Assembly: GCA_032718475.1 (NCBI GenBank)
Contig: JAUCBJ010007946.1
Span: 1 to 64,000 of the forward strand
DNA length: 64,000 nt
Direction of reading: 5' to 3'
From: Nemertoderma westbladi
Taxonomy: Eukaryota; Animalia; Xenacoelomorpha
Shown here one piece after another: positions 1-64,000 of this stretch (positions within the stretch are counted from its first letter, which is position 1; each line of letters starts with the position of its first letter). The translations under genes were made by a program, and so were the position numbers. A model generated the notes under the pieces. That model was not told the origin of the DNA. It ran no database searches and saw nothing but the letters and a program-made list of their open reading frames with translations.

Positions 1-3000
1 ATCTTGATTTGTATGTCAAGATTTCTAATGAGTATGGGAAACTTAGTGTCAAAGGATAACGGGGCGTTGGTGAGCCTGCCTCCAACACGTATTAACCCAT
101 CTATCATGGTACTAGAGAAGCGATCCCTTAAGCGCATCTGCGGATTTCTTAACAACAGGAAATACTTATCGGAATCCTCATAGCATTGTAGTAGTCTCAG
201 CATCTGTTTGTTGGTTTCATCATGCTCCTGGTAACTGATCTTCTCCTTTAGAAACCTGTCGGATATCTTGTATTTAGGAAGATCTTTAACAACATGGACT
301 CGTGCAGATGTTGATGGAGCATCATCACTATTGGTCTTTGTCCCGGAGTAACGATGATGAAAACATCGTTTCAAATAGGTGACAGCTTTACAGAGCCGAT
401 TCCAGGAACTGTAATGACGTATCACTCTCTGCAGGAGAGGTGAGAGTCCTTGCGCGATATCTGGTATTCCAGATTTCCAATCCCTGTCACGGATTTCCAA
501 GACTTCTTTAGTCGTGGCGGTGGGTTTCTGATCCAAAGCATCATCTCCGGAAGTAAATAATACAGATAGATCAACCGCAGGTTTAAACAACTTCGATTTA
601 CTCGCTCGAGTTTTGGGTTTAACTTTCTCCGCTCCCTTGGCCTGTCTGATCTCTGCTGTTGTGAGATGGGGAGGCCATTCTTCTTCTTCTCTGTAGAGAA
701 AGTCGGGTCCTCCTAACCATTCGGGAGTATTTACCAATTCCTTTGGAGTCGCTCCCCTGGAAGCGATGTCTGCTGGATTAATCGTTCCGGGGCAATGTCT
801 CCATTGATCCATCGTCGTGCGACTAAGTATGATGGCTACTCTGTTGGTAACGAAGACGCTGAACTGACAGACTTCATTGGTTATATACTCTAACACGAGT
901 AAAGCGTCGGTCCAATAGACAGTTTTCTCTAATGGATAGTCAATCTGTTCTGTTACATTCCGGCCGATGGCTGTAGCGTATAGAGCCGCCTTTAACTCCG
1001 CTCGAGGAACTTTCAACTTGTTGTTGATTAATGCCTTAGAAGTAACCAAGGCGACTTTGATTCCATCCGGAGTCTCCACTCTTAGGTAGGCTACTATACC
1101 TATTCCCATATCGCTGGCGTCTCCAAACACATGGAGTTGATAGGAATACGTAGGGAGAACATGACCAAAATATGAACGGGAAATTATAAAATCCTCGATA
1201 GCTGGCAGAGAATCTTCCCATTTCATCCACTTCTTTAATAATTCTCCCTTAAGTGGATCGTCCCATGAGTGGTTTTCAAGCCACATTTGTTGTACCAAAC
1301 TCCGAGCAATCAATATAACTGGGCTAATAAATCCCAATGGAACGAAATAAGTGCTCAGTATACTTAAACAAATCCGTTTGGTTCGAACTGGATTATCTCT
1401 CTGTTTTAGTTGGAAAAACAGGATATCTCGCTCTGTGTCCCATTTCAAGCCGAGTGTCTTGGTTTCTGGCAGATCATCTTTGATCAAATCGAGATCTTTC
1501 GCTCCTCGATCTTCCGCAGGGATCGACTCCAGAAACTCACGGGAGTTGCTGGTGAATTTCGTTAATCGAAACCCACCTCTTTTTAAGCACTCTACCGTTC
1601 CTTTAGCGACCTCAATGGCTTCCTCAACTGATGGAAGGGACTTCAGATTATCGTCCATGTATATGTCTCGCTTGATGTTGTCGATCACTTCCTTAGAGAA
1701 GGCCTCTCGGTTGTCCTCTGCAGTGGTACGCACTACCGAACAGGCGTTGGAAGGGCTTGAGATTATCCCAAAGGCCTGGATGGTCATCCAGTACTCCACC
1801 GGTTTCTGGTTGAGGTCTCCTTCGGGCCACCACAGAAATCGTAGACTATCTCGATCCCTATCTAGCACCTTGACTTGTAAGAACATGCCTTCTATATCGG
1901 AGGCGAAAGCAATCGAATATTGTCTCAATCTTAAAAGAATTCCCAACAAAGATTGAAGTAAGTTGGGTCCGGGTAACAATTCAGAGTTAAGGGATTGACC
2001 CATGTAAAGAGCGGAGCCATCAAACACTACTCTCACTTCATGTGGTTTACCGGGTTTAGGAACGTAATGGTGGGTTAAGTAATACGTTCTTTCAGTCACA
2101 GGTGTTTCTTCCGGTACTCTCTCCGCGTATCCCTTACTAATAAATTTTTCCAGCTGTGTTTGATACATTGCTTTAGCTGAAGAATTAGCCGTAAGGCGTC
2201 GATGGAGTTGCGCGATTCTTTTTTCCGCCAAAGGTCTGTTATTGATGAACTTCGGTTCTCTCTTGCGAAAAGGTAGACCGACTTCATACCTACCTTGATC
2301 TTTGAGGAAACGTGTAGTCGTCTCTTGGATCTGCTTGGCCCTTTCCTCTTCCACCGATAAGGCTTTATCGTAGGAATTGGGCTCTACCGCCTCTTGCGTA
2401 AAGAATCGTACAGCATGTTCATCTCGAGTCTTGGCATTACAACGCTCAATGACGTCATTTAACTCGTCGTTATAAGCTTCTCGTTCAGATGGATAAAGAA
2501 GTTGACATAAGTTCACTTGGTTTTGCCAAGCCTCGTTTTCCTTAAGGAGATCGATAGTATTCTCCTCATCAAAAAGCTGGTGAACGTCGTCGTTATCTGA
2601 GGAGTATGGAATTCCCTCAGTTAAATCGTCTCCCTCACTAGTATCATCTTCCCATTCACTCACCTGGCAAACGAGCTCTTGCGGTAGTCTTTCTCTGAGT
2701 GTTCTACGGGAAGGTCCAGTAAGGTACCAACCTACTCTAGTTCTTACCGCATAGGTCTGAAGTGGTTGCGGTTGAGTAGGTCGTTTCTCTAATGTCTCCA
2801 GCGCTTCATGCGCGTTTTGGCCGATGAGTATTTGCACTCCAGGATAATCAGTCTGGAACCGAGGTATCTTAAGATGTTGGATGCTTTCATCCTCGTCCCA
2901 ATTATAAAGGTCTGCTTGAGTAGTAGCGAAGTTCTTTATAGCCACCAATTTCACTGACCTTATGCTATGTTCTCCTAGTTCGTCCTGGGGGGTGGACAAC

Positions 3001-6000
3001 GCTCCTACATAATAATCCGCTGTTACTGTAGATTTCCAAACTTGCATAATTCCTGACATATTTAGCTTGGTTCGGAACTTGGGTTGTCCAGCGAAGATGT
3101 CTTCGGCTAGTTCTTTATCAATGAATGTTCCTGTGCTACCGGAGTCAAGGAGGGCGTTCACTACATAACTCCTTTTAGGTCCGTGAACCCTTACCTGAAC
3201 CACAGGAAACTCTCGGATCCCTACATTGGAAGATGGCGCTTTCCAAGATGGTTGTCGATCAGAAGTAGTTAGAGTGAGGTCGCTGTCTGTATCTTTTTCA
3301 TATGTGAGTGCTCGATACACTGCGGTATTTATCATGTAACAGGATTCGTTTTCGTCGGAGAACTCGTCTGTATAGAATCCTTCCATCTCAGATTGATCAG
3401 TGTCGTTCACATCACTGAATTGGACATGTAGCTCGGAATCACTTACCTGATTCGGACTATTTCGCTCGAATTCAGCGTGCAACAAGATATGATGTTTCGC
3501 ACCACACTTTGCACACCTTATGTCAGAGAAACAGGTACGCCGTTGGTGTCCTTGTCTGAGGCAATTATAACATAACCGCTTATCCCACATGACTTCTCGT
3601 CTCTCCGATAATGATTTCTTCAGGAATTCATCACACATATTCAAACGGTGGGTCCCGTCGCATAGCGCACATTTCGGTTTGATGTTACTTACCTTATTTT
3701 GGGTAACATTTTGCACTCTCGTTCTTTCTTCGGGCTTTCTCACCTGAATTCTCTTGGGAGACGTAGGAGGAGTTTTTCTTACCTGTTCTCTCTGGTCATT
3801 GGATCGAGACTTAAATTTACTTCCCTGTTCATTAGGTTTTTTATTGACATAATAAGATCTTTCAGTGTCTTTCCCGCTATCCTCCCCTTGGGAAGCTTGG
3901 CTTTCGCCGTCGTCGGTATAACACACTGGTGTTACCTTTCTTCTGGAGACGGGTTTCTCACTTACCTTGTTTTCCGATGTCTTCTCTCTGGACTGCTTTA
4001 TGAGCTGTAATTTCACTTCGCCATCCAAGAATGTCATGAGATCAGTCATGGTAGGGTCTCGTTGTTGTTGTTCCATCATGTATAACACTTTCTTGTCCCA
4101 GCGTGTACCTACTCCACCCTTCGGTAAAGTAGAAGCCACTGCTCTAATAACCATAGCACTCTGATACTCATGAGACTTACCTAGCCAATCTAATTGTCTG
4201 CAGATCTCCTGAATTTCATCGGAAAACTCTATAATCCCGTTGCTAATAAACTTTCGGGGCGCTACCAACTTTGCATACAAATACCCAGCTATGTTATTCC
4301 TATTACCATACCTGATGTTTAGTGTATCCCAAACTTGTCTTAATCCGTCTGGATGTCCAATAAACTTTAATGCCATTAACTTGGGAGATCCTTCCAAGCA
4401 CTCGATGAGGAATCTAAGTTTCTCTCCATTAGATAGTACAGAGTTCTGTATGTTATCTTTGTAATATTCATTAAAAGGTAACCATTTCATCTCATCTCCA
4501 TTGAACTTGACGATCTCTCCCACCTTTACCGCTTGCCGGGCTTCGGTTCTAGCCATTTGGCGCGTAAAACTTTCTTGGGCCATCGTGTTATTTAATATCG
4601 AGTTATCGGTATATAAATTTCTCGGATTATGATCAGGTCTATAGGGAATGTCATTATCAACAGGTCTATAATTACCCTTAATAGGGTTCACTATAGGAGT
4701 TTCTACTTCGCTAGCAGTATATATGCGTGTAGGCTCCACACCTTGCGCATGAGATACTTCAGACCTAACAGGTTGACACATTGCTACTGAGGGTGGTGGT
4801 ATACCCCTTTGTGTATTTACTAATTTATCGCGTTCTAGCGCGATACTTTGCTGCACTTCTTGCAACTCTAGTCTACTTTCCCTTACTGTGCCCTTGAATT
4901 GCTGAACAGTCTCCTGCATCTGCCCGAGCAGGAGATCCATCCCCCGCCGTCTCTCGTCCACCCATTCGACCGCAGAAGCGGGAGTCGCCAATGATGTAGC
5001 GGGCGGACGAGGGACAACGGGTGACAAATCATGAATATTTCGCTCGGGGTCCAGGACCTGAACTGTCTCATGGGCTGTTCTACTGGGCACAGGTAGCTTG
5101 GTGCTGTGCAGAGGGAATTTAGAGGTAACTTCAGGGAGCACAGGTGTGTCTATCACCGAAGGGGTGATTTCAAGAACAGGCCTAATTATTTCAGGCTCAT
5201 CTACTATAGTAGGGAGTCTTTCTATTTTAATTATTTGGTCTGTGGGTTCTGTACTACCTAAGTTGGTGTTATTTAGTTGCCTTCTAACAGCTGGAGGCAA
5301 ATCAGGCAATTTCTGACGGTGGGATGTTCTTCTACGTCTGCTGAGACGAGATCTATTTCCTTTGCCTTCAGTATCGGTGGTATCGCCTTCCTCAGATGAT
5401 GTATATCCCTGTCTTTTGGGAGTAGATCGATTCATCATCTGCATATTACTAGCTGTTAACTGTTTATTTATGCAGTCTTGATTCTCCTGAATGATTTCCA
5501 ATTCTAATTGGATGGTTTCTTCAGCCGCTCTCCGTTCTGCTTCTGCCACTGCCTCTGCCGCTTTTCTTTCCGCTTCGGCCGCTGCCATTGCCGCCTTTCT
5601 TTCTGCTTCTGCCGCTTTTGCCTCTGCCGCTGCCTCTGCCGCTGCCGCTTTTGCCTCTGCCGCTGCCTCTGCCGCTTTTGCCTCTGCCGCTGCCTCTGCC
5701 GCTGCCGCTTTTCTTTCTGCTTCTGCAGCTGCCACTGCTGCTGCTACTGCCGCTGCCTTTCTGTCTTCTATACGTTTTTTCTTTACTTGTTCTTCTTGGA
5801 CTCTTGTGATGCGGAGTTGTTCATCAAATTTAGCCTGGTTCGCAGCCCTCATTTCCACATCGATGGCATCCAACACACGCTGAGTTCCTTCACTATTAGG
5901 GCTAAGTCCATCTAACCTTCTCCTCAACTCTTCATCACCTAAAAAACGTTGATAGTCTGACAGATAGATGTCAATGGCATCCCTCTTATGCGGCTTCTCT

Positions 6001-6932
6001 GCCGTCGCTTCACTTTCCACTTGGGAAAAAGTAGCGTCTGTTGATTCTCCATGGGTTGAGCGCTCCTCTAGCTGGGCTTTCCACTGAGCCGTTCCTTGAA
6101 CCAGGAGACTCACCCGTTGAAACCAAGTCTTTACAGCAACTTGCAACGACGTGTCTTGTCTTCGTTTAGAAGCCTCCTCAAAGGCTGATAAGATTAGCCT
6201 GATTCGCAGAATTCTTTCTCTAACTTGATAAAGCAGTTGTCCCTGCTCTTGAGGTCCTTGTGGTTGTTGAAACAGTTGTCCTTTTACTCGCTCCATAGAG
6301 CTGAAGAATCCCTGTGCGTATCCGGCCGCGGACCTCTTCCACACAGCTGGATCTATGGTTTCCTTGGCTACTCCCATCCAGTGTATGTCTTCCCAGGCAG
6401 CTTCTGATAAATCAAACGGGAGTCCGGGTCCGGGGAAGTTCCATTGCGACTCGACAATAGACTTCAGTTCTTCCCTTGTGTATCCCGCATAACTATCTTT
6501 AGTTGATCGCTGACTTCTCGCCCAATCGATCTGGTGTTCTTCCACCGCAATCAATAACCTAGTGAGTACGGCTGCAGGAAGGATGAGAAGGGGATCCGAA
6601 TAAACCGCATCCGTCATCTTTGCTCCGCGCTCAAGTGTCAGCTCTACAGTATCCTCACTACTGGAGCTGTCGGGCCGCTGAGAAATAAGTTCTTGGCTCG
6701 CGGGTTGTTGCTGTTCTGCTGCTTCTTGGTCCCGCTTGACCTGAGCTCGAGTGCCTATGATAGACCTACGATGTTGGACCAGCCTAGGTTCTGTTATTAC
6801 TACTGGAGGGATGACCTTCCTCACAGTGGGAGGTGAACTGAACTTATGACTAGATGGTTCTACACCTCTATCTGAGTCGCAGATAGTTACATCTAATAAA
6901 CTGTCTGACAGGTTCTGCTTAGTATCAGACAT
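1..6932 (-). CDS. BEL/Pao gag-pol polyprotein (Gag with Cys/His knuckles, aspartic protease, RT, RNase H), 3'-partial
   Basis: ATG at 6932 is in frame with RT IYMDDNL (~1658). Motifs read by eye: KFNGDEMKWLPF (~4490); CALCDGTHRLNMC, CYNCLRQGHQRRTC, CAKCGAKHHILLH (3480-3675); ALLDSGSTGTF (~3140); HVFGDASD (~1120); VPRAEL; VYWTDA; WRHCPGTINPADIASRG (~780). Probably absent from the ORF track because it runs off the edge without a stop. Not every codon was checked. Confidence 0.9.
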   Translation of the reverse strand, partial: MSDTKQNLSDSLLDVTICDSDRGVEPSSHKFSSPPTVRKVIPPVVITEPRLVQHRRSIIGTRAQVKRDQEAAEQQQPASQELISQRPDSSSSEDTVELTLERGAKMTDAVYSDPLLILPAAVLTRLLIAVEEHQIDWARSQRSTKDSYAGYTREELKSIVESQWNFPGPGLPFDLSEAAWEDIHWMGVAKETIDPAVWKRSAAGYAQGFFSSMERVKGQLFQQPQGPQEQGQLLYQVRERILRIRLILSAFEEASKRRQDTSLQVAVKTWFQRVSLLVQGTAQWKAQLEERSTHGESTDATFSQVESEATAEKPHKRDAIDIYLSDYQRFLGDEELRRRLDGLSPNSEGTQRVLDAIDVEMRAANQAKFDEQLRITRVQEEQVKKKRIEDRKAAAVAAAVAAAEAERKAAAAEAAAEAKAAEAAAEAKAAAAEAAAEAKAAEAERKAAMAAAEAERKAAEAVAEAERRAAEETIQLELEIIQENQDCINKQLTASNMQMMNRSTPKRQGYTSSEEGDTTDTEGKGNRSRLSRRRRTSHRQKLPDLPPAVRRQLNNTNLGSTEPTDQIIKIERLPTIVDEPEIIRPVLEITPSVIDTPVLPEVTSKFPLHSTKLPVPSRTAHETVQVLDPERNIHDLSPVVPRPPATSLATPASAVEWVDERRRGMDLLLGQMQETVQQFKGTVRESRLELQEVQQSIALERDKLVNTQRGIPPPSVAMCQPVRSEVSHAQGVEPTRIYTASEVETPIVNPIKGNYRPVDNDIPYRPDHNPRNLYTDNSILNNTMAQESFTRQMARTEARQAVKVGEIVKFNGDEMKWLPFNEYYKDNIQNSVLSNGEKLRFLIECLEGSPKLMALKFIGHPDGLRQVWDTLNIRYGNRNNIAGYLYAKLVAPRKFISNGIIEFSDEIQEICRQLDWLGKSHEYQSAMVIRAVASTLPKGGVGTRWDKKVLYMMEQQQRDPTMTDLMTFLDGEVKLQLIKQSREKTSENKVSEKPVSRRKVTPVCYTDDGESQASQGEDSGKDTERSYYVNKKPNEQGSKFKSRSNDQREQVRKTPPTSPKRIQVRKPEERTRVQNVTQNKVSNIKPKCALCDGTHRLNMCDEFLKKSLSERREVMWDKRLCYNCLRQGHQRRTCFSDIRCAKCGAKHHILLHAEFERNSPNQVSDSELHVQFSDVNDTDQSEMEGFYTDEFSDENESCYMINTAVYRALTYEKDTDSDLTLTTSDRQPSWKAPSSNVGIREFPVVQVRVHGPKRSYVVNALLDSGSTGTFIDKELAEDIFAGQPKFRTKLNMSGIMQVWKSTVTADYYVGALSTPQDELGEHSIRSVKLVAIKNFATTQADLYNWDEDESIQHLKIPRFQTDYPGVQILIGQNAHEALETLEKRPTQPQPLQTYAVRTRVGWYLTGPSRRTLRERLPQELVCQVSEWEDDTSEGDDLTEGIPYSSDNDDVHQLFDEENTIDLLKENEAWQNQVNLCQLLYPSEREAYNDELNDVIERCNAKTRDEHAVRFFTQEAVEPNSYDKALSVEEERAKQIQETTTRFLKDQGRYEVGLPFRKREPKFINNRPLAEKRIAQLHRRLTANSSAKAMYQTQLEKFISKGYAERVPEETPVTERTYYLTHHYVPKPGKPHEVRVVFDGSALYMGQSLNSELLPGPNLLQSLLGILLRLRQYSIAFASDIEGMFLQVKVLDRDRDSLRFLWWPEGDLNQKPVEYWMTIQAFGIISSPSNACSVVRTTAEDNREAFSKEVIDNIKRDIYMDDNLKSLPSVEEAIEVAKGTVECLKRGGFRLTKFTSNSREFLESIPAEDRGAKDLDLIKDDLPETKTLGLKWDTERDILFFQLKQRDNPVRTKRICLSILSTYFVPLGFISPVILIARSLVQQMWLENHSWDDPLKGELLKKWMKWEDSLPAIEDFIISRSYFGHVLPTYSYQLHVFGDASDMGIGIVAYLRVETPDGIKVALVTSKALINNKLKVPRAELKAALYATAIGRNVTEQIDYPLEKTVYWTDALLVLEYITNEVCQFSVFVTNRVAIILSRTTMDQWRHCPGTINPADIASRGATPKELVNTPEWLGGPDFLYREEEEWPPHLTTAEIRQAKGAEKVKPKTRASKSKLFKPAVDLSVLFTSGDDALDQKPTATTKEVLEIRDRDWKSGIPDIAQGLSPLLQRVIRHYSSWNRLCKAVTYLKRCFHHRYSGTKTNSDDAPSTSARVHVVKDLPKYKISDRFLKEKISYQEHDETNKQMLRLLQCYEDSDKYFLLLRNPQMRLRDRFSSTMIDGLIRVGGRLTNAPLSFDTKFPILIRNLDIQIK

Positions 6933-8249
6933 GTTTGTGTGTACAGTTGAATGCCTACTGCTATATTACAGTCTGAGCAAGTCTAGTAATTCAGTATTAA
7001 CTGCTAGCCTAGTAATTAATTACCGATACTGCTACTCAGTGTAGCGCGATATATATAATATATTAGAATACCGGTATGCTTATAGTATATATAACTATAT
7101 AAGTTTTATTACAGACTAGGTTTATCACAGAATACCGGTATAATTTTAGCACAAATATATATAAATATATAATAGGCCTATCGGGAATACCGGTATACAG
7201 CTTACAGTTTGTAGTATATATAATTCTGGACTAGAATTAATTACAAGTACAGGTATAATTTCAGCCTAAATTTATAGAAATAAAGATAATAGGCCTATCG
7301 TAAATACCGGTATATCAATTATTTTAAATAATTGAATTTCTGAATTTTAGGGTTACTTGGTTACTTTACTTACTTTATTACCGTTATTTGAGCAGTAGTC
7401 CAACTGATATTGAGACCTAATGGTTGTATGGTAGGCCTACTATTTATAAATCGTTAGATTTGATTTATAATATATATACCCGTTTTAATGGGTTTTGTCA
7501 ATGTTTGAAATAAATGTTATTATTTCTGGGGAGTAATTACTACACAAAGCGGTGCGCTTTCAGTGAAGTGTTACTTATAGGACACTAAAACAAATAATGC
7601 TAATTTACCTAAGTTACTTAATACTACAAATTACGTACAATTCGGGTGAGATTACAATCTCTAAATAAACACAAAAATTTACAAAAAACACAAAATACGA
7701 ATTTTTAGGGTAATTTTACAAGAAGTCTACAAACCAGCCTACCAAAGGGTTAGAAATCTGGTTATTACAACGGACAGGGTTCTACGGTATTTGAAAATAA
7801 TAAGTAGTAGTAAATACACTGCGTTGTCCAGATAAGAAAATACCACCGCCTGACGACCTATAGCCGTATCGCTATAGGTTCTACGTTATGTATGACGGAG
7901 TGTTCCTACCTAGAAGTTAATAGAGCTAATCGAACGTGCCTATCAACCACTTTACAACACAAATATAATGCCTACACTAATTACTTTCGGAAAGCACTGT
8001 ACACTAAACCCTAAATTAGGTACGAGTACTTGTACAACAGATAATCAGTAGTTAAATATACTTGAACAGCTAAAAGAACCACGGCATCTGCTGGAGTGAC
8101 CGGTGCACAAAATCACCAGTCTTTACCTACGCCAAGCAGCCCGTGTAGTACCGGGGTTAATTTAACTATAACGGTATGTATAACAAACACAATTACTGTA
8201 GGAACAAACTTGGGGAATGAATGTTGCGGATAATCGCATAAACTCTGAA

Positions 8250-8820
8250 TAATAAATATTACGCTACGCGTACAAACTACTCAAACAAAATGCAGACCAA
8301 ATACCGACAGACTACTATCAAGCCTAAACAAACTACGGTATATGCAGACTCCGAAATGATTAGGTAGTATGCGTTCTAACTCAGTAGTACGACTTATTCT
8401 TTAGATGGGGGTTTACCTTACAGCATTGGCTGCCCCTACTTCCTAACCGTTCTTTATCGGACAGGGGCTCTACACACACTACAATCCGTTCAGACCTAAT
8501 AACAGCCAGACAACTATCCAGCCTACAAATTATCCAAATAAATATTATACGCTACCTGTACAGACTACACAAACAAAGTACAGACTAAACGATGGCAGAC
8601 TACTCTCAAGCCTAAATAAACTACAGGACATGCAGACTCCGAAATGATTAGGTAGTATGCGTTCTAACTCAGTAGTACGACTTATTCTTTAGATGGGGGT
8701 TTACCTTACAGCATTGGCTGCCCCTACTTCCTAACCGTTCTTTATCGGACAGGTGCTCTACACACACTGTAATCCGTTCAGACTTAACAACAATCAGACA
8801 ACAGCTCAGCCTACAAATTG
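8250..8820. repeat. Two-copy ~288-bp direct repeat in the retrotransposon leader
   Basis: ATGCAGACTCCGAAATGATTAGG...TTTATCGGACAGG at 8342 and 8630. Confidence 0.85.
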
Positions 8821-10383
8821 TCTGTACAATCTGATCAGGCTTACACGCCTTCTGTTCAATACTGGCCTACAAATAAATAAAACTGACAGAAATAAGTAAG
8901 CTCCAAAAGAAACAAGGGGTGTACAGTCCCTAATCTCTTAAACAGCCTACCGGTATGCAACAATCAAATCGAATAATACTAATGTACTTATACGGAAGTA
9001 CCGGTTAGGACAGTTGGGCCTACGGACCTACAGAAGTACCGGTTCTGGCAGTTGGACCTACGGACCTACGGCAGTACCGGTTCTGGCGGTTGGGCCTACT
9101 GACCTACTGAAGTACCGTTCAGGTTTACCGGTTGACCGGTAGCTTCAACTTTATTGCTTACTGCAATAAAGAAGCAATATCCGTTATTGTTCGCGCTTTC
9201 AGACCTTTGGCAGTTTAACCCGCCAAATTAGGATGTCTTCTATATAATAAATCACTTTTAGCCTCTGACAAGTATTTGATTCACTACACTAGTCGAAACC
9301 AATCTGTGCGCGATCATTCACCCGCTGGATATACCCGGGAGATTGGGTTCGACGGCTTAATCTTATTGCTATGTAAGCCTAATGTATTATTCGACTGACA
9401 GTATTATACAATCTCTGACAATATTATTCACCTTCGGGAATATTAACAGTTCCTTTAGGACGTGGCGCTCTATCTATATAAACAGAGTTATGACTTAAAC
9501 TACTCACAACGATATGGCTTAGTTATAATTCACATATATGGCGCATTCTTTAGGAAATGCTTCGTTATCAGTCTCACTCATACACAATGCTGCACAATAC
9601 TGCACACTAATCTGCCGATCTTCCCTGATTTTAGTCACATATAAAAGGAACACAGACCGACTCATGTAGGGTCTATCAAATAACATTAGATTCACTTCAA
9701 ACCACTTTAACATAAGTCACAATCGTTATATGTAACCTTTCTCTCTTACCTTCGGTATATCAAGAATATTGGGTTTCGGGGTTATTTATCGTTATTCCAA
9801 ATATAATAATTCATCAACCATATTATGAAGAAACTGAACACTGAATAGCAGTATAACAATATAAAAGTATGCACAGGTATGTTTGATTAGGTATGTTGAG
9901 TTGCATGAGTTGTGACAATCAGTCAGTTTTGGATTGATAACGGATATATGTCCTTATAATTAAGCCTACTAGTGTAAGGCTAAAACAGAAAAGCACAAAA
10001 ATTCCAAAGCCGCTCTCTTCCTGGCTTAGAATAACCAACACTGAACACTGATAAGAATAACTATAAGAATACCAGCTACCCTTATTCTACAAAGATCTCA
10101 CCCACCACAGAGAATGAGCATACAGATAGGAAATTCAGTTCAGTAGATCTGTGATAGGTCAAAATCAAAACCAACTCAAATCCTATTGGCAGATACAGAA
10201 AGCAGGGCTATGGGGCAACCTTCCCAAGCTGGTTGGACGATCGAACATAGCCCAGATCCCTTCGTACAGCAAATCAGCCAATCAGCCGGTAGCTTGCACT
10301 ATTCGAGCTAGAGATCCCTTTTAGAGTATTCCAGCGCCTTGGGGGGAACTGGTTAGCAAAACAAACGAATCAGTTATCCCACA

Positions 10384-13300
10384 AAAGCTTTTACATATAT
10401 TTTTAATTCGTTAATAATAATTCGTTTTTAAAAAATGACAGAAGGGTTTTAAAAATATTGTTTTTATTGTTTTTATATTTATTTTATAATTATTGTTGAC
10501 CCTGACCCACCCCAAATAGTGCCAATACGCAAAGGCTTCACCTACTACGTGGCTAACCCCACGATTGAATCATTGGAACTAAGTTCGTACCCATTGGAAC
10601 TAAATTCGCCTCCATAGGAACTAAGTTCGCATCCATTGGAACTAAGTTCGCATCCATTGGAACTAAGTTCGCATCCATTGGAACTAAGTTCGCATCCATT
10701 GGAACTAAGTTTGTATCCATTGGAACTAAGTTCGCATCCATTGGAACTAAGTTTGTATCCATTGGAACTAAGTTCGCATCCATTGGAACTAAGTTTGTAT
10801 CCATTGGAACTAAGTTCGCATCCATTGGAACTAAGTTTTTATCCATTGGAACTAAGTTCGCATCCATTGGAACTAAGTTCGCATCCATTGGAACTAAGTT
10901 CGCATCCATTGGAACTAAGTTTGTATCCATTGGAACTACATAAGTTTGTATCCATTGGAACTAAGTTTGTATCCATCGGAACTAAGTTCGCATCCATTGG
11001 AACTAAGTTTGTATCCATTGCAACAAAGTTCGCATCCATTGTAACTAAGTTTGTATCCATTGGAACTAAGTTCGCATCCATTGGAACTAACTTTGTATCC
11101 ATTGGAACTAAGTTCGCATCCATTGGAACTAAGTTTGTATCCATTGGAACTAAGTTCGCATCCATTGGAACTAAGTTCGCATCCATTGGAACTAAGTTTG
11201 TATCCATTGGAACTAAGTTCGCATCCATTGGAACTAAGTTTGTATCCATTGGAACTAAGTTCGCATCCATTGGAACTAAGTTCGCATCCATTGGAACTAC
11301 GTTCGCATCCATTGGAACAAAGTTTGTATCCATTGGAACTACATAAGTTTGTATCCATTGGAACTAAGTTCGCATCCATTGGAACTAAGTTCGCATACAT
11401 TGGAACTACATAAGTTGTTATCCATTGGAACTAAGTTCGCATCCATTGGAACTAAGTTCGCATCCATTGGAACTAAGTTCGCATACATTGGAACTAAGTT
11501 CGCATGCATTGGAACTAAGTTCGCATCCATTAGAACTAAGTTTGTATCCATTGGAACTAAGTTCGCATCCATTGGAACTAAGTTTGTATCCATTGGAACT
11601 AAGTTCGCATCCATTGGAACTAAGTTTGTATCCATTGGAACTAAGTTCGCATCCATTGGAACTAAGTTTGTATCCATTGGAACTAAGTTCGCATCCATTG
11701 GAACTAAGTTTGTATCCATTGGAACTAAGTTCGCATCCATTGGAACTAAGTTTTTATCCATTGGAACTAAGTTCGCATCAATTGGAACTAAGTTCGCATC
11801 CATTGGAACTAAGTTCGCATCCATTGGAACTAAGTTTGTATCCATTGGAACTACATAAGTTTGTATCCATTGGAACTAAGTTCGCATCCATTGGAACTAA
11901 GTTCGCATACATTGGAACTAAGTTTGTATCCATTGGAACTAAGTTCGCATCCATTGGAACTAAGTTTGTATCCATTGCAACTAAGTTCGCATCCATTGTA
12001 ACTAAGTTTGTATCCATTGGAACTAAGTTCGCATCCATTGGAACTAAGTTTGTATCCATTGGAACTAAGTTCGCATCCATTGGAACTAAGTTTGTATCCA
12101 TTGGAACTAAGTTCGCATCCATTGATCTAAGTTCGCATCCATTGGAACTAAGTTTGTATCCATTGGAACTAAGTTCGCATCCATTGGAACTAAGTTTGTA
12201 TCCATTGGAACTAAGTTCGCATCCATTGGAACTAAGTTCGCATCCATTGGAACTACGTTCGCATCCATTGGAACTAAGTTTGTATCCATTGGAACTACAT
12301 AAGTTTGTATCCATTGGAACTAAGTTCGCATCCATTGGAACTAAGTTCGCATACATTGGAACTACATAAGTTTTTATCCATTGGAACTAAGTTCGCATCC
12401 ATTGGAACTAAGTTCGCATACATTGGAACTAAGTTCGCATGCATTGGAACTAAGTTCGCATACATTGGAACTAAGTTTGTATCCATTGGAACTAAGTTCG
12501 CATCCATTGGAACTAAGTTTGTATCCATTGCAACTAAGTTCGCATCCATTGTAACTAAGTTTGTATCCATTGGAACTAAGTTCGCATCCATTGGAACTAA
12601 CTTTGTATCCATTGGAACTAAGTTCGCATCCATTGGAACTAAGTTTGTATCCATTGGAACTAAGTTCGCATCCATTGGAACTAAGTTCGCATCCATTGGA
12701 ACTAAGTTTGTATCCATTGGAACTAAGTTCGCATCCATTGGAACTAAGTTTGTATCCATTGGAACTAAGTTCGCATCCATTGGAACTAAGTTCGCATCCA
12801 TTGGAACTACGTTCGCATCCATTGGAACAAAGTTTGTATCCATTGGAACTACATAAGTTTGTATCCATTGGAACTAAGTTCGCATCCATTGGAACTAAGT
12901 TCGCATACATTGGAACTACATAAGTTTTTATCCATTGGAACTAAGTTCGCATCCATTGGAACTAAGTTCGCATCCATTGGAACTAAGTTCGCATACATTG
13001 GAACTAAGTTCGCATGCATTGGAACTAAGTTCGCATCCATTAGAACTAAGTTTGTATCCATTGGAACTAAGTTCGCATCCATTGGAACTAAGTTTGTATC
13101 CATTGGAACTAAGTTCGCATCCATTGGAACTAAGTTTGTATCCATTGGAACTAAGTTCGCATCCATTGGAACTAAGTTTGTATCCATTGGAACTAAGTTC
13201 GCATCCATTGGAACTAAGTTTGTATCCATTGGAACTAAGTTCGCATCCATTGGAACTAAGTTTTTATCCATTGGAACTAAGTTCGCATCAATTGGAACTA

Positions 13301-14606
13301 AGTTCGCATCCATTGGAACTAAGTTCGCATCCATTGGAACTAAGTTTGTATCCATTGGAACTACATAAGTTTGTATCCATTGGAACTAAGTTCGCATCCA
13401 TTGGAACTAAGTTCGCATACATTGGAACTAAGTTTGTATCCATTGGAACTAAGTTCGCATCCATTGGAACTAAGTTTGTATCCATTGCAACTAAGTTCGC
13501 ATCCATTGTAACTAAGTTTGTATCCATTGGAACTAAGTTCGCATCCATTGGAACTAAGTTTGTATCCATTGGAACTAAGTTCGCATCCATTGGAACTAAG
13601 TTTGTATCCATTGGAACTAAGTTCGCATCCATTGATCTAAGTTCGCATCCATTGGAACTAAGTTTGTATCCATTGGAACTAAGTTCGCATCCATTGGAAC
13701 TAAGTTTGTATCCATTGGAACTAAGTTCGCATCCATTGGAACTAAGTTCGCATCCATTGGAACTACGTTCGCATCCATTGGAACTAAGTTTGTATCCATT
13801 GGAACTACATAAGTTTGTATCCATTGGAACTAAGTTCGCATCCATTGGAACTAAGTTCGCATCCATTGGAACTAAGTTCGCATACATTGGAACTACATAA
13901 GTTTTTATCCATTGGAACTAAGTTCGCATCCATTGGAACTAAGTTCGCATACATTGGAACTAAGTTTGCATGCATTGGAACTAAGTTCGCATCCATTAGA
14001 ACTAAGTTTGTATCCATTGGAACTAAGTTCGCATCCATTGGAACTAAGTTTGTATCCATTGGAACTAAGTTCGCATCCATTGGAACTAAGTTTGTATCCA
14101 TTGGAACTACATAAGTTTGTATCCATTGGAACTAAGTTCGCATCCATTGGAACTAAGTTCGCATCCATTGGAACTAAGTTCGCATCCATTGGAACTAAGT
14201 TTGTATCCATTGGAACTAAGTTCACATCCATTGGAACTAAGTTCGCATCCATTGGAACTAAGTTCGCATACATTGGAACTACATAAGTTTGTATCCATTG
14301 GAACTAAGTTCGCATCCATTGGAACTAAGTTCGCATCCATTGGAAACTAAATTCGCATCCATTGGAACTAAGTTCGCATACATTGGAACTAAGTTTGTAT
14401 CCATTGGAACTAAGTTCGCATGCATTGGAACTAAGTTCGTTTTGATATTCTGGGATTGGAACTAAGTTCGCTTTATAAAATTCATTTTGGAACTAAATTC
14501 GTTTCAATTGGAACTAAATTAGTTTCAATTGGAACTAAATTCGTTTCAATTGGAACTAAATTCGTTTCAATTGGAACTAAGTTCGCCTCGATTGGAACTA
14601 AGTTTG
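10384..14606 (+). mobile_element. Partial foldback/MITE-like element with one hugely expanded arm
   Basis: 10405-10620 and 14420-14600 match the reverse complement of 32730-33110. Confidence 0.7.
10572..14606. repeat. 21-bp minisatellite (ATTGGAACTAAGTTCGCATCC / ...TTTGTATCC), ~190 units, with a 1510-bp higher-order repeat
   Basis: Direct periodicity; 25-bp variants with an ACAT insertion; near-identical ORF translations recur at +1510 (11339/12849, 11425/12935, 12107/13617). Confidence 0.97.
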
Positions 14607-14637
14607 TGTTACCGACTGGTAGTAACAACCGCCTGAA

Positions 14638-14850
14638 AACCCATTTATACTCGGCTGTACGACAGCCGTACGGTGAGAAATTGTGATATTTGTCATATTC
14701 GTCAGGCGGACGTACGGTATGTTTGGAATGCCGTACGGCAATAGACTATACGGTCGTAAAACAACTTCAGAATCCGTACGGTACCGTACGGTCATGGATG
14801 AGGCCGTACGTTGATCTCACGGCCGCCGTACGGCCTAGTATAAATGGGCC
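14638..14850. mobile_element. MITE, possibly PIF/Harbinger-like
   Basis: Imperfect ~30-bp TIR CCCATTTATACTCGGCTGTACGACAGCCGT / ACGGCCGCCGTACGGCCTAGTATAAATGGG; right end GGGCC followed by TTAA. Confidence 0.65.
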
Positions 14851-16170
14851 TTAACAGTATGTAGTTATATATTAGGCTTTATATTAATAGCTAACGACTC
14901 TATGGTATAGGGTAAATAAATATAACATTTCATACGATAACGAGTAATGTTTGACAATAGACGCCTGAACGTTAAAATATTTGTGACCAACCAGACATTG
15001 AATTTATCTAATTAATTACACACAATGAAAGTTCCTATGATGTCCTTCCTAGAAGTTACTATGTATGTAGTACATGATAGTTCTGCATACAGTTGCTACT
15101 GACAGACTCAGCCAATTGGTGAAGCAAATGCAGTGTAACAAGCTGGCGTAATGGGTAACTATATTCCACAGTAAACGCCATGTGGGCGAGCAGTGTGCAA
15201 CAGCCTTCTATCATAGGGTAATTTCCCATGCCATCTCGTTTGCTCACTGCACCTCTATGCTAATAATCAATACGCTAGGATAACTTTACATTCATATAAA
15301 CCTATGACAGAATCACTCATGCTTTAATATTGTTGTAATTTGATTTCAAAGATGTGCCTTTAATAAAAGATTATCGGACCTTAATGTTTTCAAATTTTAT
15401 ACCCTCATTGTAATATTATATTTATAAAAATTTTCTAGCCTTTTGCAGTTAATTATATAAGAACTTTCTATAAGGTAGAACGTGATTAAATACATAATTA
15501 TATTAATTATAATATTTTAACTTCTTCATTAATAAAGTACATTAATAAACCAAACCCTTGTTTAATAATAGTAGGGTACAATACTAGTATCCGTAGTTAG
15601 GTTTATATGATATTGATATTCTGAAATTCATATAGAAGTAGACTCTATGATTACCTTTTCCCAATGTCAGTGAGATACAACTTCCCAGTTAACAACCAAA
15701 TTATTATTATTATTATATAGTGAATGTAAATAATTTCAGTAAAATTTAAATAATGTTGTAAACTCTGGAATTAATGTCTGAAGTTCAAAACTTCAAAATG
15801 TATTTAAAAATTTGTTTTAAAACTTAAATAATCTTTTGAATATTTGTAATATGTCCTATAGTTTTCTGGAATTCCAGTTCTAATATTACAAGTTGCTTAC
15901 TTCTAAACTTTTACTTTGTGTTAATCATAATATCTAAGATTTTTTCCAGGACAAATTGATAGACCTTATGATAGCTAGCGCTTTTTTATAACATAATTTA
16001 ATGACTTCAGAACATTAACATTATATTTTTATTGTAATGAAATACTTCAGTTATAAAATATCGGAATTATTGAGCAAGTAAATAAGCAAACATTAATATT
16101 TAAATTTTATGAAACGAGCTAAGCTTAGAAAATGTTGGCGTAACAAGTTAGGAATTTGAAAGCAAACTTA

Positions 16171-16476
16171 TTTAATTTTTTTACAATTTTCCTATGTTGT
16201 TTAACTCAAGACCAAAACCTAAGTCGATTTCCAGAAGAAGAAAAATCATGTATTACTTATTATATTGCAAATTGGTCTATTAATATTTATTGTATAAAAC
16301 CTAAATAAGGTTGGAAATGTCTTTTTAATTTTTTTACAATTTTCCTATGTTGTTTAACTCAAGACCAAAACCTAAGTCGATTTCCAGAAGAAGAAAAATC
16401 ATGTATTACTTATTATATTGCAAATTGGTCTATTAATATTTATTGTATAAAACCTAAATAAGGTTGGAAATGTCTT
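16171..16476. repeat. Tandem duplication, 2 x 153 bp
   Basis: TTTAATTTTTTTACAATTTTCCTATG...GGTTGGAAATGTCT at 16171 and 16324. Confidence 0.92.
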
Positions 16477-16907
16477 CCCTTACACAGGATCTCTAACAAT
16501 ACATGGCATATGGCCATATATCATAATAATGAAATGTAGAAAACAAAAAATAAACACATTTTTGTGATGTAATGGGGCGATTTCTACATAATAACACAAC
16601 ATTGTCAATTACCAAGTCAATTACATCCAGTCTTTTGATCTTCAATTAGAGAGTATAGGTCAAGTAAATCCATTATTATTTTCTTTTACAAGAGTACGCC
16701 TATAGTTCAAGTACATCCATTACCCTGAATATATTTATTTGTACCGGTGGATGCTTATGGAATTCATCGTGAATTCAACATTAAAAAATAATCAATATCA
16801 AACATTAGTGGTATATTAACTATTAATAAGATGGCAAATCAACTATCGACCAACTACTATTACGGGCATGGATCGAGGGTATATTAATATAATATGGTGG
16901 TATGGTA

Positions 16908-19900
16908 ACTCTCACTCACTTACTTACTGACTTACTTACTTCCATACATCGGCCACACCACAAGGATGTATTGCCGGACTGACCCGCATCGCAACACCTC
17001 CAAATATCGCAGTCACACATTTAATTACCCAACTCATCTGCTTTATCAGGACCAGTCGGCTACTCTACTAAAGAACACTATCATGATCTCTCTGATCAGT
17101 GCCCCAATACCAGTGACCGGCAACACGTCATCCATCATGCCTGGAGGGTGGTGATGGGTTTTGTCAACAAAGTGGTGTATTTACCATCAAGGCAGCACAG
17201 ACTAGCAGAGGGGAAGCACAGACTGGTAGAGGGACAGTGCAAACTGGTAGAAGGGCAGCTCTGAAGCACTGACTAGTAGAAGGGCAGTACAGACTGGTAG
17301 AGCGGTAGAGGGGCAACACAGACTGGTAGAGAGGCAGCACAGACTGGTATAGGGGCAACACAGACTGGTAGAGGGGCAACACAGACTGGTAGAGGGGCAG
17401 CACAGACTGGTAGAGGGGCAACACAGACTGGTAGAGGGGCAGTACAGACTGGTAGAGGGGCAACACAGACTGGTAGAGGGGCAGCACAGACTGGTATAGG
17501 GGCAACACAGACTGGTAGAGGGGCAACACAGACTGGTAGAGGGGCAGTACAGACTGGTAGAGGGGCAACACAGACTGGTAGAGGGGCAACACAGACTGGT
17601 AGAGGGGCAACACAGACTGGTAGAGAGGCAGCACAGACTGGTAGAGGGGCAACACAGACTGGTAGAGGGGCAACACAGACTGGTAGAGGGGCAACACAGA
17701 CTGGTAGAGGGGCAGCACAGACTGGTAGAGGGGCAACACAGACTGGTAGAGAGGCAGCACAGACTGGTAGAGGGGCAGCACAGACTGGTAGAGAGGCAAC
17801 ACAGACTGGTAGAGGGGCAGCACAGACTGGTAGAGGGGCAGCACAGACTGGTAGAGCGGTAGAGGGGCAACACAGACTGGTAGAGGGGCAGCACAGACTG
17901 GTAGAGGGGCAGCACAGACTGGTAGAGGGGAAGCACAGACTGGTAGAGGGGCAGCACAGACTGGTAGAGGGGCAGCACAGACTGGTAGAGGGGGAACACA
18001 GACTGGTAGAGGGGCAACACAGACTGGTAGAGGGGCAGCACAGACTGGTAGAGGGGAAGCACAGACTGGTAGAGAGGCAGCACAGACTGGTATAGGGGCA
18101 ACACAGACTGGTAGAGGGGCAACACAGACTGGTAGAGGGGCAACACAGACTGGTAGAGGGGCAGTACAGACTGGTAGAGGGGCAACACAGACTGGTAGAG
18201 AGGCAGCACAGACAGGTAGAGGGGCAACACAGACTGGTAGAGGGGCAACACAGACTGGTAGAGGGGCAGCACAGACTGGTAGAGGGGCAACACAGACTGG
18301 TAGAGGGGCAGCACAGACTGGTAGAGGGGAAGCACAGACTGGTAGAGGGGCAGCACAGACTGGTAGAGGGGAAGCACAGACTGGTAGAGGGGCAACACAG
18401 ACTGGTAGAGGGGCAACACAGACTGGTAGAGGGACAGTACAGACTGGTAGTGAGGAAGCACAGACTGGTAGAGGGGCAACACAGACTGGTAGAGGGGCAA
18501 CATAGACTGGTAGAGAGGCAGCACAGACTGGTAGAGGGGCAACACAGAATGGTAGAGGGGCAACACAGACTGGTAGAGGGGAAGCACAGACTGGTAGAGG
18601 GGCAACACAGACTGGTAGAGGGGCAGTGCAAACTGGTAGAAGGGCAGCTCTGAAGCACTGACTAGTAGAAGGGCAGTACCTACTGGTAGAGCGGTAGAGG
18701 GGCAGTACAGACTGGTAGAGGGGCAGCACAGACTGGTAGAGGGGAAGCACAGACTGGTAGAGGGGCAACACAGACTGGTAGAGGGGCAACACAGACTGGT
18801 AGAGGGGCAGTACAGACTGGTAGAGGGGAAGCACAGACTGGTAGAGAGGCAGCACAGACTGGTAGAGGGGCAACACAGACTGGTAGAGGGGCAGCACAGA
18901 CTGGTAGAGGGGCAACACAGACTGGTAGAGGGGCAGCACAGACTGGTAGAGGGGCAACACAGACTGGTATAGGGGCAACACAGACTGGTAGAGGGGCAGT
19001 ACAGACTGGTAGAGCGGTAGAGGGGCAACACAGACTGGTAGAGGGGCAACACAGACTGGTAGAGGGGCAACACAGACTGGTAGAGGGGCAACACAGACTG
19101 GTAGAGGGGCAACACAGACTGGTAGAGGGGCAACACAGACTGGTAGAGGGGCAACACAGACTGGTATAGGGGCAACACAGACTGGTAGAGGGGCAGTACA
19201 GACTGGTAGAGCGGTAGAGGGGCAACACAGACTGGTAGAGGGGCAACACAGACTGGTAGAGGGGCAGCACAGACTGGTAGAGGGGCAACACAGACTGGTA
19301 GAGGGGCAGTACAGACTGGTAGAGCGGTAGAGAGGCAGCACAGACTGGTAGAGGGGCAACACAGACTGGTAGAGGGGCAGCACAGACTGGTAGAGGGGCA
19401 ACACAGACTGGTAGAGGGGCAGCACAGACTGGTAGAGGGGCAACACAGACTGGTATAGGGGCAACACAGACTGGTAGAGGGGCAGTACAGACTGGTAGAG
19501 CGGTAGAGGGGCAACACAGACTGGTAGAGGGGCAACACAGACTGGTAGAGGGGCAACACAGACTGGTAGAGGGGCAACACAGACTGGTAGAGGGGCAACA
19601 CAGACTGGTAGAGGGGCAACACAGACTGGTAGAGGGGCAACACAGACTGGTAGAGGGGCAACACAGACTGGTAGAGGGGCAGTACAGACTGGTAGAGCGG
19701 TAGAGGGGCAACACAGACTGGTAGAGGGGCAACACAGACTGGTAGAGGGGCAACACAGACTGGTAGAGGGGCAACACAGACTGGTAGAGGGGCAACACAG
19801 ACTGGTAGAGGGGCAGCACAGACTGGTAGAGGGGCAACACAGACTGGTAGAGGGGCAGCACAGACTGGTAGAGGGGCAACACAGACTGGTATAGGGGCAA

Positions 19901-22900
19901 CACAGACTGGTAGAGGGGCAGTACAGACTGGTAGAGCGGTAGAGGGGCAACACAGACTGGTAGAGGGGCAACACAGACTGGTAGAGGGGCAACACAGACT
20001 GGTAGAGGGGCAACACAGACTGGTAGAGGGGCAACACAGACTGGTAGAGGGGCAACACAGACTGGTAGAGGGGCAGTACAGACTGGTAGAGGGGAAGCAC
20101 AGACTGGTAGAGGGGCAACACAGACTGGTATAGGGGCAACACAGACTGGTAGAGGGGCAGTACAGACTGGTAGAGGGGCAGCACAGACTGGTAGAGGGGC
20201 AGCACAGACTGGTAGAGGGGCAGCACAGACTGGTAGAGGGGCAACACAGACTGGTAGAGGGGCAACACAGACTGGTAGAGGGGCAACACAGACTGGTAGA
20301 GGGGCAACACAGACTGGTAGAGGGGCAACACAGACTGGTAGAGGGGCAACACAGACTGGTAGAGGGGCAGCACAGACTGGTAGAGCGGTAGAGGGGCAAC
20401 ACAGACTGGTAGAGGGGCAACACAGACTGGTAGAGGGGCAACACAGACTGGTAGAGGGGCAACACAGACTGGTAGAGGGGCAACACAGACTGGTAGAGGG
20501 GCAACACAGACTGGTAGAGGGGCAACACAGACTGGTAGAGGGGCAGTACAGACTGGTAGAGGGGCAGCACAGACTGGTAGAGCTGGTAGAGGGGCAGCAC
20601 AGACTGGTAGAGGGGCAAGCACAGACTGGTAGAGGGGCAACACAGACTGGTAGAGGGGCAACACAGACTGGTAGAGGGGCAACACAGACTGGTAGAGGGG
20701 CAACACAGACTGGTAGAGGGGCAACACAGACTGGTAGAGGGGCAACACAGACTGGTAGAGGGGCAACACAGACTGGTAGAGGGGCAACACAGACTGGTAG
20801 AGGGGCAACACAGACTGGTAGAGGGGCAGCACAGACTGGTAGAGGGGCAAGCACAGACTGGTAGAGGGGCAACACAGACTGGTAGAGGGGCAACACAGAC
20901 TGGTAGAGGGGCAGTACAGACTGGTAGAGGGGCAGCACAGACTGGTAGAGGGGAAGCACAGACTGGTAGAGGGGAAGCACAGACTGGTAGAGGGGCAACA
21001 CAGACTGGTAGAGGGGCAGCACAGACTGGTAGAGCGGTAGAGGGGCAGCACAGACTGGTAGAGCGGTAGAGGGGCAGCACAGACTGGTAGAGGGGCAGCA
21101 CAGACTGGTAGAGGGGCAGCACAGACTGGTAGAGGGGCAACACAGACTGGTAGAGGGGCATCACAGACTGGTAGAGGGGCAACACAGACTGGTAGAGAGG
21201 CAGCACAGACTGGTAGAGGGGCAGCACAGACTGGTAGAGGGGCAACACAGACTGGTAGAGAGGCAGCACAGACTGGTAGAGCGGTAGAGGGGCAGCACAG
21301 ACTGGTAGAGGGGCAGCACAGACTGGTAGAGGGGCAACACAGACTGGTAGAGGGGCAGCACAGACTGGTAGAGGGGCAGCACAGACTGGTAGAGGGGCAA
21401 CACAGACTGGTAGAGGGGCAGCACAGACTGGTAGAGCGGTAGAGGGGCAACACAGACTGGTAGAGAGGCAGCACAGACTGGTAGAGCGGTAGAGGGGCAA
21501 CACAGACTGGTAGAGGGGCAACACAGACTGGTAGAGGGGCAGCACAGACTGGTAGAGGGGCAGCACAGACTGGTAGAGAGGCAGCACAGACTGGTAGAGG
21601 GGCAGCACAGACTGGTAGAGGGGCAACACAGACTGGTAGAGGGGCAACACAGACTGGTAGAGGGGCAACACAGACTGGTAGAGAGGCAGCACAGACTGGT
21701 AGAGCGGTAGAGGGGCAGCACAGACTGGTAGAGGGGCAGCACAGACTGGTAGAGGGGCAACACAGACTGGTAGAGGGGCAGTACAGACTGGTAGAGGGGC
21801 AACACAGACTGGTAGAGGGGCAACACAGACTGGTAGAGGGGCAACACAGACTGGTAGAGGGGCAACACAGACTGGTAGAGGGGCAACACAGACTGGTAGA
21901 GAGGCAGCACAGACTGGTATGAGGGGCAGCACAGACTGGTAGAGGGGCAGCACAGACTGGTAGAGCGGTAGAGGGGCAGCACAGACTGGTAGAGGGGCAG
22001 CACAGACTGGTAGAGGGGCAGCACAGACTGGTAGAGGGGCAACACAGACTGGTAGAGAGGCATCACAGACTGGTATAGGGGCAACACAGACTGGTAGAGA
22101 GGCAGCACAGACTGGTAGAGAGGCAGCACAGAATGGTAGAGGGGCAACACAGACTGGTAGAGAGGCAGCACAGACTGGTAGAGCGGTAGAGGGGCAGCAC
22201 AGACTGGTAGAGGGGCAGCACAGACTGGTAGAGGGGCAACACAGACTGGTAGAGGGGCAGTACAGACTGGTAGAGGGGCAGCACAGACTGGTAGAGGGGC
22301 AACACAGACTGGTAGAGGGGCAACACAGACTGGTAGAGGGGCAGCACAGACTGGTAGAGAGGCAGCACAGACTGGTAGAGGGGCAACACAGACTGGTAGA
22401 GGGGCAGCACAGACTGGTAGAGGGGCAGCACAGACTGGTAGAGGGGCAACACAGACTGGTAGAGAGGCAACACAGACTGGTAGAGGGGCAACACAGACTG
22501 GTAGAGGGGCAACACAGACTGGTAGAGGGGCAGTACAGACTGGTAGAGAGGCAGCACAGACTGGTAGAGAGGCAGCACAGACTGGTAGAGGGGCAGCACA
22601 GACTGGTAGAGGGGCAGTACAGACTGGTAGAGGGGCAGCACAGACTGGTAGAGAGGCAACACAGACTGGTAGAGAGGCAACACAGACTGGTAGAGGGGCA
22701 ACACAGACTGGTAGAGGGGCAACACAGACTGGTAGAGGGGCAGTACAGACTGGTAGAGGGGCAACACAGACTGGTAGAGGGGCAGCACAGACTGGTAGAG
22801 GGGCAGCACAGACTGGTAGAGGGGCAACACAGACTGGTAGAGAGGCAACACAGACTGGTAGAGGGGCAACACAGACTGGTAGAGGGGCAACACAGACTGG

Positions 22901-25900
22901 TAGAGGGGCAGTACAGACTGGTAGAGAGGCAGCACAGACTGGTAGAGGGGCAGTACAGACTGGTAGAGGGGCAGCACAGACTGGTAGAGGGGCAACACAG
23001 ACTGGTAGAGAGGCAACACAGACTGGTAGAGCGGTAGAGGGGCAACACAGACTGGTAGAGGGGCAGTACAGACTGGTAGAGGGGCAACACAGACTGGTAG
23101 AGGGGCAGCACAGACTGGTAGAGGGGCAGCACAGACTGGTAGAGGGGCAACACAGACTAGTAGAGAGGCAACACAGCCCAGACTGGTGGAGAGGCAGCAC
23201 AGACTGGTAGAGGGGCAACACAGACTGGTAGAGGGGCAACACAGACTGGTAGAGGGGCAGCACAGACTGGTAGAGGGGCAACACAGACTGGTAGAGAGGC
23301 AGCACAGACTGGTAGAGGGGCAGCACAGACTGGTAGAGAGGCAACACAGACTGGTAGAGGGGCAGCACAGACTGGTAGAGGGGCAGCACAGACTGGTAGA
23401 GCGGTAGAGGGGCAACACAGACTGGTAGAGGGGCAACACAGACTGGTAGAGGGGCAGCACAGACTGGTAGAGGGGCAACACAGACTGGTAGAGGGGCAGT
23501 ACAGACTGGTAGAGGGGCAGCACAGACTGGTAGAGGGGCAGCACAGACTGGTAGAGGGGCAACACAGACTGGTAGAGGGGCAGCACAGACTGGTAGAGGG
23601 GCAGCACAGACTGGTAGAGAGGCAACACAGACTGGTAGAGGGGCAACACAGACTGGTAGAGGGGCAACACAGACTGGTATAGGGGCAACACAGACTGGTA
23701 GAGGGGCAGCACAGACTGGTAGAGAGGTAGAGGGGCAACACAGACTGGTAGAGAGGCAGCACAGACTGGTAGAGCGGTAGAGGGGCAACACAGACTGGTA
23801 GAGGGGCAACACAGACTGGTAGAGGGGCAACACAGACTGGTAGAGAGGCAGCACAGACTGGTAGAGGGGCAGTACAGACTGGTAGAGGGGCAACACAGAC
23901 TGGTAGAGGGGCAACACAGACTGGTAGAGGGGCAACACAGACTGGTAGAGAGGCAGCACAGACTGGTAGAGCGGTAGAGGGGCAACACAGACTGGTAGAG
24001 AGGCAGCACAGACTGGTAGCACAGAATGGTAGAGGGGCAACACAGACTGGTAGAGAGGCAGCACAGACTGGTAGAGCGGTAGAGGGGCAACACAGACTGG
24101 TAGAGAGGCAGCACAGACTGGTAGAGCGGTAGAGGGGCAACACAGACTGGTAGAGGGGCAACACAGACTGGTAGAGGGGCAACACAGACTGGTAGAGAGG
24201 CAGCACAGACTGGTAGAGGGGCAGTACAGACTGGTAGAGGGGCAACACAGACTGGTAGAGGGGCAACACAGACTGGTAGAGGGGCAACACAGACTGGTAG
24301 AGAGGCAGCACAGACTGGTAGAGGGGCAACACCGACTGGTAGAGGGGCAACACAGACTGGTAGAGGGGCAGCACAGACTGGTAGAGGGGCAACACAGACT
24401 GGTAGAGAGGCAGCACAGACTGGTAGAGGGGCAGCACAGACTGGTAGAGAGGCAACACAGACTGGTAGAGGGGCAGCACAGACTGGTAGAGGGGCAGCAC
24501 AGACTGGTAGAGCGGTAGAGGGGCAACACAGACTGGTAGAGGGGCAACACAGACTGGTAGAGGGGCAGCACAGACTGGTAGAGGGGCAACACAGACTGGT
24601 AGAGGGGCAGTACAGACTGGTAGAGGGGCAGCACAGACTGGTAGAGGGGCAACACAGACTGGTAGAGGGGCAGCACAGACTGGTAGAGGGGCAGCACAGA
24701 CTGGTAGAGGGGCAACACAGACTGGTAGAGGGGCAGCACAGACTGGTAGAGGGGCAGTACAGACTGGTAGAGGGGCAGCACAGACTGGTAGAGGGGCAGC
24801 ACAGACTGGTAGAGGGGCAGCACAGACTGGTAGAGGGGCAGCACAGACTGGTAGAGGGGCAGCACAGACTGGTAGAGCGGTAGAGGGGCAGCACAGACTG
24901 GTAGAGGGGCAGCACAGACTGGTAGAGGGGCAGCACAGACTGGTAGAGGGGCAGCACAGACTGGTAGAGGGGCAGCACAGACTGGTAGAGGGGCAGCACA
25001 GACTGGTAGAGCGGTAGAGGGGCAGCACAGACTGGTAGAGGGGCAGCACAGACTGGTAGAGGGGCAGCACAGAATGGTAGAGGGGCAGCACAGACTGGTA
25101 GAGGGGCAGCACAGACTGGTAGAGCGGTAGAGGGGCAACACAGACTGGTAGAGGGGCAACACAGACTGGTAGAGGGGCAGCACAGACTGGTAGAGCGGTA
25201 GAGGGGCAACACAGACTGGTAGAGGGGCAACACAGACTGGTAGAGGGGCAGCACAGACTGGTAGAGGGGCAACACAGACTGGTAGAGGGGCAGTGCAAAC
25301 TGGTAGAAGGGCAGCTCTGAAGCACTGACTAGTAGAAGGGCAGTACCTACTGGTAGAGCGGTAGAGGGGCAACACAGACTGGTAGAGGGGCAGCACAGAC
25401 TGGTAGAGAGGCAGTACAGACTGGTAGAGGGGCAACACAGACTGGTAGAGGGGCAACACAGACTGGTAGAGGGGCAACACAGAATGGTAGAGGGGCAACA
25501 CAGACTGGTAGAGTGGCAGCACAGACTGGTAGAGGGGCAACACAGACTGGTAGAGGGGCAACACAGACTGGTAGAGGGGCAGCACAGAATGGTAGAGGGG
25601 CAGCACAGACTGGTAGAGGGGCAACACAGACTGGTAGAGGGGCAACACAGACTGGTAGAGGGGCAACACAGACTGGTAGAGGGGCAGCACAGACTGGTAG
25701 AGGGGCAGCACAGACTGGTAGAGCGGTAGAGAGGCAGTACAGACTGGTAGAGGGGCAACACAGACTGGTAGAGGGGCAGCACAGAATGGTAGAGGGGCAG
25801 CACAGACTGGTAGAGGGGCAGCACAGACTGGTAGAGCGGTAGAGGGGCAACACAGACTGGTAGAGGGGCAACACAGACTGGTAGAGGGGCAACACAGACT

Positions 25901-26520
25901 GGTAGAGAGGCAGTACAGACTGGTAGATGGGCAACACAGACTGGTAGAGGGGCAACACAGACTGGTATAGGGGCAACACAGACTGGTAGAGGGGCAGCAC
26001 AGACTGGTAGAGCGGTAGAGAGGCAGTACAGACTGGTAGAGGGGCAACACAGACTGGTAGAGCGGTAGAGGGGCAACACAGAATGGTAGAGGGGCAGCAC
26101 AGACTGGTAGAGCGGTAGAGGGGCAACACAGACTGGTAGAGGGGCAACACAGACTGGTAGAGGGGCAACACAGACTGGTAGAGAGGCAGTACAGACTGGT
26201 AGAGGGGCAACACAGACTGGTAGAGGGGCAACACAGACTGGTATAGGGGCAACACAGACTGGTAGAGGGGCAGCACAGACTGGTAGAGAGGCAGCCCAGA
26301 CTGGTAGAGGGGCAGCACAGAATGGTAGAGGGGCAGCACAGCCCAGACTGGTAGAGGGTAAGGTTCGATTCTAGGTGATTTCCATGTCATTGATAGTTTA
26401 TCAAATGCAGACCATGCCTTTCCCTTTCGTATGCGGAAAGAAGTCTTCAACAAATTTCCTACTCTTCTTAAACCCGCTACCTAGTTTTCAAAGCTTCACG
26501 TCAGCCTCGTGAGTGACGTT
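16908..26520 (-). mobile_element. Degraded RTE-like LINE 3' end, split by a 9-kb minisatellite
   Basis: Minus-strand peptides in ORF2 order: FRIRKGKAWSAFDKLSMTWKS (26380-26440), LDGKYTTLL (17165-17190), RVAGHW (~17110-17128), then an (AAGT)n-like tail at 16908-16942. Confidence 0.65.
17191..26358. repeat. 21-bp minisatellite GGTAGAGGGGCA(A/G)CACAGACT, ~430 units, with 8-bp GGTAGAGC interruptions
   Basis: Direct periodicity; explains all the long LPLYQSV / CCPSTSL / APLPVCV ORFs. Confidence 0.98.
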
Positions 26521-26918
26521 TGAGATATCAGAAATATCATGAAGAATGAAAAAAAAACTGTGTTATATACACCCCACAATAATAATTATAGTTTAGGTTT
26601 TGGTTAAGGGTCTATGATCTTTTCAAAACATGTTGTTTCATGAAGCATATGGCATGTAGGTAAAAATAATAAAAAATTATGTTATTGTCACTTAATGTTT
26701 GGAATTGTGACTCGTGTCCGGTGGATTGTTCCAAATTCAACATAATAGGTTGAATTTTTTTGCAGTTCGGCACTGTCTCCACAATTTTCTCAAACGACTG
26801 GATTCCAATGTATTCTAATGTTATGCATCTTATTGAATTGGTGTTCGATCCTGTGTATTAAATGCAATATTCTATTTGAAAAGACTAAACTGCATGCTAA
26901 TTATATTGCACTGGGATC

Positions 26919-29875
26919 GTAAGCGGCTGGTTGGCTGCCTCCTGGGTGGACGTCGCTCATGACGTGAGTTCGGGTTCAGTAAGCGGCTGGTTGGCTGCCT
27001 CCTGGACGGACGTCGCTCCTGACGTGAGTTCGGGTTCAGTAAGCGGCTGGTTGGCTGCCTCCTGGGTGGACGTCGCTCATGACGTGAGTTCGGGTTCAGT
27101 AAGCGGCTGGTTGGCTGCCTCCTGGGTGGACGTCGCTCATGGAGTGAGTTCGGGTTCGATAAGCGGCTGGTTGGCTGCCTCCTGGGTGGACGTCGCTCAT
27201 GACGTGAGTTCGGGTTCAGTAAGCGGCTGGTTGGCTGCCTCCTGGGTGGACGTCGCTCATGGCGTGAGTTCGGGTTCGGTAAGCGGCTGGTTGGCTGCCT
27301 CCTGGGTGGACGTCGCTCATGGCGTGAGTTCGGGTTCGGTAAGCGGCTGGTTGGCTGCCTCCTGGGTGGACGTCGCTCATGGCGTGAGTTCGGGTTCGGT
27401 AAGGGGCTGGTTGGTTGCCTCCTGGGTGGACGTCGCTCATGACGTGAGTTCGGGTTCGGTAAGCGGCTGGTTGGCTGCCTCCTGGGTGGACGTCGCTTAT
27501 GGCGTGAGTTCGGGTTCGGTAAGGGGCTGGTTGGCTGCCCCCAAGGGTGGACGTCGCTCATGGCGTGAGTTAAGGGTTCGGTAAGGGGCTGGTTGACTGC
27601 CTCCTGGGTGGACGTCGCTCATGGCGTGAGTTCGGGTTCGGTAAGGGGCTGGTTGGCTGCCTCTTGGGTGGACGTCGCTCATGGCGTGAGTTCGGGTTCG
27701 GTAAGCGGCTGGTTGGCTGCCTCCTGGGTGGACGTCTCTCATGGCGTGAGTTCGGGTTTGGAAACCGGATGGTTGGCGGCCTCCTGGGTGGACGTCGCTC
27801 ATGGCGTGAGTTCGGCTTCGGTAAGGGGCTGGTGGGCTGCCTCCTGGGTGGACGTCGCTCATGGCGTGAGTTCGGGTTCGGTAAGGGGCTGGTGGGCTGC
27901 CTCCTGGGTGGACGTCGCTCATGACGTTAGTTCGGGTTTGGAAACCGGATGGTTGGCTGCCTCCTGGGTGGACGTCGCTCATGGCGTGAGTTCGGGTTCG
28001 GTAAGGAGCTGGTTGGCTGCCTCCTGGGTGGACGTCGCTCATGGCGTGAGTTCGGGTTCGGTAAGGAGCTGGTTGGCTGCCTCCTGGGTGGACGTCGCTC
28101 TTGGCGTGAGTCCGGGTTCGGTAAGGGGCTGGTTGGCTGCCTCCTGGATGGACGTCGCTCATGGCGTGAGTTCGGGTTCGGTAAGGGGCTGGTTGGCTGC
28201 CTCCTGGGTGGACGTCGCTCATGACGTGAGTTCGGGTTTGGAAACCGGATGGTTGGCTGCCTCCTGGGTGGACGTCGCTCATGGCGTGAGTTCGGGTTCG
28301 GTAAGGGGCTGGTTGGCTGCCTCCTGGGTGGACGTCGCTCATGGCGTGAGTTCGGCTTCGGTAAGGGGCTGGTGGGCTGCCTCCTGGGTGGACGTCGCTC
28401 ATGGCGTGAGTTCGGGTTCGGTAAGGGGCTGGTGGGCTGCCTCCTGGGTGGACGTCGCTCATGACGTTAGTTCGGGTTTGGAAACCGGATGGTTGGCTGC
28501 CTCCTGGGTGGACGTCGCTCATGGCGTGAGTTCGGGTTCGGTAAGGAGCTGGTTGGCTGCCTCCTGGGTGGACGTCGCTCATGGCGTGAGTTCGGGTTCG
28601 GTAAGGAGCTGGTTGGCTGCCTCCTGGGTGGACGTCGCTCTTGGCGTGAGTCCGGGTTCGGTAAGGGGCTGGTTGGCTGCCTCCTGGGTGGACGTCGCTC
28701 ATGGCGTGAGTTCGGGTTCGGTAAGGGGCTGGTTGGCTGCCTCCTGGATGGACGTCGCTCATGGCGTGAGTTCGGGTTCGGTAAGGGGCTGGTTGGCTGC
28801 CTCCTGGATGGACGTCGCTCATGGCGTGAGTTCGGGTTTGGTAAGGAGCTGGTTGGCTGCCTCCTGGGTGGACGTCGCTCATGACGTGAGTTCGGGTTTG
28901 GAAACCGGATGGTTGGCTGCCTCCTGGGTGGACGTCGCTCATGGCGTGAGTTCGGGTTCGGTAAGGAGCTGGTTGGCTGCCTCCTGGGTGGACGTCGCTC
29001 ATGACGTGAGTTCGGGTTTGGAAACCGGATGGTTGGCTGCCTCCTGGGTGGACGTCGCTCATGGCGTGAGTTCGGGTTCGGTAAGGAGCTGGTTGGCTGC
29101 CTCCTGGGTGGACGTCGCTCATGACGTGAGTTCGGGTTTGGAAACCGGATGGTTGGCTGCCTCCTGGGTGGACGTCGCTCATGGCGTGAGTTCGGGTTCG
29201 GTAAGGGGCTGGTTGGCTGCCTCCTGGGTGGACGTCGCTCATGGCGTGAGTTCGGGTTCGTTAAGCGGCTGGTTGGCTGCCTCCTGGGTGGACGTCGCTC
29301 ATGACGTGAGTTCGGGTTCGGTAAGCGGCTGGTTGGCTGCCTCCTGGGTGGACGTCGCTCATGACGTGAGTTCGGGTTTGGAAACCGGATGGTTGGCTGC
29401 CTCCTGGGTGGACGTCGCTCATGGCGTGAGTTCGGGTTCGGTAAGGGGCTGGTTGGCTGCCTCCTGGGTGGACGTCGCTCATGGCGTGAGTTCGGGTTCG
29501 GTAAGCGGCTGGTTGGCTGCCTCCTGGGTGGACGTCGCTCATGACGTGAGTTCGGGTTTGGAAACCGGATGGTTGGCTGCCTCCTGGGTGGACGTCGCTC
29601 ATGGCGTGAGTTCGGGTTCGGTAAGGGGCTGGTTGGCTGCCTCCTGGGTGGACGTCGCTCATGACGTGAGTTCGGGTTCGGTAAGCGACTGGTTGGCTGC
29701 CTCCTGGGTGGACGTCGCTCATGACGTGAGTTCGGGTTCGGTAAGCGGCTGGTTGGCTGCCTCCTGGGTGGACGTCGCTCATGACGTGAGTTCGGGTTTG
29801 GAAACCGGATGGTTGGCTGCCTCCTGGGTGGACGTCGCTCATGGCGTGAGTTCTGGGTCGGAAAGCGGTTGGTTT
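26919..29875. repeat. GC/CpG-rich 60-bp satellite, ~49 units, with a 540-bp (9-unit) higher-order duplication
   Basis: Successive 60-nt lines align; variant units at 27781, 27901 and 28081 recur at 28321, 28441 and 28621. Confidence 0.97.
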
Positions 29876-30235
29876 GCAAGTGATTGGGCCGGCTATCCCA
29901 TGTATGCTTATATATTAAGTATAAAGGGAATAACAATAAAATTACAAACCCATTACATTTGTTTATATCTGATTGAAAAGGAACTTAATTAATCAAATGT
30001 TGTATTTTAAATTTATCTTATTTGTTCATCGGTCTGTAAGTGATAGGCACATATTATTTTATATTGATTTTTATACTTATACTATAATATATGTATGTTA
30101 ATATTTCCCATTGGTCAAATGTTTGTTATATGGAAGGAATCCTGGAATATACATTATAATGTATGATAAAACGTAAATGCGCTCTTACCAAATCCAACTA
30201 CTATGGTTGTGGTTGTTGCATAGTCGACGACATTG

Positions 30236-30567
30236 ATGATGGTGTCCATGAGACCAGACGGAGATAAATCGACCAACCCATCGAACTCCATTCGCCTCCG
30301 TGGCATCAAGCAATCGAACTCGGTTAATGGAAATGGCGTCAACCATTCAAATCATTTCAATAGCCCGGGTCAACGTCAACCCCAACCTATACCGCCGCGT
30401 AGAAAGAAGAAAGAGTCGTGGTGGTGTCGAGTACAGAACTCAACGAAGAGATTTCTACAACCGGCGAACAATAGAGCCATTGCTGTGTTGATTTCCGATT
30501 ATTCGCTTTTCATTTTCAGTCCGAATAATTTTATACGAAAATGGTGCAAAAGATTTATAGAGTGGCC
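30236..30567 (+). CDS. Cav2: Cav2 exon 1 (N-terminus; start uncertain, possible acceptor at 30223)
   Basis: SLFIFSPNNFIRKWCKRFIEWP, followed by the U12 donor ATATCCTTT. Confidence 0.85.
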
Positions 30568-30987
30568 ATATCCTTTACGAGCAATTTCTGTACATTTATA
30601 GCTGTACATTTGTTATTACTTCAAATCATTACATAAGACCGTAGGTATCATCCAGTCTACTCATTCAGTCTAATCTTAATTAGTTAATTTAAGCAGGGGT
30701 GGGGTGCCTTGAGTTTTGTCCCACGAACTACAAAAAAAAGTAAACAGTACGTTAGATTTTGATTTGATGGGCCTATGGCCCAAAACATATCACGATGTTT
30801 AAGGCCCTGGCCCTGTTTGGTTTATATCAAATTTCCTATTGTTTATGTAATTGGATGGGAAAACTCCAGTGAACTTTAGGGAACTAAAATGCTACAGTCA
30901 GTGCCACGATAACAATATCCAATAGAAATAGTAATTGTATAACACATTTACTCTTTGTTATGATATTTTCCTTAACCACTTTCTCAC
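30568..30987 (+). other. U12-type AT-AC intron (420 bp)
   Basis: 5' ATATCCTTT, branch point TTCCTTAAC at 30968-30976, 3' CAC; joins EWP|PVEY in frame. Confidence 0.95.
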
Positions 30988-31093
30988 TCCTGTAGAATAT
31001 TTTATACTTTTGACAATCGCGGCAAACTGCGTGGTGTTGGCACTGGAGGTTCATTTGCCACTATCTGACTCAACTAAATTGGCAATTAAACTC
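30988..31093 (+). CDS. Cav2: Cav2 exon 2 (IS1)
   Basis: PVEYFILLTIAANCVVLALEVHLP; donor GTAAGT. Confidence 0.93.
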
Positions 31094-31532
31094 GTAAGTA
31101 TAACATTATTATTATTATTTGATAAAGCATTTTCAATATTATGACTTTGGATTCATTCATATATCTATTTGACGCTTTCATGTTGAACAGAGCTGGATCG
31201 TTGCGGTGGTGTGACAATTATTACAAGAGTACAAAACCTTGGCCAAAGTTAAAAATTTATTACTGGTGTTTTTGGTTGAATTAGAGGTTTCATCTTATTA
31301 TAACTTTTATAGCAGATAATTGTATTGACAGATGGGAGGCCATGGGGAGTTAATTGCGGACAAACAAGGTAGCAGATAGTATTTCCAGGTCTATCTTTTA
31401 CCTGAGCCGCTAGCTGAATGGTTAGAGCGTCAGACTTCGCACCCGGAGATAATCTTCTGCACAACTAACTTGCAGAACAGAATCCATCAACTCTCCAGTG
31501 CCATAAATCGCTCTGATTTGTTTCCTTTTCAG

Positions 31533-31672
31533 GATAAGACTGAAAACATTTTCCTGGGTGTGTTTTGTGCTGAATGTTTTTTCAAGGTAGTGGCCCTGGG
31601 ATTTGTGCTTCACAAAGATGCTTATCTAAGGACAGCGTGGAATTTTCTAGATTTCATAGTTGTTGTTACTGG
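31533..31672 (+). CDS. Cav2: Cav2 exon 3 (IS2-IS3)
   Basis: FLGVFCAECFFKVVALGFVLHKDAYLRTAWNFLDFIVVVTG; AG/GT ends. Confidence 0.95.
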
Positions 31673-32430
31673 GTAAGTTCAATTAGCAGTACCGTGAATT
31701 GATCAATGTTTTTTTTTTTAATATTTAATTTTGAGCCACACATTCAATATATTTCGCCCATAATTGTTAGAATTAATTGCATCATTATAAATATATATTT
31801 TATGGGATATATTATTATTTATATTCGTATGTCATATAAGTAAAAACTTTTGAGATATAATTTAGCTAAAATCATTAAATATTATATAAAATAATAATAA
31901 GCATCATTTTTATTAAATTTTTTTTTTAAGTTAATAGTTAAAATTTGAACAAAGAAGACATTCGTGTTAAATATGTAAGGTAATATAATTAATACGCTAA
32001 AATACCTGTCGAACTCCCCTAAACTATTGGTTTATCGCGCTACACATTGTGTAATCTGACGCAAGGCTGGAACCATCCCACTCCACTGTATGCTTACAGA
32101 TTATAATTTCTTACACCTTCGTAACTATTAATTGTTGAAAAATTAACTATTATTAATTAATAGTTCATTCTTAGTATTAAGGAGCCGCGCGGTTTTGCAC
32201 TATCATTCCGCAGCGCATGAAACATCTACAAATAATCCGTCAATTTAATGAAATACTGTGCCAGTTTAAATAATAATAATATGCTAATTTGCGCAAGTTG
32301 AATATTTAAACAGGCGAATTTTTTAACCAAACTTAATTTATATTTAATTTAATATTTTGCGATGTTGAATATACTCCTGTTTAACTGTTGACATATTAAA
32401 CACTTATTATATTGATTAATTTTTTTGTAG

Positions 32431-32534
32431 AATAATCAGTGTTACTGTCAATACACAACAATCTGCTGGTCTAATCCAATCGATGAGAGCTGTGAGGGTC
32501 CTTAGACCGCTAAAGTTGGTATCAGGAATCCCCA
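32431..32534 (+). CDS. Cav2: Cav2 exon 4 (IS4)
   Basis: QSMRAVRVLRPLKLVSGIP. Confidence 0.95.
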
Positions 32535-32719
32535 GTAAGTTGTAAAAATTATGATTCCACATTAAATTCAGATCAGACTCCTAATATATTGTAATGATCT
32601 TAATGATTGTTACTCGAACTACAGTGAAATTGTTTAACACCAAATCGTTCCTGGTTTGGTTGCATTCATTACACAAAGGTTTTGCGTTTTTTCATTATTT
32701 TGGTAGCACGAACGTAGTC

Positions 32720-33678
32720 CCAATCGCACATTTTCAAAGGCGAACTTAGTTCCAATTGAAACGAATTTAGTTCCAAAATAAATTTTCCAAAGCGAACTTT
32801 GTTCCAATCGAGGCGAACTTAGTTCCAATCCCAGAATATCAAAACGAATTTAGTTCCAATGCTTGCGAATTTAGTTCCAATGGATACGAACTTAGTTCCA
32901 CTGGATGCGAACTTAGTTCCAATGGAAGCGAATTTAGTTCCAATGGGTACGAACTTAGTTCCAATGATTCAATCGTGGGGATAGCCACGTAGGAGGCGAA
33001 GCCTATTGTGTATTGCCACTATTTGGGGTGGGTCAGGGTCAACAATAATTGTAAATAATTGTAAAACCTTTCTGTCATTTTTAAAAAACGAATTATTATT
33101 AATGAATTAAATGTATAATTACACATTTTGAAATATATATTAATCACGAGTATACTGATACTGACTGACTGAGTCTGTAGTATTATATACTCAAGTCATG
33201 CACATTGTGCCATCTTCACACCAAATACAATATTTACCAGTTGTTTCGGTTTAGGTGGATGGGCGTTGATTGGGTTAGGAGGTTGGGCGTAGTTTGGGTT
33301 AAGAGCCCTTGGGCGTTGTTTTTTACAATGAATATCATTTTAAATGATTAAATATAATGAACTTAATTGAATTGTTTTGGTTAGGAGGTTGGGCGTTATG
33401 GGTTAGTTATTTACAATTATTATTTAACCATCCACCTAATAGTGTCATTAAACAGATTCTTCGCCAACTACGTGGCTCGCCCCACACCTTAAACATTGGA
33501 ACTAAGTTCGCATCCATTGGAACTAAGTGGCGGCATTGGAACTAAGTTCGTTTTCGTTTTTCTCTAGTTATTGGAACTAAGTTCGCCTAAATTGGACCTA
33601 AATTCGCCAAAATTGGAACTAAATTCGTTTCCATTGGAACTAAATTCGCATGAGGCTTAAATTGGAACTAAGTACGGG
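32720..33678. mobile_element. Foldback/MITE-like element with two inverted arms of ATTGGAACTAAGTTCG subrepeats
   Basis: Left arm of GAACTTAGTTCCAAT repeats ending GCCACGTAG (32730-32992); right arm CTACGTGGC followed by ATTGGAACTAAG repeats (33467-33675). Exact termini unclear. Confidence 0.7.
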
Positions 33679-33687
33679 GAATCATTA

Positions 33688-33911
33688 CTTTCAGGTCTTC
33701 AGGTTGTTTTTATTTATTTTCAGGTCTTCAGGTTGTTTTTATTTATTTTCAGGTCTTCAGGTTGTTTTTATTTATTTTCAGGTCTTCAGGTTGTTTTTAT
33801 TTATTTTCAGGTCTTCAGGTTGTTTTTATTTATTTTCAGGTCTTCAGGTTGTTTTTATTTATTTTCAGGTCTTCAGGTTGTTTTTATTTATTTTCAGGTC
33901 TCCAAGTTGTT
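33688..33911 (+). repeat. 29-bp tandem repeat of the exon 5 splice acceptor (7 copies plus the real junction)
   Basis: Unit CAG|GTCTTCAGGTTGTTTTTATTTATTTT at 33692, 33721...33866; real junction CAG|GTCTCCAAGTTGTT at 33895. Confidence 0.95.
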
Positions 33912-34050
33912 CTTAAGTCTATCTTATGTGCCTTAGCTCCACTATTACAGATCGCCTTGCTGCTTCTTTTCGTTATTTTTATATTTGCTATCATGGGAAT
34001 GGAATTGTTTATGCCATATTTTCATAATGCTTGCTACAATAATCAAACAA
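33898..34050 (+). CDS. Cav2: Cav2 exon 5 (IS5)
   Basis: [38 protein letters not shown]; donor GTGAGT. Confidence 0.93.
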
Positions 34051-34377
34051 GTGAGTCATTTAAAAACATTATGATCACAAATACGAATATGAAAAGGGTG
34101 AATGTAGTGGGGTTGGATTTCGTTGGATGCGTTGTAAATTAATATGATCGCACCAATAACTCCATCCTACGCATTGATATTATATTCTCTCCAGAATTCA
34201 TATTATTAATCCAATTGTACTTAGAAGTAATGCAAGTATATATAAATACAAAGTGGGAAACACATTCAATCAATATTGCCAATATTATTTTGGTGGAATA
34301 ATACCTTTTATCTGTGTCAAAGATGCATTGTGTAGTATATTTTTCACAACTTGCTAATGATTTATATTATTATAAAG

Positions 34378-34616
34378 GTGCGATAGTGGACAATCCGCAA
34401 ATATGTTCTCCCAAAGAAGACGCTTATATTGTAACTAGTACAGGCGAACCATACTATTGTCCCCAGGGAGACACATGTCATGAAGGTCACTCTGGTACCA
34501 CTTTCTATTGGGAGGGTCCCAATTACGGTATCACCAACTTTGATAACATATTCTACTCCTGTATTACTGTATTCCAATGTATAACTATGGAGGGATGGAC
34601 TGATGTGCTTTACAAT
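34378..34616 (+). CDS. Cav2: Cav2 exon 6 (domain I pore loop)
   Basis: [15 protein letters not shown]...[16 protein letters not shown]. Confidence 0.93.
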
Positions 34617-34973
34617 GTTAGTTTCAAAACAAAATGTTATATATATTGTGTAAAATATTAAACGTGATTTGAAAGTTAAACAAAGTAAGAAATACATATG
34701 TAAAAGAGATCCACCTATTGTATATATACATAAACAAAATGGTCCACCGTTATACTATATCGTATATATATATATACATAACTTATATCGTATATACCTT
34801 TATAGTATAACAATACATAAACATAGCAGATGCACGACAATTTAGTCCCAGACAATTTGGCCCCGTATTCTTTCAAAAACATAACATATATTCTCATACA
34901 CACCCAAAACATATACGCATAAAAGGTCTAAATATATGGTATCTCAATTAGCAATATTGTCATATATTTTTAG

Positions 34974-35077
34974 GTAAATGGTTATATGCACCTCTTCTAT
35001 GGAGTGATATTCTTTCTACCCTTGATCCTGATTGGCTCATTTTTTATGCTGAATCTAGTACTGGGAGTACTTAGTGG
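34974..35077 (+). CDS. Cav2: Cav2 exon 7 (IS6)
   Basis: FFLPLILIGSFFMLNLVLGVLSG. Confidence 0.93.
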
Positions 35078-36859
35078 GTTAGTGCTTGTAGTATACAATC
35101 CTTTAAATGTACTCCTTTGAATTAGTGCTTTTTTCACTATAGTTCTTATTTAAATAATAGATAGGTACTTAGTAGGTGTTGGTGAAATGACAACTTTTAT
35201 GCTATTTCATTATTTCCAAGGGTAACAGTGAACAGTCCTAGATAATGATAAATATGATTAATTTTGTCAAGGCCTAAAGCCCTTCCACCAATCTCTAATT
35301 AATTTATAGGATTACTAGTTTCGATACCTACACGAATATCTATGTATGTAAATTAAATTATGTAGTAAACATATTTGACATATTTGCTATCGGTCTTCTG
35401 ATGGTCTACTTCAAATGTGTTTCAACTTCTTATATATTTATACCAGAGAGTTGTCGTAGAATGAGCTTTTAAGTACAGGATTATTGCTGCTGCAGTTACA
35501 GTGTCAAGAAAACTCGGAAATTGTTTCTGGAGAGTTATGCTCGATTTTCACAGTGGCAGTGCAGTTAAGCAGTGCAAACAGATGATGCATATATTAATCT
35601 GCATCATATGGTTGTCGTTAAACCTACATAGCATCCTGATGTATGCGCCATCAAATGATCTGGTTTCCTCTCAGTCAAGTCCCCCCAACATTGGCTTCCA
35701 TGCAATGCAATTTGATCTACTACAGTAGATCAAATTGCAGTAGTAGATCAAACTACAGTTAGGGATAAGTTATGTTTAAAGAACGGAATAGGAATATTGT
35801 TTGCTAACGGATACTGTAGACGGACATCCCGGGGTTCGAAGGTCTAATAAGTCGAGCCGTTCTAAATGCGGTCTCAACTACCGGTCTCAATTTAATCGGT
35901 AGTCTTCCTTCTAAGGTCCGCCAACCACTGCTAATCCCCCGCGAACAGCGGAAGAATCGAATAATCTTCCTATTCTCGGGCGTACAGCTGTTGCTAACTG
36001 TGGCAAATGTGTAACCTCACCAGGGCTACTCTCTCCAGAAGGGGATATTTATTACTAAGTAGTGAAGCCTTATCATCAGTTGTCAGTAGTTCAGGGTGCG
36101 CACTGGGGCGCGGGCTAATTTAATTTTATAATTTTATCCGAAAATATCTAATAATTCTGAATACCGAATGTGCTAAACCTGGGTCAAACAGTTTTCAATA
36201 GGACCGGATTACCTAGCGTTTCGAGTGCCAACCTATATCTATATACTGCAACTGTTATATCAACTGATCAAAATAACTGAATGAATAACGTTCTAGCTAA
36301 TATTTTGTCCGCAAAATATAGTACTGACAGGTTTTATTTCAATCTCTTAACTTATGGAAAAGTGAAATCCTGGTATTCTTCACATGGGCGAATAATTACG
36401 CCTAATATCGCTACCCTTTTTATACTAAATTTTGGCTGAAACTAAAATTTATTGGATAACTAAATTTTGGTTATAAGCGAATATAGAAACTAAACTTAAG
36501 GTTTGGTTATCGAAATCAGCTACACTTGACTTAGTTATCTAGATTGTACTGAGATACCTAAATTGGCTAGGTTGGTCTGTCTTGGTCGGACTTAGACTGA
36601 AATACGAAAGGTGTTTCCGGCCTGTCAACGGTTTAAAAAGACTTTCACCAAAGCCCCAAGTGTGAAGCAGGACCCACACGGCATCCGCCCCACCCTATAG
36701 TGATCCCAAAACATACCCGGTACTTCCCTTTAATAAATAGAAACCCCGTAGTTTGTCATCTTGTCCACCTGCTTCCAGACGCGCTCCCGGTAGGCACTTC
36801 CAAAGCCGCCTACTCCACGCGTTTTAACATGCGAACCGGTAAGCCGGTGTAGTGTACCG

Positions 36860-37360
36860 CACCGACAAGCAACATTAGCGGGCAGATTATATAATATGCA
36901 ATCCAAAGTTAATTCACGGTAACAAATTGCAGAAAACAAGAAAAATAATCAGCACACAACAGCTAAATCAAACTATCAGCTAACACTAACTGAAACTGGT
37001 AAGAGAGAAAAAACAGTGAATAACAGACTCAATACAGTGAATAAGTCACCCACATTCAAGCACAAAGCTTCTACCATTAACCCTATTAAAACCGGGGGTG
37101 GGTCAATATCCACCGACAAGCAACATTAGCGGGCAGATTATATAATATGCAATCCAAAGTTAATTCACGGTAACAAATTGCAGAAAACAAGAAAAATAAT
37201 CAGCACACAACAGCTAAATCAAACTATCAGCTAACACTAACTGAAACTGGTAAGAGAGAAAAAACAGTGAATAACAGACTCAATACAGTGAATAAGTCAC
37301 CCACATTCAAGCACAAAGCTTCTACCATTAACCCTATTAAAACCGGGGGTGGGTCAATAT
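36860..37360. repeat. Tandem duplication, 2 x 251 bp
   Basis: CACCGACAAGCAACATTAGCGGG...GGTCAATAT at 36860 and 37111. Confidence 0.93.
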
Positions 37361-38480
37361 GACCCCCCCCCCCCGTGGTTTTTTTATTATAATTCTGAAA
37401 CAAACGCAGTTGGGAATCTGAAATTTTATGACTTTTCCTAAAAATCTATTGTCTTCCTAGTAGTGAAAACCGTTTTCAAAAATATTGGGTACTTTTCGAG
37501 TTATAGCACCATTTTTTAACCCTACTTTTGGCACTTTTTTGAGACGTTTTTTGAAAATTACATTTCATTAAATATGAATTGTAACATCTCTATTTTTGAT
37601 TTACACCGGTTTTGTGGTGTTAGAAATTTGATGGAATTCATATCAATTGATTTAGAAATTTCAAACTTGTATTTTTCGGCGGGTACCAAATTTTGGTGCC
37701 AGCACCAAACTTTGAAATAAGACAATTTTGTAAATTGAACGTTTGAAACTTGTTTTTTACGCAATTGGGGTTTTTTGGGTTTCTGGATTCGATGAAATAT
37801 ATACGAGTTGCACCAAGCGTATCAAACTTGTATTTTTCGGTGCTGTGTGCAAATTTTGGTGCTAGCACGAAATTTTGAAAATCCATTCAATAGATAAAAT
37901 TGCTTGTGACAATTTATTTCTTGCGTTTTAGAGGTTTATGGCTGTTCTGAATTCAATGGAAAATATAATTATCGAACTAGACATCTCAAACTTGTATTTT
38001 TCGGATGTGGGTGCAAAATGTGGTGCTAGCACCAAATTTTGAAAACCATCAAATATATCAATTGATTGTGTCACCTTGTTTCTTGCGTTATACGGGTTTG
38101 TGATGGTTCTGAATTCAATGGAATCAGTAAAAATTTCATAAGAGTTCTCAAACTTGTATTTTTCGCCGGTGGGTGAAAATTGTTGTGCCAGCACCAAATT
38201 TTGGAAAATATGCAAATTGATAAGTAGATAGTATCACCTTGTTTCTTGCGTTATACGGGTTTATGAGGGTCCTGAATCCGATGGAATCAATAAAAACAGC
38301 ACTGGACATCGCAAACTTGTACTTTTTGGTGATGGGTACGAAATTTGGTGCTAGCACCAAAATTTGCCAAATTAAGCCGAAAAATACAAGTAGCAATGAT
38401 CTGGCATATTAGAAATGTATTCCATTAGAATCAGCGCCCTCGAAAACCTGAAAATGTGAATTTATAGCATCGTATAAGTG
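37332..38480. mobile_element. piggyBac-like non-autonomous fragment with ~120-bp internal subrepeats
   Basis: Starts TTAA|CCCT. AAACTTGTATTTTTC...GGTGCTAGCACCAAA recurs about every 120-165 bp over 37660-38370. No right TIR found. Confidence 0.5.
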
Positions 38481-39524
38481 AATTAAAAATTTTGTGTTCT
38501 AACTGAAAAGTGCTGGTTACTTGTTTTTTTCATTTTTTTCCTACGCAGGGAGAACTAAACAGCCATTTATAGTAATCATATCATTTTTTAATATTTTCCA
38601 ATGTATTTTGCACCCCAGAAAACCTGTATTGAAAAATAATTAGCCGAAACGTAAATACCTAATACATACAAGTAATACTGTATTACTTCAATTTTCTTCC
38701 GAATAGCACTAATTATCATTTATCAAAGAAAATCGTAAAAAATTCGGGTCTGTTTCATCGGACGATTACCTACTGAACATAAAAACGATTACCTAGGCAT
38801 TTTAATAGATAACAAATTTTTCCTTCCCTTTTCTTGGCTTTAGAGCTGTTTTGGACCCATTATCTAAAGTAGCAAAAGTGACCAACATGTTCAGATTGAG
38901 TGATTTTACATGGGTTACTGATTAATGTCGTCTTTTTTGTTGACAACTGAGAAACACTTCCTTCAATCTAGTTAAAATACATTATTGGCGCCTTTCAATG
39001 ACCGTGACAGAAAACCAATATCATCTGCAACATTCGTCATCATCTATCAGATGTCAACTTGTTACTATATCAATATTATGTTTATACAACAGCGTACATA
39101 TGTTTGTGCAGTATATTTAGCACAAAGGATAGGAAATAGTGCTAATATATCATAAAAAGGTGAACGTCCCAGTGTTACTCAAAATGATATGAATTACCAT
39201 TGGATGTAAAAACAAAATGTCATAAAACGTCAAACATGGCTCAAATTGAAGAAATAATCCGCTAAGTACAACATTAGCATCAATATCAACATGAAAAGGC
39301 GAGGCGTGAAACTCTATCGAAAGTTTGAAAAATTCAACTAAGCTACTAACAAACATAAATATATATGTGGATATTTATTCTATCAGTGTCAAAAATATGT
39401 TTAGGGAGGATATCTCCCAGGTGGAAGCCAATTTGATTTCCTTACAATAACTTTCTACACGCCTTTTCTATTATATTGAGCATTATTATTAGTAATAGCA
39501 TAATATATAAATGTGCCGGAATAT

Positions 39525-39790
39525 TTAGGAAGTACTCCTAAATACCTGAAGTTGGGGCCTACAATGCGGTTCTAGAATTGGTAATTAGTGATTCAGAACT
39601 TATTATTAGACAAACAAACACCTCCAGCTCCACTTCCATCCACAGAATTGATGATGAATTGCCTACCACCCCAAACATAAGTATTCACCCGACTATAAAT
39701 AGAGCTTTCAGTCCATCTGTCGGCATTAACTGTGTAGTACAATATATCCAGTAGTTCAGTTCCAATGGCCCCAACAGTACTCTTAAGGCA
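39525..39790 (-). mobile_element. Highly degraded LINE RT fragment
   Basis: Minus-strand VLLGPLEL (~39760) and NFRYLGVL (~39540) resemble the RT motifs GSVLGPLLF and KYLGV, in the expected order. Confidence 0.4.
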
Positions 39791-40061
39791 AAATACCTGG
39801 TTTGCCCAGTTCTACCTATGTAGAACATGAGACCATCACCGAACTTAGATGTTTAAATCCTGGTGTTTTCTGGATCTGATGGCATTATCAGTCTGGTACT
39901 GCATTACAGGCCGATCGTGTATAAACGATATATCAGTCAAAGAGGCTAACTGTTAATAGTGTAGTTAACATTTATATGTACTACTGTAAAAAAAACTGTA
40001 CATACCATGTAATCATAATAATCCTACTAATAATAGGTAAATTGACCTATTTTGATTTTAG

Positions 40062-40177
40062 AGAGTTTGCCAAAGAAAAGGAGCGGGTGGAAAATCGTGA
40101 AGCTTATCAAAAGTTAAGACGGAAACAACAACTGGAGCGGGAGTTGGAAGGTTACTTGGATTGGCTCGCTAAAGCAG
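40062..40177 (+). CDS. Cav2: Cav2 exon 8 (I-II linker, AID)
   Basis: [38 protein letters not shown]. Confidence 0.96.
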
Positions 40178-40364
40178 GTTATTAACAACATAAATGATAG
40201 CTGGAAAGTTATTGAAAGTAGAGGGTATTGAAACAGTCTGTAAGCCTTTGCTGAGAGAGCTACTAAACCTAACACATTACTCAAGCTACAAAACTCATAC
40301 TCAAACGTAGTACTCAAAACTCATACGTAATAAGTATTTCATTCAAGTATTTTAACAACTTCGA

Positions 40365-40775
40365 CGGCGGGGCTAGCTCAGTTGGTTGAGTGCTGGGCTT
40401 ACACATTCATTGGTTGCTGATTCTAGCCCTGCATCGTTCTCAGCCTTTCAAAGACTGGGTTCAATAAAATGAAAATGAGATCGACAAGAAAGCTGTGCCG
40501 TGTTTATTGTGGCATGAACAATGAACACATCTCCAATCAGTCTCTATAGAACATTGGAGGTGTTTCATTTGTCTCCCCTAGCTTGACACTTGAACGAAGC
40601 CGCCTCCGCTTTGCAGGACATTGCTTTAGACATAAGGGCTAACCGGTGCATAATCGTATGCTTTGGGTAACTGATGGAGTGAATAAACATGGCAGGCAGC
40701 CAGTCCATGACTTTTTTGAGACGCATCTCAAGGACCCTCTGGCTTTAAAAATTGCGGATGACATGCGGACACAAA
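40365..40775 (+). mobile_element. Degenerate tRNA-like head followed by an RTE-like LINE 3' fragment
   Basis: TAGCTCAGTTGG A-box-like sequence at ~40374; HISNQSL and SRLRFAGHCFR peptides at 40525-40630. Confidence 0.5.
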
Positions 40776-41808
40776 ATTTAGTACACTAACGGTACTCATA
40801 TTAAATGCTCTTTAATGCATTACTTTTTAATCATACCATAAATACCTCCTAACTTCAATCTATGTATTTAAAAGATAAAACCCGTATATGACATTTAATT
40901 GAAAAAAATATAATTTTAAAATAAATCAGTATAATCAACAATTATTTATTAATGATTAATTATAATGTCCCAAGTCATTTTACTTGAATTATGTGGCATC
41001 TGCAACCAAACAACAGTCAGACATTGCCATCTGTCACACATGCTAAATTGAATTGCAGCTATATTTATATTTATTAGTTGGGGGTGGATATTTATCCGAA
41101 ATATTAATTCCTGACACATAGAAATCAGTGAGGCACTTTGATGAAGAGTACAAGTCATTAGCTGGAAGAATATATGCGCCACGCGGTGTTTCGGATAATA
41201 AGGTTGTCTGCAATTCGTCCCAGAACACACTGTCTTCCAATCAGAAATTCATTTATGTCAAGTGCTTATTAGACTCCAGAGATGAGGACAACCCAGTAGC
41301 TTCTGGACTTTGCCAACACACTCTAGTTTTTCAACCAATACCTATCGACCATATGGTTGTGTGGTTGCACTTCTCAACAGTAGTGGTGTAGCTTGCGCTT
41401 TCCAAGATACTTATTTTATGTGACACCATCGATTTTTTCCCCAAATCGATTCCATTTCCTCTCCATTTACATAGACTGAAAATTAGAATCAAACAGAATG
41501 ATAGTACATACCGTCTCAATTAGATGCATTAGTACGATGCATGAGTACAGCGGTCGTGATTAGCTTAATCCGTAAAATCTCTAGCATGGGTCGGAATGAT
41601 ATTCTGTGGCTACCGGCATAGTGTATACTCTTAGAATTACTTTTATTACAGGAAGGGATCTAGGGACCTTCCTGTAATAAATGTATCATAACAAACACCT
41701 CGAAAAAAATACAGCTTGCCAAAACCTTGTTACTATCAATAATAAAAATCAGGGGCTAATAAAATGGCAGCTGGCTTTGAAATTAATACTCCATATCTCA
41801 AGAACCTG

Positions 41809-41861
41809 TGGCCTAGTGGTTGTTGTCTCGGCTTCCACCTCGAGGTCCTAGGTTCGAATCC
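41809..41861 (+). promoter_or_regulatory. Type 2 RNA Pol III internal promoter (A and B boxes), repeated in each unit
   Basis: A box TGGCCTAGTGG at 41809-41819; B box GGTTCGAATCC at 41851-41861. Confidence 0.8.
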
Positions 41862-41912
41862 GACACCACGCTGATGAGACCCAGTAAGGTCGAAACGCGT
41901 ACGAGGTTTGGA
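41859..41912 (+). ncRNA. Type I hammerhead ribozyme, copy 1 (one stem I mismatch)
   Basis: ACCACG-CTGATGA-GACC(CAGTAA)GGTC-GAAA-CGCG-TA-CGAGGT; predicted cut after 41901. Confidence 0.88.
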
Positions 41913-42270
41913 GAGATATGAGATATTAATTTCAAGAAAAATTACGCGATTCCTAAATTTGTACACTACCCGGTTATAAAGTACGCATGTGATGGGATTA
42001 GTCCTACAATTGCGCCAATAAAAGATAAGTTATTTTCGGTAAAATAAACTTATCATTCGAGGTTAAGACCCCTAGATCCCTTCCTGTAATAAATGTATCA
42101 TAACAAACACCTCGAAAAAAATACAGCTTGCCAAAACCTTGTTACTATCAATAATAAAAATCAGGGGCTAATAAAATGGCAGCTGGCTTTGAAATTAATA
42201 CTCCATATCTCAAGAACATGTGGCCTAGTGGTTGTTGTCTCGGCTTCCACCTCGAGGTCCTAGGTTCGAA

Positions 42271-42324
42271 TCCGACACCACGCTGATGAGACCCAGTAAG
42301 GTCGAAACGCGTACGTGGTTTGGA
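42271..42324 (+). ncRNA. Type I hammerhead ribozyme, copy 2
   Basis: CTGATGA at 42283; perfect stem I ACCACG/CGTGGT. Confidence 0.92.
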
Positions 42325-42681
42325 GAGATATGAGATATTAATTTCAGAAAAATTACGCGATTCCTAAATTTGTACACTACCCGGTTATAAAGTACGCATG
42401 TGATGGGATTAGTCCTACAATTGCGCCAATAAAAGATAAGTTATTTTCGGTAAAATAAACTTATCATTCGAGGTTAAGACCCCTAGATCCCTTCCTGTAA
42501 TAAATGTATCATAACAAACACCTCGAAAAAAATACAGCTTGCCAAAACCTTGTTACTATCAATAATAAAAATCAGGGGCTAATAAAATGGCAGCTGGCTT
42601 TGAAATTAATACTCCATATCTCAAGAACCTGTGGCCTAGTGGTTGTTGTCTCGGCTTCCACCTCGAGGTCCTAGGTTCGAA

Positions 42682-42735
42682 TCCGACACCACGCTGATGA
42701 GACCCAGTAAGGTCGAAACGCGTACGTGGTTTGGA
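42682..42735 (+). ncRNA. Type I hammerhead ribozyme, copy 3
   Basis: CTGATGA at 42694. Confidence 0.92.
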
Positions 42736-43092
42736 GAGATATGAGATATTAATTTCAAGAAAAATTACGCGATTCCTAAATTTGTACACTACCCGGTTAT
42801 AAAGTACGCATGTGATGGGATTAGTCCTACAATTGCGCCAATAAAAGATAAGTTATTTTCGGTAAAATAAACTTATCATTCGAGGTTAAGACCCCTAGAT
42901 CCCTTCCTGTAATAAATGTATCATAACAAACACCTCGAAAAAATACAGCTTGCCAAAACCTTGTTACTATCAATAATAAAAATCAGGGGCTAATAAAATG
43001 GCAGCTGGCTTTGAAATTAATACTCCATATCTCAAGAACCTGTGGCCTAGTGGTTGTTGTCTCGGCTTCCACCTCGAGGTCCTAGGTTCGAA

Positions 43093-43146
43093 TCCGACAC
43101 CACGCTGATGAGACCCAGTAAGGTCGAAACGCGTACGTGGTTTGGA
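43093..43146 (+). ncRNA. Type I hammerhead ribozyme, copy 4
   Basis: CTGATGA at 43105. Confidence 0.92.
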
Positions 43147-43503
43147 GAGATATGAGATATTAATTTCAAGAAAAATTACGCGATTCCTAAATTTGTACAC
43201 TACCCGGTTATAAAGTACGCATGTGATGGGATTAGTCCTACAATTGCGCCAATAAAAGATAAGTTATTTTCGGTAAAATAAACTTATCATTCGAGGTTAA
43301 GACCCCTAGATCCCTTCCTGTAATAAATGTATCATAACAAACACCTCGAAAAAATACAGCTTGCCAAAACCTTGTTACTATCAATAATAAAAATCAGGGG
43401 CTAATAAAATGGCAGCTGGCTTTGAAATTAATACTCCATATCTCAAGAACCTGTGGCCTAGTGGTTGTTGTCTCGGCTTCCACCTCGAGGTCCTAGGTTC
43501 GAA

Positions 43504-43557
43504 TCCGACACCACGCTGATGAGACCCAGTAAGGTCGAAACGCGTACGTGGTTTGGA
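43504..43557 (+). ncRNA. Type I hammerhead ribozyme, copy 5
   Basis: CTGATGA at 43516. Confidence 0.92.
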
Positions 43558-43915
43558 GAGATATGAGATATTAATTTCAAGAAAAATTACGCGATTCCTA
43601 AATTTGTACACTACCCGGTTATAAAGTACGCATGTGATGGGATTAGTCCTACAATTGCGCCAATAAAAGATAAGTTATTTTCGGTAAAATAAACTTATCA
43701 TTCGAGGTTAAGACCCCTAGATCCCTTCCTGTAATAAATGTATCATAACAAACACCTCGAAAAAAATACAGCTTGCCAAAACCTTGTTACTATCAATAAT
43801 AAAAATCAGGGGCTAATAAAATGGCAGCTGGCTTTGAAATTAATACTCCATATCTCAAGAACCTGTGGCCTAGTGGTTGTTGTCTCGGCTTCCACCTCGA
43901 GGTCCTAGGTTCGAA

Positions 43916-43969
43916 TCCGACACCACGCTGATGAGACCCAGTAAGGTCGAAACGCGTACGTGGTTTGGA
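43916..43969 (+). ncRNA. Type I hammerhead ribozyme, copy 6
   Basis: CTGATGA at 43928. Confidence 0.92.
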
Positions 43970-44327
43970 GAGATATGAGATATTAATTTCAAGAAAAATT
44001 ACGCGATTCCTAAATTTGTACACTACCCGGTTATAAAGTACGCATGTGATGGGATTAGTCCTACAATTGCGCCAATAAAAGATAAGTTATTTTCGGTAAA
44101 ATAAACTTATCATTCGAGGTTAAGACCCCTAGATCCCTTCCTGTAATAAATGTATCATAACAAACACCTCGAAAAAAATACAGCTTGCCAAAACCTTGTT
44201 ACTATCAATAATAAAAATCAGGGGCTAATAAAATGGCAGCTGGCTTTGAAATTAATACTCCATATCTCAAGAACCTGTGGCCTAGTGGTTGTTGTCTCGG
44301 CTTCCACCTCGAGGTCCTAGGTTCGAA

Positions 44328-44381
44328 TCCGACACCACGCTGATGAGACCCAGTAAGGTCGAAACGCGTACGTGGTTTGGA
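44328..44381 (+). ncRNA. Type I hammerhead ribozyme, copy 7
   Basis: CTGATGA at 44340. Confidence 0.92.
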
Positions 44382-44740
44382 GAGATATGAGATATTAATT
44401 TCAAGAAAAATTACGCGATTCCTAAATTTGTACACTACCCGGTTATAAAGTACGCATGTGATGGGATTAGTCCTACAATTGCGCCAATAAAATATAAGTT
44501 ATTTTCGGTAAAATAAACTTATCATTCGAGGTTAAGACCCCTAGATCCCTTCCTGTAATAAATGTATCATAACAAACACCTCGAAAAAAATACAGCTTGC
44601 CAAAACCTTGTTACTATCACATAATAAAAATCAGGGGCTAATAAAATGGCAGCTGGCTTTGAAATTAATACTCCATATCTCAAGAACCTGTGGCCTAGTG
44701 GTTGTTGTCTCGGCTTCCACCTCGAGGTCCTAGGTTCGAA

Positions 44741-44794
44741 TCCGACACCACGCTGATGAGACCCAGTAAGGTCGAAACGCGTACGTGGTTTGGA
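44741..44794 (+). ncRNA. Type I hammerhead ribozyme, copy 8
   Basis: CTGATGA at 44753. Confidence 0.92.
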
Positions 44795-45248
44795 GAGATA
44801 TGAGATATTAATTTCAAGAAAAATTACGCGATTCCTAAATTTGTACACTACCCGGTTATAAAGTACGCATGTGATGGGATTAGTCCTACAATTGCGCCAA
44901 TAAAAGATAAGTTATTTTCGGTAAAATAAACTTATCATTCGAGGTTAAGACCCCTAGATCCCTTCCTGTAATAAATGTATCATAACAAACACCTCGAAAA
45001 AAATACAGCTTGCCAAAACCTTGTTACTATCAATACTTAGAATTACTGACATCGTCACTTGACATAGGCAAGCAAGGTGACTCGCCTACATTATGTAACA
45101 ATAGGAATCATATTGATCACTATGGAGCCAGGCGTAGAGTGACCTAGATACACATTGTTAGACCACTTAGCTTATACATATTGCTAACTGTATTATGTTG
45201 ATGTTCTAATATTGTTCGAGATTATTTATTACGTCGTTTCTGTTGCAG

Positions 45249-45404
45249 ACGAGATTGATCTTAACGAGTCTAAGATGACCGACGCCGAGAAGGCGATGTA
45301 CCGCGCCCAGAGAGGTTTAAGCAAAGCTCACATATCAATGGATGACGATGATGAAGATGAGGAAATGGACACAGATATTGAGGAAAACGATAACATTGAA
45401 ATAG
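45249..45404 (+). CDS. Cav2: Cav2 exon 9 (acidic I-II linker)
   Basis: DEIDLNESKMTDAEK...DDDDEDEE...IEI; phase 1 at both ends, matching neighbours. Confidence 0.85.
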
Positions 45405-47781
45405 GTACCCGTTACATTACAGATACCGTAACGCAATAACGGTTTATTAATAGGTAACCGTTACACTACAGATACCGTAACGCAATAACAGTTTATTAAT
45501 AGGTACCCGTTACATTACAGATACCGTAACGCAATAACGGTTTATTAATAGGTACCCGTTACATTACAGTTACCGTAACGCAATAACGGTTTATTAATAG
45601 GTAACCGTTACATTACAGATACCGTAACGCAATAACGGTTTTTTAATAGGTAACCGTTCCATTACAGATAAAGTAACACAATAACGGTTTAGTAATAGGT
45701 AACCGTTCCATTACAGATACTGTAACGCAATAACGGTTTATTAAAGGGTAACCCTTACATTACAGATAACGTAACGCAATAACAGTTTATTAATAGGTAA
45801 CCATTACATTACAGATACCGTAACACAATAACGGTTTATTAATAGGTAACCGTTTCATTACAGATACCGTAACACAATAACGGTTTATTAATAGGTACCC
45901 GTTCCATTACAGATACCGTGACGCAATAACGGTTTATTAATAGGTAACCGTTACATTACAGATACCGTAACGCAATAACGGTTTATTAATAGGTAACCGT
46001 TCCATTACAGATACCGTAACGCAATAACGGTTTATTAATAGGTAACCGCCGTTACATTACAGATACCGTAACGCAATAGCGGTTTATTATTAGGTAACCG
46101 TTACATTACAGATACCGTAACGCAATAACGGTTTATTATTAGGTAACCGTTACATTACAGATAAAGTAACACAATAACGGTTTATTAATAGGTAACCGTT
46201 ACATTACAGATACCGTAACGCAATAACGTTTTATTATTAGGTAACCGTTACATTACAGATACCGTAACGCAATAACGGTTTATTATTAGGTAACCATTAC
46301 ATTACAGATACCGTAACGTAATAATGGTTTATTAATAGGTAACCGTTACATTACAGATACCGTAACGCAATAACGGTTTATTAATAGGACCGTTACATTA
46401 CAGATAAAGTAACACAATAACGGTTTATTAATAGGTAACCGTTACATTACAGATACCGTAACGCAATAACGGTTTATTAATAGGTAACCGTTACATTACA
46501 GATAACGTAACTCAATAACGGTTTATTAATAGGTAACCGTTACATTACAGATACCGTAACGCAATAACGGTTTATTAATAGGACCGTTACATTACAGATA
46601 AAGTAACACAATAACGGTTTATTAATAGGTAACCGTTACATTACAGATACCGTAACGCAATAACGGTTTATTAATAGGTAACCGTTACATTACAGATACC
46701 GTAACGCAATAACGGTTTATTAATAGGTAACCGTTACATTACAGATAACGTAACTCAATAACGGTTTATTAATAGGTAACCGTTACATTACAGATACCGT
46801 AACGCAATAACGGTTTATTTATAGGTAACCGTTACATTACATATAACGTAACTCAATAACGGTTTATTAAGAGGTAACCGTTACATTACAGATACCGTAA
46901 CGCAATAACGGTTTATTATTAGGTAACCGTTACATTACAGATAAAGTAACACAATAACGGTTTATTAATAGGTAACCGTTACATTACAGATAAAGTAACA
47001 CAATAACGGTTTATTAATAGGTAACCGTTACATTACAGATACCGTAACGCAATAACGGTTTATTAATAGGTAACCGTTACATTACAGATACCGTAACGCA
47101 ATAACGGTTTATTAATAGGTAACCGTTACATTACAGATACCGTAACACAATAACGGTTTATTAATAGGTAACCGTTACATTACAGATACCGTAACGCAAT
47201 AACGGTTTATTAATAGGTAACCGTTACATTACAGATACCGAAAACGCAATAACTGTTTATTAATAGGTAACCGTTACATTACAGATACCGTAACGCAATA
47301 ACGGTTTATTAATAGGTAACCGTTACATTACAGATACCGTAACGCAATACCGGTCTATTAATAGGTAACCGTTACATTACAGATACCGTAACGCAATAAC
47401 GGTTTATTAATAGGTAACCGTTACATTACAGATACCGTAACGCAATAACGGTTTATTAATAGGTAACCGTTACATTACAGATACCGTAACGTAATAATGG
47501 TTTATTAATAGGTAACCGTTACATTTCAGATACCGTAACGCAATAACGGTTTATTAATAGGTAACCGTTACATTACAGATACCGTAACGCAATAACGGTT
47601 TATTAATAGGTAACCATTACATTACAGATACCGTAACGCAATAACGGTTTATTAATAGGTAACCGTTACATTACAGATACCGTAACACAATAACGGTTTA
47701 TTAATAGGTAACTGTTACATTACAGATAAAGTAACACAATAACGGTTTATTAATAGGTAACCGTTACATTACAGATAAAGT
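45400..47781 (+). repeat. 49-bp tandem repeat starting at the exon 9 splice donor, ~48 copies
   Basis: Unit AATAG|GTAACCGTTACATTACAGATACCGTAACGCAATAACGGTTTATT; first copy overlaps the last 5 exon nt. Confidence 0.96.
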
Positions 47782-47906
47782 AGCGATAACAAATTTTATT
47801 AAAATATCGCTTTTTTTTAAACGTGCACAATATCAACATTCGAAATATTTTAAATAGATATAATGTATATTGTAGCTCATTAACTCATTGTTCTACACTA
47901 TTCCAG

Positions 47907-48131
47907 GTGCCGTCAACCCATTCACTCGGAGCCAACAGAGACGGAGACCCACTAAATGCACTCTATTTTGCATCCGTTTCCGGAAACACGAGAAAAGCTT
48001 CCGGTTCTTCCTGAAACATGTTATTAAATCCCAGGCATTCTATTGGACTATTATTGTCCTTGTCTTTCTCAATACGATATTTGTCGCAATAGAACATTAC
48101 GACCAACCAGAGTGGTTGACAAAATTCCTAG
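47907..48131 (+). CDS. Cav2: Cav2 exon 10 (IIS1)
   Basis: [47 protein letters not shown]. Confidence 0.94.
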
Positions 48132-49523
48132 GTATGTGTTTCAATGGTTTCGATAATACCTAATTCCCTTTAGTGTTGAAGTAGCCCATTAGTGAAAATG
48201 TTTAAATAAATATTTTCATATTACCATTTGTACCTGTATCATGTATTCTAATTGAATAGACATTACTACCCATTTATCGACCAATCAATGATGAAAGCTT
48301 TAGTTAGGCTAGGCTGGAGTATTTATTGTGCTGTGCCCAACAGTGCTGCCACATGTAGGGATCGAACAAGGGCCTCGTGATTGGATACCCAGAAATCTTT
48401 AAACCAAGCTGCTGCTTCCCTTATCCCTGATTTAGCGAGCGATGTTGACATTATTTTCTCTCGGGCCTTTATTTGCCTCTCTTAAATAAGTTATTTATTT
48501 AATATGCAATAAAAGATGGCTAATTTGTTTATTACGTTGGAAAAAAGTCGCGTTTTTTTAATGGCTACCGCGAGATTTATGATTTGAAAACAAGTGCGAG
48601 CGTAGCGAACAAGGAGTGATTCCATATTATATAATCCCTTACCGATAATGATCCAACAGAAACCTGAATTCTAGAACGCCGCCAAGGGGTGACAAACAAC
48701 TCGGCATGACGAAACAAGGAGAGGAAGTAACGTAATTTAGAACTATTGCATATTACTATTACGTCATATACTATTACGTCATATACTATTACATATGGTA
48801 GAAATTACATGAAAGAATAATTCCCATATCACCAAATAGTAACTGAACCCATATGTTATATGATGTAAACTTTCCACAGCGAACGATAACTAACAAAATT
48901 AATTCTACATCAAAGGGTTTCTTATGAGACATTATCGAAATGTTTTCATATAATAAGAAATGTTATTCATCTTCATACGACCTAAATGGGCGGCGGGAAA
49001 TAAAGCTAATTAAACATGTAGGCCTAATAAACATTATTCATTCTTTTTCATTATAACTCTTATTCGTAATCATCAGTAAATAACTTGCATGGCTCCTTCT
49101 AATTATCGTCCAATAACTTCACATAATTTATGAGACCCTACAGACTTTATATAAATTTTATTGGTTTAAGTTTTCAAAGTTCTGTAATGATTAATTTTCT
49201 TCCAACAATAATTATTCATAAATACAATAATTGATTCTAGATTCATACTATACTTATATATTCATACTATACTTATCAATATGGAACGTGCACTAAATAA
49301 TTGTTTGTGAAAAAATGTTGTACATGAATCTCCAACGATATCCCCCTTATATCGTGTTAAAATCCTAACAGATTTGCACCAGGTGAAAGAACTTATACAG
49401 ATATAACTAGGGACAAGTAAAGTATGTTGATCTCGGAAAGCGCAATATATTAAAATATATTAATAAGTTTTGTTTTTTCAATTCTAGCGAATGTTAATGA
49501 TGTATTACTTTTTATCATTATAG

Positions 49524-49636
49524 AAGTCACAGAATTCGTTTTCTTGGGTCTATTTATATCTGAGATTTTACTGAAACTTTATGCCCTTCGACCCAAATTC
49601 TACTTCAGGAGTAACTTCAACATATTCGACTGTGTG
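49524..49636 (+). CDS. Cav2: Cav2 exon 11 (IIS2)
   Basis: [36 protein letters not shown]. Confidence 0.94.
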
Positions 49637-49811
49637 GTAAGTTTCTTTATGCGACTTACTACATTACTTCCAGTTTATTGTTAGAATTTGAATTATCAAT
49701 TTAATTGTAAAATTATAATTTGACCCATAACTGTATTTTTATTTTTTTCTTTATTTTCATATTATTATTTTTCAAGGTGTAAGTTACATTCTCATATTGT
49801 ATTACTTTTAG

Positions 49812-49921
49812 GTTATCATTGGAAGTGTAATTGACATGATAATGTACAACGTTAATGGCACTCGCATAGGAATTCGGGTACTGAGGGCGCTGAGATTGCT
49901 ACGAATATTCAAAGTCACCAA
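49812..49921 (+). CDS. Cav2: Cav2 exon 12 (IIS3-S4)
   Basis: VIIGSVID...GIRVLRALRLLRIFKVT. Confidence 0.93.
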
Positions 49922-50054
49922 GTGCGTTACATACTTCCGTAATATAAAAGGAAATATTGTGAACAATAACGTCACAACACAACGCATAACACTATGTAAT
50001 AACGGGGATTTTTTGTTACTTTTATTTTAACATTTTATTCTAATTTGTTTATAG

Positions 50055-50186
50055 GTATTGGAAATCGTTAAGGAATTTAGTCGTCTCGTTGCTCAACTCA
50101 ATACGCGCTATATTATCTCTGCTGTTTCTTCTCTTTCTTTTCATCGTAATATTCGCTCTACTGGGGATGCAGATATTTGGAGGGAG
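50055..50186 (+). CDS. Cav2: Cav2 exon 13 (IIS5)
   Basis: [43 protein letters not shown]. Confidence 0.94.
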
Positions 50187-53100
50187 GTTGGTTTCATTAT
50201 ATTTGGAGGGAGGTTGGTTTCATTATATTTGGAGGGAGGTTGGTTTCATTATATTTGGAGGGAGGTTGGTTTCATTATATTTGGAGGGAGGTTGGTTTCA
50301 TTATATTTGGAGGGAGGTTGGTTTCATTATATTTGGAGGGAGGTTGGTTTCATTATATTTGGAGGGAGGTTGGTTTCATTATATTTGGAGGGAGGTTGGT
50401 TTCATTATATTTGGAGGGAGGTTGGTTTCATTATATTGGGAGGGAGGTTGGTTTCATTATATTGGGAGGGAGGTTGGTTTCATTATATTTGGAGGGAGGT
50501 TGGTTTCATTGTATTTGGAGGGAGGTTGGTTTCATTATATTGGGAGGGAGGTTGGTTTCATTATATTGGGAGGGGGGTTGGTTTCATTATATTTGGAGGG
50601 AGGTTGGTTTCATTATATTTGGAGGGAGGTTGGTTTCATTATATTGGGAGGGAGGTTGGTTTCATTATATTTGGAGGGAGGTTGGTTTCATTATATTTGG
50701 AGGGAGGTTGGTTTCATTATATTTGGAGGGAGGTTGGTTTCATTATATTGGGAGGGAGGTTGGTTTCATTATATTTGGAGGGAGGTTGGTTTCATTATAT
50801 TGGGAGGGAGGTTGGTTTCATTATATTTGGAGGGAGGTTGGTTTCATTATATTTGGAGGGAGGTTGGTTTCATTATATTTGGAGGGAGGTTGGTTTCATT
50901 ATATTTGGAGGGAGGTTGGTTTCATTATATTTGGAGGGAGGTTGGTTTCATTATATTGGGAGGGAGGTTGGTTTCATTATATTGGGAGGGAGGTTGGTTT
51001 CATTATATTGGGAGGGAGGTTGGTTTCATTATATTGGGAGGGAGGTTGGTTTCATTATATTTGGAGGGAGGTTGGTTTCATTATATTGGGAGGGAGGTTG
51101 GTTTCATTATATTTGGAGGGAGGTTGGTTTCATTATATTTGGAGGGAGGTTGGTTTCATTATATTTGGAGGGAGGTTGGTTTCATTATATTTGGAGGGAG
51201 GTTGGTTTCATTATATTGGGAGGGAGGTTGGTTTCATTATATTGGGAGGGAGGTTGGTTTCATTATATTGGGAGGGAGGTTGGTTTCATTATATTGGGAG
51301 GGAGGTTGGTTTCATTATATTTGGAGGGAGGTTGGTTTCATTATATTTGGAGGGAGGTTGGTTTCATTATATTGGGAGGGAGGTTGGTTTCATTATATTT
51401 GGAGGGAGGTTGGTTTCATTATATTGGGAGGGAGGTTGGTTTCATTATATTTGGAGGGAGGTTGGTTTCATTATATTTGGAGGGAGGTTGGTTTCATTAT
51501 ATTGGGAGGGAGGTTGGTTTCATTATATTGGGAGGGAGGTTGGTTTCATTATATTTGGAAGGGGGTTGGTTTCATTATATTTGGAGGGAGGTTGGTTTCA
51601 TTATATTTGGAGGGAGGTTGGTTTCATTATATTTGGAGGGAGGTTGGTTTCATTATATTGGGAGGGAGGTTGGTTTCATTATATTTGGAGGGAGGTTGGT
51701 TTCATTATATTTGGAGGGAGGTTGGTTTCATTGTATTTGGAGGGAGGTTGGTTTCATTGTATTTGGAGGGAGGTTGGTTTCATTATATTTGGAGGGAGGT
51801 TGGTTTCATTATATTTGGAGGGAGGTTGGTTTCATTATATTTGGAGGGAGGTTGGTTTCATTATATTTGGAGGGAGGTTGGTTTCATTATATTTGGAGGG
51901 AGGTTGGTTTCATTATATTTGGAGGGAGGTTGGTTTCATTATATTGGGAGGGAGGTTGGTTTCATTATATTTGGAGGGAGGTTGGTTTCATTATATTTGG
52001 AGGGAGGTTGGTTTCATTATATTTGGAGGGAGGTTGGTTTCATTATATTTGGAGGGAGGTTGGTTTCATTATATTTGGAGGGAGGTTGGTTTCATTATAT
52101 TTGGAGGGAGGTTGGTTTCATTATATTTGGAGGGAGGTTGGTTTCATTATATTTGGAGGGAGGTTGGTTTCATTATATTTGGAGGGAGGTTGGTTTCATT
52201 ATATTTGGAGGGAGGTTGGTTTCATTATATTTGGAGGGAGGTTGGTTTCATTATATTTGGAGGGAGGTTGGTTTCATTATATTTGGAGGGAGGTTGGTTT
52301 CATTATATTTGGAGGGAGGTTGGTTTCATTATATTTGGAGGGAGGTTGGTTTCATTATATTTGGAGGGAGGTTGGTTTCATTATATTTGGAGGGAGGTTG
52401 GTTTCATTATATTTGGAGGGAGGTTGGTTTCATTATATTTGGAGGGAGGTTGGTTTCATTATATTTGGAGGGAGGTTGGTTTCATTATATTTGGAGGGAG
52501 GTTGGTTTCATTATATTTGGAGGGAGGTTGGTTTCATTATATTTGGAGGGAGGTTGGTTTCATTATATTTGGAGGGAGGTTGGTTTCATTATATTTGGAG
52601 GGAGGTTGGTTTCATTATATTTGGAGGGAGGTTGGTTTGTGAGCGGATTCAATTCCGCCGCATTACCCTCACAAAGTTGGGAAGTGGCACCTTTTCAGCA
52701 ATATTGGAGATACGAGATTGGCAATAACCAATCTCGTATCACAACCAACACCGGGGACAACACAACCCCAAAGCCACACACAAAGGGAGGTTAGAGGTCA
52801 AATCACCTCGGGAGAGGGAACAACCAGCAGGGGCCAACAGCAGGGGGGAAACACTCACAGAGAGGGGAGAGGCGTGAAGTAGATTATCAGCCAATAGGGG
52901 CGAGGGAGAGCATCCACTGGGTGAAAGGCCACAGCAGTGTAGGAGTAATAATCACATATATATTATGTTGCATTCAATTACCGGTTCAGTTATTTCAGTC
53001 ATCAGCTTGAGTGCAGACCGGTGACATCCTTCACCGTCACCGTCACCAATATATCCACACCTACCGGTATACAATACTGTTATTTTACTGCCATCAACTG

Positions 53101-53270
53101 TGCTATCATTCATTATCCGTTTATTGATATTAATTACCGAGCATCAAAGAGATAACAACGAACTCTTATTTTTCCCATTCTCAATACCACGGTGACGCGT
53201 AGTCTGATTAACCGGTCGGGATCCCTTGATCCCGTCACATGGTTTCATTATATTTGGAGGGAGGTTGGTT
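50173..53270 (+). repeat. 26-bp tandem repeat of the exon 13 end plus donor, ~96 copies, interrupted near its end by a solo LTR
   Basis: Unit ATATTTGGAGGGAG|GTTGGTTTCATT (14 exon nt + 12 intron nt). Confidence 0.97.
52638..53239. mobile_element. Solo LTR (602 bp) with 5-bp TSD TGGTT
   Basis: Termini TGTGAGCGG...CCGTCACA; TGGTT at 52633-52637 and 53240-53244. Confidence 0.88.
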
Positions 53271-54026
53271 GGGAAGATGTGCGGTACATAGAATTGGAGC
53301 GCATCCCAGATGTTTTTGTGCCTGTATCTGCAGATAGTTGATTATTAGTATTTAACTACCCCAACTGTGTTAACAGATGAAGCCAATTCGGCCGCCCATA
53401 AACAATTAATTATTAGTCGGCTTCAATGTAATTTTTCGAACATTCAAGGAGATTATGTAAATCTCCATCATATTACTCCAATGCTAAGTTTCCATTCTTT
53501 CCATTGATAAGAAAATGAAAAATTTGTTGATGTTGACCAATGAGAAGAAAGAGTGAAATAGACAGACATAGAGATATATAGATAGGTAGTTATATACATA
53601 CATATACCCCCATGATATACATATTTTCGATATTTCATATACATAAATCATTTTGGGATCATGTTTCCCACATAACATGCTTGCTTTGAACGAACCTGCC
53701 AATTTACTCTTTCAATGTATACCAATTCAATTATTGTTCTAGGGTAGGGGTTACAAGCAAGGATCATCAGTCATTCCTGCAGGGTGAGGTTGGGTTTTGG
53801 CAATAAGATGTTACGGGTTGTGCAAGTTAGGCCTAATTTGTTAAATGAACATGTATCTAATGTAATATGTACCCTGCGTGGCTACCTGGTGTAAATACTG
53901 TCAATCAAGCGATCTGATACAATATTCATAGCTTGACAACTGAGAAAAAAAATTAGCATTATAGTATACCTTTAAGTATAGGTTTTCGTTATATAATAAT
54001 GTAATTGTATATGGTAAATTTTTTAG

Positions 54027-54217
54027 GTTTAACTTTCCCGGCGGAAAACCCTCCGCTAACTTTGATACTTGGTCAATAGCAATGCTAACAGTCTTCCAGA
54101 TTCTCACTGGTGAGGATTGGAACGCTGTGATGTACAACGGAATATACAGTCTGTCTAGTGGGGGGAAGGCCTGGAGCATGCTTGCTTCTGTGTACTTCAT
54201 TCTTCTATGCCTGATAG
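54027..54217 (+). CDS. Cav2: Cav2 exon 14 (domain II pore, start of IIS6)
   Basis: [39 protein letters not shown]...YFILLCLI. Confidence 0.95.
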
Positions 54218-54481
54218 GTGAGTAAGCGCAGCTCTCCGTTTAGTATAAACGTCACTTTTGAACTTCTCCATCCGTCAGTCTGTTGGCCGTCCCACCAGAT
54301 GAGTACGAGGATGGCATCGATATAAAGCTTTGGTGGTGGGTTGTTATTTGTTCTGTTGGTAATTTGTTAATTATAATTTATACCCAGGAACTGGTGAAAA
54401 ATGACTAGTGCAATTCAATTAGTTAAATTACTAAATATATGTATTTATTCATTATATAATATTTATTAATGTGTTTTGCAG

Positions 54482-54603
54482 GAAATTACACGTTATTAAA
54501 CGTATTTTTGGCCATCGCTGTCGATAACTTAGCTAGCGCACAGCAACTTACGAAGGCAGAGGAAAGAGAAGAATTGGAAAAACAACTTAAAAACAATATT
54601 CAG
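54482..54603 (+). CDS. Cav2: Cav2 exon 15 (end of IIS6)
   Basis: [31 protein letters not shown]. Confidence 0.92.
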
Positions 54604-55084
54604 GTTCAGTTCACCTTATCTATAAACCTTGACCTACCGTACATCCTGCTGCTCTTGTTCATTTGCTTGGACATCCCATTTGACTCCCAGACTGTTTAAG
54701 TGTAGTACAATGCTGCCGGCCTTACTGCCTGAATAAAAGGGGGGGGGGGGGGGGGGGGGGGGGGGTCCGGTGGAGTACAGTTCTACCGGTTTATGGTCAA
54801 CACTTCGAAAGACCATGTCAACACTTCGAAAAGGATTTGATGTGGTTAGGGTAGGTTATAGAATTAGTATATGGCAGTAAGAATATAAGGACAACTTATT
54901 ATATAAGTTTCTTAGTAATAAGGAATAATATTGCGAAATATATGAATTACTTTGGTACTATCATTTCATATAATAGATTTTCGTTACCGGTGAAGAAACT
55001 GCTTGATTTGTTTCTGCCCTAAATCGTTGAACTCTGCCATCTCAGCCTGTTGACGTGTATCCCGAATTAATTAAACGCCACTAA

Positions 55085-56250
55085 TTGAATGCCACCCCAA
55101 ATCAGATGATTTAACACCAAAATAAATTATTTTGCACCAAATATATATTTTTTTGTAGCACCAATTCGCATCCCCCAAATTTGAATATCCTTCTCACCAA
55201 AAACAATTATTCGTCCCCCAAAAACAATTATTCATCCCCCAAAAACAATTATTGATTCCCCAAAAACAATTATTCATCCCCCAAAAATAATTACTTGTCA
55301 ACCTAAAAAAATTATTCCAGCACCAAATATTTTATATTAACTACGCTTTGGTCAGTTGCCATGCTTCAGTTACAGTATTCGTATCGATAGGCCTATTGCC
55401 TATCTATTATTGCCTATGGCGTATTACTTATTCTGTTATTAGGTTTCAGTATTACGGCAGTACTGAAGTTTTCAGATAGGGGGGGAAACTGGACGCAAAA
55501 AAAATTCATCCTTCTCCAGAGGAAATTCGACGCAAGTAACAGCTGATTCTTCTCAAAAATAAAACTGTAACCTGTTCTATTGTGTTTAGTTTATTGTTAA
55601 AATAACGTGCCACTGTAACCTGCTCCTTTCCCTAAATTGAGAATTTAACATTGAGGCGGGATATTAATTCGCCAAGGCGGGTTTTGCGTCCAATTTCCCC
55701 TCCTGTCTCGAAGTTTATATCTAAATTCCAGTATTTATTTTGGGGGATTATGTATTTATTTTGGGCAAAAATGTATTTGTTTTGGGGGAAAATGTATTTT
55801 TATTTTGGGGGATAATGTATTTGTTTTGGGGGGGAATGTATTTGTTTTGGGCGAAAATGTATTTGTTTTGGGGGAAAATGTATTCGTTTTGGGGGAAAAT
55901 GTATTTGTTTTGGTTGAAAATCTATTTGTTTTGGGGGAAAATGTATTTATTTTGGGCGAAAATATATTTGTTTTGGGAAAATTTTTAATTATTTGGGGGA
56001 TTTGTCATTTATTTTGGTGCTAATAATTGGTTTTGGGGAGCATTTATTTATTTTGGTATTGAATAATTTGTTTTTGGTGTTGAAAAATTTGTTTTGGTGT
56101 TTGAATAATTTATTTGGGGTGACTTTATTTTACAATCATTATTTGTCACATTATTTAATTTGGTGGCATATTCGGTTTACACCGAATGGGGGTGTATATA
56201 ATAATATTTATTCATTATTTAATTTGGTGTAAAATAATTTTTTTGGTGAT
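55085..56250. mobile_element. Foldback-like element with inverted subrepeat arms and an inner ~240-bp TIR segment (55470-55712)
   Basis: CCCCAAAAACAATTATT repeats on the left versus ATTTGTTTTGGGGGAAAATGT repeats on the right; inner TIR GGGGAAACTGGACGCAAAA / TTTTGCGTCCAATTTCCCC. Confidence 0.55.
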
Positions 56251-57599
56251 ATTCTCATCAATTTTGAGATAACTTTAATTGGTAGCCTTAATTAAATTGT
56301 AACTAAAATAAATACGAAATTTTGTTTTCGTTTTTATTATTATTTCATTATTATTTTTATGTGGTAACAGTGGCACTAAATTATTTTCGAAGTGTTGACT
56401 ATTTCGAAGAGTTGACGCGGAATCATGCTGCCTACAAGCTACTGATTGCTGTATGATGCCTGCCTGTATTATTTTGTAATGTAAGCTGGCTTTGCTTGGT
56501 GTAACCCCGAGTTTCAAAATATTACCCAATCTAATATAGCACAATATGTAAATAAATAACAAACAACATTAACTCACTATCTATAAATGCCTTTCTAATG
56601 TAAATTTGGTATGTAATTTTTTCTTACAAAGTTGTTACATCAGTAACAACTAAGAAAGTCTACACGTATGAATTTTTAACATTATGAATTGCTTCTATGA
56701 TAGTGGAGATCAATTATTCATTAACTTACCTTGAATAACATGAAGTTAAACTGTTAACAGACATGACGTATTTTAGCACGTTAAAACATATATATATTCT
56801 CATTTTTGGAAATATATGTTAAATGTTTATGATCAATATGACATCATTGGCAATAATAATTATTTATTACTTGGGAAAAAAGAGTACAACTTTTTTTTCA
56901 TTATTCTTGAGGCATTTTATTTACCGAGCGCCTGGGAGGTTAATAAATGGTCGAGAGAATATTGAAAAAATAATATTCTGCGTTTTTTTATTTTTTAAAC
57001 TTTTTTAAATTTTTAAATTTTAATTTTTAAATTTTTAAACGTAATTTTATTCTTAAATTGGTACTATTTTGTTGCTCAATTCTTTAATAAAAGATAGTGC
57101 AAATATTTATTACGAAAACTAAAAGAGCCGCTTAACTACACAAACCAATATTGGATATTGAGTTCCGTTTTGAAGTACGCTTTGCAGACACTAAAATTGC
57201 AATAAATTCTGAGTGTGTGAAGGGATTTTGCTTAAATTACGTGGAAACCTTTTCTACTTCGATGCTCTTTAAACACATGCAATATAATTCAAGAGATTCC
57301 ACCAAAAATATTTTAACTTACTTTTTTCGCCGGGAAAAATCCAATTGATAACTTTTTTTATCTTGGGAAAAAGTACTTTTTCTCCCGATTTGATGTATAT
57401 TCGAGCGAAAAAGTAACAATTTAAGATTAAAATTACTATTTTTAATATTCTATTAATTAATAATTTGGAAGGGTTTACTGTGGAAGATCACCCATGGTGG
57501 TGAACAGGCATTCCTTGGCTTAACGAGCCTAAAAGATTCTCCCATTCATTAATTTATTTTGCCCACTTGCGGACGTTATTGTTATATTTTACTTTATAG

Positions 57600-57958
57600 A
57601 ATGCCTCTCCAATTCCATCCAAGGCACCTAGTCCAAAATTTATACACCCAGAAAAGGTGAAGACCACCAATCAATTATCAGTGCCAGATGAGAAACCACA
57701 CGGGGTATTCAACGAAGCTTATCTCGACAACGAAGGTAGCCACCACCAACAACACAATCCCTCAGAGCCGTATAGCGTGTCTTTCAGACTGGACAATAAA
57801 TCATTGGAGGCTGATGGTGTGCCTACGACGCCCCCCAAGATAAGTAGACTGGACAAAATGAAAGGCATCACAGATGAAGATAACCCCGGTGATGACGACG
57901 ATGGCCCCGTACCTATACTCCCTTATACATCTCTATTTATTTTGAGCTCCACAAACAA
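57600..57958 (+). CDS. Cav2: Cav2 exon 16 (II-III linker)
   Basis: Ends DDGPVPILPYTSLFILSSTN; phase fits both neighbours. Confidence 0.88.
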
Positions 57959-58137
57959 GTAAGATGCATAGCAACATCTAAGCCGCAGTTGTTACTAGTT
58001 TTTTTTACAGTTATTGTATTATTTTTTACGACGATTAAACAACCTCGAAATGAGAACAGATGTCATGTTCGTTTACAGATGTTTGAGAGTGGTTGTTTGC
58101 GGGAATAATAATCGAACATTTTAATGCGACCACAGAA

Positions 58138-59203
58138 GATTTATATGATCACTGAGATTTTATATAATCACTGATATTTTATAGGATCACTGATATTTTA
58201 TAGGGATCACCGATATTTTATAGGATCACTGATATTTTATAGGATCACTGTTATTTTATAGGATCACTGATATTTTATAGGATCACTGATATTTTATAGG
58301 ATCACTGATATTTTATAGGATCACTGATATTTTATAGGATCACTTATATATTATAGGATCACTGATATTTTATAGGATCACTGATATTTTATAGGATCAC
58401 TGATATTTTATAGGATCACTGATATTTTATATGATCACTGATATTTTATAGGATCACTGATATTTTATAGGATCACTGATATTTTATAGGATCACTGATA
58501 TTTTATAGGATCACTGATATTTTATAGGATCACTGATATTTTATAGGATCACTGATATTTTATAGGATCACTGATATTTTATAGGATCACTGATATTTTA
58601 TAGGATCACTGATATTTTATAGGATCACTGATATTTTATAGGATCACTGATATTTTATAGGATCACTGATAATTTATAGGATCACTGATATTTTATAGGA
58701 TCACTGATATTTTATAGGATCACTGATATTTTATAGGATCACTGATAATTTATAGGATCACTGATATTTTATAGGATCACTGATATTTTATAGGATCACT
58801 GATATTTTATAGGATCACTGATATTTTATAGGATCACTGATATTTTATAGGATCACTGATATTTTATAGGATCACTTATATATTATAGGATCACTGATAT
58901 TTTATAGGATCACTTATATATTATAGGATCACTGATATTTTATAGGATCACTGATATTTTATAGGATCACTGATATTTTATAGGATCACTGATATTTTAT
59001 AGGATCACTGATATTTTATATGATCACTGATATTTTATAGGATCACTGATATTTTATAGGATCACTGATATTTTATAGGATCACTGATATTTTATAGGAT
59101 CACTGATATTTTATAGGATCACTGACATTTTATAGGTTCACTGATATTTTATAGGATCACTGATATTTTATAGGATCACTGATATTTTATAGGATTACTG
59201 ATA
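58138..59203 (+). repeat. 19-bp minisatellite CACTGATATTTTATAGGAT, ~56 copies, acceptor-like
   Basis: Direct periodicity; ends ~85 bp upstream of exon 17. Confidence 0.95.
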
Positions 59204-59286
59204 GTACGATGGTAAAATTAGTAACATTTCATACGATCATTAATATTTCATACCATTTTATTAATATTTTATGTGATTATTTGCAG

Positions 59287-59416
59287 GATTCGCATTGGAG
59301 CCCATTATATTGTAAATATGCGACACTTTGAGAACGTAATTCTTTCTCTTATAATTCTGAGCAGTATCTCATTGGCGTTGGAAAGTCCTATTTATGTTAA
59401 TGGTGATTTGAACAAT
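59287..59416 (+). CDS. Cav2: Cav2 exon 17 (IIIS1)
   Basis: IRIGAHYIVNMRHFENVILSLIILSSISLALESP. Confidence 0.93.
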
Positions 59417-59616
59417 GTGAGTGAAAAAAGTTCCTGCCTTATTTTGTAACTATATTGATGACTATTACTATTGTATTTACTATTTAAGTGATGAACGAAT
59501 TGAATTACTTCGTAAAATTTGAAAGGGCGAATATATATTTTTTAATTTATTCGCTAAAATTCACTATTATAATAAAACCGTTAAGATAGCTGTAAAAACA
59601 TTCATTATGTTTTTAG

Positions 59617-59676
59617 GTGATTCAAAAATTAGACTATGGTTTTACTGCTGTTTTCCTGATGGAGTTTTGTTTAAAG
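59617..59676 (+). CDS. Cav2: Cav2 exon 18 (IIIS2)
   Basis: VIQKLDYGFTAVFLMEFCLK. Confidence 0.92.
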
Positions 59677-59960
59677 GTAAGTAAATTTCAAGTGTGTAGT
59701 GGCGAATAGTAAGGGGGGGGGGGGGGGGGGACCAAAACAATCGACTTGTGTTAGAAATAGTGAAAGGAAACTAATTCCATTATTAAGCATTATTGTTGAA
59801 TCAGAAACATTTCGATCCGACCCAATTGTTAGAACTTGTCATTTCATTCATTTTATTGTCTAGTTCGGTAGGGTTTCGGTCAAGACAATATTGTTAAATA
59901 TAGACAATAATATTAAAGTTGTTGTTTACTTATTTTTGCTACATTATATTTCCCGTTCAG

Positions 59961-60070
59961 GTAACAGACTTGGGATTGGTTTTGCATCCTGGTGCTTATT
60001 TTCGTGACGGATGGAATATAATTGACGCGGTCGCTTGTATTTGCGCTACAATCAGTGTAATACTACAATT
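59961..60070 (+). CDS. Cav2: Cav2 exon 19 (IIIS3)
   Basis: VTDLGLVLHPGAYFRDGWNIIDAV. Confidence 0.93.
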
Positions 60071-60336
60071 GTAAGACTTTATTTCTATTGTAAAACATAT
60101 TTAATTGAAACAAAAATACATTTAATATTTAATACAACTGTCAATTTAAGATTGTTACCTAAGAAATAATGAGTTAAACAAAATGTAAGGTTGTTTTAAT
60201 TAATTATAAGTTGAGTTACAATAATGTAAGGTTGTTTCAAAAAGTAAAGCTTCAGTAATGTAATGATTGTTTCCATTAAATATAATGTTAAGCTACAATA
60301 ATGTAGGTTGTTACTAAATCTAATTTGTTTCCAAAG

Positions 60337-60433
60337 GACGGACGTTGGTGGTAGCGCAGGTGGAATTAGATCTTTGCGGGTTTTAAGAGTTCTTCGGCCA
60401 CTGAAAACGATTAAACGGGTTCCCAAACTAAAG
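60337..60433 (+). CDS. Cav2: Cav2 exon 20 (IIIS4)
   Basis: [23 protein letters not shown]. Confidence 0.94.
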
Positions 60434-63400
60434 GTTGGTTATTATTTACGGGTTCCCAAACTAAAGGTTAGTTATTATTTACGGGTTCCCAAACTAAAGT
60501 TTAGTTATTATTTACGGGTTCCCAAACTAAAGGTGGGTTATTATTTACGGGTTCCCAAACTAAAGTTTGGTTATTATTTACGGGTTCCCAAACTAAAGGT
60601 TAGTTATTATTTACGGGTTCCCAAACTAAAGGTTAGTTATTATTTACGGGTTCCCAAACTAAAGGTGGGTTATTATTTACGGGTTCCCAAACTAAAGGTT
60701 AGTTATTATTTACGGGTTCCCAAACTAAAGTTTGGTTATTATATTTACGGGTTCCCAAACTAAGGGTTGGTTATTATTTACGGATTCCCAAACTAAAGGT
60801 TAGTTATTATTTACGGGTTCCCAAACTAAAGGTTGGTTATTATTTACGGGTTCCCAAACTAAAGTTTAGTTATTCTTTACGGGTTCCCAAACTAAAGGTT
60901 GGTTATTATTTACGGGTTCCCAAACTAAAGTTTGGTTATTATTTACGGGTTCCCAAACTAAGGGTTGGTTATTATTTACGGGTTCCCAAACTAAAGGTTG
61001 GTTATTATTTACGGGTTCCCAAACTAAAGTTTAGTTATTCTTTACGGGTTCCCAAACTAAAGGTTGGTTATTATTTACGGGTTCCCAAACTAAAGTTTGG
61101 TTATTATTTACGGGTTCCCAAACTAAGGGTTGGTTATTATTTACGGGTTCCCAAACTAAAGGTTGGTTATTATTTACGGGTTCCCAAACTAAGGTTTAGT
61201 TATTATTTACGGGTTCCCAAACTAAAGGTTAGTTATTATTTACGGGTTCCCAAACTAAAGTTTGGTTATTATTTACGGGTTCCCAAACTAAAGGTTGGTT
61301 ATTATATTTACGGGTTCCCAAACTAAAGGTTGGTTATTATTTACGGGTTCCCAAACTAAAGTTTAGTTATTATTTACGGGTTCCCAAACTAAAGGTTGGT
61401 TATTATATTTACGGGTTCCCAAACTAAAGGTTGGTTATTATTTACGGGTTCCCAAACTAAAGTTTGGTTATTATTTACGGGTTCCCAAACTAAAGGTTGG
61501 TTATTATTTACGGGTTCCCAAACTAAAGGTGGGTTATTATTTACGGGTTCCCAAACTAAAGTATAGTTATTATTTACGGGTTCCCAAACTAAAGGTTGGT
61601 TATTATATTTACGGGTTCCCAAACTAAAGGTGGGTTATTATTTACGGGTTCCCAAACTAAAGTATAGTTATTATTTACGGGTTCCCAAACTAAAGGTTGG
61701 TTATTATTTACGGGTTCCCAAACTAAAGGTTAGTTATTATTTACGGGTTCCCAAACTAAAGTTTGGTTATTATATTTACGGGTTCCCAAACTAAAGTTTG
61801 GTTATTATTTACGGGTTCCCAAACTAAAGGTTAGTTATTATTTACGGGTTCCCAAACTAAAGGTTAGTTATTATTTACGGGTTCCCAAACTAAAGGTTGG
61901 TTATTATTTACGGGTTCCCAAACTAAAGGTTAGTTATTATTTACGGGTTCCCAAACTAAAGTTTGGTTATTATATTTACGGGTTCCCAAACTAAAGGTTA
62001 GTTATTATATTTACGGGTTCCCAAACTAAAGTTTAGTTATTATTTACGGGTTCCCAAACTAAAGGTTGGTTATTATTTACGGGTTCCCAAACTAAAGGTT
62101 GGTTATTATTTACGGGTTCCCAAACTAAAGGTTGGTTATTATTTACGGGTTCCCAAACTAAAGGTTGGTTATTATATTTACGGGTTCCCAAACTAAAGGT
62201 TAGTTATTATATTTACGGGTTCCCAAACTAAAGTTTAGTTATTATTTACGGGTTCCCAAACTAAAGGTTGGTTATTATTTACGGGTTCCCAAACTAAAGG
62301 TTGGTTATTATTTACGGGTTCCCAAACTAAAGGTTGGTTATTATTTACGGGTTCCCAAACTAAAGGTTGGTTATTATATTTACGGGTTCCCAAACTAAAG
62401 GTTGGTTATTATTTACGGGTTCCCAAACTAAAGGTTGGTTATTATTTACGGGTTCCCAAACTAAAGGTTGGTTATTATTTACGGGTTCCCAAACTAAAGG
62501 TTGGTTATTATTTACGGGTTCCCAAACTAAAGGTTAGTTATTATTTACGGGTTCCCAAACTAAAGGTTGGTTATTATTTACGGGTTCCCAAACTAAATGT
62601 TAGTTATTATTTACGGGTTCCCAAACTAAAGGTTGGTTATTATTTACGGGTTCCTAAACTAAAGGTGGGTTATTATTTACGGATTCCCAAACTAAAGGTT
62701 GGTTATTATTTACGGGTTCCCAAACTAAAGGTTGGTTATTATATTTACGGGTTCCCAAACTAAAGGTTGGTTATTATTTACGGGTTCCCAAACTAAAGGT
62801 TAGTTATTATATTTACGGGTTCCCAAACTAAAGGTTGGTTATTATTTACGGGTTCCCAAACTAAAGGTTGGTTATTATATTTACGGGTTCCCAAACTAAA
62901 GGTTGGTTATTATTTACGGGTTCCCAAACTAAAGTTTGGTTATTATATTTACGGGTTCCCAAACTAAAGGTTGGTTATTATTTACGGGTTCCCAAACTAA
63001 AGGTTGGTTATTATTTACGGGTTCCCAAACTAAAGGTTGGTTATTATTTACGGGTTCCCAAACTAAAGGTTAGTTATTATTTACGGGTTCCCAAACTAAA
63101 GTTTAGTTATTATATTTACGGGTTCCCAAACTAAAGGTTAGTTATTATTTACGGGTTCCCAAACTAAAGGTTAGTTATTATTTACGGGTTCCCAAACTAA
63201 AGGTTAGTTATTATTTACGGGTTCCCAAACTAAAGGTTAGTTATTATTTACGGGTTCCCAAACTAAAGGTTGGTTATTATTTTCGGATTCCCAAACTAAA
63301 GGTTAGTTATTATTTACGGGTTCCCAAACTAAAGTATAGTTATTATTTACGGGTTCCCAAACTAAAGGTTAGTTATTATTTACGGGTTCCCAAACTAAAG

Positions 63401-64000
63401 TATAGTTATTATTTACGGGTTCCCAAACTAAAGGTTAGTTATTATTTACGGGTTCCCAAACTAAAGGTTGGTTATTATTTACGGGTTCCCAAACTAAAGG
63501 TGGGTTATTATTTACGGGTTCCCAAACTAAAGTATAGTTATTATTTACGGGTTCCCAAACTAAAGGTTGGTTATTATATTTACGGGTTCCCAAACTAAAG
63601 GTGGGTTATTATTTACGGGTTCCCAAACTAAAGTATAGTTATTATTTACGGGTTCCCAAACTAAAGGTTGGTTATTATTTACGGGTTCCCAAACTAAAGT
63701 TTGGTTATTATTTACGGATTCCCAAACTAAAGGTTAGTTATTATTTACGGGTTCCCAAACTAAAGTTTGGTTATTATATTTACGGGTTCCCAAACTAAAG
63801 TTTGGTTATTATTTACGGGTTCCCAAACTAAAGGTTAGTTATTATTTACGGGTTCCTAAACTAAAGGTGGGTTATTATTTACGGATTCCCAAACTAAAGG
63901 TTGGTTATTATTTACGGGTTCCCAAACTAAAGGTTGGTTATTATATTTACGGGTTCCCAAACTAAAGGTTGGTTATTATTTACGGGTTCCCAAACTAAAG
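60415..64000 (+). repeat. 33-bp (some 35-bp) tandem repeat of the exon 20 end plus donor, >100 copies, runs off the window
   Basis: Unit ACGGGTTCCCAAACTAAAG|GTTGGTTATTATTT (19 exon nt + 14 intron nt). Confidence 0.97.

Follow-up and report, generated by a model that had tools for sequence, protein, structure and literature searches.

The window analysed here, a 64,000-nucleotide stretch of the Nemertoderma westbladi genome, carries a Cav2-type voltage-gated calcium channel alpha-1 gene. The 20-exon model translates with zero stops through domains I, II, and III as far as the S4-S5 linker, and the gene extends beyond the window. Pfam Ion_trans matched on the five exons scanned, and the top whole-model matches were echinoderm Cav2 channels, at 49%; three homologue searches and a search of representatives yielded no close relative. 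A quick tree of 22 rows, made up of the model and 21 selected homologues and with SH-aLRT in place of bootstrap support, put the model inside the bilaterian Cav2 clade and not Cav1 (SH-aLRT 99–100). The model forms a long branch. In an alignment of Cav1 and Cav2 homologues (ten channels aligned), junctions 4/5, 13/14, and 20/21 lie in gap-free conserved blocks; the exon 9 junction sits in the variable I-II loop, and its placement is therefore less secure. Searches returned no Rfam matches at the gathering threshold and no tRNA genes.

Tandem Repeats Finder (TRF), run on the window, recovered four arrays with the predicted periods at the junctions of exons 5, 9, 13, and 20 (Table 1), and the units share nucleotides with the adjoining exons. 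The exon 13 unit comprises the last 14 nt of the exon (50055–50186), exactly matched, and 12 nt of intron 13, and the exon 20 unit the last 19 nt of its exon (60337–60433), also exact, and 14 nt of intron 20. The array at exon 20 includes 18 units of 35 bp. At the exon 5 acceptor, the unit joins 11 nt of the end of intron 4 to 18 nt of a diverged exon 5 start (15/18 nt match), and the final copy is the coding edge of exon 5 (33898–34050). This unit departs from exon 5 at 3 of 18 nt, yet its full copies are near-identical to each other, a combination that fits drift free of coding constraint followed by recent expansion. The exon 9 case is marginal: its unit holds 44 nt of intron 9 and the last 5 nt of the exon (45249–45404), an exact overlap expected by chance at about 0.09 for a 49-bp unit, and a longer gapped exon match was not significant (p=0.076). 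All four units (26–49 bp) are colinear with the genome, each matches its own locus alone within the window, and all four arrays have grown into the intron side only, as originally claimed. Structured variant strings run along the arrays, and repeated multi-variant blocks point to past turnover within this one haplotype. The exon 13 array is interrupted by a TG...CA element, likely a solo LTR; together with the variant blocks, this insertion indicates normal turnover.

Splice-junction repeats of this kind are known and already named: in amphioxus, "mirage" minisatellites have been described in Adh3, the globins BflGb6 and BflGb9, troponin C, and PGBD5 (PMC3087553, PMC3902484), their origin being termed unclear in the first of these reports. 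Amphioxus mirages share with the four arrays a boundary-spanning unit, a duplicated splice signal, occurrence at both donor and acceptor boundaries, and concerted turnover inside clusters, and the Adh3 units (10–72 bp) bracket the unit sizes found here. The host gene differs, being here a long-branch Cav2, as does the copy number (3–6 in BflGb6 versus up to about 100). Human counterparts (PMC1557585) are the 37-bp VNTR in intron 7 of F7 and repeats in CBS intron 13, 6-16, lamin B2, and PDGF. The F7 unit takes only 4 bases from the exon and its donor departs from consensus, much as at donor 9 (5 exon bases), and, as in the donor arrays here, the authentic donor lies in the first unit and identical pseudo-sites follow. 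The first donor is mostly used in F7, CBS, and 6-16, and two pseudo-sites are used in each of the latter two. These human cases have one array per gene with 5–25 copies, whereas the Cav2 gene has four arrays, one of them acceptor-side. What is notable is thus the number of arrays in one gene, their size of up to about 100 copies, and their presence on both donor and acceptor sides.

Table 1. Features of the Cav2 locus in the window.
Feature	Position	Strand	Description
Cav2-type voltage-gated calcium channel alpha-1 gene, coding exons 1–20	30236..60433	+	1033 aa open model
Acceptor-5 array	33685..33915	+	29 bp x8; TRF and unit comparison with exon edge
Donor-9 array	45400..47802	+	49 bp x48.5; degenerate tail up to about 47802
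Donor-13 array	50173..52637	+	26 bp x~95; ~95–96 copies including tail
TG...CA element inside donor-13 array	52638..53239	.	602 bp; 5-bp target-site duplication TGGTT
Donor-13 array, tail past insertion	53240..53270	+	about 1.2 units
Intronic minisatellite	58140..59203	+	19 bp x56; generic acceptor-like motif; mirage membership doubtful
Donor-20 array	60415..64000	+	33 bp x at least 108; runs off window end

Taken together, the four arrays are probably mirage-type minisatellites, that is, boundary duplications saved by splicing and grown by ordinary minisatellite turnover; protein conservation pins down the junctions that their units straddle. Each would likely have started as a single small DNA duplication across an exon boundary, perhaps seeded by short microhomology; at donor 9, AAATA is present both in the exon end and in the 3' flank. 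Splicing at the exon-proximal site, the copy that protein conservation suggests is used, would discard every extra copy and so likely allowed the duplications to survive, and ordinary turnover in a repeat-prone genome would have expanded them. The first donor would be used, as in human F7, and the arrays would be neutral. Survival of duplications that splicing removes, one of the two processes originally proposed, explains growth into introns only, but leaves an excess of arrays at junctions unaccounted for. The many decoys that outscore the authentic donor also count against the mirage reading.

Among 19 merged TRF loci in the gene (period 7–60), only four overlap an exon, so the statement that every short-unit intron array apart from transposon subrepeats is junction-seeded was too broad; of the other 15, a MITE-like element at 32700–33690 contains four, and some of the remainder may be transposon subrepeats. 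Among loci with at least eight copies, four of six overlap an exon. The corresponding probabilities, post hoc and from one gene, are P = 7e-5 (4/6 large arrays), 0.0037 (4/19 loci), and 0.01 with donor 9 discounted, under a null that excludes wholly exonic duplications and uses all 19 loci. Large arrays also lie away from coding exons in the window (21 bp x182, 21/42 bp over 9 kb, 60 bp x49 at 26919, 19 bp x56, and 412 bp x8). The 19-bp array stops 83 nt upstream of exon 17, and its unit had been read as a mimic of the exon 17 acceptor; it matches that junction at 10/19 positions, no better than it does exons 3 and 12, and matches exons 16, 14, 6, and 4 better, so it is not a copy of the adjacent real junction. 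It does contain an unusually good generic acceptor: when 5000 circular 19-mers were drawn at random from introns, 0.9% scored as well. No hidden in-frame cassette was found at this array, the two in intron 16 lying upstream of it. Because the null already lacks exonic duplications, survival alone fails to explain the junction excess, and some bias of origin or persistence is suggested; from one post hoc gene, the weaker suggestion is that arrays arise or persist more often at exon edges than in deep intron. No genome-wide test of junction enrichment for such repeats was found in the literature covered, which included few subscription papers.

Junction-targeted mutation may tentatively be invoked as the source of the duplications, as an addition to the mirage reading rather than a full alternative to it. 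Either transcription- or splicing-coupled damage would act at exon edges, or homologous repair from the conserved exon would slip where divergent intron alleles stop matching; jointly, these variants are somewhat less probable than not. The within-gene excess persists under the null lacking exonic duplications, and PMC3087553 speaks of repeated amphioxus reports as "possibly a more general phenomenon", but the single gene was chosen post hoc from very many windows. All four seed junctions indeed read AG|GT, and the donors of the three donor arrays are non-consensus (GTACCC, GTTGGT, and GTTGGT), as the original prediction had it. The AG|GT enrichment is mild (17/39 junctions of the gene are AG|GT; P=0.029), which counts against targeting. 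Weak donors at 3/3 donor arrays gave P=0.021, but 0.18 given AG, and weak donors were thus rejected as a separate seed signal; AG-ending donors of this gene have a weaker intronic part (p=0.015), so AG|GT and donor weakness amount to one correlated observation. Hairpin-prone seeds were likewise rejected, the seeded junctions ranking 8, 18, 30, and 37 among 39, and single array units folded no better than shuffles. RNA-templated repair, also proposed, found no support: every unit follows the genomic order, and at donor 9 the unit holds no spliced-junction sequence that would betray an mRNA template, since it fails to match the beginning of exon 10 (p=0.42).

The arrays reiterate splice signals on the scale predicted, with 228 AG|GT decoys: 45 donors at donor 9, 93 at donor 13 (92 in the main block), 76 at donor 20, and 14 acceptors at exon 5 (seven extra TTTCAG|GT and seven CTTCAG|GT). 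With a scoring matrix built from the host gene's own sites, 32 decoys at donor 20 and at least 41 at donor 9 outscore the authentic donor. Predicted RNA structure could mask decoys at donor 9 (unpaired 0.30 versus 0.56, first 25 decoys); no such masking was predicted at donors 13 and 20. None of the 45 donor-9 decoys is both in frame and stop-free. At donor 13, 30/95 scanned AG|GT sites are, each inserting at least 26 residues just after IIS5, and at acceptor 5, 6/14 decoys are in frame, adding 7–65 residues to the IS4-S5 linker. It is very unlikely that the arrays serve as an isoform ladder in which in-frame decoys lengthen the channel, donor 20 adding 11-residue repeats to the IIIS4-S5 linker and a second AG of acceptor 5 adding seven residues. 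The 33-bp unit is open and a multiple of three, six of the 76 decoys at donor 20 keep the frame without a stop, and an in-frame AG lies 21 nt upstream of acceptor 5; but three of the four unit lengths are not divisible by three, the 35-bp units are off frame, GT is lost in 26 copies, and the inserts would fall in blocks gapless across the ten aligned channels. Use of copies other than the exon-proximal one is predicted to harm the channel. Judged from frame and conservation, normal splicing would be kept and the extra copies are likely spliced out harmlessly, although some leaky decoy use is plausible.

That the arrays are an assembly artefact, or ordinary minisatellites that happen to lie at junctions, is as improbable as the isoform ladder: copy numbers may be off and the 5-nt overlap at donor 9 could be chance, but the other three junctions have exon matches of 14–19 nt, and the structured variants and the 602-bp element with its target-site duplication argue against pure artefact. 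The original prediction also related the arrays to the AGGT intron-gain model, in which an exonic AGGT segment is duplicated (PMC4974935). Both involve tandem duplication carrying AG and GT signals at or across a boundary, and the seeds are AG|GT, but that model forms a new intron, whereas the arrays only lengthen existing introns, whose far splice sites are retained; because the units hold 11–44 nt of intron and the far splice site is unique in each host intron, the link is loose. Also very unlikely is intron gain or recursive splicing under way, in which AG|GT units would serve as ratchet points or small introns. In its favour, every one of the four seeds is AG|GT, the 49-bp unit begins with GT and ends with AG (acceptor score 6.0, in the real-acceptor range), and PMC3087553 puts forward a model of intron gain from mirages, but the shortest real intron of the gene is 133 nt, the unit-junction AG scores low at donors 13 and 20 (-1.4 and -4.8), and no new exon or intron was seen, the 19-bp array starting no in-frame cassette.

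For the mirage reading, the wider question is whether tandem repeats in this lineage are truly born preferentially at exon edges, coupled to splicing, R-loops, or allele divergence and with AG|GT preferred, which we regard as possible but rather doubtful. If they are, mirages would be a genome-wide mutational class, and their unexplained origin would become testable in the N. westbladi genome. Hundreds of decoys identical to or stronger than the authentic site, in a neuronal gene, would likewise let nature test whether splice sites are chosen by position. A mirage-rich genome could decide if repeats really are seeded at exon edges, and if the first site is still chosen when stronger decoys follow.

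The tandem arrays lie in a gene that was modelled as 20 coding exons, giving a stop-free joined frame of 1033 residues, and Pfam Ion_trans was matched by all five exons scanned. The top match of exon 6 among solved structures was Cav2.2, and the closest of the 120 homologue matches listed was an echinoderm Cav2 (49%). A quick tree with 21 selected homologues placed the model within Cav2 on a long branch, and homologue searches found no close relative. Intron 1 belongs to the AT-AC class, with the donor ATATCCTT and the branch-like motif TTCCTTAAC, and by consensus is taken to be of the U12 type.

Three exon edges of this gene, acceptor 5 and donors 13 and 20, bear clear mirages, minisatellites whose unit spans an exon-intron boundary and repeats the splice signal; the array at donor 9 is a marginal case. 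TRF analysis recovered periods of 29 (acceptor 5), 49 (donor 9), 26 (donor 13), 19 (intronic), and 33 bp (donor 20) where the original prediction had placed them. The exon-derived part of the unit comprises 18 nt with 3 mismatches at acceptor 5, 14 nt at donor 13, 19 nt at donor 20, and 5 nt at donor 9. Every unit was restricted to its own locus within the window. The units follow the order of the genomic sequence (colinearity) and, as had been proposed, have grown on the intron side only. Junctions 4/5, 13/14, and 20/21 fall inside gap-free, conserved blocks of a ten-row alignment, which fixes their placement and makes the exon-proximal copy likely the coding one, again as predicted; the placement of junction 9/10, which falls within the variable I-II loop, is less secure. 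The arrays contain clustered variants and recurring multi-variant blocks, and a TG...CA element of 602 bp, bounded by a 5-bp target-site duplication, interrupts the one at donor 13. Both observations speak for genuine DNA that has been through a history of change, with copy numbers taken as assembled. Common variants in the donor-20 array are GTTAGT and a TT that replaces GT, which by eye turn the junction into a more perfect short palindrome and may reflect template-switch mutation.

The junction excess was assessed by random placement of unit-length windows, with large arrays collapsed to one unit and wholly exonic placements excluded. Within the host gene, exon overlap by 4 of the 6 arrays with at least 8 copies gave P=7e-5, and overlap by 4 of 19 merged TRF loci (period 7-60, with a poly-G run and the sub-periods of larger arrays excluded) gave P=0.0037, or P=0.01 for 3 of 19 with donor 9 discounted. 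The excess is real within the Cav2 gene, which was chosen after the fact among many windows, and thus provides no genome-wide evidence. With only 4 of 19 loci overlapping an exon, the claim that every short-unit array in the gene's introns, apart from transposon-internal subrepeats, is of this kind is not supported. All four seeds, the junctions that the units span, do read AG|GT, but against 17 of 39 junctions in the gene this gives P=0.029. Because the intronic parts of AG-ending donors are weaker in this gene (p=0.015), and three weak donors given AG have P=0.18, AG|GT seeds and weak donors are one modest signal, not two.

An array would have started as a single small duplication across the boundary, tolerated since exon-proximal splicing would restore the mRNA, with later growth by slippage or unequal exchange. 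Survival of boundary duplications through splicing, one of the proposed explanations, fits the intron-side expansion, but alone leaves the junction excess unexplained, so a bias toward exon edges, in origin or persistence, is possible. The donor 9 array is flanked on its 3' side by a degenerate unit end (p=0.0025), and AAATA, which occurs both in this flank and at the end of exon 9, is consistent with microhomology; the final unit of the donor-13 array lacks five bases, and its seed may therefore have held a filler. The window as a whole is prone to expansion, and several large arrays lie away from coding exons. Tests for hairpin-prone seeds gave no support, nor did a search for an mRNA template, leaving the proposed RNA-templated repair unsupported.

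The arrays contain 45 (donor 9), 93 (donor 13), 76 (donor 20), and 14 (acceptor 5) extra AG|GT sites, or decoys. At donor 9 none of the 45 decoys both keeps the frame and avoids a stop, at donor 20 6 of the 76 do, and the in-frame choices at acceptor 5 and donor 13 add at least 7 residues within conserved blocks; use of decoys is therefore predicted to be costly. Many decoys outscore the authentic, exon-proximal donor, so position, not strength, would have to choose the site, the rule shown for human F7 (PMC1557585).

The 19-bp array had been thought to mimic the exon 17 acceptor. Its unit agrees with that junction at 10 of 19 positions but fits four other acceptors better, and the array stops 83 nt before the exon; an origin as a copy of that junction is not supported. 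The unit contains a good generic acceptor, as good as that of 0.9% of the 19-mers in a random intronic set of 5000, and the array may thus derive from a lost or cryptic acceptor; no in-frame cassette starting within it was found.

Other repeats and elements were present in the window (table). Each 412-bp unit carries a hammerhead ribozyme core (8 cores; Rfam HH9, E=0.002, 23 bits, under the gathering score of 52) and, by eye, Pol III box A/B-like motifs. The array resembles the animal non-LTR retrozymes described in PMC7229834, and its sense orientation suggests that it could cleave the pre-mRNA. The 60-bp array starts precisely at a donor-like GTAAGC, a coincidence with a chance of about 0.05, and possibly represents the mirage of a 5' UTR exon not yet seen. 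By eye, the 9-kb array adjoins a minus-strand LINE-like 3' end with a short tandem tail. The intron 4 copy of the MITE-like element ends directly at the acceptor-5 array; the upstream copy contains about 182 units of the subrepeat, which has expanded there.

Features of the Cav2 locus and its surroundings
Feature	Coordinates	Strand	Remarks
BEL/Pao retrotransposon	3-6932	-	2310-aa open frame; Peptidase_A17, DUF1759; continues beyond the window
MITE-like element, two copies	32700-33690 and 10396-14613		21-bp subterminal repeats
LINE-like 3' end	near 16930-17190	-	
9-kb array	17190-26358		purine-rich 21-bp unit
60 bp x49 array	26919-29874		GC-rich; about 360 nt upstream of start codon
Coding exons	30236-60433		
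Intron 1	30568-30987		
412 bp x8.2 array	41667-45035	+	intron 8
19-bp array	58140-59203		
Donor-20 array	60415-64000		

Tandem repeats across exon-intron boundaries were named mirages in amphioxus Adh3 and two globins, and PMC3087553 reports Adh3 units of 10-72 bp and undisturbed splicing, calls the mechanism unclear, and proposes an intron-gain model; troponin C and PGBD5 are further amphioxus cases (PMC3902484). Human examples listed in PMC1557585 include F7, CBS, 6-16, lamin B2, and PDGF. The F7 unit takes in 4 exon bases and its first donor is the only one used, and in CBS and 6-16 two pseudo-sites are used as well. Human exon-intron boundary repeats are described as able to form new introns (PMC2812944), and passages of PMC10078293 contain nothing on junction-spanning units. 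The mirage is thus a known kind of repeat, of which the Cav2 gene is a new, dense example.

Follow-up and report, generated by a model that had tools for sequence, protein, structure and literature searches.

The window analysed here, the whole stretch of 64,000 nt, carries exons of a Cav2-type calcium channel gene, the eighth intron of which holds a 3406-bp insertion with eight hammerhead-bearing repeat units. Exon 8 (40062-40177, + strand) encodes the end of the IS6 region and the AID; it was placed by profile and protein matches and by an exon-exon contig of run X4, and its top scores are against the Cav2.2, Cav2.1 and Cav2.3 chains. Over the window, summed scores were 673-845 bits for all six Cav2-labelled proteins, as against 480-604 bits for all seven proteins labelled Cav1 or L-type. 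Exon 9 (45249-45404, + strand) was located by protein matches and contigs, and a 2253-nt contig of run X4 joins exons 8, 9 and 10 at the predicted junctions. Run X4 is filed as 'DNA?'; because it contains this exon-joined contig, we infer that it is cDNA and treated it as such.

Between the two exons lies intron 8 (40178-45248, + strand), a GT-AG intron of 5071 nt with the insertion and 1665 nt without it. Seven coding exons lie upstream of exon 8 within the window, and the number given to the intron is correct if 30236-30567 is exon 1. Translation running on from exon 8 into the intron stops after two further codons (...LAKAGY*). None of the three open stretches found in introns contains a Pfam domain. 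The exon 6 protein has no close match, the identities being 45-54% among the matches that cover at least 90% of that exon.

Tandem units and predicted hammerheads

The direct arm of the insertion (41667-45035, + strand) comprises 8.2 units of 411-413 bp with 39% GC, and its longest ATG frame is 56 codons. A tandem-repeat call over the same positions gives a period of 412, 99% matches and 8.2 copies, a unit count taken from the assembly alone. Measured from cut to cut, the monomers differ by 0-4 letters in all 21 pairs. The 64,000 nt hold no further copy of the element, and the array lacks the frame for reverse transcriptase with GIY-YIG that marks an autonomous Penelope-like element. Long tandem arrays are numerous in the window.

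Eight CTGATGA...GAAAC cores lie on the + strand, and none on the - strand passes the stem test. The earlier note had the ribozymes in intron 8 in sense orientation, and this is borne out, with the first predicted cut 1724 nt from the exon 8 donor and the last 465 nt before exon 9. Cuts are predicted at GUA triplets, after 41901, 42313, 42724, 43135, 43546, 43958, 44370 and 44783. Seven of the eight cores pass the strict stem test; the first hammerhead (type I; 41859-41912, + strand; cut after 41901) fails it because helix I is mismatched at 41904. The second (42271-42324, + strand; cut after 42313) is typical of copies 2-8, with a helix I of 6+5 bp and a helix II of 4 bp with a 6-nt loop, and the eighth occupies 44741-44794 (+ strand; cut after 44783). 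A pattern combining B box and core matched eight times in the window and never in 100 window shuffles, while the full hammerhead descriptor was found in none of 3000 unit shuffles. Rfam gave no match for the array at its gathering score, Hammerhead_HH9 reaching 26.6 bits (E 0.00035) against a cut-off of 52.

In contexts of 120 to 820 nt, helices I and II have predicted pair probabilities of 0.74-0.97 and 0.99-1.0, respectively. Helix III of copies 2-8 consists only of the palindrome ACGCGU; its monomeric form is predicted to cost 5.2 kcal/mol and the palindromic duplex to gain 9.5. The axolotl HHR_Amex1 likewise has a helix III palindrome, and an axolotl family with a like helix III cuts well only as dimers (both in the available text of PMC7229834). 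The predicted monomer fold has a z of -4.11 (0 of 100 shuffles) and the predicted circular fold keeps the self-pairing; by this modelling, the unit-length RNA is a folded entity.

The family to which the unit belongs is very high-copy in the run contigs, where a circle and a tandem of the unit are indistinguishable. The summed depth of run X1 on the unit is 186,000-447,000, compared with 41-48 on the flanks, which is not to be read as a copy number. Five letters that depart from the family majority (41723, 41726, 41824, 41849 and 41977) recur in 9/9, 9/9, 8/8, 8/8 and 8/8 copies, respectively, and all copies therefore appear to come from a single template. Run X4 contains family sequence, none of it with the array's letters at 41824 and 41849 in contigs that drop rare variants. 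A strict pattern for relatives had 0 matches among metagenome contigs, and a relaxed one matched 12 metagenome and three viral contigs, none of them resembling the array element.

Metazoan non-LTR retrozymes are likewise tandem, non-coding units of 150-450 bp with less than 50% GC (PMC7229834, in part; 10.64898/2026.07.22.740005), each with one type I hammerhead, a self-paired monomer and a duplication of more than 4 bp. The array has 412-bp units of 39% GC without a protein frame, a type I core in all eight units, a 12-bp duplication and the predicted self-paired monomer, and it is intronic, as retrozyme copies commonly are. It differs in displaying an empty allele, an inverted arm and two internal starts at one site. 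Its tRNA-type promoter and its five AATAAA per unit are not among the features described in the available text of PMC7229834 and 10.64898/2026.07.22.740005. Cleavage and circles have been shown for those retrozymes, whereas those of the array are predictions.

Promoter motifs and the TTTT hairpin

Motifs of a tRNA-type internal promoter lie directly upstream of the hammerhead in eight of eight units (0 of 10,000 shuffles); in unit 1 they span 41809-41861 on the + strand, with a motif match to the A box at 41809-41819 and to the B box at 41851-41861. Neither ARAGORN nor Rfam called a tRNA in the unit head, and no tRNA was called in the left flank. Schistosome Sm-alpha repeats also have A and B boxes directly before a type I hammerhead in tandem copies, and their cleavage leaves the promoter 3'-terminal in the monomer, as predicted for the array (PMC6765202 and PMC2576457, both in part). 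According to the same excerpts, every SmPoMuc gene has an intronic Sm-alpha copy, for which a role in transcript processing has been proposed. The likeness is one of layout; the array has a unit of 412 bp, a dimer-type helix III and eight copies in its intron instead of one. The element is very probably a non-LTR retrozyme with an Sm-alpha-like layout, and its class is already known.

It had been noted previously that each unit has a TTTT inside a hairpin, and we confirm this: a 13-bp hairpin (42024-42054, + strand; z -3.95) holds the TTTT at 42033-42036 in its 5' arm. This is the sole T4 of the unit and lies 235 nt from the inferred start near 41802, in agreement with the suggestion that Pol III could stop after about 235 nt. 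However, the TTTT is leaky, and the hairpin can be of no help in Pol III termination: the TTTT belongs to its 5' arm, and the polymerase must already have read through before the 3' arm exists. In human cells, termination at TTTT reached 65% for a SINE construct and about 95% for a tRNA gene (PMC8466645, in part). A shortage of T runs was considered as a sign of Pol III read-through and rejected, with one T4 seen against 1.5-1.7 expected (P about 0.5).

The earlier note went on to derive the multimers from host Pol II transcription. A need for this source is not supported, since the TTTT leaks, the hairpin forms only after it and the family is very high-copy. One read-through of the TTTT suffices for a cut-to-cut monomer, and the RNA copied into the site ran past the TTTT because both copying ends lie downstream of it. 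Sm-alpha repeats are reported to yield Pol III multimers (PMC6765202, in part). Because the family is very high-copy, the intron 8 locus cannot be its general source; a Pol II pass through the filled allele would give an 8-mer, which could release seven monomers. The family RNA may be made from the internal tRNA-type promoter with leaky read-through of the TTTT, together with Pol II transcription of genic copies.

The insertion site and the route of insertion

The insertion is bounded by a 12-bp target-site duplication, the left copy of which (CTTAGAATTACT; 41630-41641, + strand) is single in the empty allele of run X2; the right copy (45036-45047, + strand) was found by sequence comparison. 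Next to the left copy is a 24-nt inverted arm (41642-41665, - strand), the reverse complement of unit sequence, which lies inside the run X1 contig 40602-41696. One extra A follows at 41666, and the first 15 nt of the arm pair with 41667-41681. The empty allele is a 689-nt contig of run X2 (sample S2; depth 22.6) that spans the site without the array. In it, 41344-41641 align with record positions 392-689 and 45036-45425 with 14-403; the 12 shared letters are one duplication copy, and the loose end of the contig corresponds to 41600-41629 of the window. Run X3, from the same sample, starts at 45062, short of the insertion site.

Both filled junctions are present in contigs of run X1 with no other letters there, and this run has one haplotype, filled, at a depth of 40.7-48.3 and with no branch at the duplication. 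To judge from contigs, which drop rare alleles, the filled allele appears to be the only one in the carrier sample. The assembly may itself derive from run X1. Among the seven listed runs (X1-X7), none of them entered as RNA, which carries no information on expression, X1, X2, X4 and X5 were compared with the left flank and first unit and X1-X4 with the right flank. As one sample has the array and another lacks it, it is likely to be a recent jumping-gene insertion and not a built-in regulator. Fixation or conservation at the site, the sign of a domesticated intronic ribozyme, was not found, and because sample S2 lacks the array, it does not qualify as a conserved element that controls the channel.

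Our account of its origin builds on features observed directly, namely the tandem units, the cores, the A- and B-box motifs, the 12-bp duplication, the inverted arm, the empty allele and the exon 8-9 joint. We consider it reasonably probable that a Penelope-type reverse transcriptase inserted the array in a single recent step, with retrozyme RNA in circular or multimeric form as its template, and that the array is tolerated and does not regulate the host gene. The RNA would be cut by ribozymes that pair up via the ACGCGU palindrome, and the monomers would circularise. An endonuclease would make a 12-nt staggered cut at the target; one DNA end would prime at an internal A-rich site (41741 register) and be extended for 8.2 rounds, the other would prime at a different site, 60 nt further upstream (41681 register), and be extended for 24 nt, and the two copies would then be joined. 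Both ends of copying are internal to the unit, away from the ribozyme cut as well as from the TTTT, and the 60 nt between the 41681 and 41741 registers come from one insertion only.

Taken by itself, the Penelope-type route is likely. In purified form, one Penelope-like enzyme nicks both strands, extends them and begins at two internal sites that lack homology to the target (PMC11167929), and an adjoining inverted 5' copy is a hallmark of Penelope-like elements, which also form tandem copies (PMC8557442, in part). Unlike them, the array has no reverse transcriptase frame; the 60 nt between its starts, compared with the 30-40 nt tail of Penelope elements, count against this route. L1-type twin priming likewise yields 5' inversions.

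The array might instead be a short insertion that slippage or unequal exchange later lengthened on the spot, in a genome full of minisatellites, with the ribozymes as inert passengers. A dimer inserted first and then amplified locally has been proposed for retrozymes and would look similar (10.64898/2026.07.22.740005); the many long tandem arrays of the window and an A-run length common to neighbouring units fit such growth. However, the site is still polymorphic, the duplication perfect and the flanks near-identical, which leaves little time for it, and the 8.2-unit phase and the inverted arm need a template of more than one unit, or a circular one, anyway. Growth in place is therefore improbable in our judgement, and insertion in one event is preferred.

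Possible effects on the channel message

With a tolerated one-step insertion, some Cav2 pre-mRNA of carriers would be cut in intron 8, and most exon 8-9 splicing would survive because the first cut is 1.7 kb downstream of the donor and each ribozyme depends on a partner. On balance, the effect on channel mRNA is more likely than not small or none, and there is no sign of an evolved function in the host. Competition of cleavage with splicing is kinetically possible by our estimates, and there is precedent on both sides. With Pol II at 1-4 kb per min and rates from the available text of PMC7229834, the estimated share cut before exon 9 is made is 29-78% at 0.1 per min, 93-100% at 0.8 per min and at most 14% at 0.01 per min or slower.

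At the two faster rates, nascent cuts could outrun exon 8-9 splicing, lower the filled-allele mRNA and release unit RNAs in channel-expressing cells, the more so as there are eight sense cores with stable predicted helices I and II and dimer partners supplied by adjacent copies. The mouse Cpeb3 ribozyme lowers its own host mRNA (PMC10919898, in part), and retrozymes are under-represented in Xenopus introns, although 42-44% of Xenopus retrozymes overlap introns and only one of nine Xenopus dimers cut in vitro (10.64898/2026.07.22.740005). In cells, intronic hammerhead cuts left splicing intact and only the faster HDV ribozyme blocked it (Dye 2006 and Fong 2009, cited in PMC2995048). These results, the estimate for slow cleavage, the 1724 nt before a first cut in a mismatched copy and the carrier sample with only the filled allele make such an outcome unlikely. 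The Cpeb3 HDV-like ribozyme (PMC10919898, in part) and the amniote RECK-type hammerheads (PMC6155905, in part) resemble the array in that a neuronal or regulatory gene carries a sense-strand self-cleaving motif within an intron, where cleavage could in principle race splicing. However, they are single and conserved, whereas the array is eightfold, repeat-borne and absent in the other sample of the same species label.

A predicted poly(A)-signal layout, based on motifs, precedes the first ribozyme (41673-41828, + strand) and recurs in each unit. In the first unit it consists of TGTA at 41673 and 41682, AATAAA at 41676, 41741 and 41758, and a GU-rich stretch at 41806-41828; each unit has two further AATAAA, e.g., 42017 and 42043. 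Sense AATAAA number five per unit, with 0.80 expected (10,000 dinucleotide shuffles; P 0.0006, for a test picked after inspecting about seven motifs), and none is antisense; 41 lie in the array, compared with three in the remaining 1677 nt of intron 8. The array might thus act mainly as a poly(A) trap, its TGTA upstream and GU-rich stretch downstream of 41758 ending some of the transcripts in intron 8 to give a domain I and AID mRNA, with the stop codon two codons into the intron. In oocytes, domain I fragments suppress about 90% of the Cav2.2 current (PMC2801285, in part). However, the hexamers may serve the element; both copying starts are on AATAAA (41681, 41741), and one AATAAA precedes the TTTT by 10 nt, an arrangement known from T+ SINEs (PMC8466645, in part). 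Moreover, an animal with only the filled allele was sampled. U1 suppression of intronic poly(A) sites is general, which also speaks against trapping, and we regard this role as distinctly improbable.

We give still less credence to the proposal that the filled Cav2 allele is a natural knock-down, in which the 41 poly(A) signals and paired cuts would yield a short polyadenylated domain I and AID message while neurons shed retrozyme circles. If true, the fragment would be of the type that suppresses Cav2 channels, and it could bind the beta subunit.

Evidence on how retrozymes move is limited (10.64898/2026.07.22.740005), and the empty allele, the perfect duplication, the inverted arm and the letters of one template bear on whether their arrays are born at insertion. 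Reporter studies disagree on the lowering of host mRNA, according to ribozyme speed. The value of the array is as a test case and a natural allele pair: filled and empty alleles on nearly identical haplotypes offer a natural test, without engineering, of how an intronic hammerhead or poly(A) signal affects the host mRNA.

The Cav2-type host gene and its hammerhead array

The + strand of the window carries a Cav2-type channel gene beginning at about 30236, with seven coding exons ahead of exon 8, the AID-region exon (40062-40177). The best matches of this exon are Cav2.2, 2.1 and 2.3, and summed bits on the window are 673-845 for six Cav2-labelled proteins versus 480-604 for seven Cav1/L-type-labelled ones. 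The next exon of the gene lies at 45249-45404 (+), and the exon 8-9-10 junctions are joined in one 2253-nt contig of sequencing run X4 (exon 8 at record positions 1385-1501, resuming at 45249); its left-flank and right-flank matches were assigned to one contig by their length, depth and coordinates. A 49-bp minisatellite of 48.5 copies (45400-47777) starts on the exon 9 donor and contains the donor-like TAG|GTA(A/C)C 45 times, the first of which is used in the X4 contig. Intron 1 (30568-30987) is of the AT-AC type, with a ATATCCTT donor, a TTCCTTAAC branch motif at 30968 and an AC acceptor; minor-class introns are already known in calcium-channel genes. Elsewhere in the window, a Pao/BEL retrotransposon open frame of 2321 codons with Peptidase_A17 and DUF1759 occupies the minus strand (3-6965).

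Intron 8 contains 8.2 units of 412 bp (direct arm 41667-45035; unit number from the assembly alone), each with A- and B-box motifs followed by a type I hammerhead, a pattern far above chance expectation. The eight sense-strand hammerheads near exon 9 described in the earlier note were confirmed, each with a predicted cut after GUA; the first of the eight cuts lies 1724 nt past the donor and the last 465 nt ahead of exon 9. The sole Rfam match, to HH9, was below threshold. Helix I (6 bp and 5 bp on either side of a bulge) and the 4-bp helix II have high predicted probability in contexts of up to two units. Helix III consists of ACGCGU only; its closure within one copy is predicted to cost 5.2 kcal/mol, and pairing between two copies to gain 9.5. 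In an axolotl family with such a palindrome, single copies cut at 6% per hour and dimers far more efficiently (PMC7229834), and by this analogy adjacent copies in the array probably supply one another's ribozyme partner. In copy 1, helix I carries a mismatch at 41904, and one of nine predicted retrozyme dimers in a recent survey cut in vitro (10.64898/2026.07.22.740005). Two short ATG frames, 56 and 36 codons long, also occur in each unit (41681-41851). The same intron holds a second very high-copy repeat fragment (40502-40627) and a degraded tRNA-like head at elevated depth (40338-40410).

Unrelated to the array, a pattern search for hammerhead relatives found cores after a tRNA CCA end in phage- or prokaryote-type tRNA clusters of four other records (L002, 910-1010; L004, 405-495; L006, 840-945; L010, 850-945). 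In three of the four, tRNA-His directly follows the core, and cleavage is predicted about one base ahead of the called tRNA start, near the G-1 position. A narrow literature search found no published description of hammerheads in such clusters.

A polymorphic insertion

The array lies between two copies of CTTAGAATTACT (41630-41641 and 45036-45047), and its first 24 nt are unit sequence in inverted orientation. In the carrier run X1, which may be the source of the assembly, both filled junctions lie in contigs that do not branch, at depths of 40.7 and 42.5 versus 48.3 nearby. In X2, from a different sample and study, a 689-nt contig follows the left flank as far as 41641 and continues directly into the right flank from 45036, with 12 letters shared, and thus represents the empty site. 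The 3406-bp insertion makes intron 8 three times as long (1665 nt without it, 5071 nt with it), and the flanking sequence of the empty haplotype agrees with the window at all but very few letters. X2 has two haplotypes at 41193-41373, one equal to the window and the other with 10 different letters in about 180, and the depth of the empty-site contig equals their summed depth.

The family is highly abundant in DNA runs. Five letters separating the array from the family majority were found in every array copy, two of them confirmed in the X1 junction contig, so the copies stem from one template. The array is a recent insertion. Run X5, which bears another organism label, yielded one 441-nt contig on 41667-42078 (a unit plus 30, near the family majority, depth 13.8) and no other part of the searched stretch; the contig may reflect carry-over, or the family may be shared.

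Sixty A/C-rich bases separate the ends of the two arms (long arm, 41741 register; short arm, 41681 register), and neither end coincides with a ribozyme cut or with the TTTT. With a purified Penelope-like protein, both DNA strands are nicked and extended, and copying begins at two internal RNA positions that bear no relation to the target (PMC11167929). Such elements typically show an adjacent inverted copy (PMC8557442), and their use by retrozymes is a published proposal (PMC7229834; 10.64898/2026.07.22.740005). The array was therefore probably inserted by Penelope-type copying from two internal RNA sites; less likely, a short insertion came first, followed by array growth in place.

Source of the unit RNA

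Each unit has the TTTT within a hairpin noted earlier. As the TTTT sits in the 5' arm, however, the hairpin would not help to stop Pol III, and the earlier note's argument that a Pol III stop at the TTTT leaves multimers to host Pol II is unsupported. In human cells, which may not be a guide to Nemertoderma, TTTT terminated 65% of the transcripts from a SINE and about 95% of those from a tRNA gene (PMC8466645), and Pol III multimers are reported for schistosome repeats of the same layout (PMC6765202). Read-through of a single TTTT gives two ribozymes and one monomer. T-run depletion in the unit, considered as a sign of Pol III read-through, tested negative.

The monomer has a much stronger predicted fold than shuffled sequences, a long helix joining sequence upstream of the A box to sequence just past the cut, which points to unit-length RNA as the product of the family, by whichever polymerase. 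Host Pol II would contribute some of it in carriers. The proposal that Cav2 transcription is the source of the family's RNA did not hold, because the array is a single member of a very large family and is absent in the X2 sample.

Consequences for the channel mRNA

With the cleavage rates of PMC7229834 and a Pol II speed of 1-4 kb per min, the estimated share of transcripts cut ahead of exon 9 synthesis is at most 14% for a rate of 0.01 per min, 29-78% for 0.1 and 93-100% for 0.8, so that a race between cleavage and exon 8-9 splicing is possible. The exon 8 donor leads the first predicted cut by 1.7 kb. In studies cited by PMC2995048 (Dye 2006 and Fong 2009), introns cut by hammerheads are described as spliced normally, splicing being blocked only by the faster HDV ribozyme; PMC10919898 describes raised host output when the Cpeb3 ribozyme was blocked.

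A second route to a host effect, absent from the earlier note, is polyadenylation: if used, sense AATAAA in the array would end transcripts to give domain I plus the AID, the reading frame stopping after two intronic codons. The hexamer occurs five times per unit versus 0.80 expected (P 0.0006, post hoc), and three precede the first cut, accompanied by TGTA on the 5' side and a GU-rich stretch on the 3' side. Suppression of Cav2.2 by domain I fragments has been reported (PMC2801285). However, the hexamers may serve the element instead, as both copying starts fall on one.

Only the filled allele appears in the carrier sample X1, which argues weakly against its being a lethal null. In Xenopus, intron overlap is found for about 42-44% of retrozymes, yet this is below the length-based expectation (10.64898/2026.07.22.740005), and an intronic promoter-plus-hammerhead copy in schistosome mucin genes was noted in 2008 (PMC2576457). 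The array is not an evolved Cav2 control element. It adds a member to the non-LTR retrozymes, one whose head resembles that of Sm-alpha and whose insertion is still polymorphic and bears Penelope-type marks; its interest lies in the pair of filled and empty alleles.

Follow-up and report, generated by a model that had tools for sequence, protein, structure and literature searches.

A polymorphic intronic array of hammerhead ribozyme units with type 2 promoter boxes, and its possible origin by rolling reverse transcription

How did eight nearly identical copies of a short ribozyme-bearing unit come to lie head to tail in one intron? The array occupies positions 41667-45035 (+ strand) of the window, the 64-kb stretch of DNA analysed here, and consists of eight units of 411-413 bp (a copy number taken from the window assembly alone) followed by 75 bp of terminal redundancy (TRF: 8.2 copies, 99% matches). 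An earlier sequence-only reading had described eight near-identical ~412-bp units within a 12-bp target-site duplication (TSD), a description borne out here; it had also noted the redundancy, although its estimate of ~70 bp was slightly short. The longest flanking direct repeat found is 12 bp (41630-41641 and 45036-45047). Numbered from the predicted cleavage site, the array begins at unit position +178 and finishes at +252, and it carries no poly(A) tail. The unit is 412 bp long, ~39% GC and noncoding: ORFs of at least 120 aa were not found over the array, nor were further unit fragments found elsewhere in the window. Because the array contains no reverse transcriptase (RT) or GIY-YIG ORF, nor any long ORF, an autonomous Penelope-like element was rejected. 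Only six alignment columns vary across the eight units, and five of these are single-copy changes without a nested pattern. The adjacent copies 4 and 5 have in common an A run one base shorter, perhaps the trace of a local duplication.

Each unit carries an A box and a B box (42221-42231 and 42263-42273 in copy 2, + strand, located by motif pattern), together a putative type 2 Pol III promoter. The pair was found in 8/8 units, as the sequence-only reading had it, but nowhere else in the window and in 0 of 20,000 shuffles of the unit read on both strands. Both boxes are perfect and lie directly upstream of a type I hammerhead, whose stem I shares its outer part with the B box; the combined B box-hammerhead pattern gave 8 matches against 0.00 expected. 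Neither ARAGORN nor Rfam called a tRNA, so the label "tRNA-type" refers to the two boxes and their spacing. In the unit, the loop reads TCC by eye. Every unit also contains one T4 run, a possible Pol III terminator, ~130 nt 3' of the cut (42444-42447 in copy 2, + strand).

The hammerhead motif of copy 2 spans 42271-42324 (+), with its core at 42283-42289, a palindromic stem III at 42307-42312 and a predicted cut after 42313, the same site that had been predicted before. Its form is canonical, with a 4-bp stem II and a 6-bp inner stem I. Core and stems are present in 8/8 units, one of them with a stem I change (T>A at 41904 in copy 1, which breaks one pair), and in thousands of contigs of the wider repeat family the core is the predominant state. 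A covariance-model search, the check proposed with the earlier reading, gave partial backing: the motif matched Rfam HH9 with E 3.8e-4, but at 26.6 bits it falls below the gathering score of 52, a level at which Rfam had no match in the whole window. This is a caution for the main reading given below.

Folding predictions suggest that the ribozymes act in pairs. In the monomer, stems I and II form and stem III does not; within the same folding series, forcing stem III costs 6.1 kcal/mol, and the unconstrained MFE structure of a two-unit RNA is a double hammerhead (-139.8 kcal/mol). Neighbouring hammerheads in a multimer are predicted to pair through the palindromic stem III and cut, whereas a lone monomer could not form this stem. 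The fold of the circular monomer has a z of -4.8, with 0/60 shuffles equally stable. An imperfect inverted repeat (23 nt, 87%; 41777-41935, + strand, arms 41777-41799 and 41913-41935) encloses promoter and ribozyme and matches the two ends of the cut-to-cut monomer; these ends are predicted to pair, and the dimer fold would bring the ends of each monomer together. Motifs and modelled folds alike thus support the proposal of a retrozyme with a dimer-type hammerhead.

The array lies in sense orientation within a GT-AG intron (40178-45248, +) of a Cav2-type voltage-gated calcium channel gene: a spliced contig of run X6 joins 40177 to 45249, and the exons were recognized by tblastn and Pfam. The Cav exons show 45-64% identity to 17 compared proteins (of 120 listed of 1479 matches, all 120 distant). 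Two further exon searches had no match, and those in the ESM Atlas were to generic channels. They are 59-60% identical to two schistosomatid proteins and no closer to these than to a cat-family or a scorpion protein (proteins of up to 2000 aa). Judged by these identities, the host does not look like a schistosome.

The insertion itself is supported directly. In public run X1, one 689-nt contig (depth 22.6) holds both 41344-41641 and 45036-45399 but a single 12-mer, and public run X2 contains both filled junctions. An empty allele with a single 12-mer identifies a true, polymorphic insertion, present in one individual and absent from another, and it bears out the recent, TSD-flanked event that had been proposed. 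Between the left TSD and the array, the 24 nt of 41642-41665 (- strand) match 42070-42093 of the unit exactly in reverse complement (copy 1-2 coordinates; +169 to +192 counted from the predicted cut), and one extra base comes next. The insertion therefore has an inverted head, and an X2 contig crosses it without differences.

The wider family was followed in run data that consist of contigs, in which RNA ends and circles are invisible. It is very abundant in DNA runs (summed contig depth was rejected as a copy number and supports "very high" only) and is present in X6, the run with spliced host mRNA. There a unit with a head-to-tail joint was found, in contigs that fit a circle or a tandem alike and that may stem from DNA carry-over. 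A 441-nt self-closing contig of X4 (depth 13.8; a run taken as RNA by guess and labelled as another organism) was rejected as circle evidence because a tandem or DNA carry-over would give the same. The best-supported 3' ends of the family fall at +188, +192 and +197 (5, 9 and 19 contigs in X1; 22 at +197 in X2), among 19 of 424 loose-end rows; the cluster sits near the edge of the query stretch (42100), part of the +197 rows reflects an edge effect that a common variant produces, and ends past ~+200, including the array's own +252, are poorly visible in such rows. This region is the most A/C-rich part of the unit, and the inverted head starts within it, at +192. Further inversion junctions were seen in X1 and X2. 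The expectation of freely permuted ends at other loci found no support in these rows, where the ends cluster, and random permuted ends were rejected as proof of a circle. Compared with the family majority, the array units share five substitutions (41723, 41726, 41824, 41849 and 41977) yet vary in only six columns, which points to one template sequence. The rare variants of the array also occur in X1 at low depth, though the X1 site is empty; a donor with the array haplotype therefore exists.

To which class does the unit belong? Metazoan non-LTR retrozymes are noncoding tandem units of 150-450 bp with GC below 50%, TSDs longer than 4 bp and no LTR (PMC7229834; PMC7761336; bioRxiv 10.64898/2026.07.22.740005), and for those of coral, mussel and axolotl, circles and RtcB ligation have been shown (PMC7229834). 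The array resembles them in its short noncoding tandem unit and GC content, its canonical type I hammerhead with a short palindromic helix III in each unit, its 12-bp TSD, its lack of an LTR, its mobility as seen from the empty allele and, by fold prediction, its self-paired monomer. It differs in one respect: retrozymes do not seem to carry promoters (PMC7761336), whereas the A and B boxes here are perfect. Penelope-like insertions provide a second likeness. They are described, in the available part of the source, as typically having an inverted 5' copy near the TSD and no poly(A) (PMC8557442). The RT of the anole Penelope element begins within an A/C-rich stretch of its RNA and extends both DNA strands, with unprocessed RNA as its dominant substrate and with ribozyme mutants inserted normally (PMC11167929). 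The array shares the partial tandem with an inverted 5' copy, the lack of poly(A), the AT-rich target and, apparently, the 3' ends clustered in the A/C-rich part (PMC8557442; PMC11167929; PMC4209133), the last in the 19/424 rows near the query edge that served as the start-site test. Unlike Penelope-like elements, it has no RT/GIY-YIG ORF, and its hammerhead is canonical, not the minimal Penelope form with a long helix II. tRNA-derived SINEs, for their part, combine type 2 Pol III boxes at tRNA-like spacing with a TSD and dispersed high copy number. The family has all of these, but its boxes lie mid-unit, it lacks an A tail or LINE-like 3' end, it forms tandem multimers and it carries a ribozyme.

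The closest design is that of Sm-alpha and Sj-alpha of Schistosoma, described in the accessible passages as SINE-like hammerhead retroposons with a tRNA/Pol III-type promoter and a type I hammerhead (PMC6765202, PMC2770079). As in these, type 2 boxes stand directly upstream of the hammerhead (8/8 units), the units are tandem and of high copy number, and cutting leaves the promoter at the monomer's 3' end, so that propagation would require multimers. In S. mansoni the head is reported, in the same passages, to derive from tRNA-Gln(TTG), whereas the unit here has a TCC loop (by eye), and those passages mention neither an empty site nor an inverted head, both features of the array. The host, judged by its Cav exons, does not look like a schistosome either. 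Outside schistosomes, no report of a tRNA-promoter hammerhead repeat was found in the literature, Repbase-type sources and subscription journals excepted. Scans of metagenome and viral contigs for the B box-hammerhead pattern gave at least 120 and 23 stretches, respectively, and no sequence relative of the unit was found among those 143 loci. Of the suggestion of a SINE-ribozyme hybrid that may be new, one half thus stands: the family looks new, but the promoter-plus-hammerhead design has already been published for schistosomes.

We favour, with a probability of roughly 55%, an Sm-alpha-like non-LTR retrozyme whose 3.4-kb insertion arose in a single step, when a Penelope-like RT went repeatedly round a 412-nt RNA circle. 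Transcription would start at the A/B-box promoter and run past the T4 run, or come from host read-through; in the multimer, adjacent hammerheads would pair at stem III and cut, sparing the monomer, and the cut monomers would be closed by an RtcB-type ligase, a step suggested by ligation in vitro of other animal retrozymes. A Penelope-like protein may then nick AT-rich DNA 12 bp apart and prime inside the A/C-rich RNA part from both DNA ends, one end running ~8 rounds (start +252) and the other adding a 24-nt copy (start +192) that became the inverted head. Any insertion exceeding one unit in length retains two ribozymes downstream of a promoter and would be a new source. The inverted 5' copy adjoins the TSD, poly(A) is absent, and the insertion crosses eight intact cleavage junctions, which could be templated by a cut linear monomer only if it were circularized or if the RT jumped seamlessly. 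Rolling reverse transcription of a ~412-nt circle, as first proposed, is still the likeliest route on this analysis; the mid-unit ends once offered for it are weak evidence, because Penelope RT starts internally (PMC11167929) and the family ends cluster.

That same behaviour of Penelope RT opens another path. The template of a Penelope-type insertion might have been linear, either an uncut multimer transcribed from a uniform donor array or cut monomers that the RT linked by jumping seamlessly between templates. Internal starts on unprocessed RNA (PMC11167929) would explain the mid-unit ends without a circle, the donor haplotype is present in X1, where the site is empty, and an uncut multimer is a real alternative given the dominant substrate and the normally inserted ribozyme mutants of the anole. 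However, a transcript of 3.4 kb would need to read through eight T4 runs and escape cutting by eight ribozymes whose predicted folds are active dimers, and the dimeric hammerheads of axolotl cut efficiently (PMC7229834). We consider a linear template unlikely, though the strongest competitor of the circle.

Growth after insertion is a weaker candidate still. A short retro-insertion, of just over one to two units, could have expanded to eight in place by unequal exchange or slippage: the 75-bp redundancy would suffice to start unequal exchange, an indel is common to copies 4 and 5, and a local amplification model has been discussed (bioRxiv 10.64898/2026.07.22.740005). The allele is nevertheless young enough to remain polymorphic, and the single-copy, non-nested changes in 5/6 variable columns also argue against it. 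It is highly improbable that misassembly produced the copy number, or that the block entered as DNA from an extrachromosomal rolling circle with the ribozyme as a passenger. Short-read contigs cannot span the array; they confirm its junctions alone, and the run that supplies them may itself be the source. Against this, the units carry distinct single-copy changes, target-primed reverse transcription is consistent with the clean 12-bp TSD and the inverted head, and the ribozyme core is the family's majority state.

A wider form of the circle reading is tentative, and we hold it somewhat short of even odds. The family may be an active, self-contained RNA parasite in which its own Pol III promoter yields multimers, dimer-gated cutting and end ligation follow, and the circle then serves a Penelope-like RT, primed at both DNA ends, as template for multi-copy arrays. 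On that view, circle-borne SINEs of the Sm-alpha design would form a general class that extends beyond schistosomes. The present/absent allele would also put eight sense ribozymes into calcium-channel pre-mRNA, and the filled and empty Cav2 intron alleles offer a clean system for asking whether sense ribozyme arrays lower host mRNA. Re-entry of retrozymes into the genome has been proposed, but a demonstration is absent from the literature consulted on animal retrozymes; rolling reverse transcription could be tested directly on the polymorphic octamer, with its empty allele and inverted head. The array also joins the schistosome Pol III hammerhead SINEs with the supposedly promoter-less retrozymes. 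Two features, the inverted head and the T4 run of each unit, had not figured in the sequence-only reading, and the T4 run could make Pol III terminate short of a complete monomer.

Eight units, each 411-413 bp long, and a further 75 bp make up the tandem hammerhead array (41667-45035, + strand), and the block is flanked on both sides by a 12-bp direct repeat (41630-41641 and 45036-45047). The eight near-identical ~412-bp units and the target-site duplication described in the sequence-only reading were thus recovered, but that reading had overlooked a 24-nt inverted head on the minus strand (41642-41665), which corresponds to unit positions +169 to +192, counted from the predicted hammerhead cut. 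The head and the forward start (+178) share 15 nt, both joins of the head show 3-nt microhomologies, and the insertion has no poly(A) tail. Six alignment columns vary among the eight units: three substitutions and two indels confined to one copy each, and an A run that is one base shorter in copies 4 and 5.

Part of the unit was found in seven of ten public sequencing runs, five of the ten being compared with the window. One 689-nt contig of run X1 (depth 22.6) covers 41344-41641 and 45036-45399, and the loose letters preceding 45036 are those of window 41600-41629; it therefore joins the left and right flanks with a single 12-mer and represents an empty allele. The array is a real, young insertion, as first proposed. 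Contigs of run X2 span both filled junctions, inverted head included, with no differences; however, the window itself may derive from X2, which is thus not an independent confirmation. The unit family is very abundant, with summed contig depths, which give no copy number, of about 4-8 x 10^5 against 22 on the flank in X1 and of 2-5.5 x 10^5 against 41 in X2. The array departs from the family majority by five substitutions common to all its units and by the length of the A run.

In every unit, an A box is followed 42 nt on by a B box, and the hammerhead lies directly 3' of the latter, in agreement with the sequence-only reading. The window contains the strict A/B-box pair eight times, and none of 20,000 unit shuffles contains it; a looser pattern matched 24 of the 40,000 shuffled strands read. 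Neither ARAGORN nor Rfam called a tRNA in the array units. The hammerhead matched Rfam HH9 (26.6 bits, E 3.8e-4), but below the gathering score of 52, and no Rfam match anywhere in the window came up to gathering level. The cut is predicted after 42313 (copy 2), and each unit has one T4 run ~130 nt 3' of it. The circular monomer is predicted to fold at -105.5 kcal/mol (z -4.8; no equally stable sequence among 60 shuffles), with pairing probabilities of 0.76-1.0 for stems I and II and 0 for stem III, and a 23-nt inverted repeat would pair both ends of the cut-to-cut monomer. Without constraints, a two-unit RNA is predicted to fold at minimum energy into a double hammerhead whose palindromic stem III has 6 bp, and forcing the monomer form costs 6.1 kcal/mol. 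This predicted behavior fits the reported hammerhead gate, in which multimers are cut and monomeric circles spared (PMC4209133).

A partial tandem that carries an inverted 5' copy is regarded in the literature as typical for insertions of Penelope-like elements (PMC8557442), and the array shares these traits, together with the lack of a poly(A) tail. The anole Penelope protein is reported to cut both strands of AT-rich DNA, to extend both, and to initiate within the RNA at an A/C-rich stem-loop (PMC11167929). Among the 19 of 424 loose-end rows listed, the best supported 3' ends of the family are +188, +192 and +197; these rows adjoin the edge of the compared stretch, the +197 rows being partly an edge effect, and their visible range does not reach the array's own 3' end (+252). 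The three ends fall where the unit is richest in A and C, and the inverted head begins at +192. Because both priming points (+192 and +252) lie beyond the T4 run, a T4-terminated transcript cannot have been the template. Further inversions are seen as an opposite-strand joint in X1 and X2 and, in X2, as a reverse-complement loose end. Penelope-like machinery thus likely mobilized the array.

That the array arose by retro-insertion is near certain; the nature of the template is less so, and a circle is graded below Penelope-like machinery in likelihood. We slightly favor a circular RNA (probability about 0.55), because the insertion runs across eight cleavage junctions, all of them intact and from one haplotype. 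The mid-unit ends, previously taken as an argument for a circle, carry no weight, since the Penelope reverse transcriptase initiates internally. A linear multimer template, or template jumping, seems rather unlikely: the main substrate of the anole protein is reportedly unprocessed RNA (PMC11167929), but a 3.4-kb linear RNA would have to extend through eight T4 runs and escape eight ribozymes whose dimers are predicted to be active. Growth of the array in place is more doubtful still, even if the indel common to copies 4 and 5 counts for it and against the circle, and a copy-number artefact or a DNA route is very improbable. The array is of value mainly because its empty allele allows rolling reverse transcription to be tested cleanly.

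Run X6, labelled DNA by guess, holds a 2253-nt contig that joins 40177 to 45249; X6 therefore contains spliced RNA, and the array lies in sense orientation within intron 40178-45248 of a Cav2-type channel gene (30236-60466, + strand). Depth was 20.2 for the host mRNA against 2,400-7,200 for the unit, part of the latter being due to long contigs that carry only a unit fragment, and a head-to-tail unit joint was present. A 0.2-0.5-fold DNA carry-over could supply the remaining depth, so that expression of the unit is no more than suggested. Contigs of 1.8-1.9 kb (depth 400-1030) carrying unit fragments matched window 41826-42005; these long contigs probably represent abundant mRNAs whose UTRs include pieces of the element. 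Of 120 channels retrieved, 17 were compared with the host Cav exons and gave identities of 45-64%, including 59-60% for two schistosomatid proteins. These searches yielded no close annotated relative of the host animal, which is probably not a schistosome.

The array is best read as a non-LTR retrozyme of Sm-alpha-like type that bears a Penelope-type footprint. Non-LTR retrozymes and their circles are established in coral, mussel and axolotl, and Penelope elements have been suggested as their helpers (PMC7229834); a preprint of 2026 lends support to a Penelope origin, and its available text refers to neither tRNA nor Pol III (bioRxiv 10.64898/2026.07.22.740005). Unlike retrozymes as portrayed in a review, which seemingly lack promoters (PMC7761336), the unit has an A and a B box, a promoter-plus-hammerhead tandem design shared with Schistosoma SINEs (PMC6765202, PMC2770079). 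No such element was reported outside schistosomes in the limited literature searched, and no sequence relative of the unit appeared among the 143 metagenome and viral pattern matches listed. Of the suggested new SINE-ribozyme hybrid, therefore, the family appears new, but the design was already known.

Of these 143 loci, 12 passed the stem filter, and in ten of the 12 ARAGORN called a tRNA at the match. In L009, L011, L016, L035, L057, L061, L116, L118, L134 and L137, metagenome and viral contigs of which most are tRNA arrays, a hammerhead-like core that has stems I-III lies only a few bases downstream of an intact tRNA. None of the tRNA-adjacent cores reached the Rfam gathering level at the match, and our search found no literature report of a tRNA-adjacent hammerhead. 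They may possibly serve ribozyme-aided tRNA 3' processing in phages, in the manner of theta ribozymes. Two tRNA arrays with GOLLD RNA (L043, 1027-1293; L122, 1412-1460) have a hammerhead-like core after tRNA-Gln, seemingly without stem III, and L043 has a separate Rfam Hammerhead_1 match at 1027-1073.

Elsewhere in the window, a BEL/Pao LTR retrotransposon (3-6965, - strand) with an uninterrupted 2321-aa frame (Peptidase_A17 and DUF1759) runs past the window end. Many introns of the Cav2-type gene are filled by minisatellites that start at the edge of an exon and reiterate its end sequence (33685-33915, 50173-52638 and 60415-64000). The tandem duplications at 36860-37360 (251 bp) and 16171-16476 (153 bp) are both perfect (100%), and are either very recent or assembly artefacts. 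Finally, a MITE- or Helitron-like element (37631-38425) holds four decayed 163-bp units with palindromic cores between imperfect terminal inverted repeats of ~50 nt.
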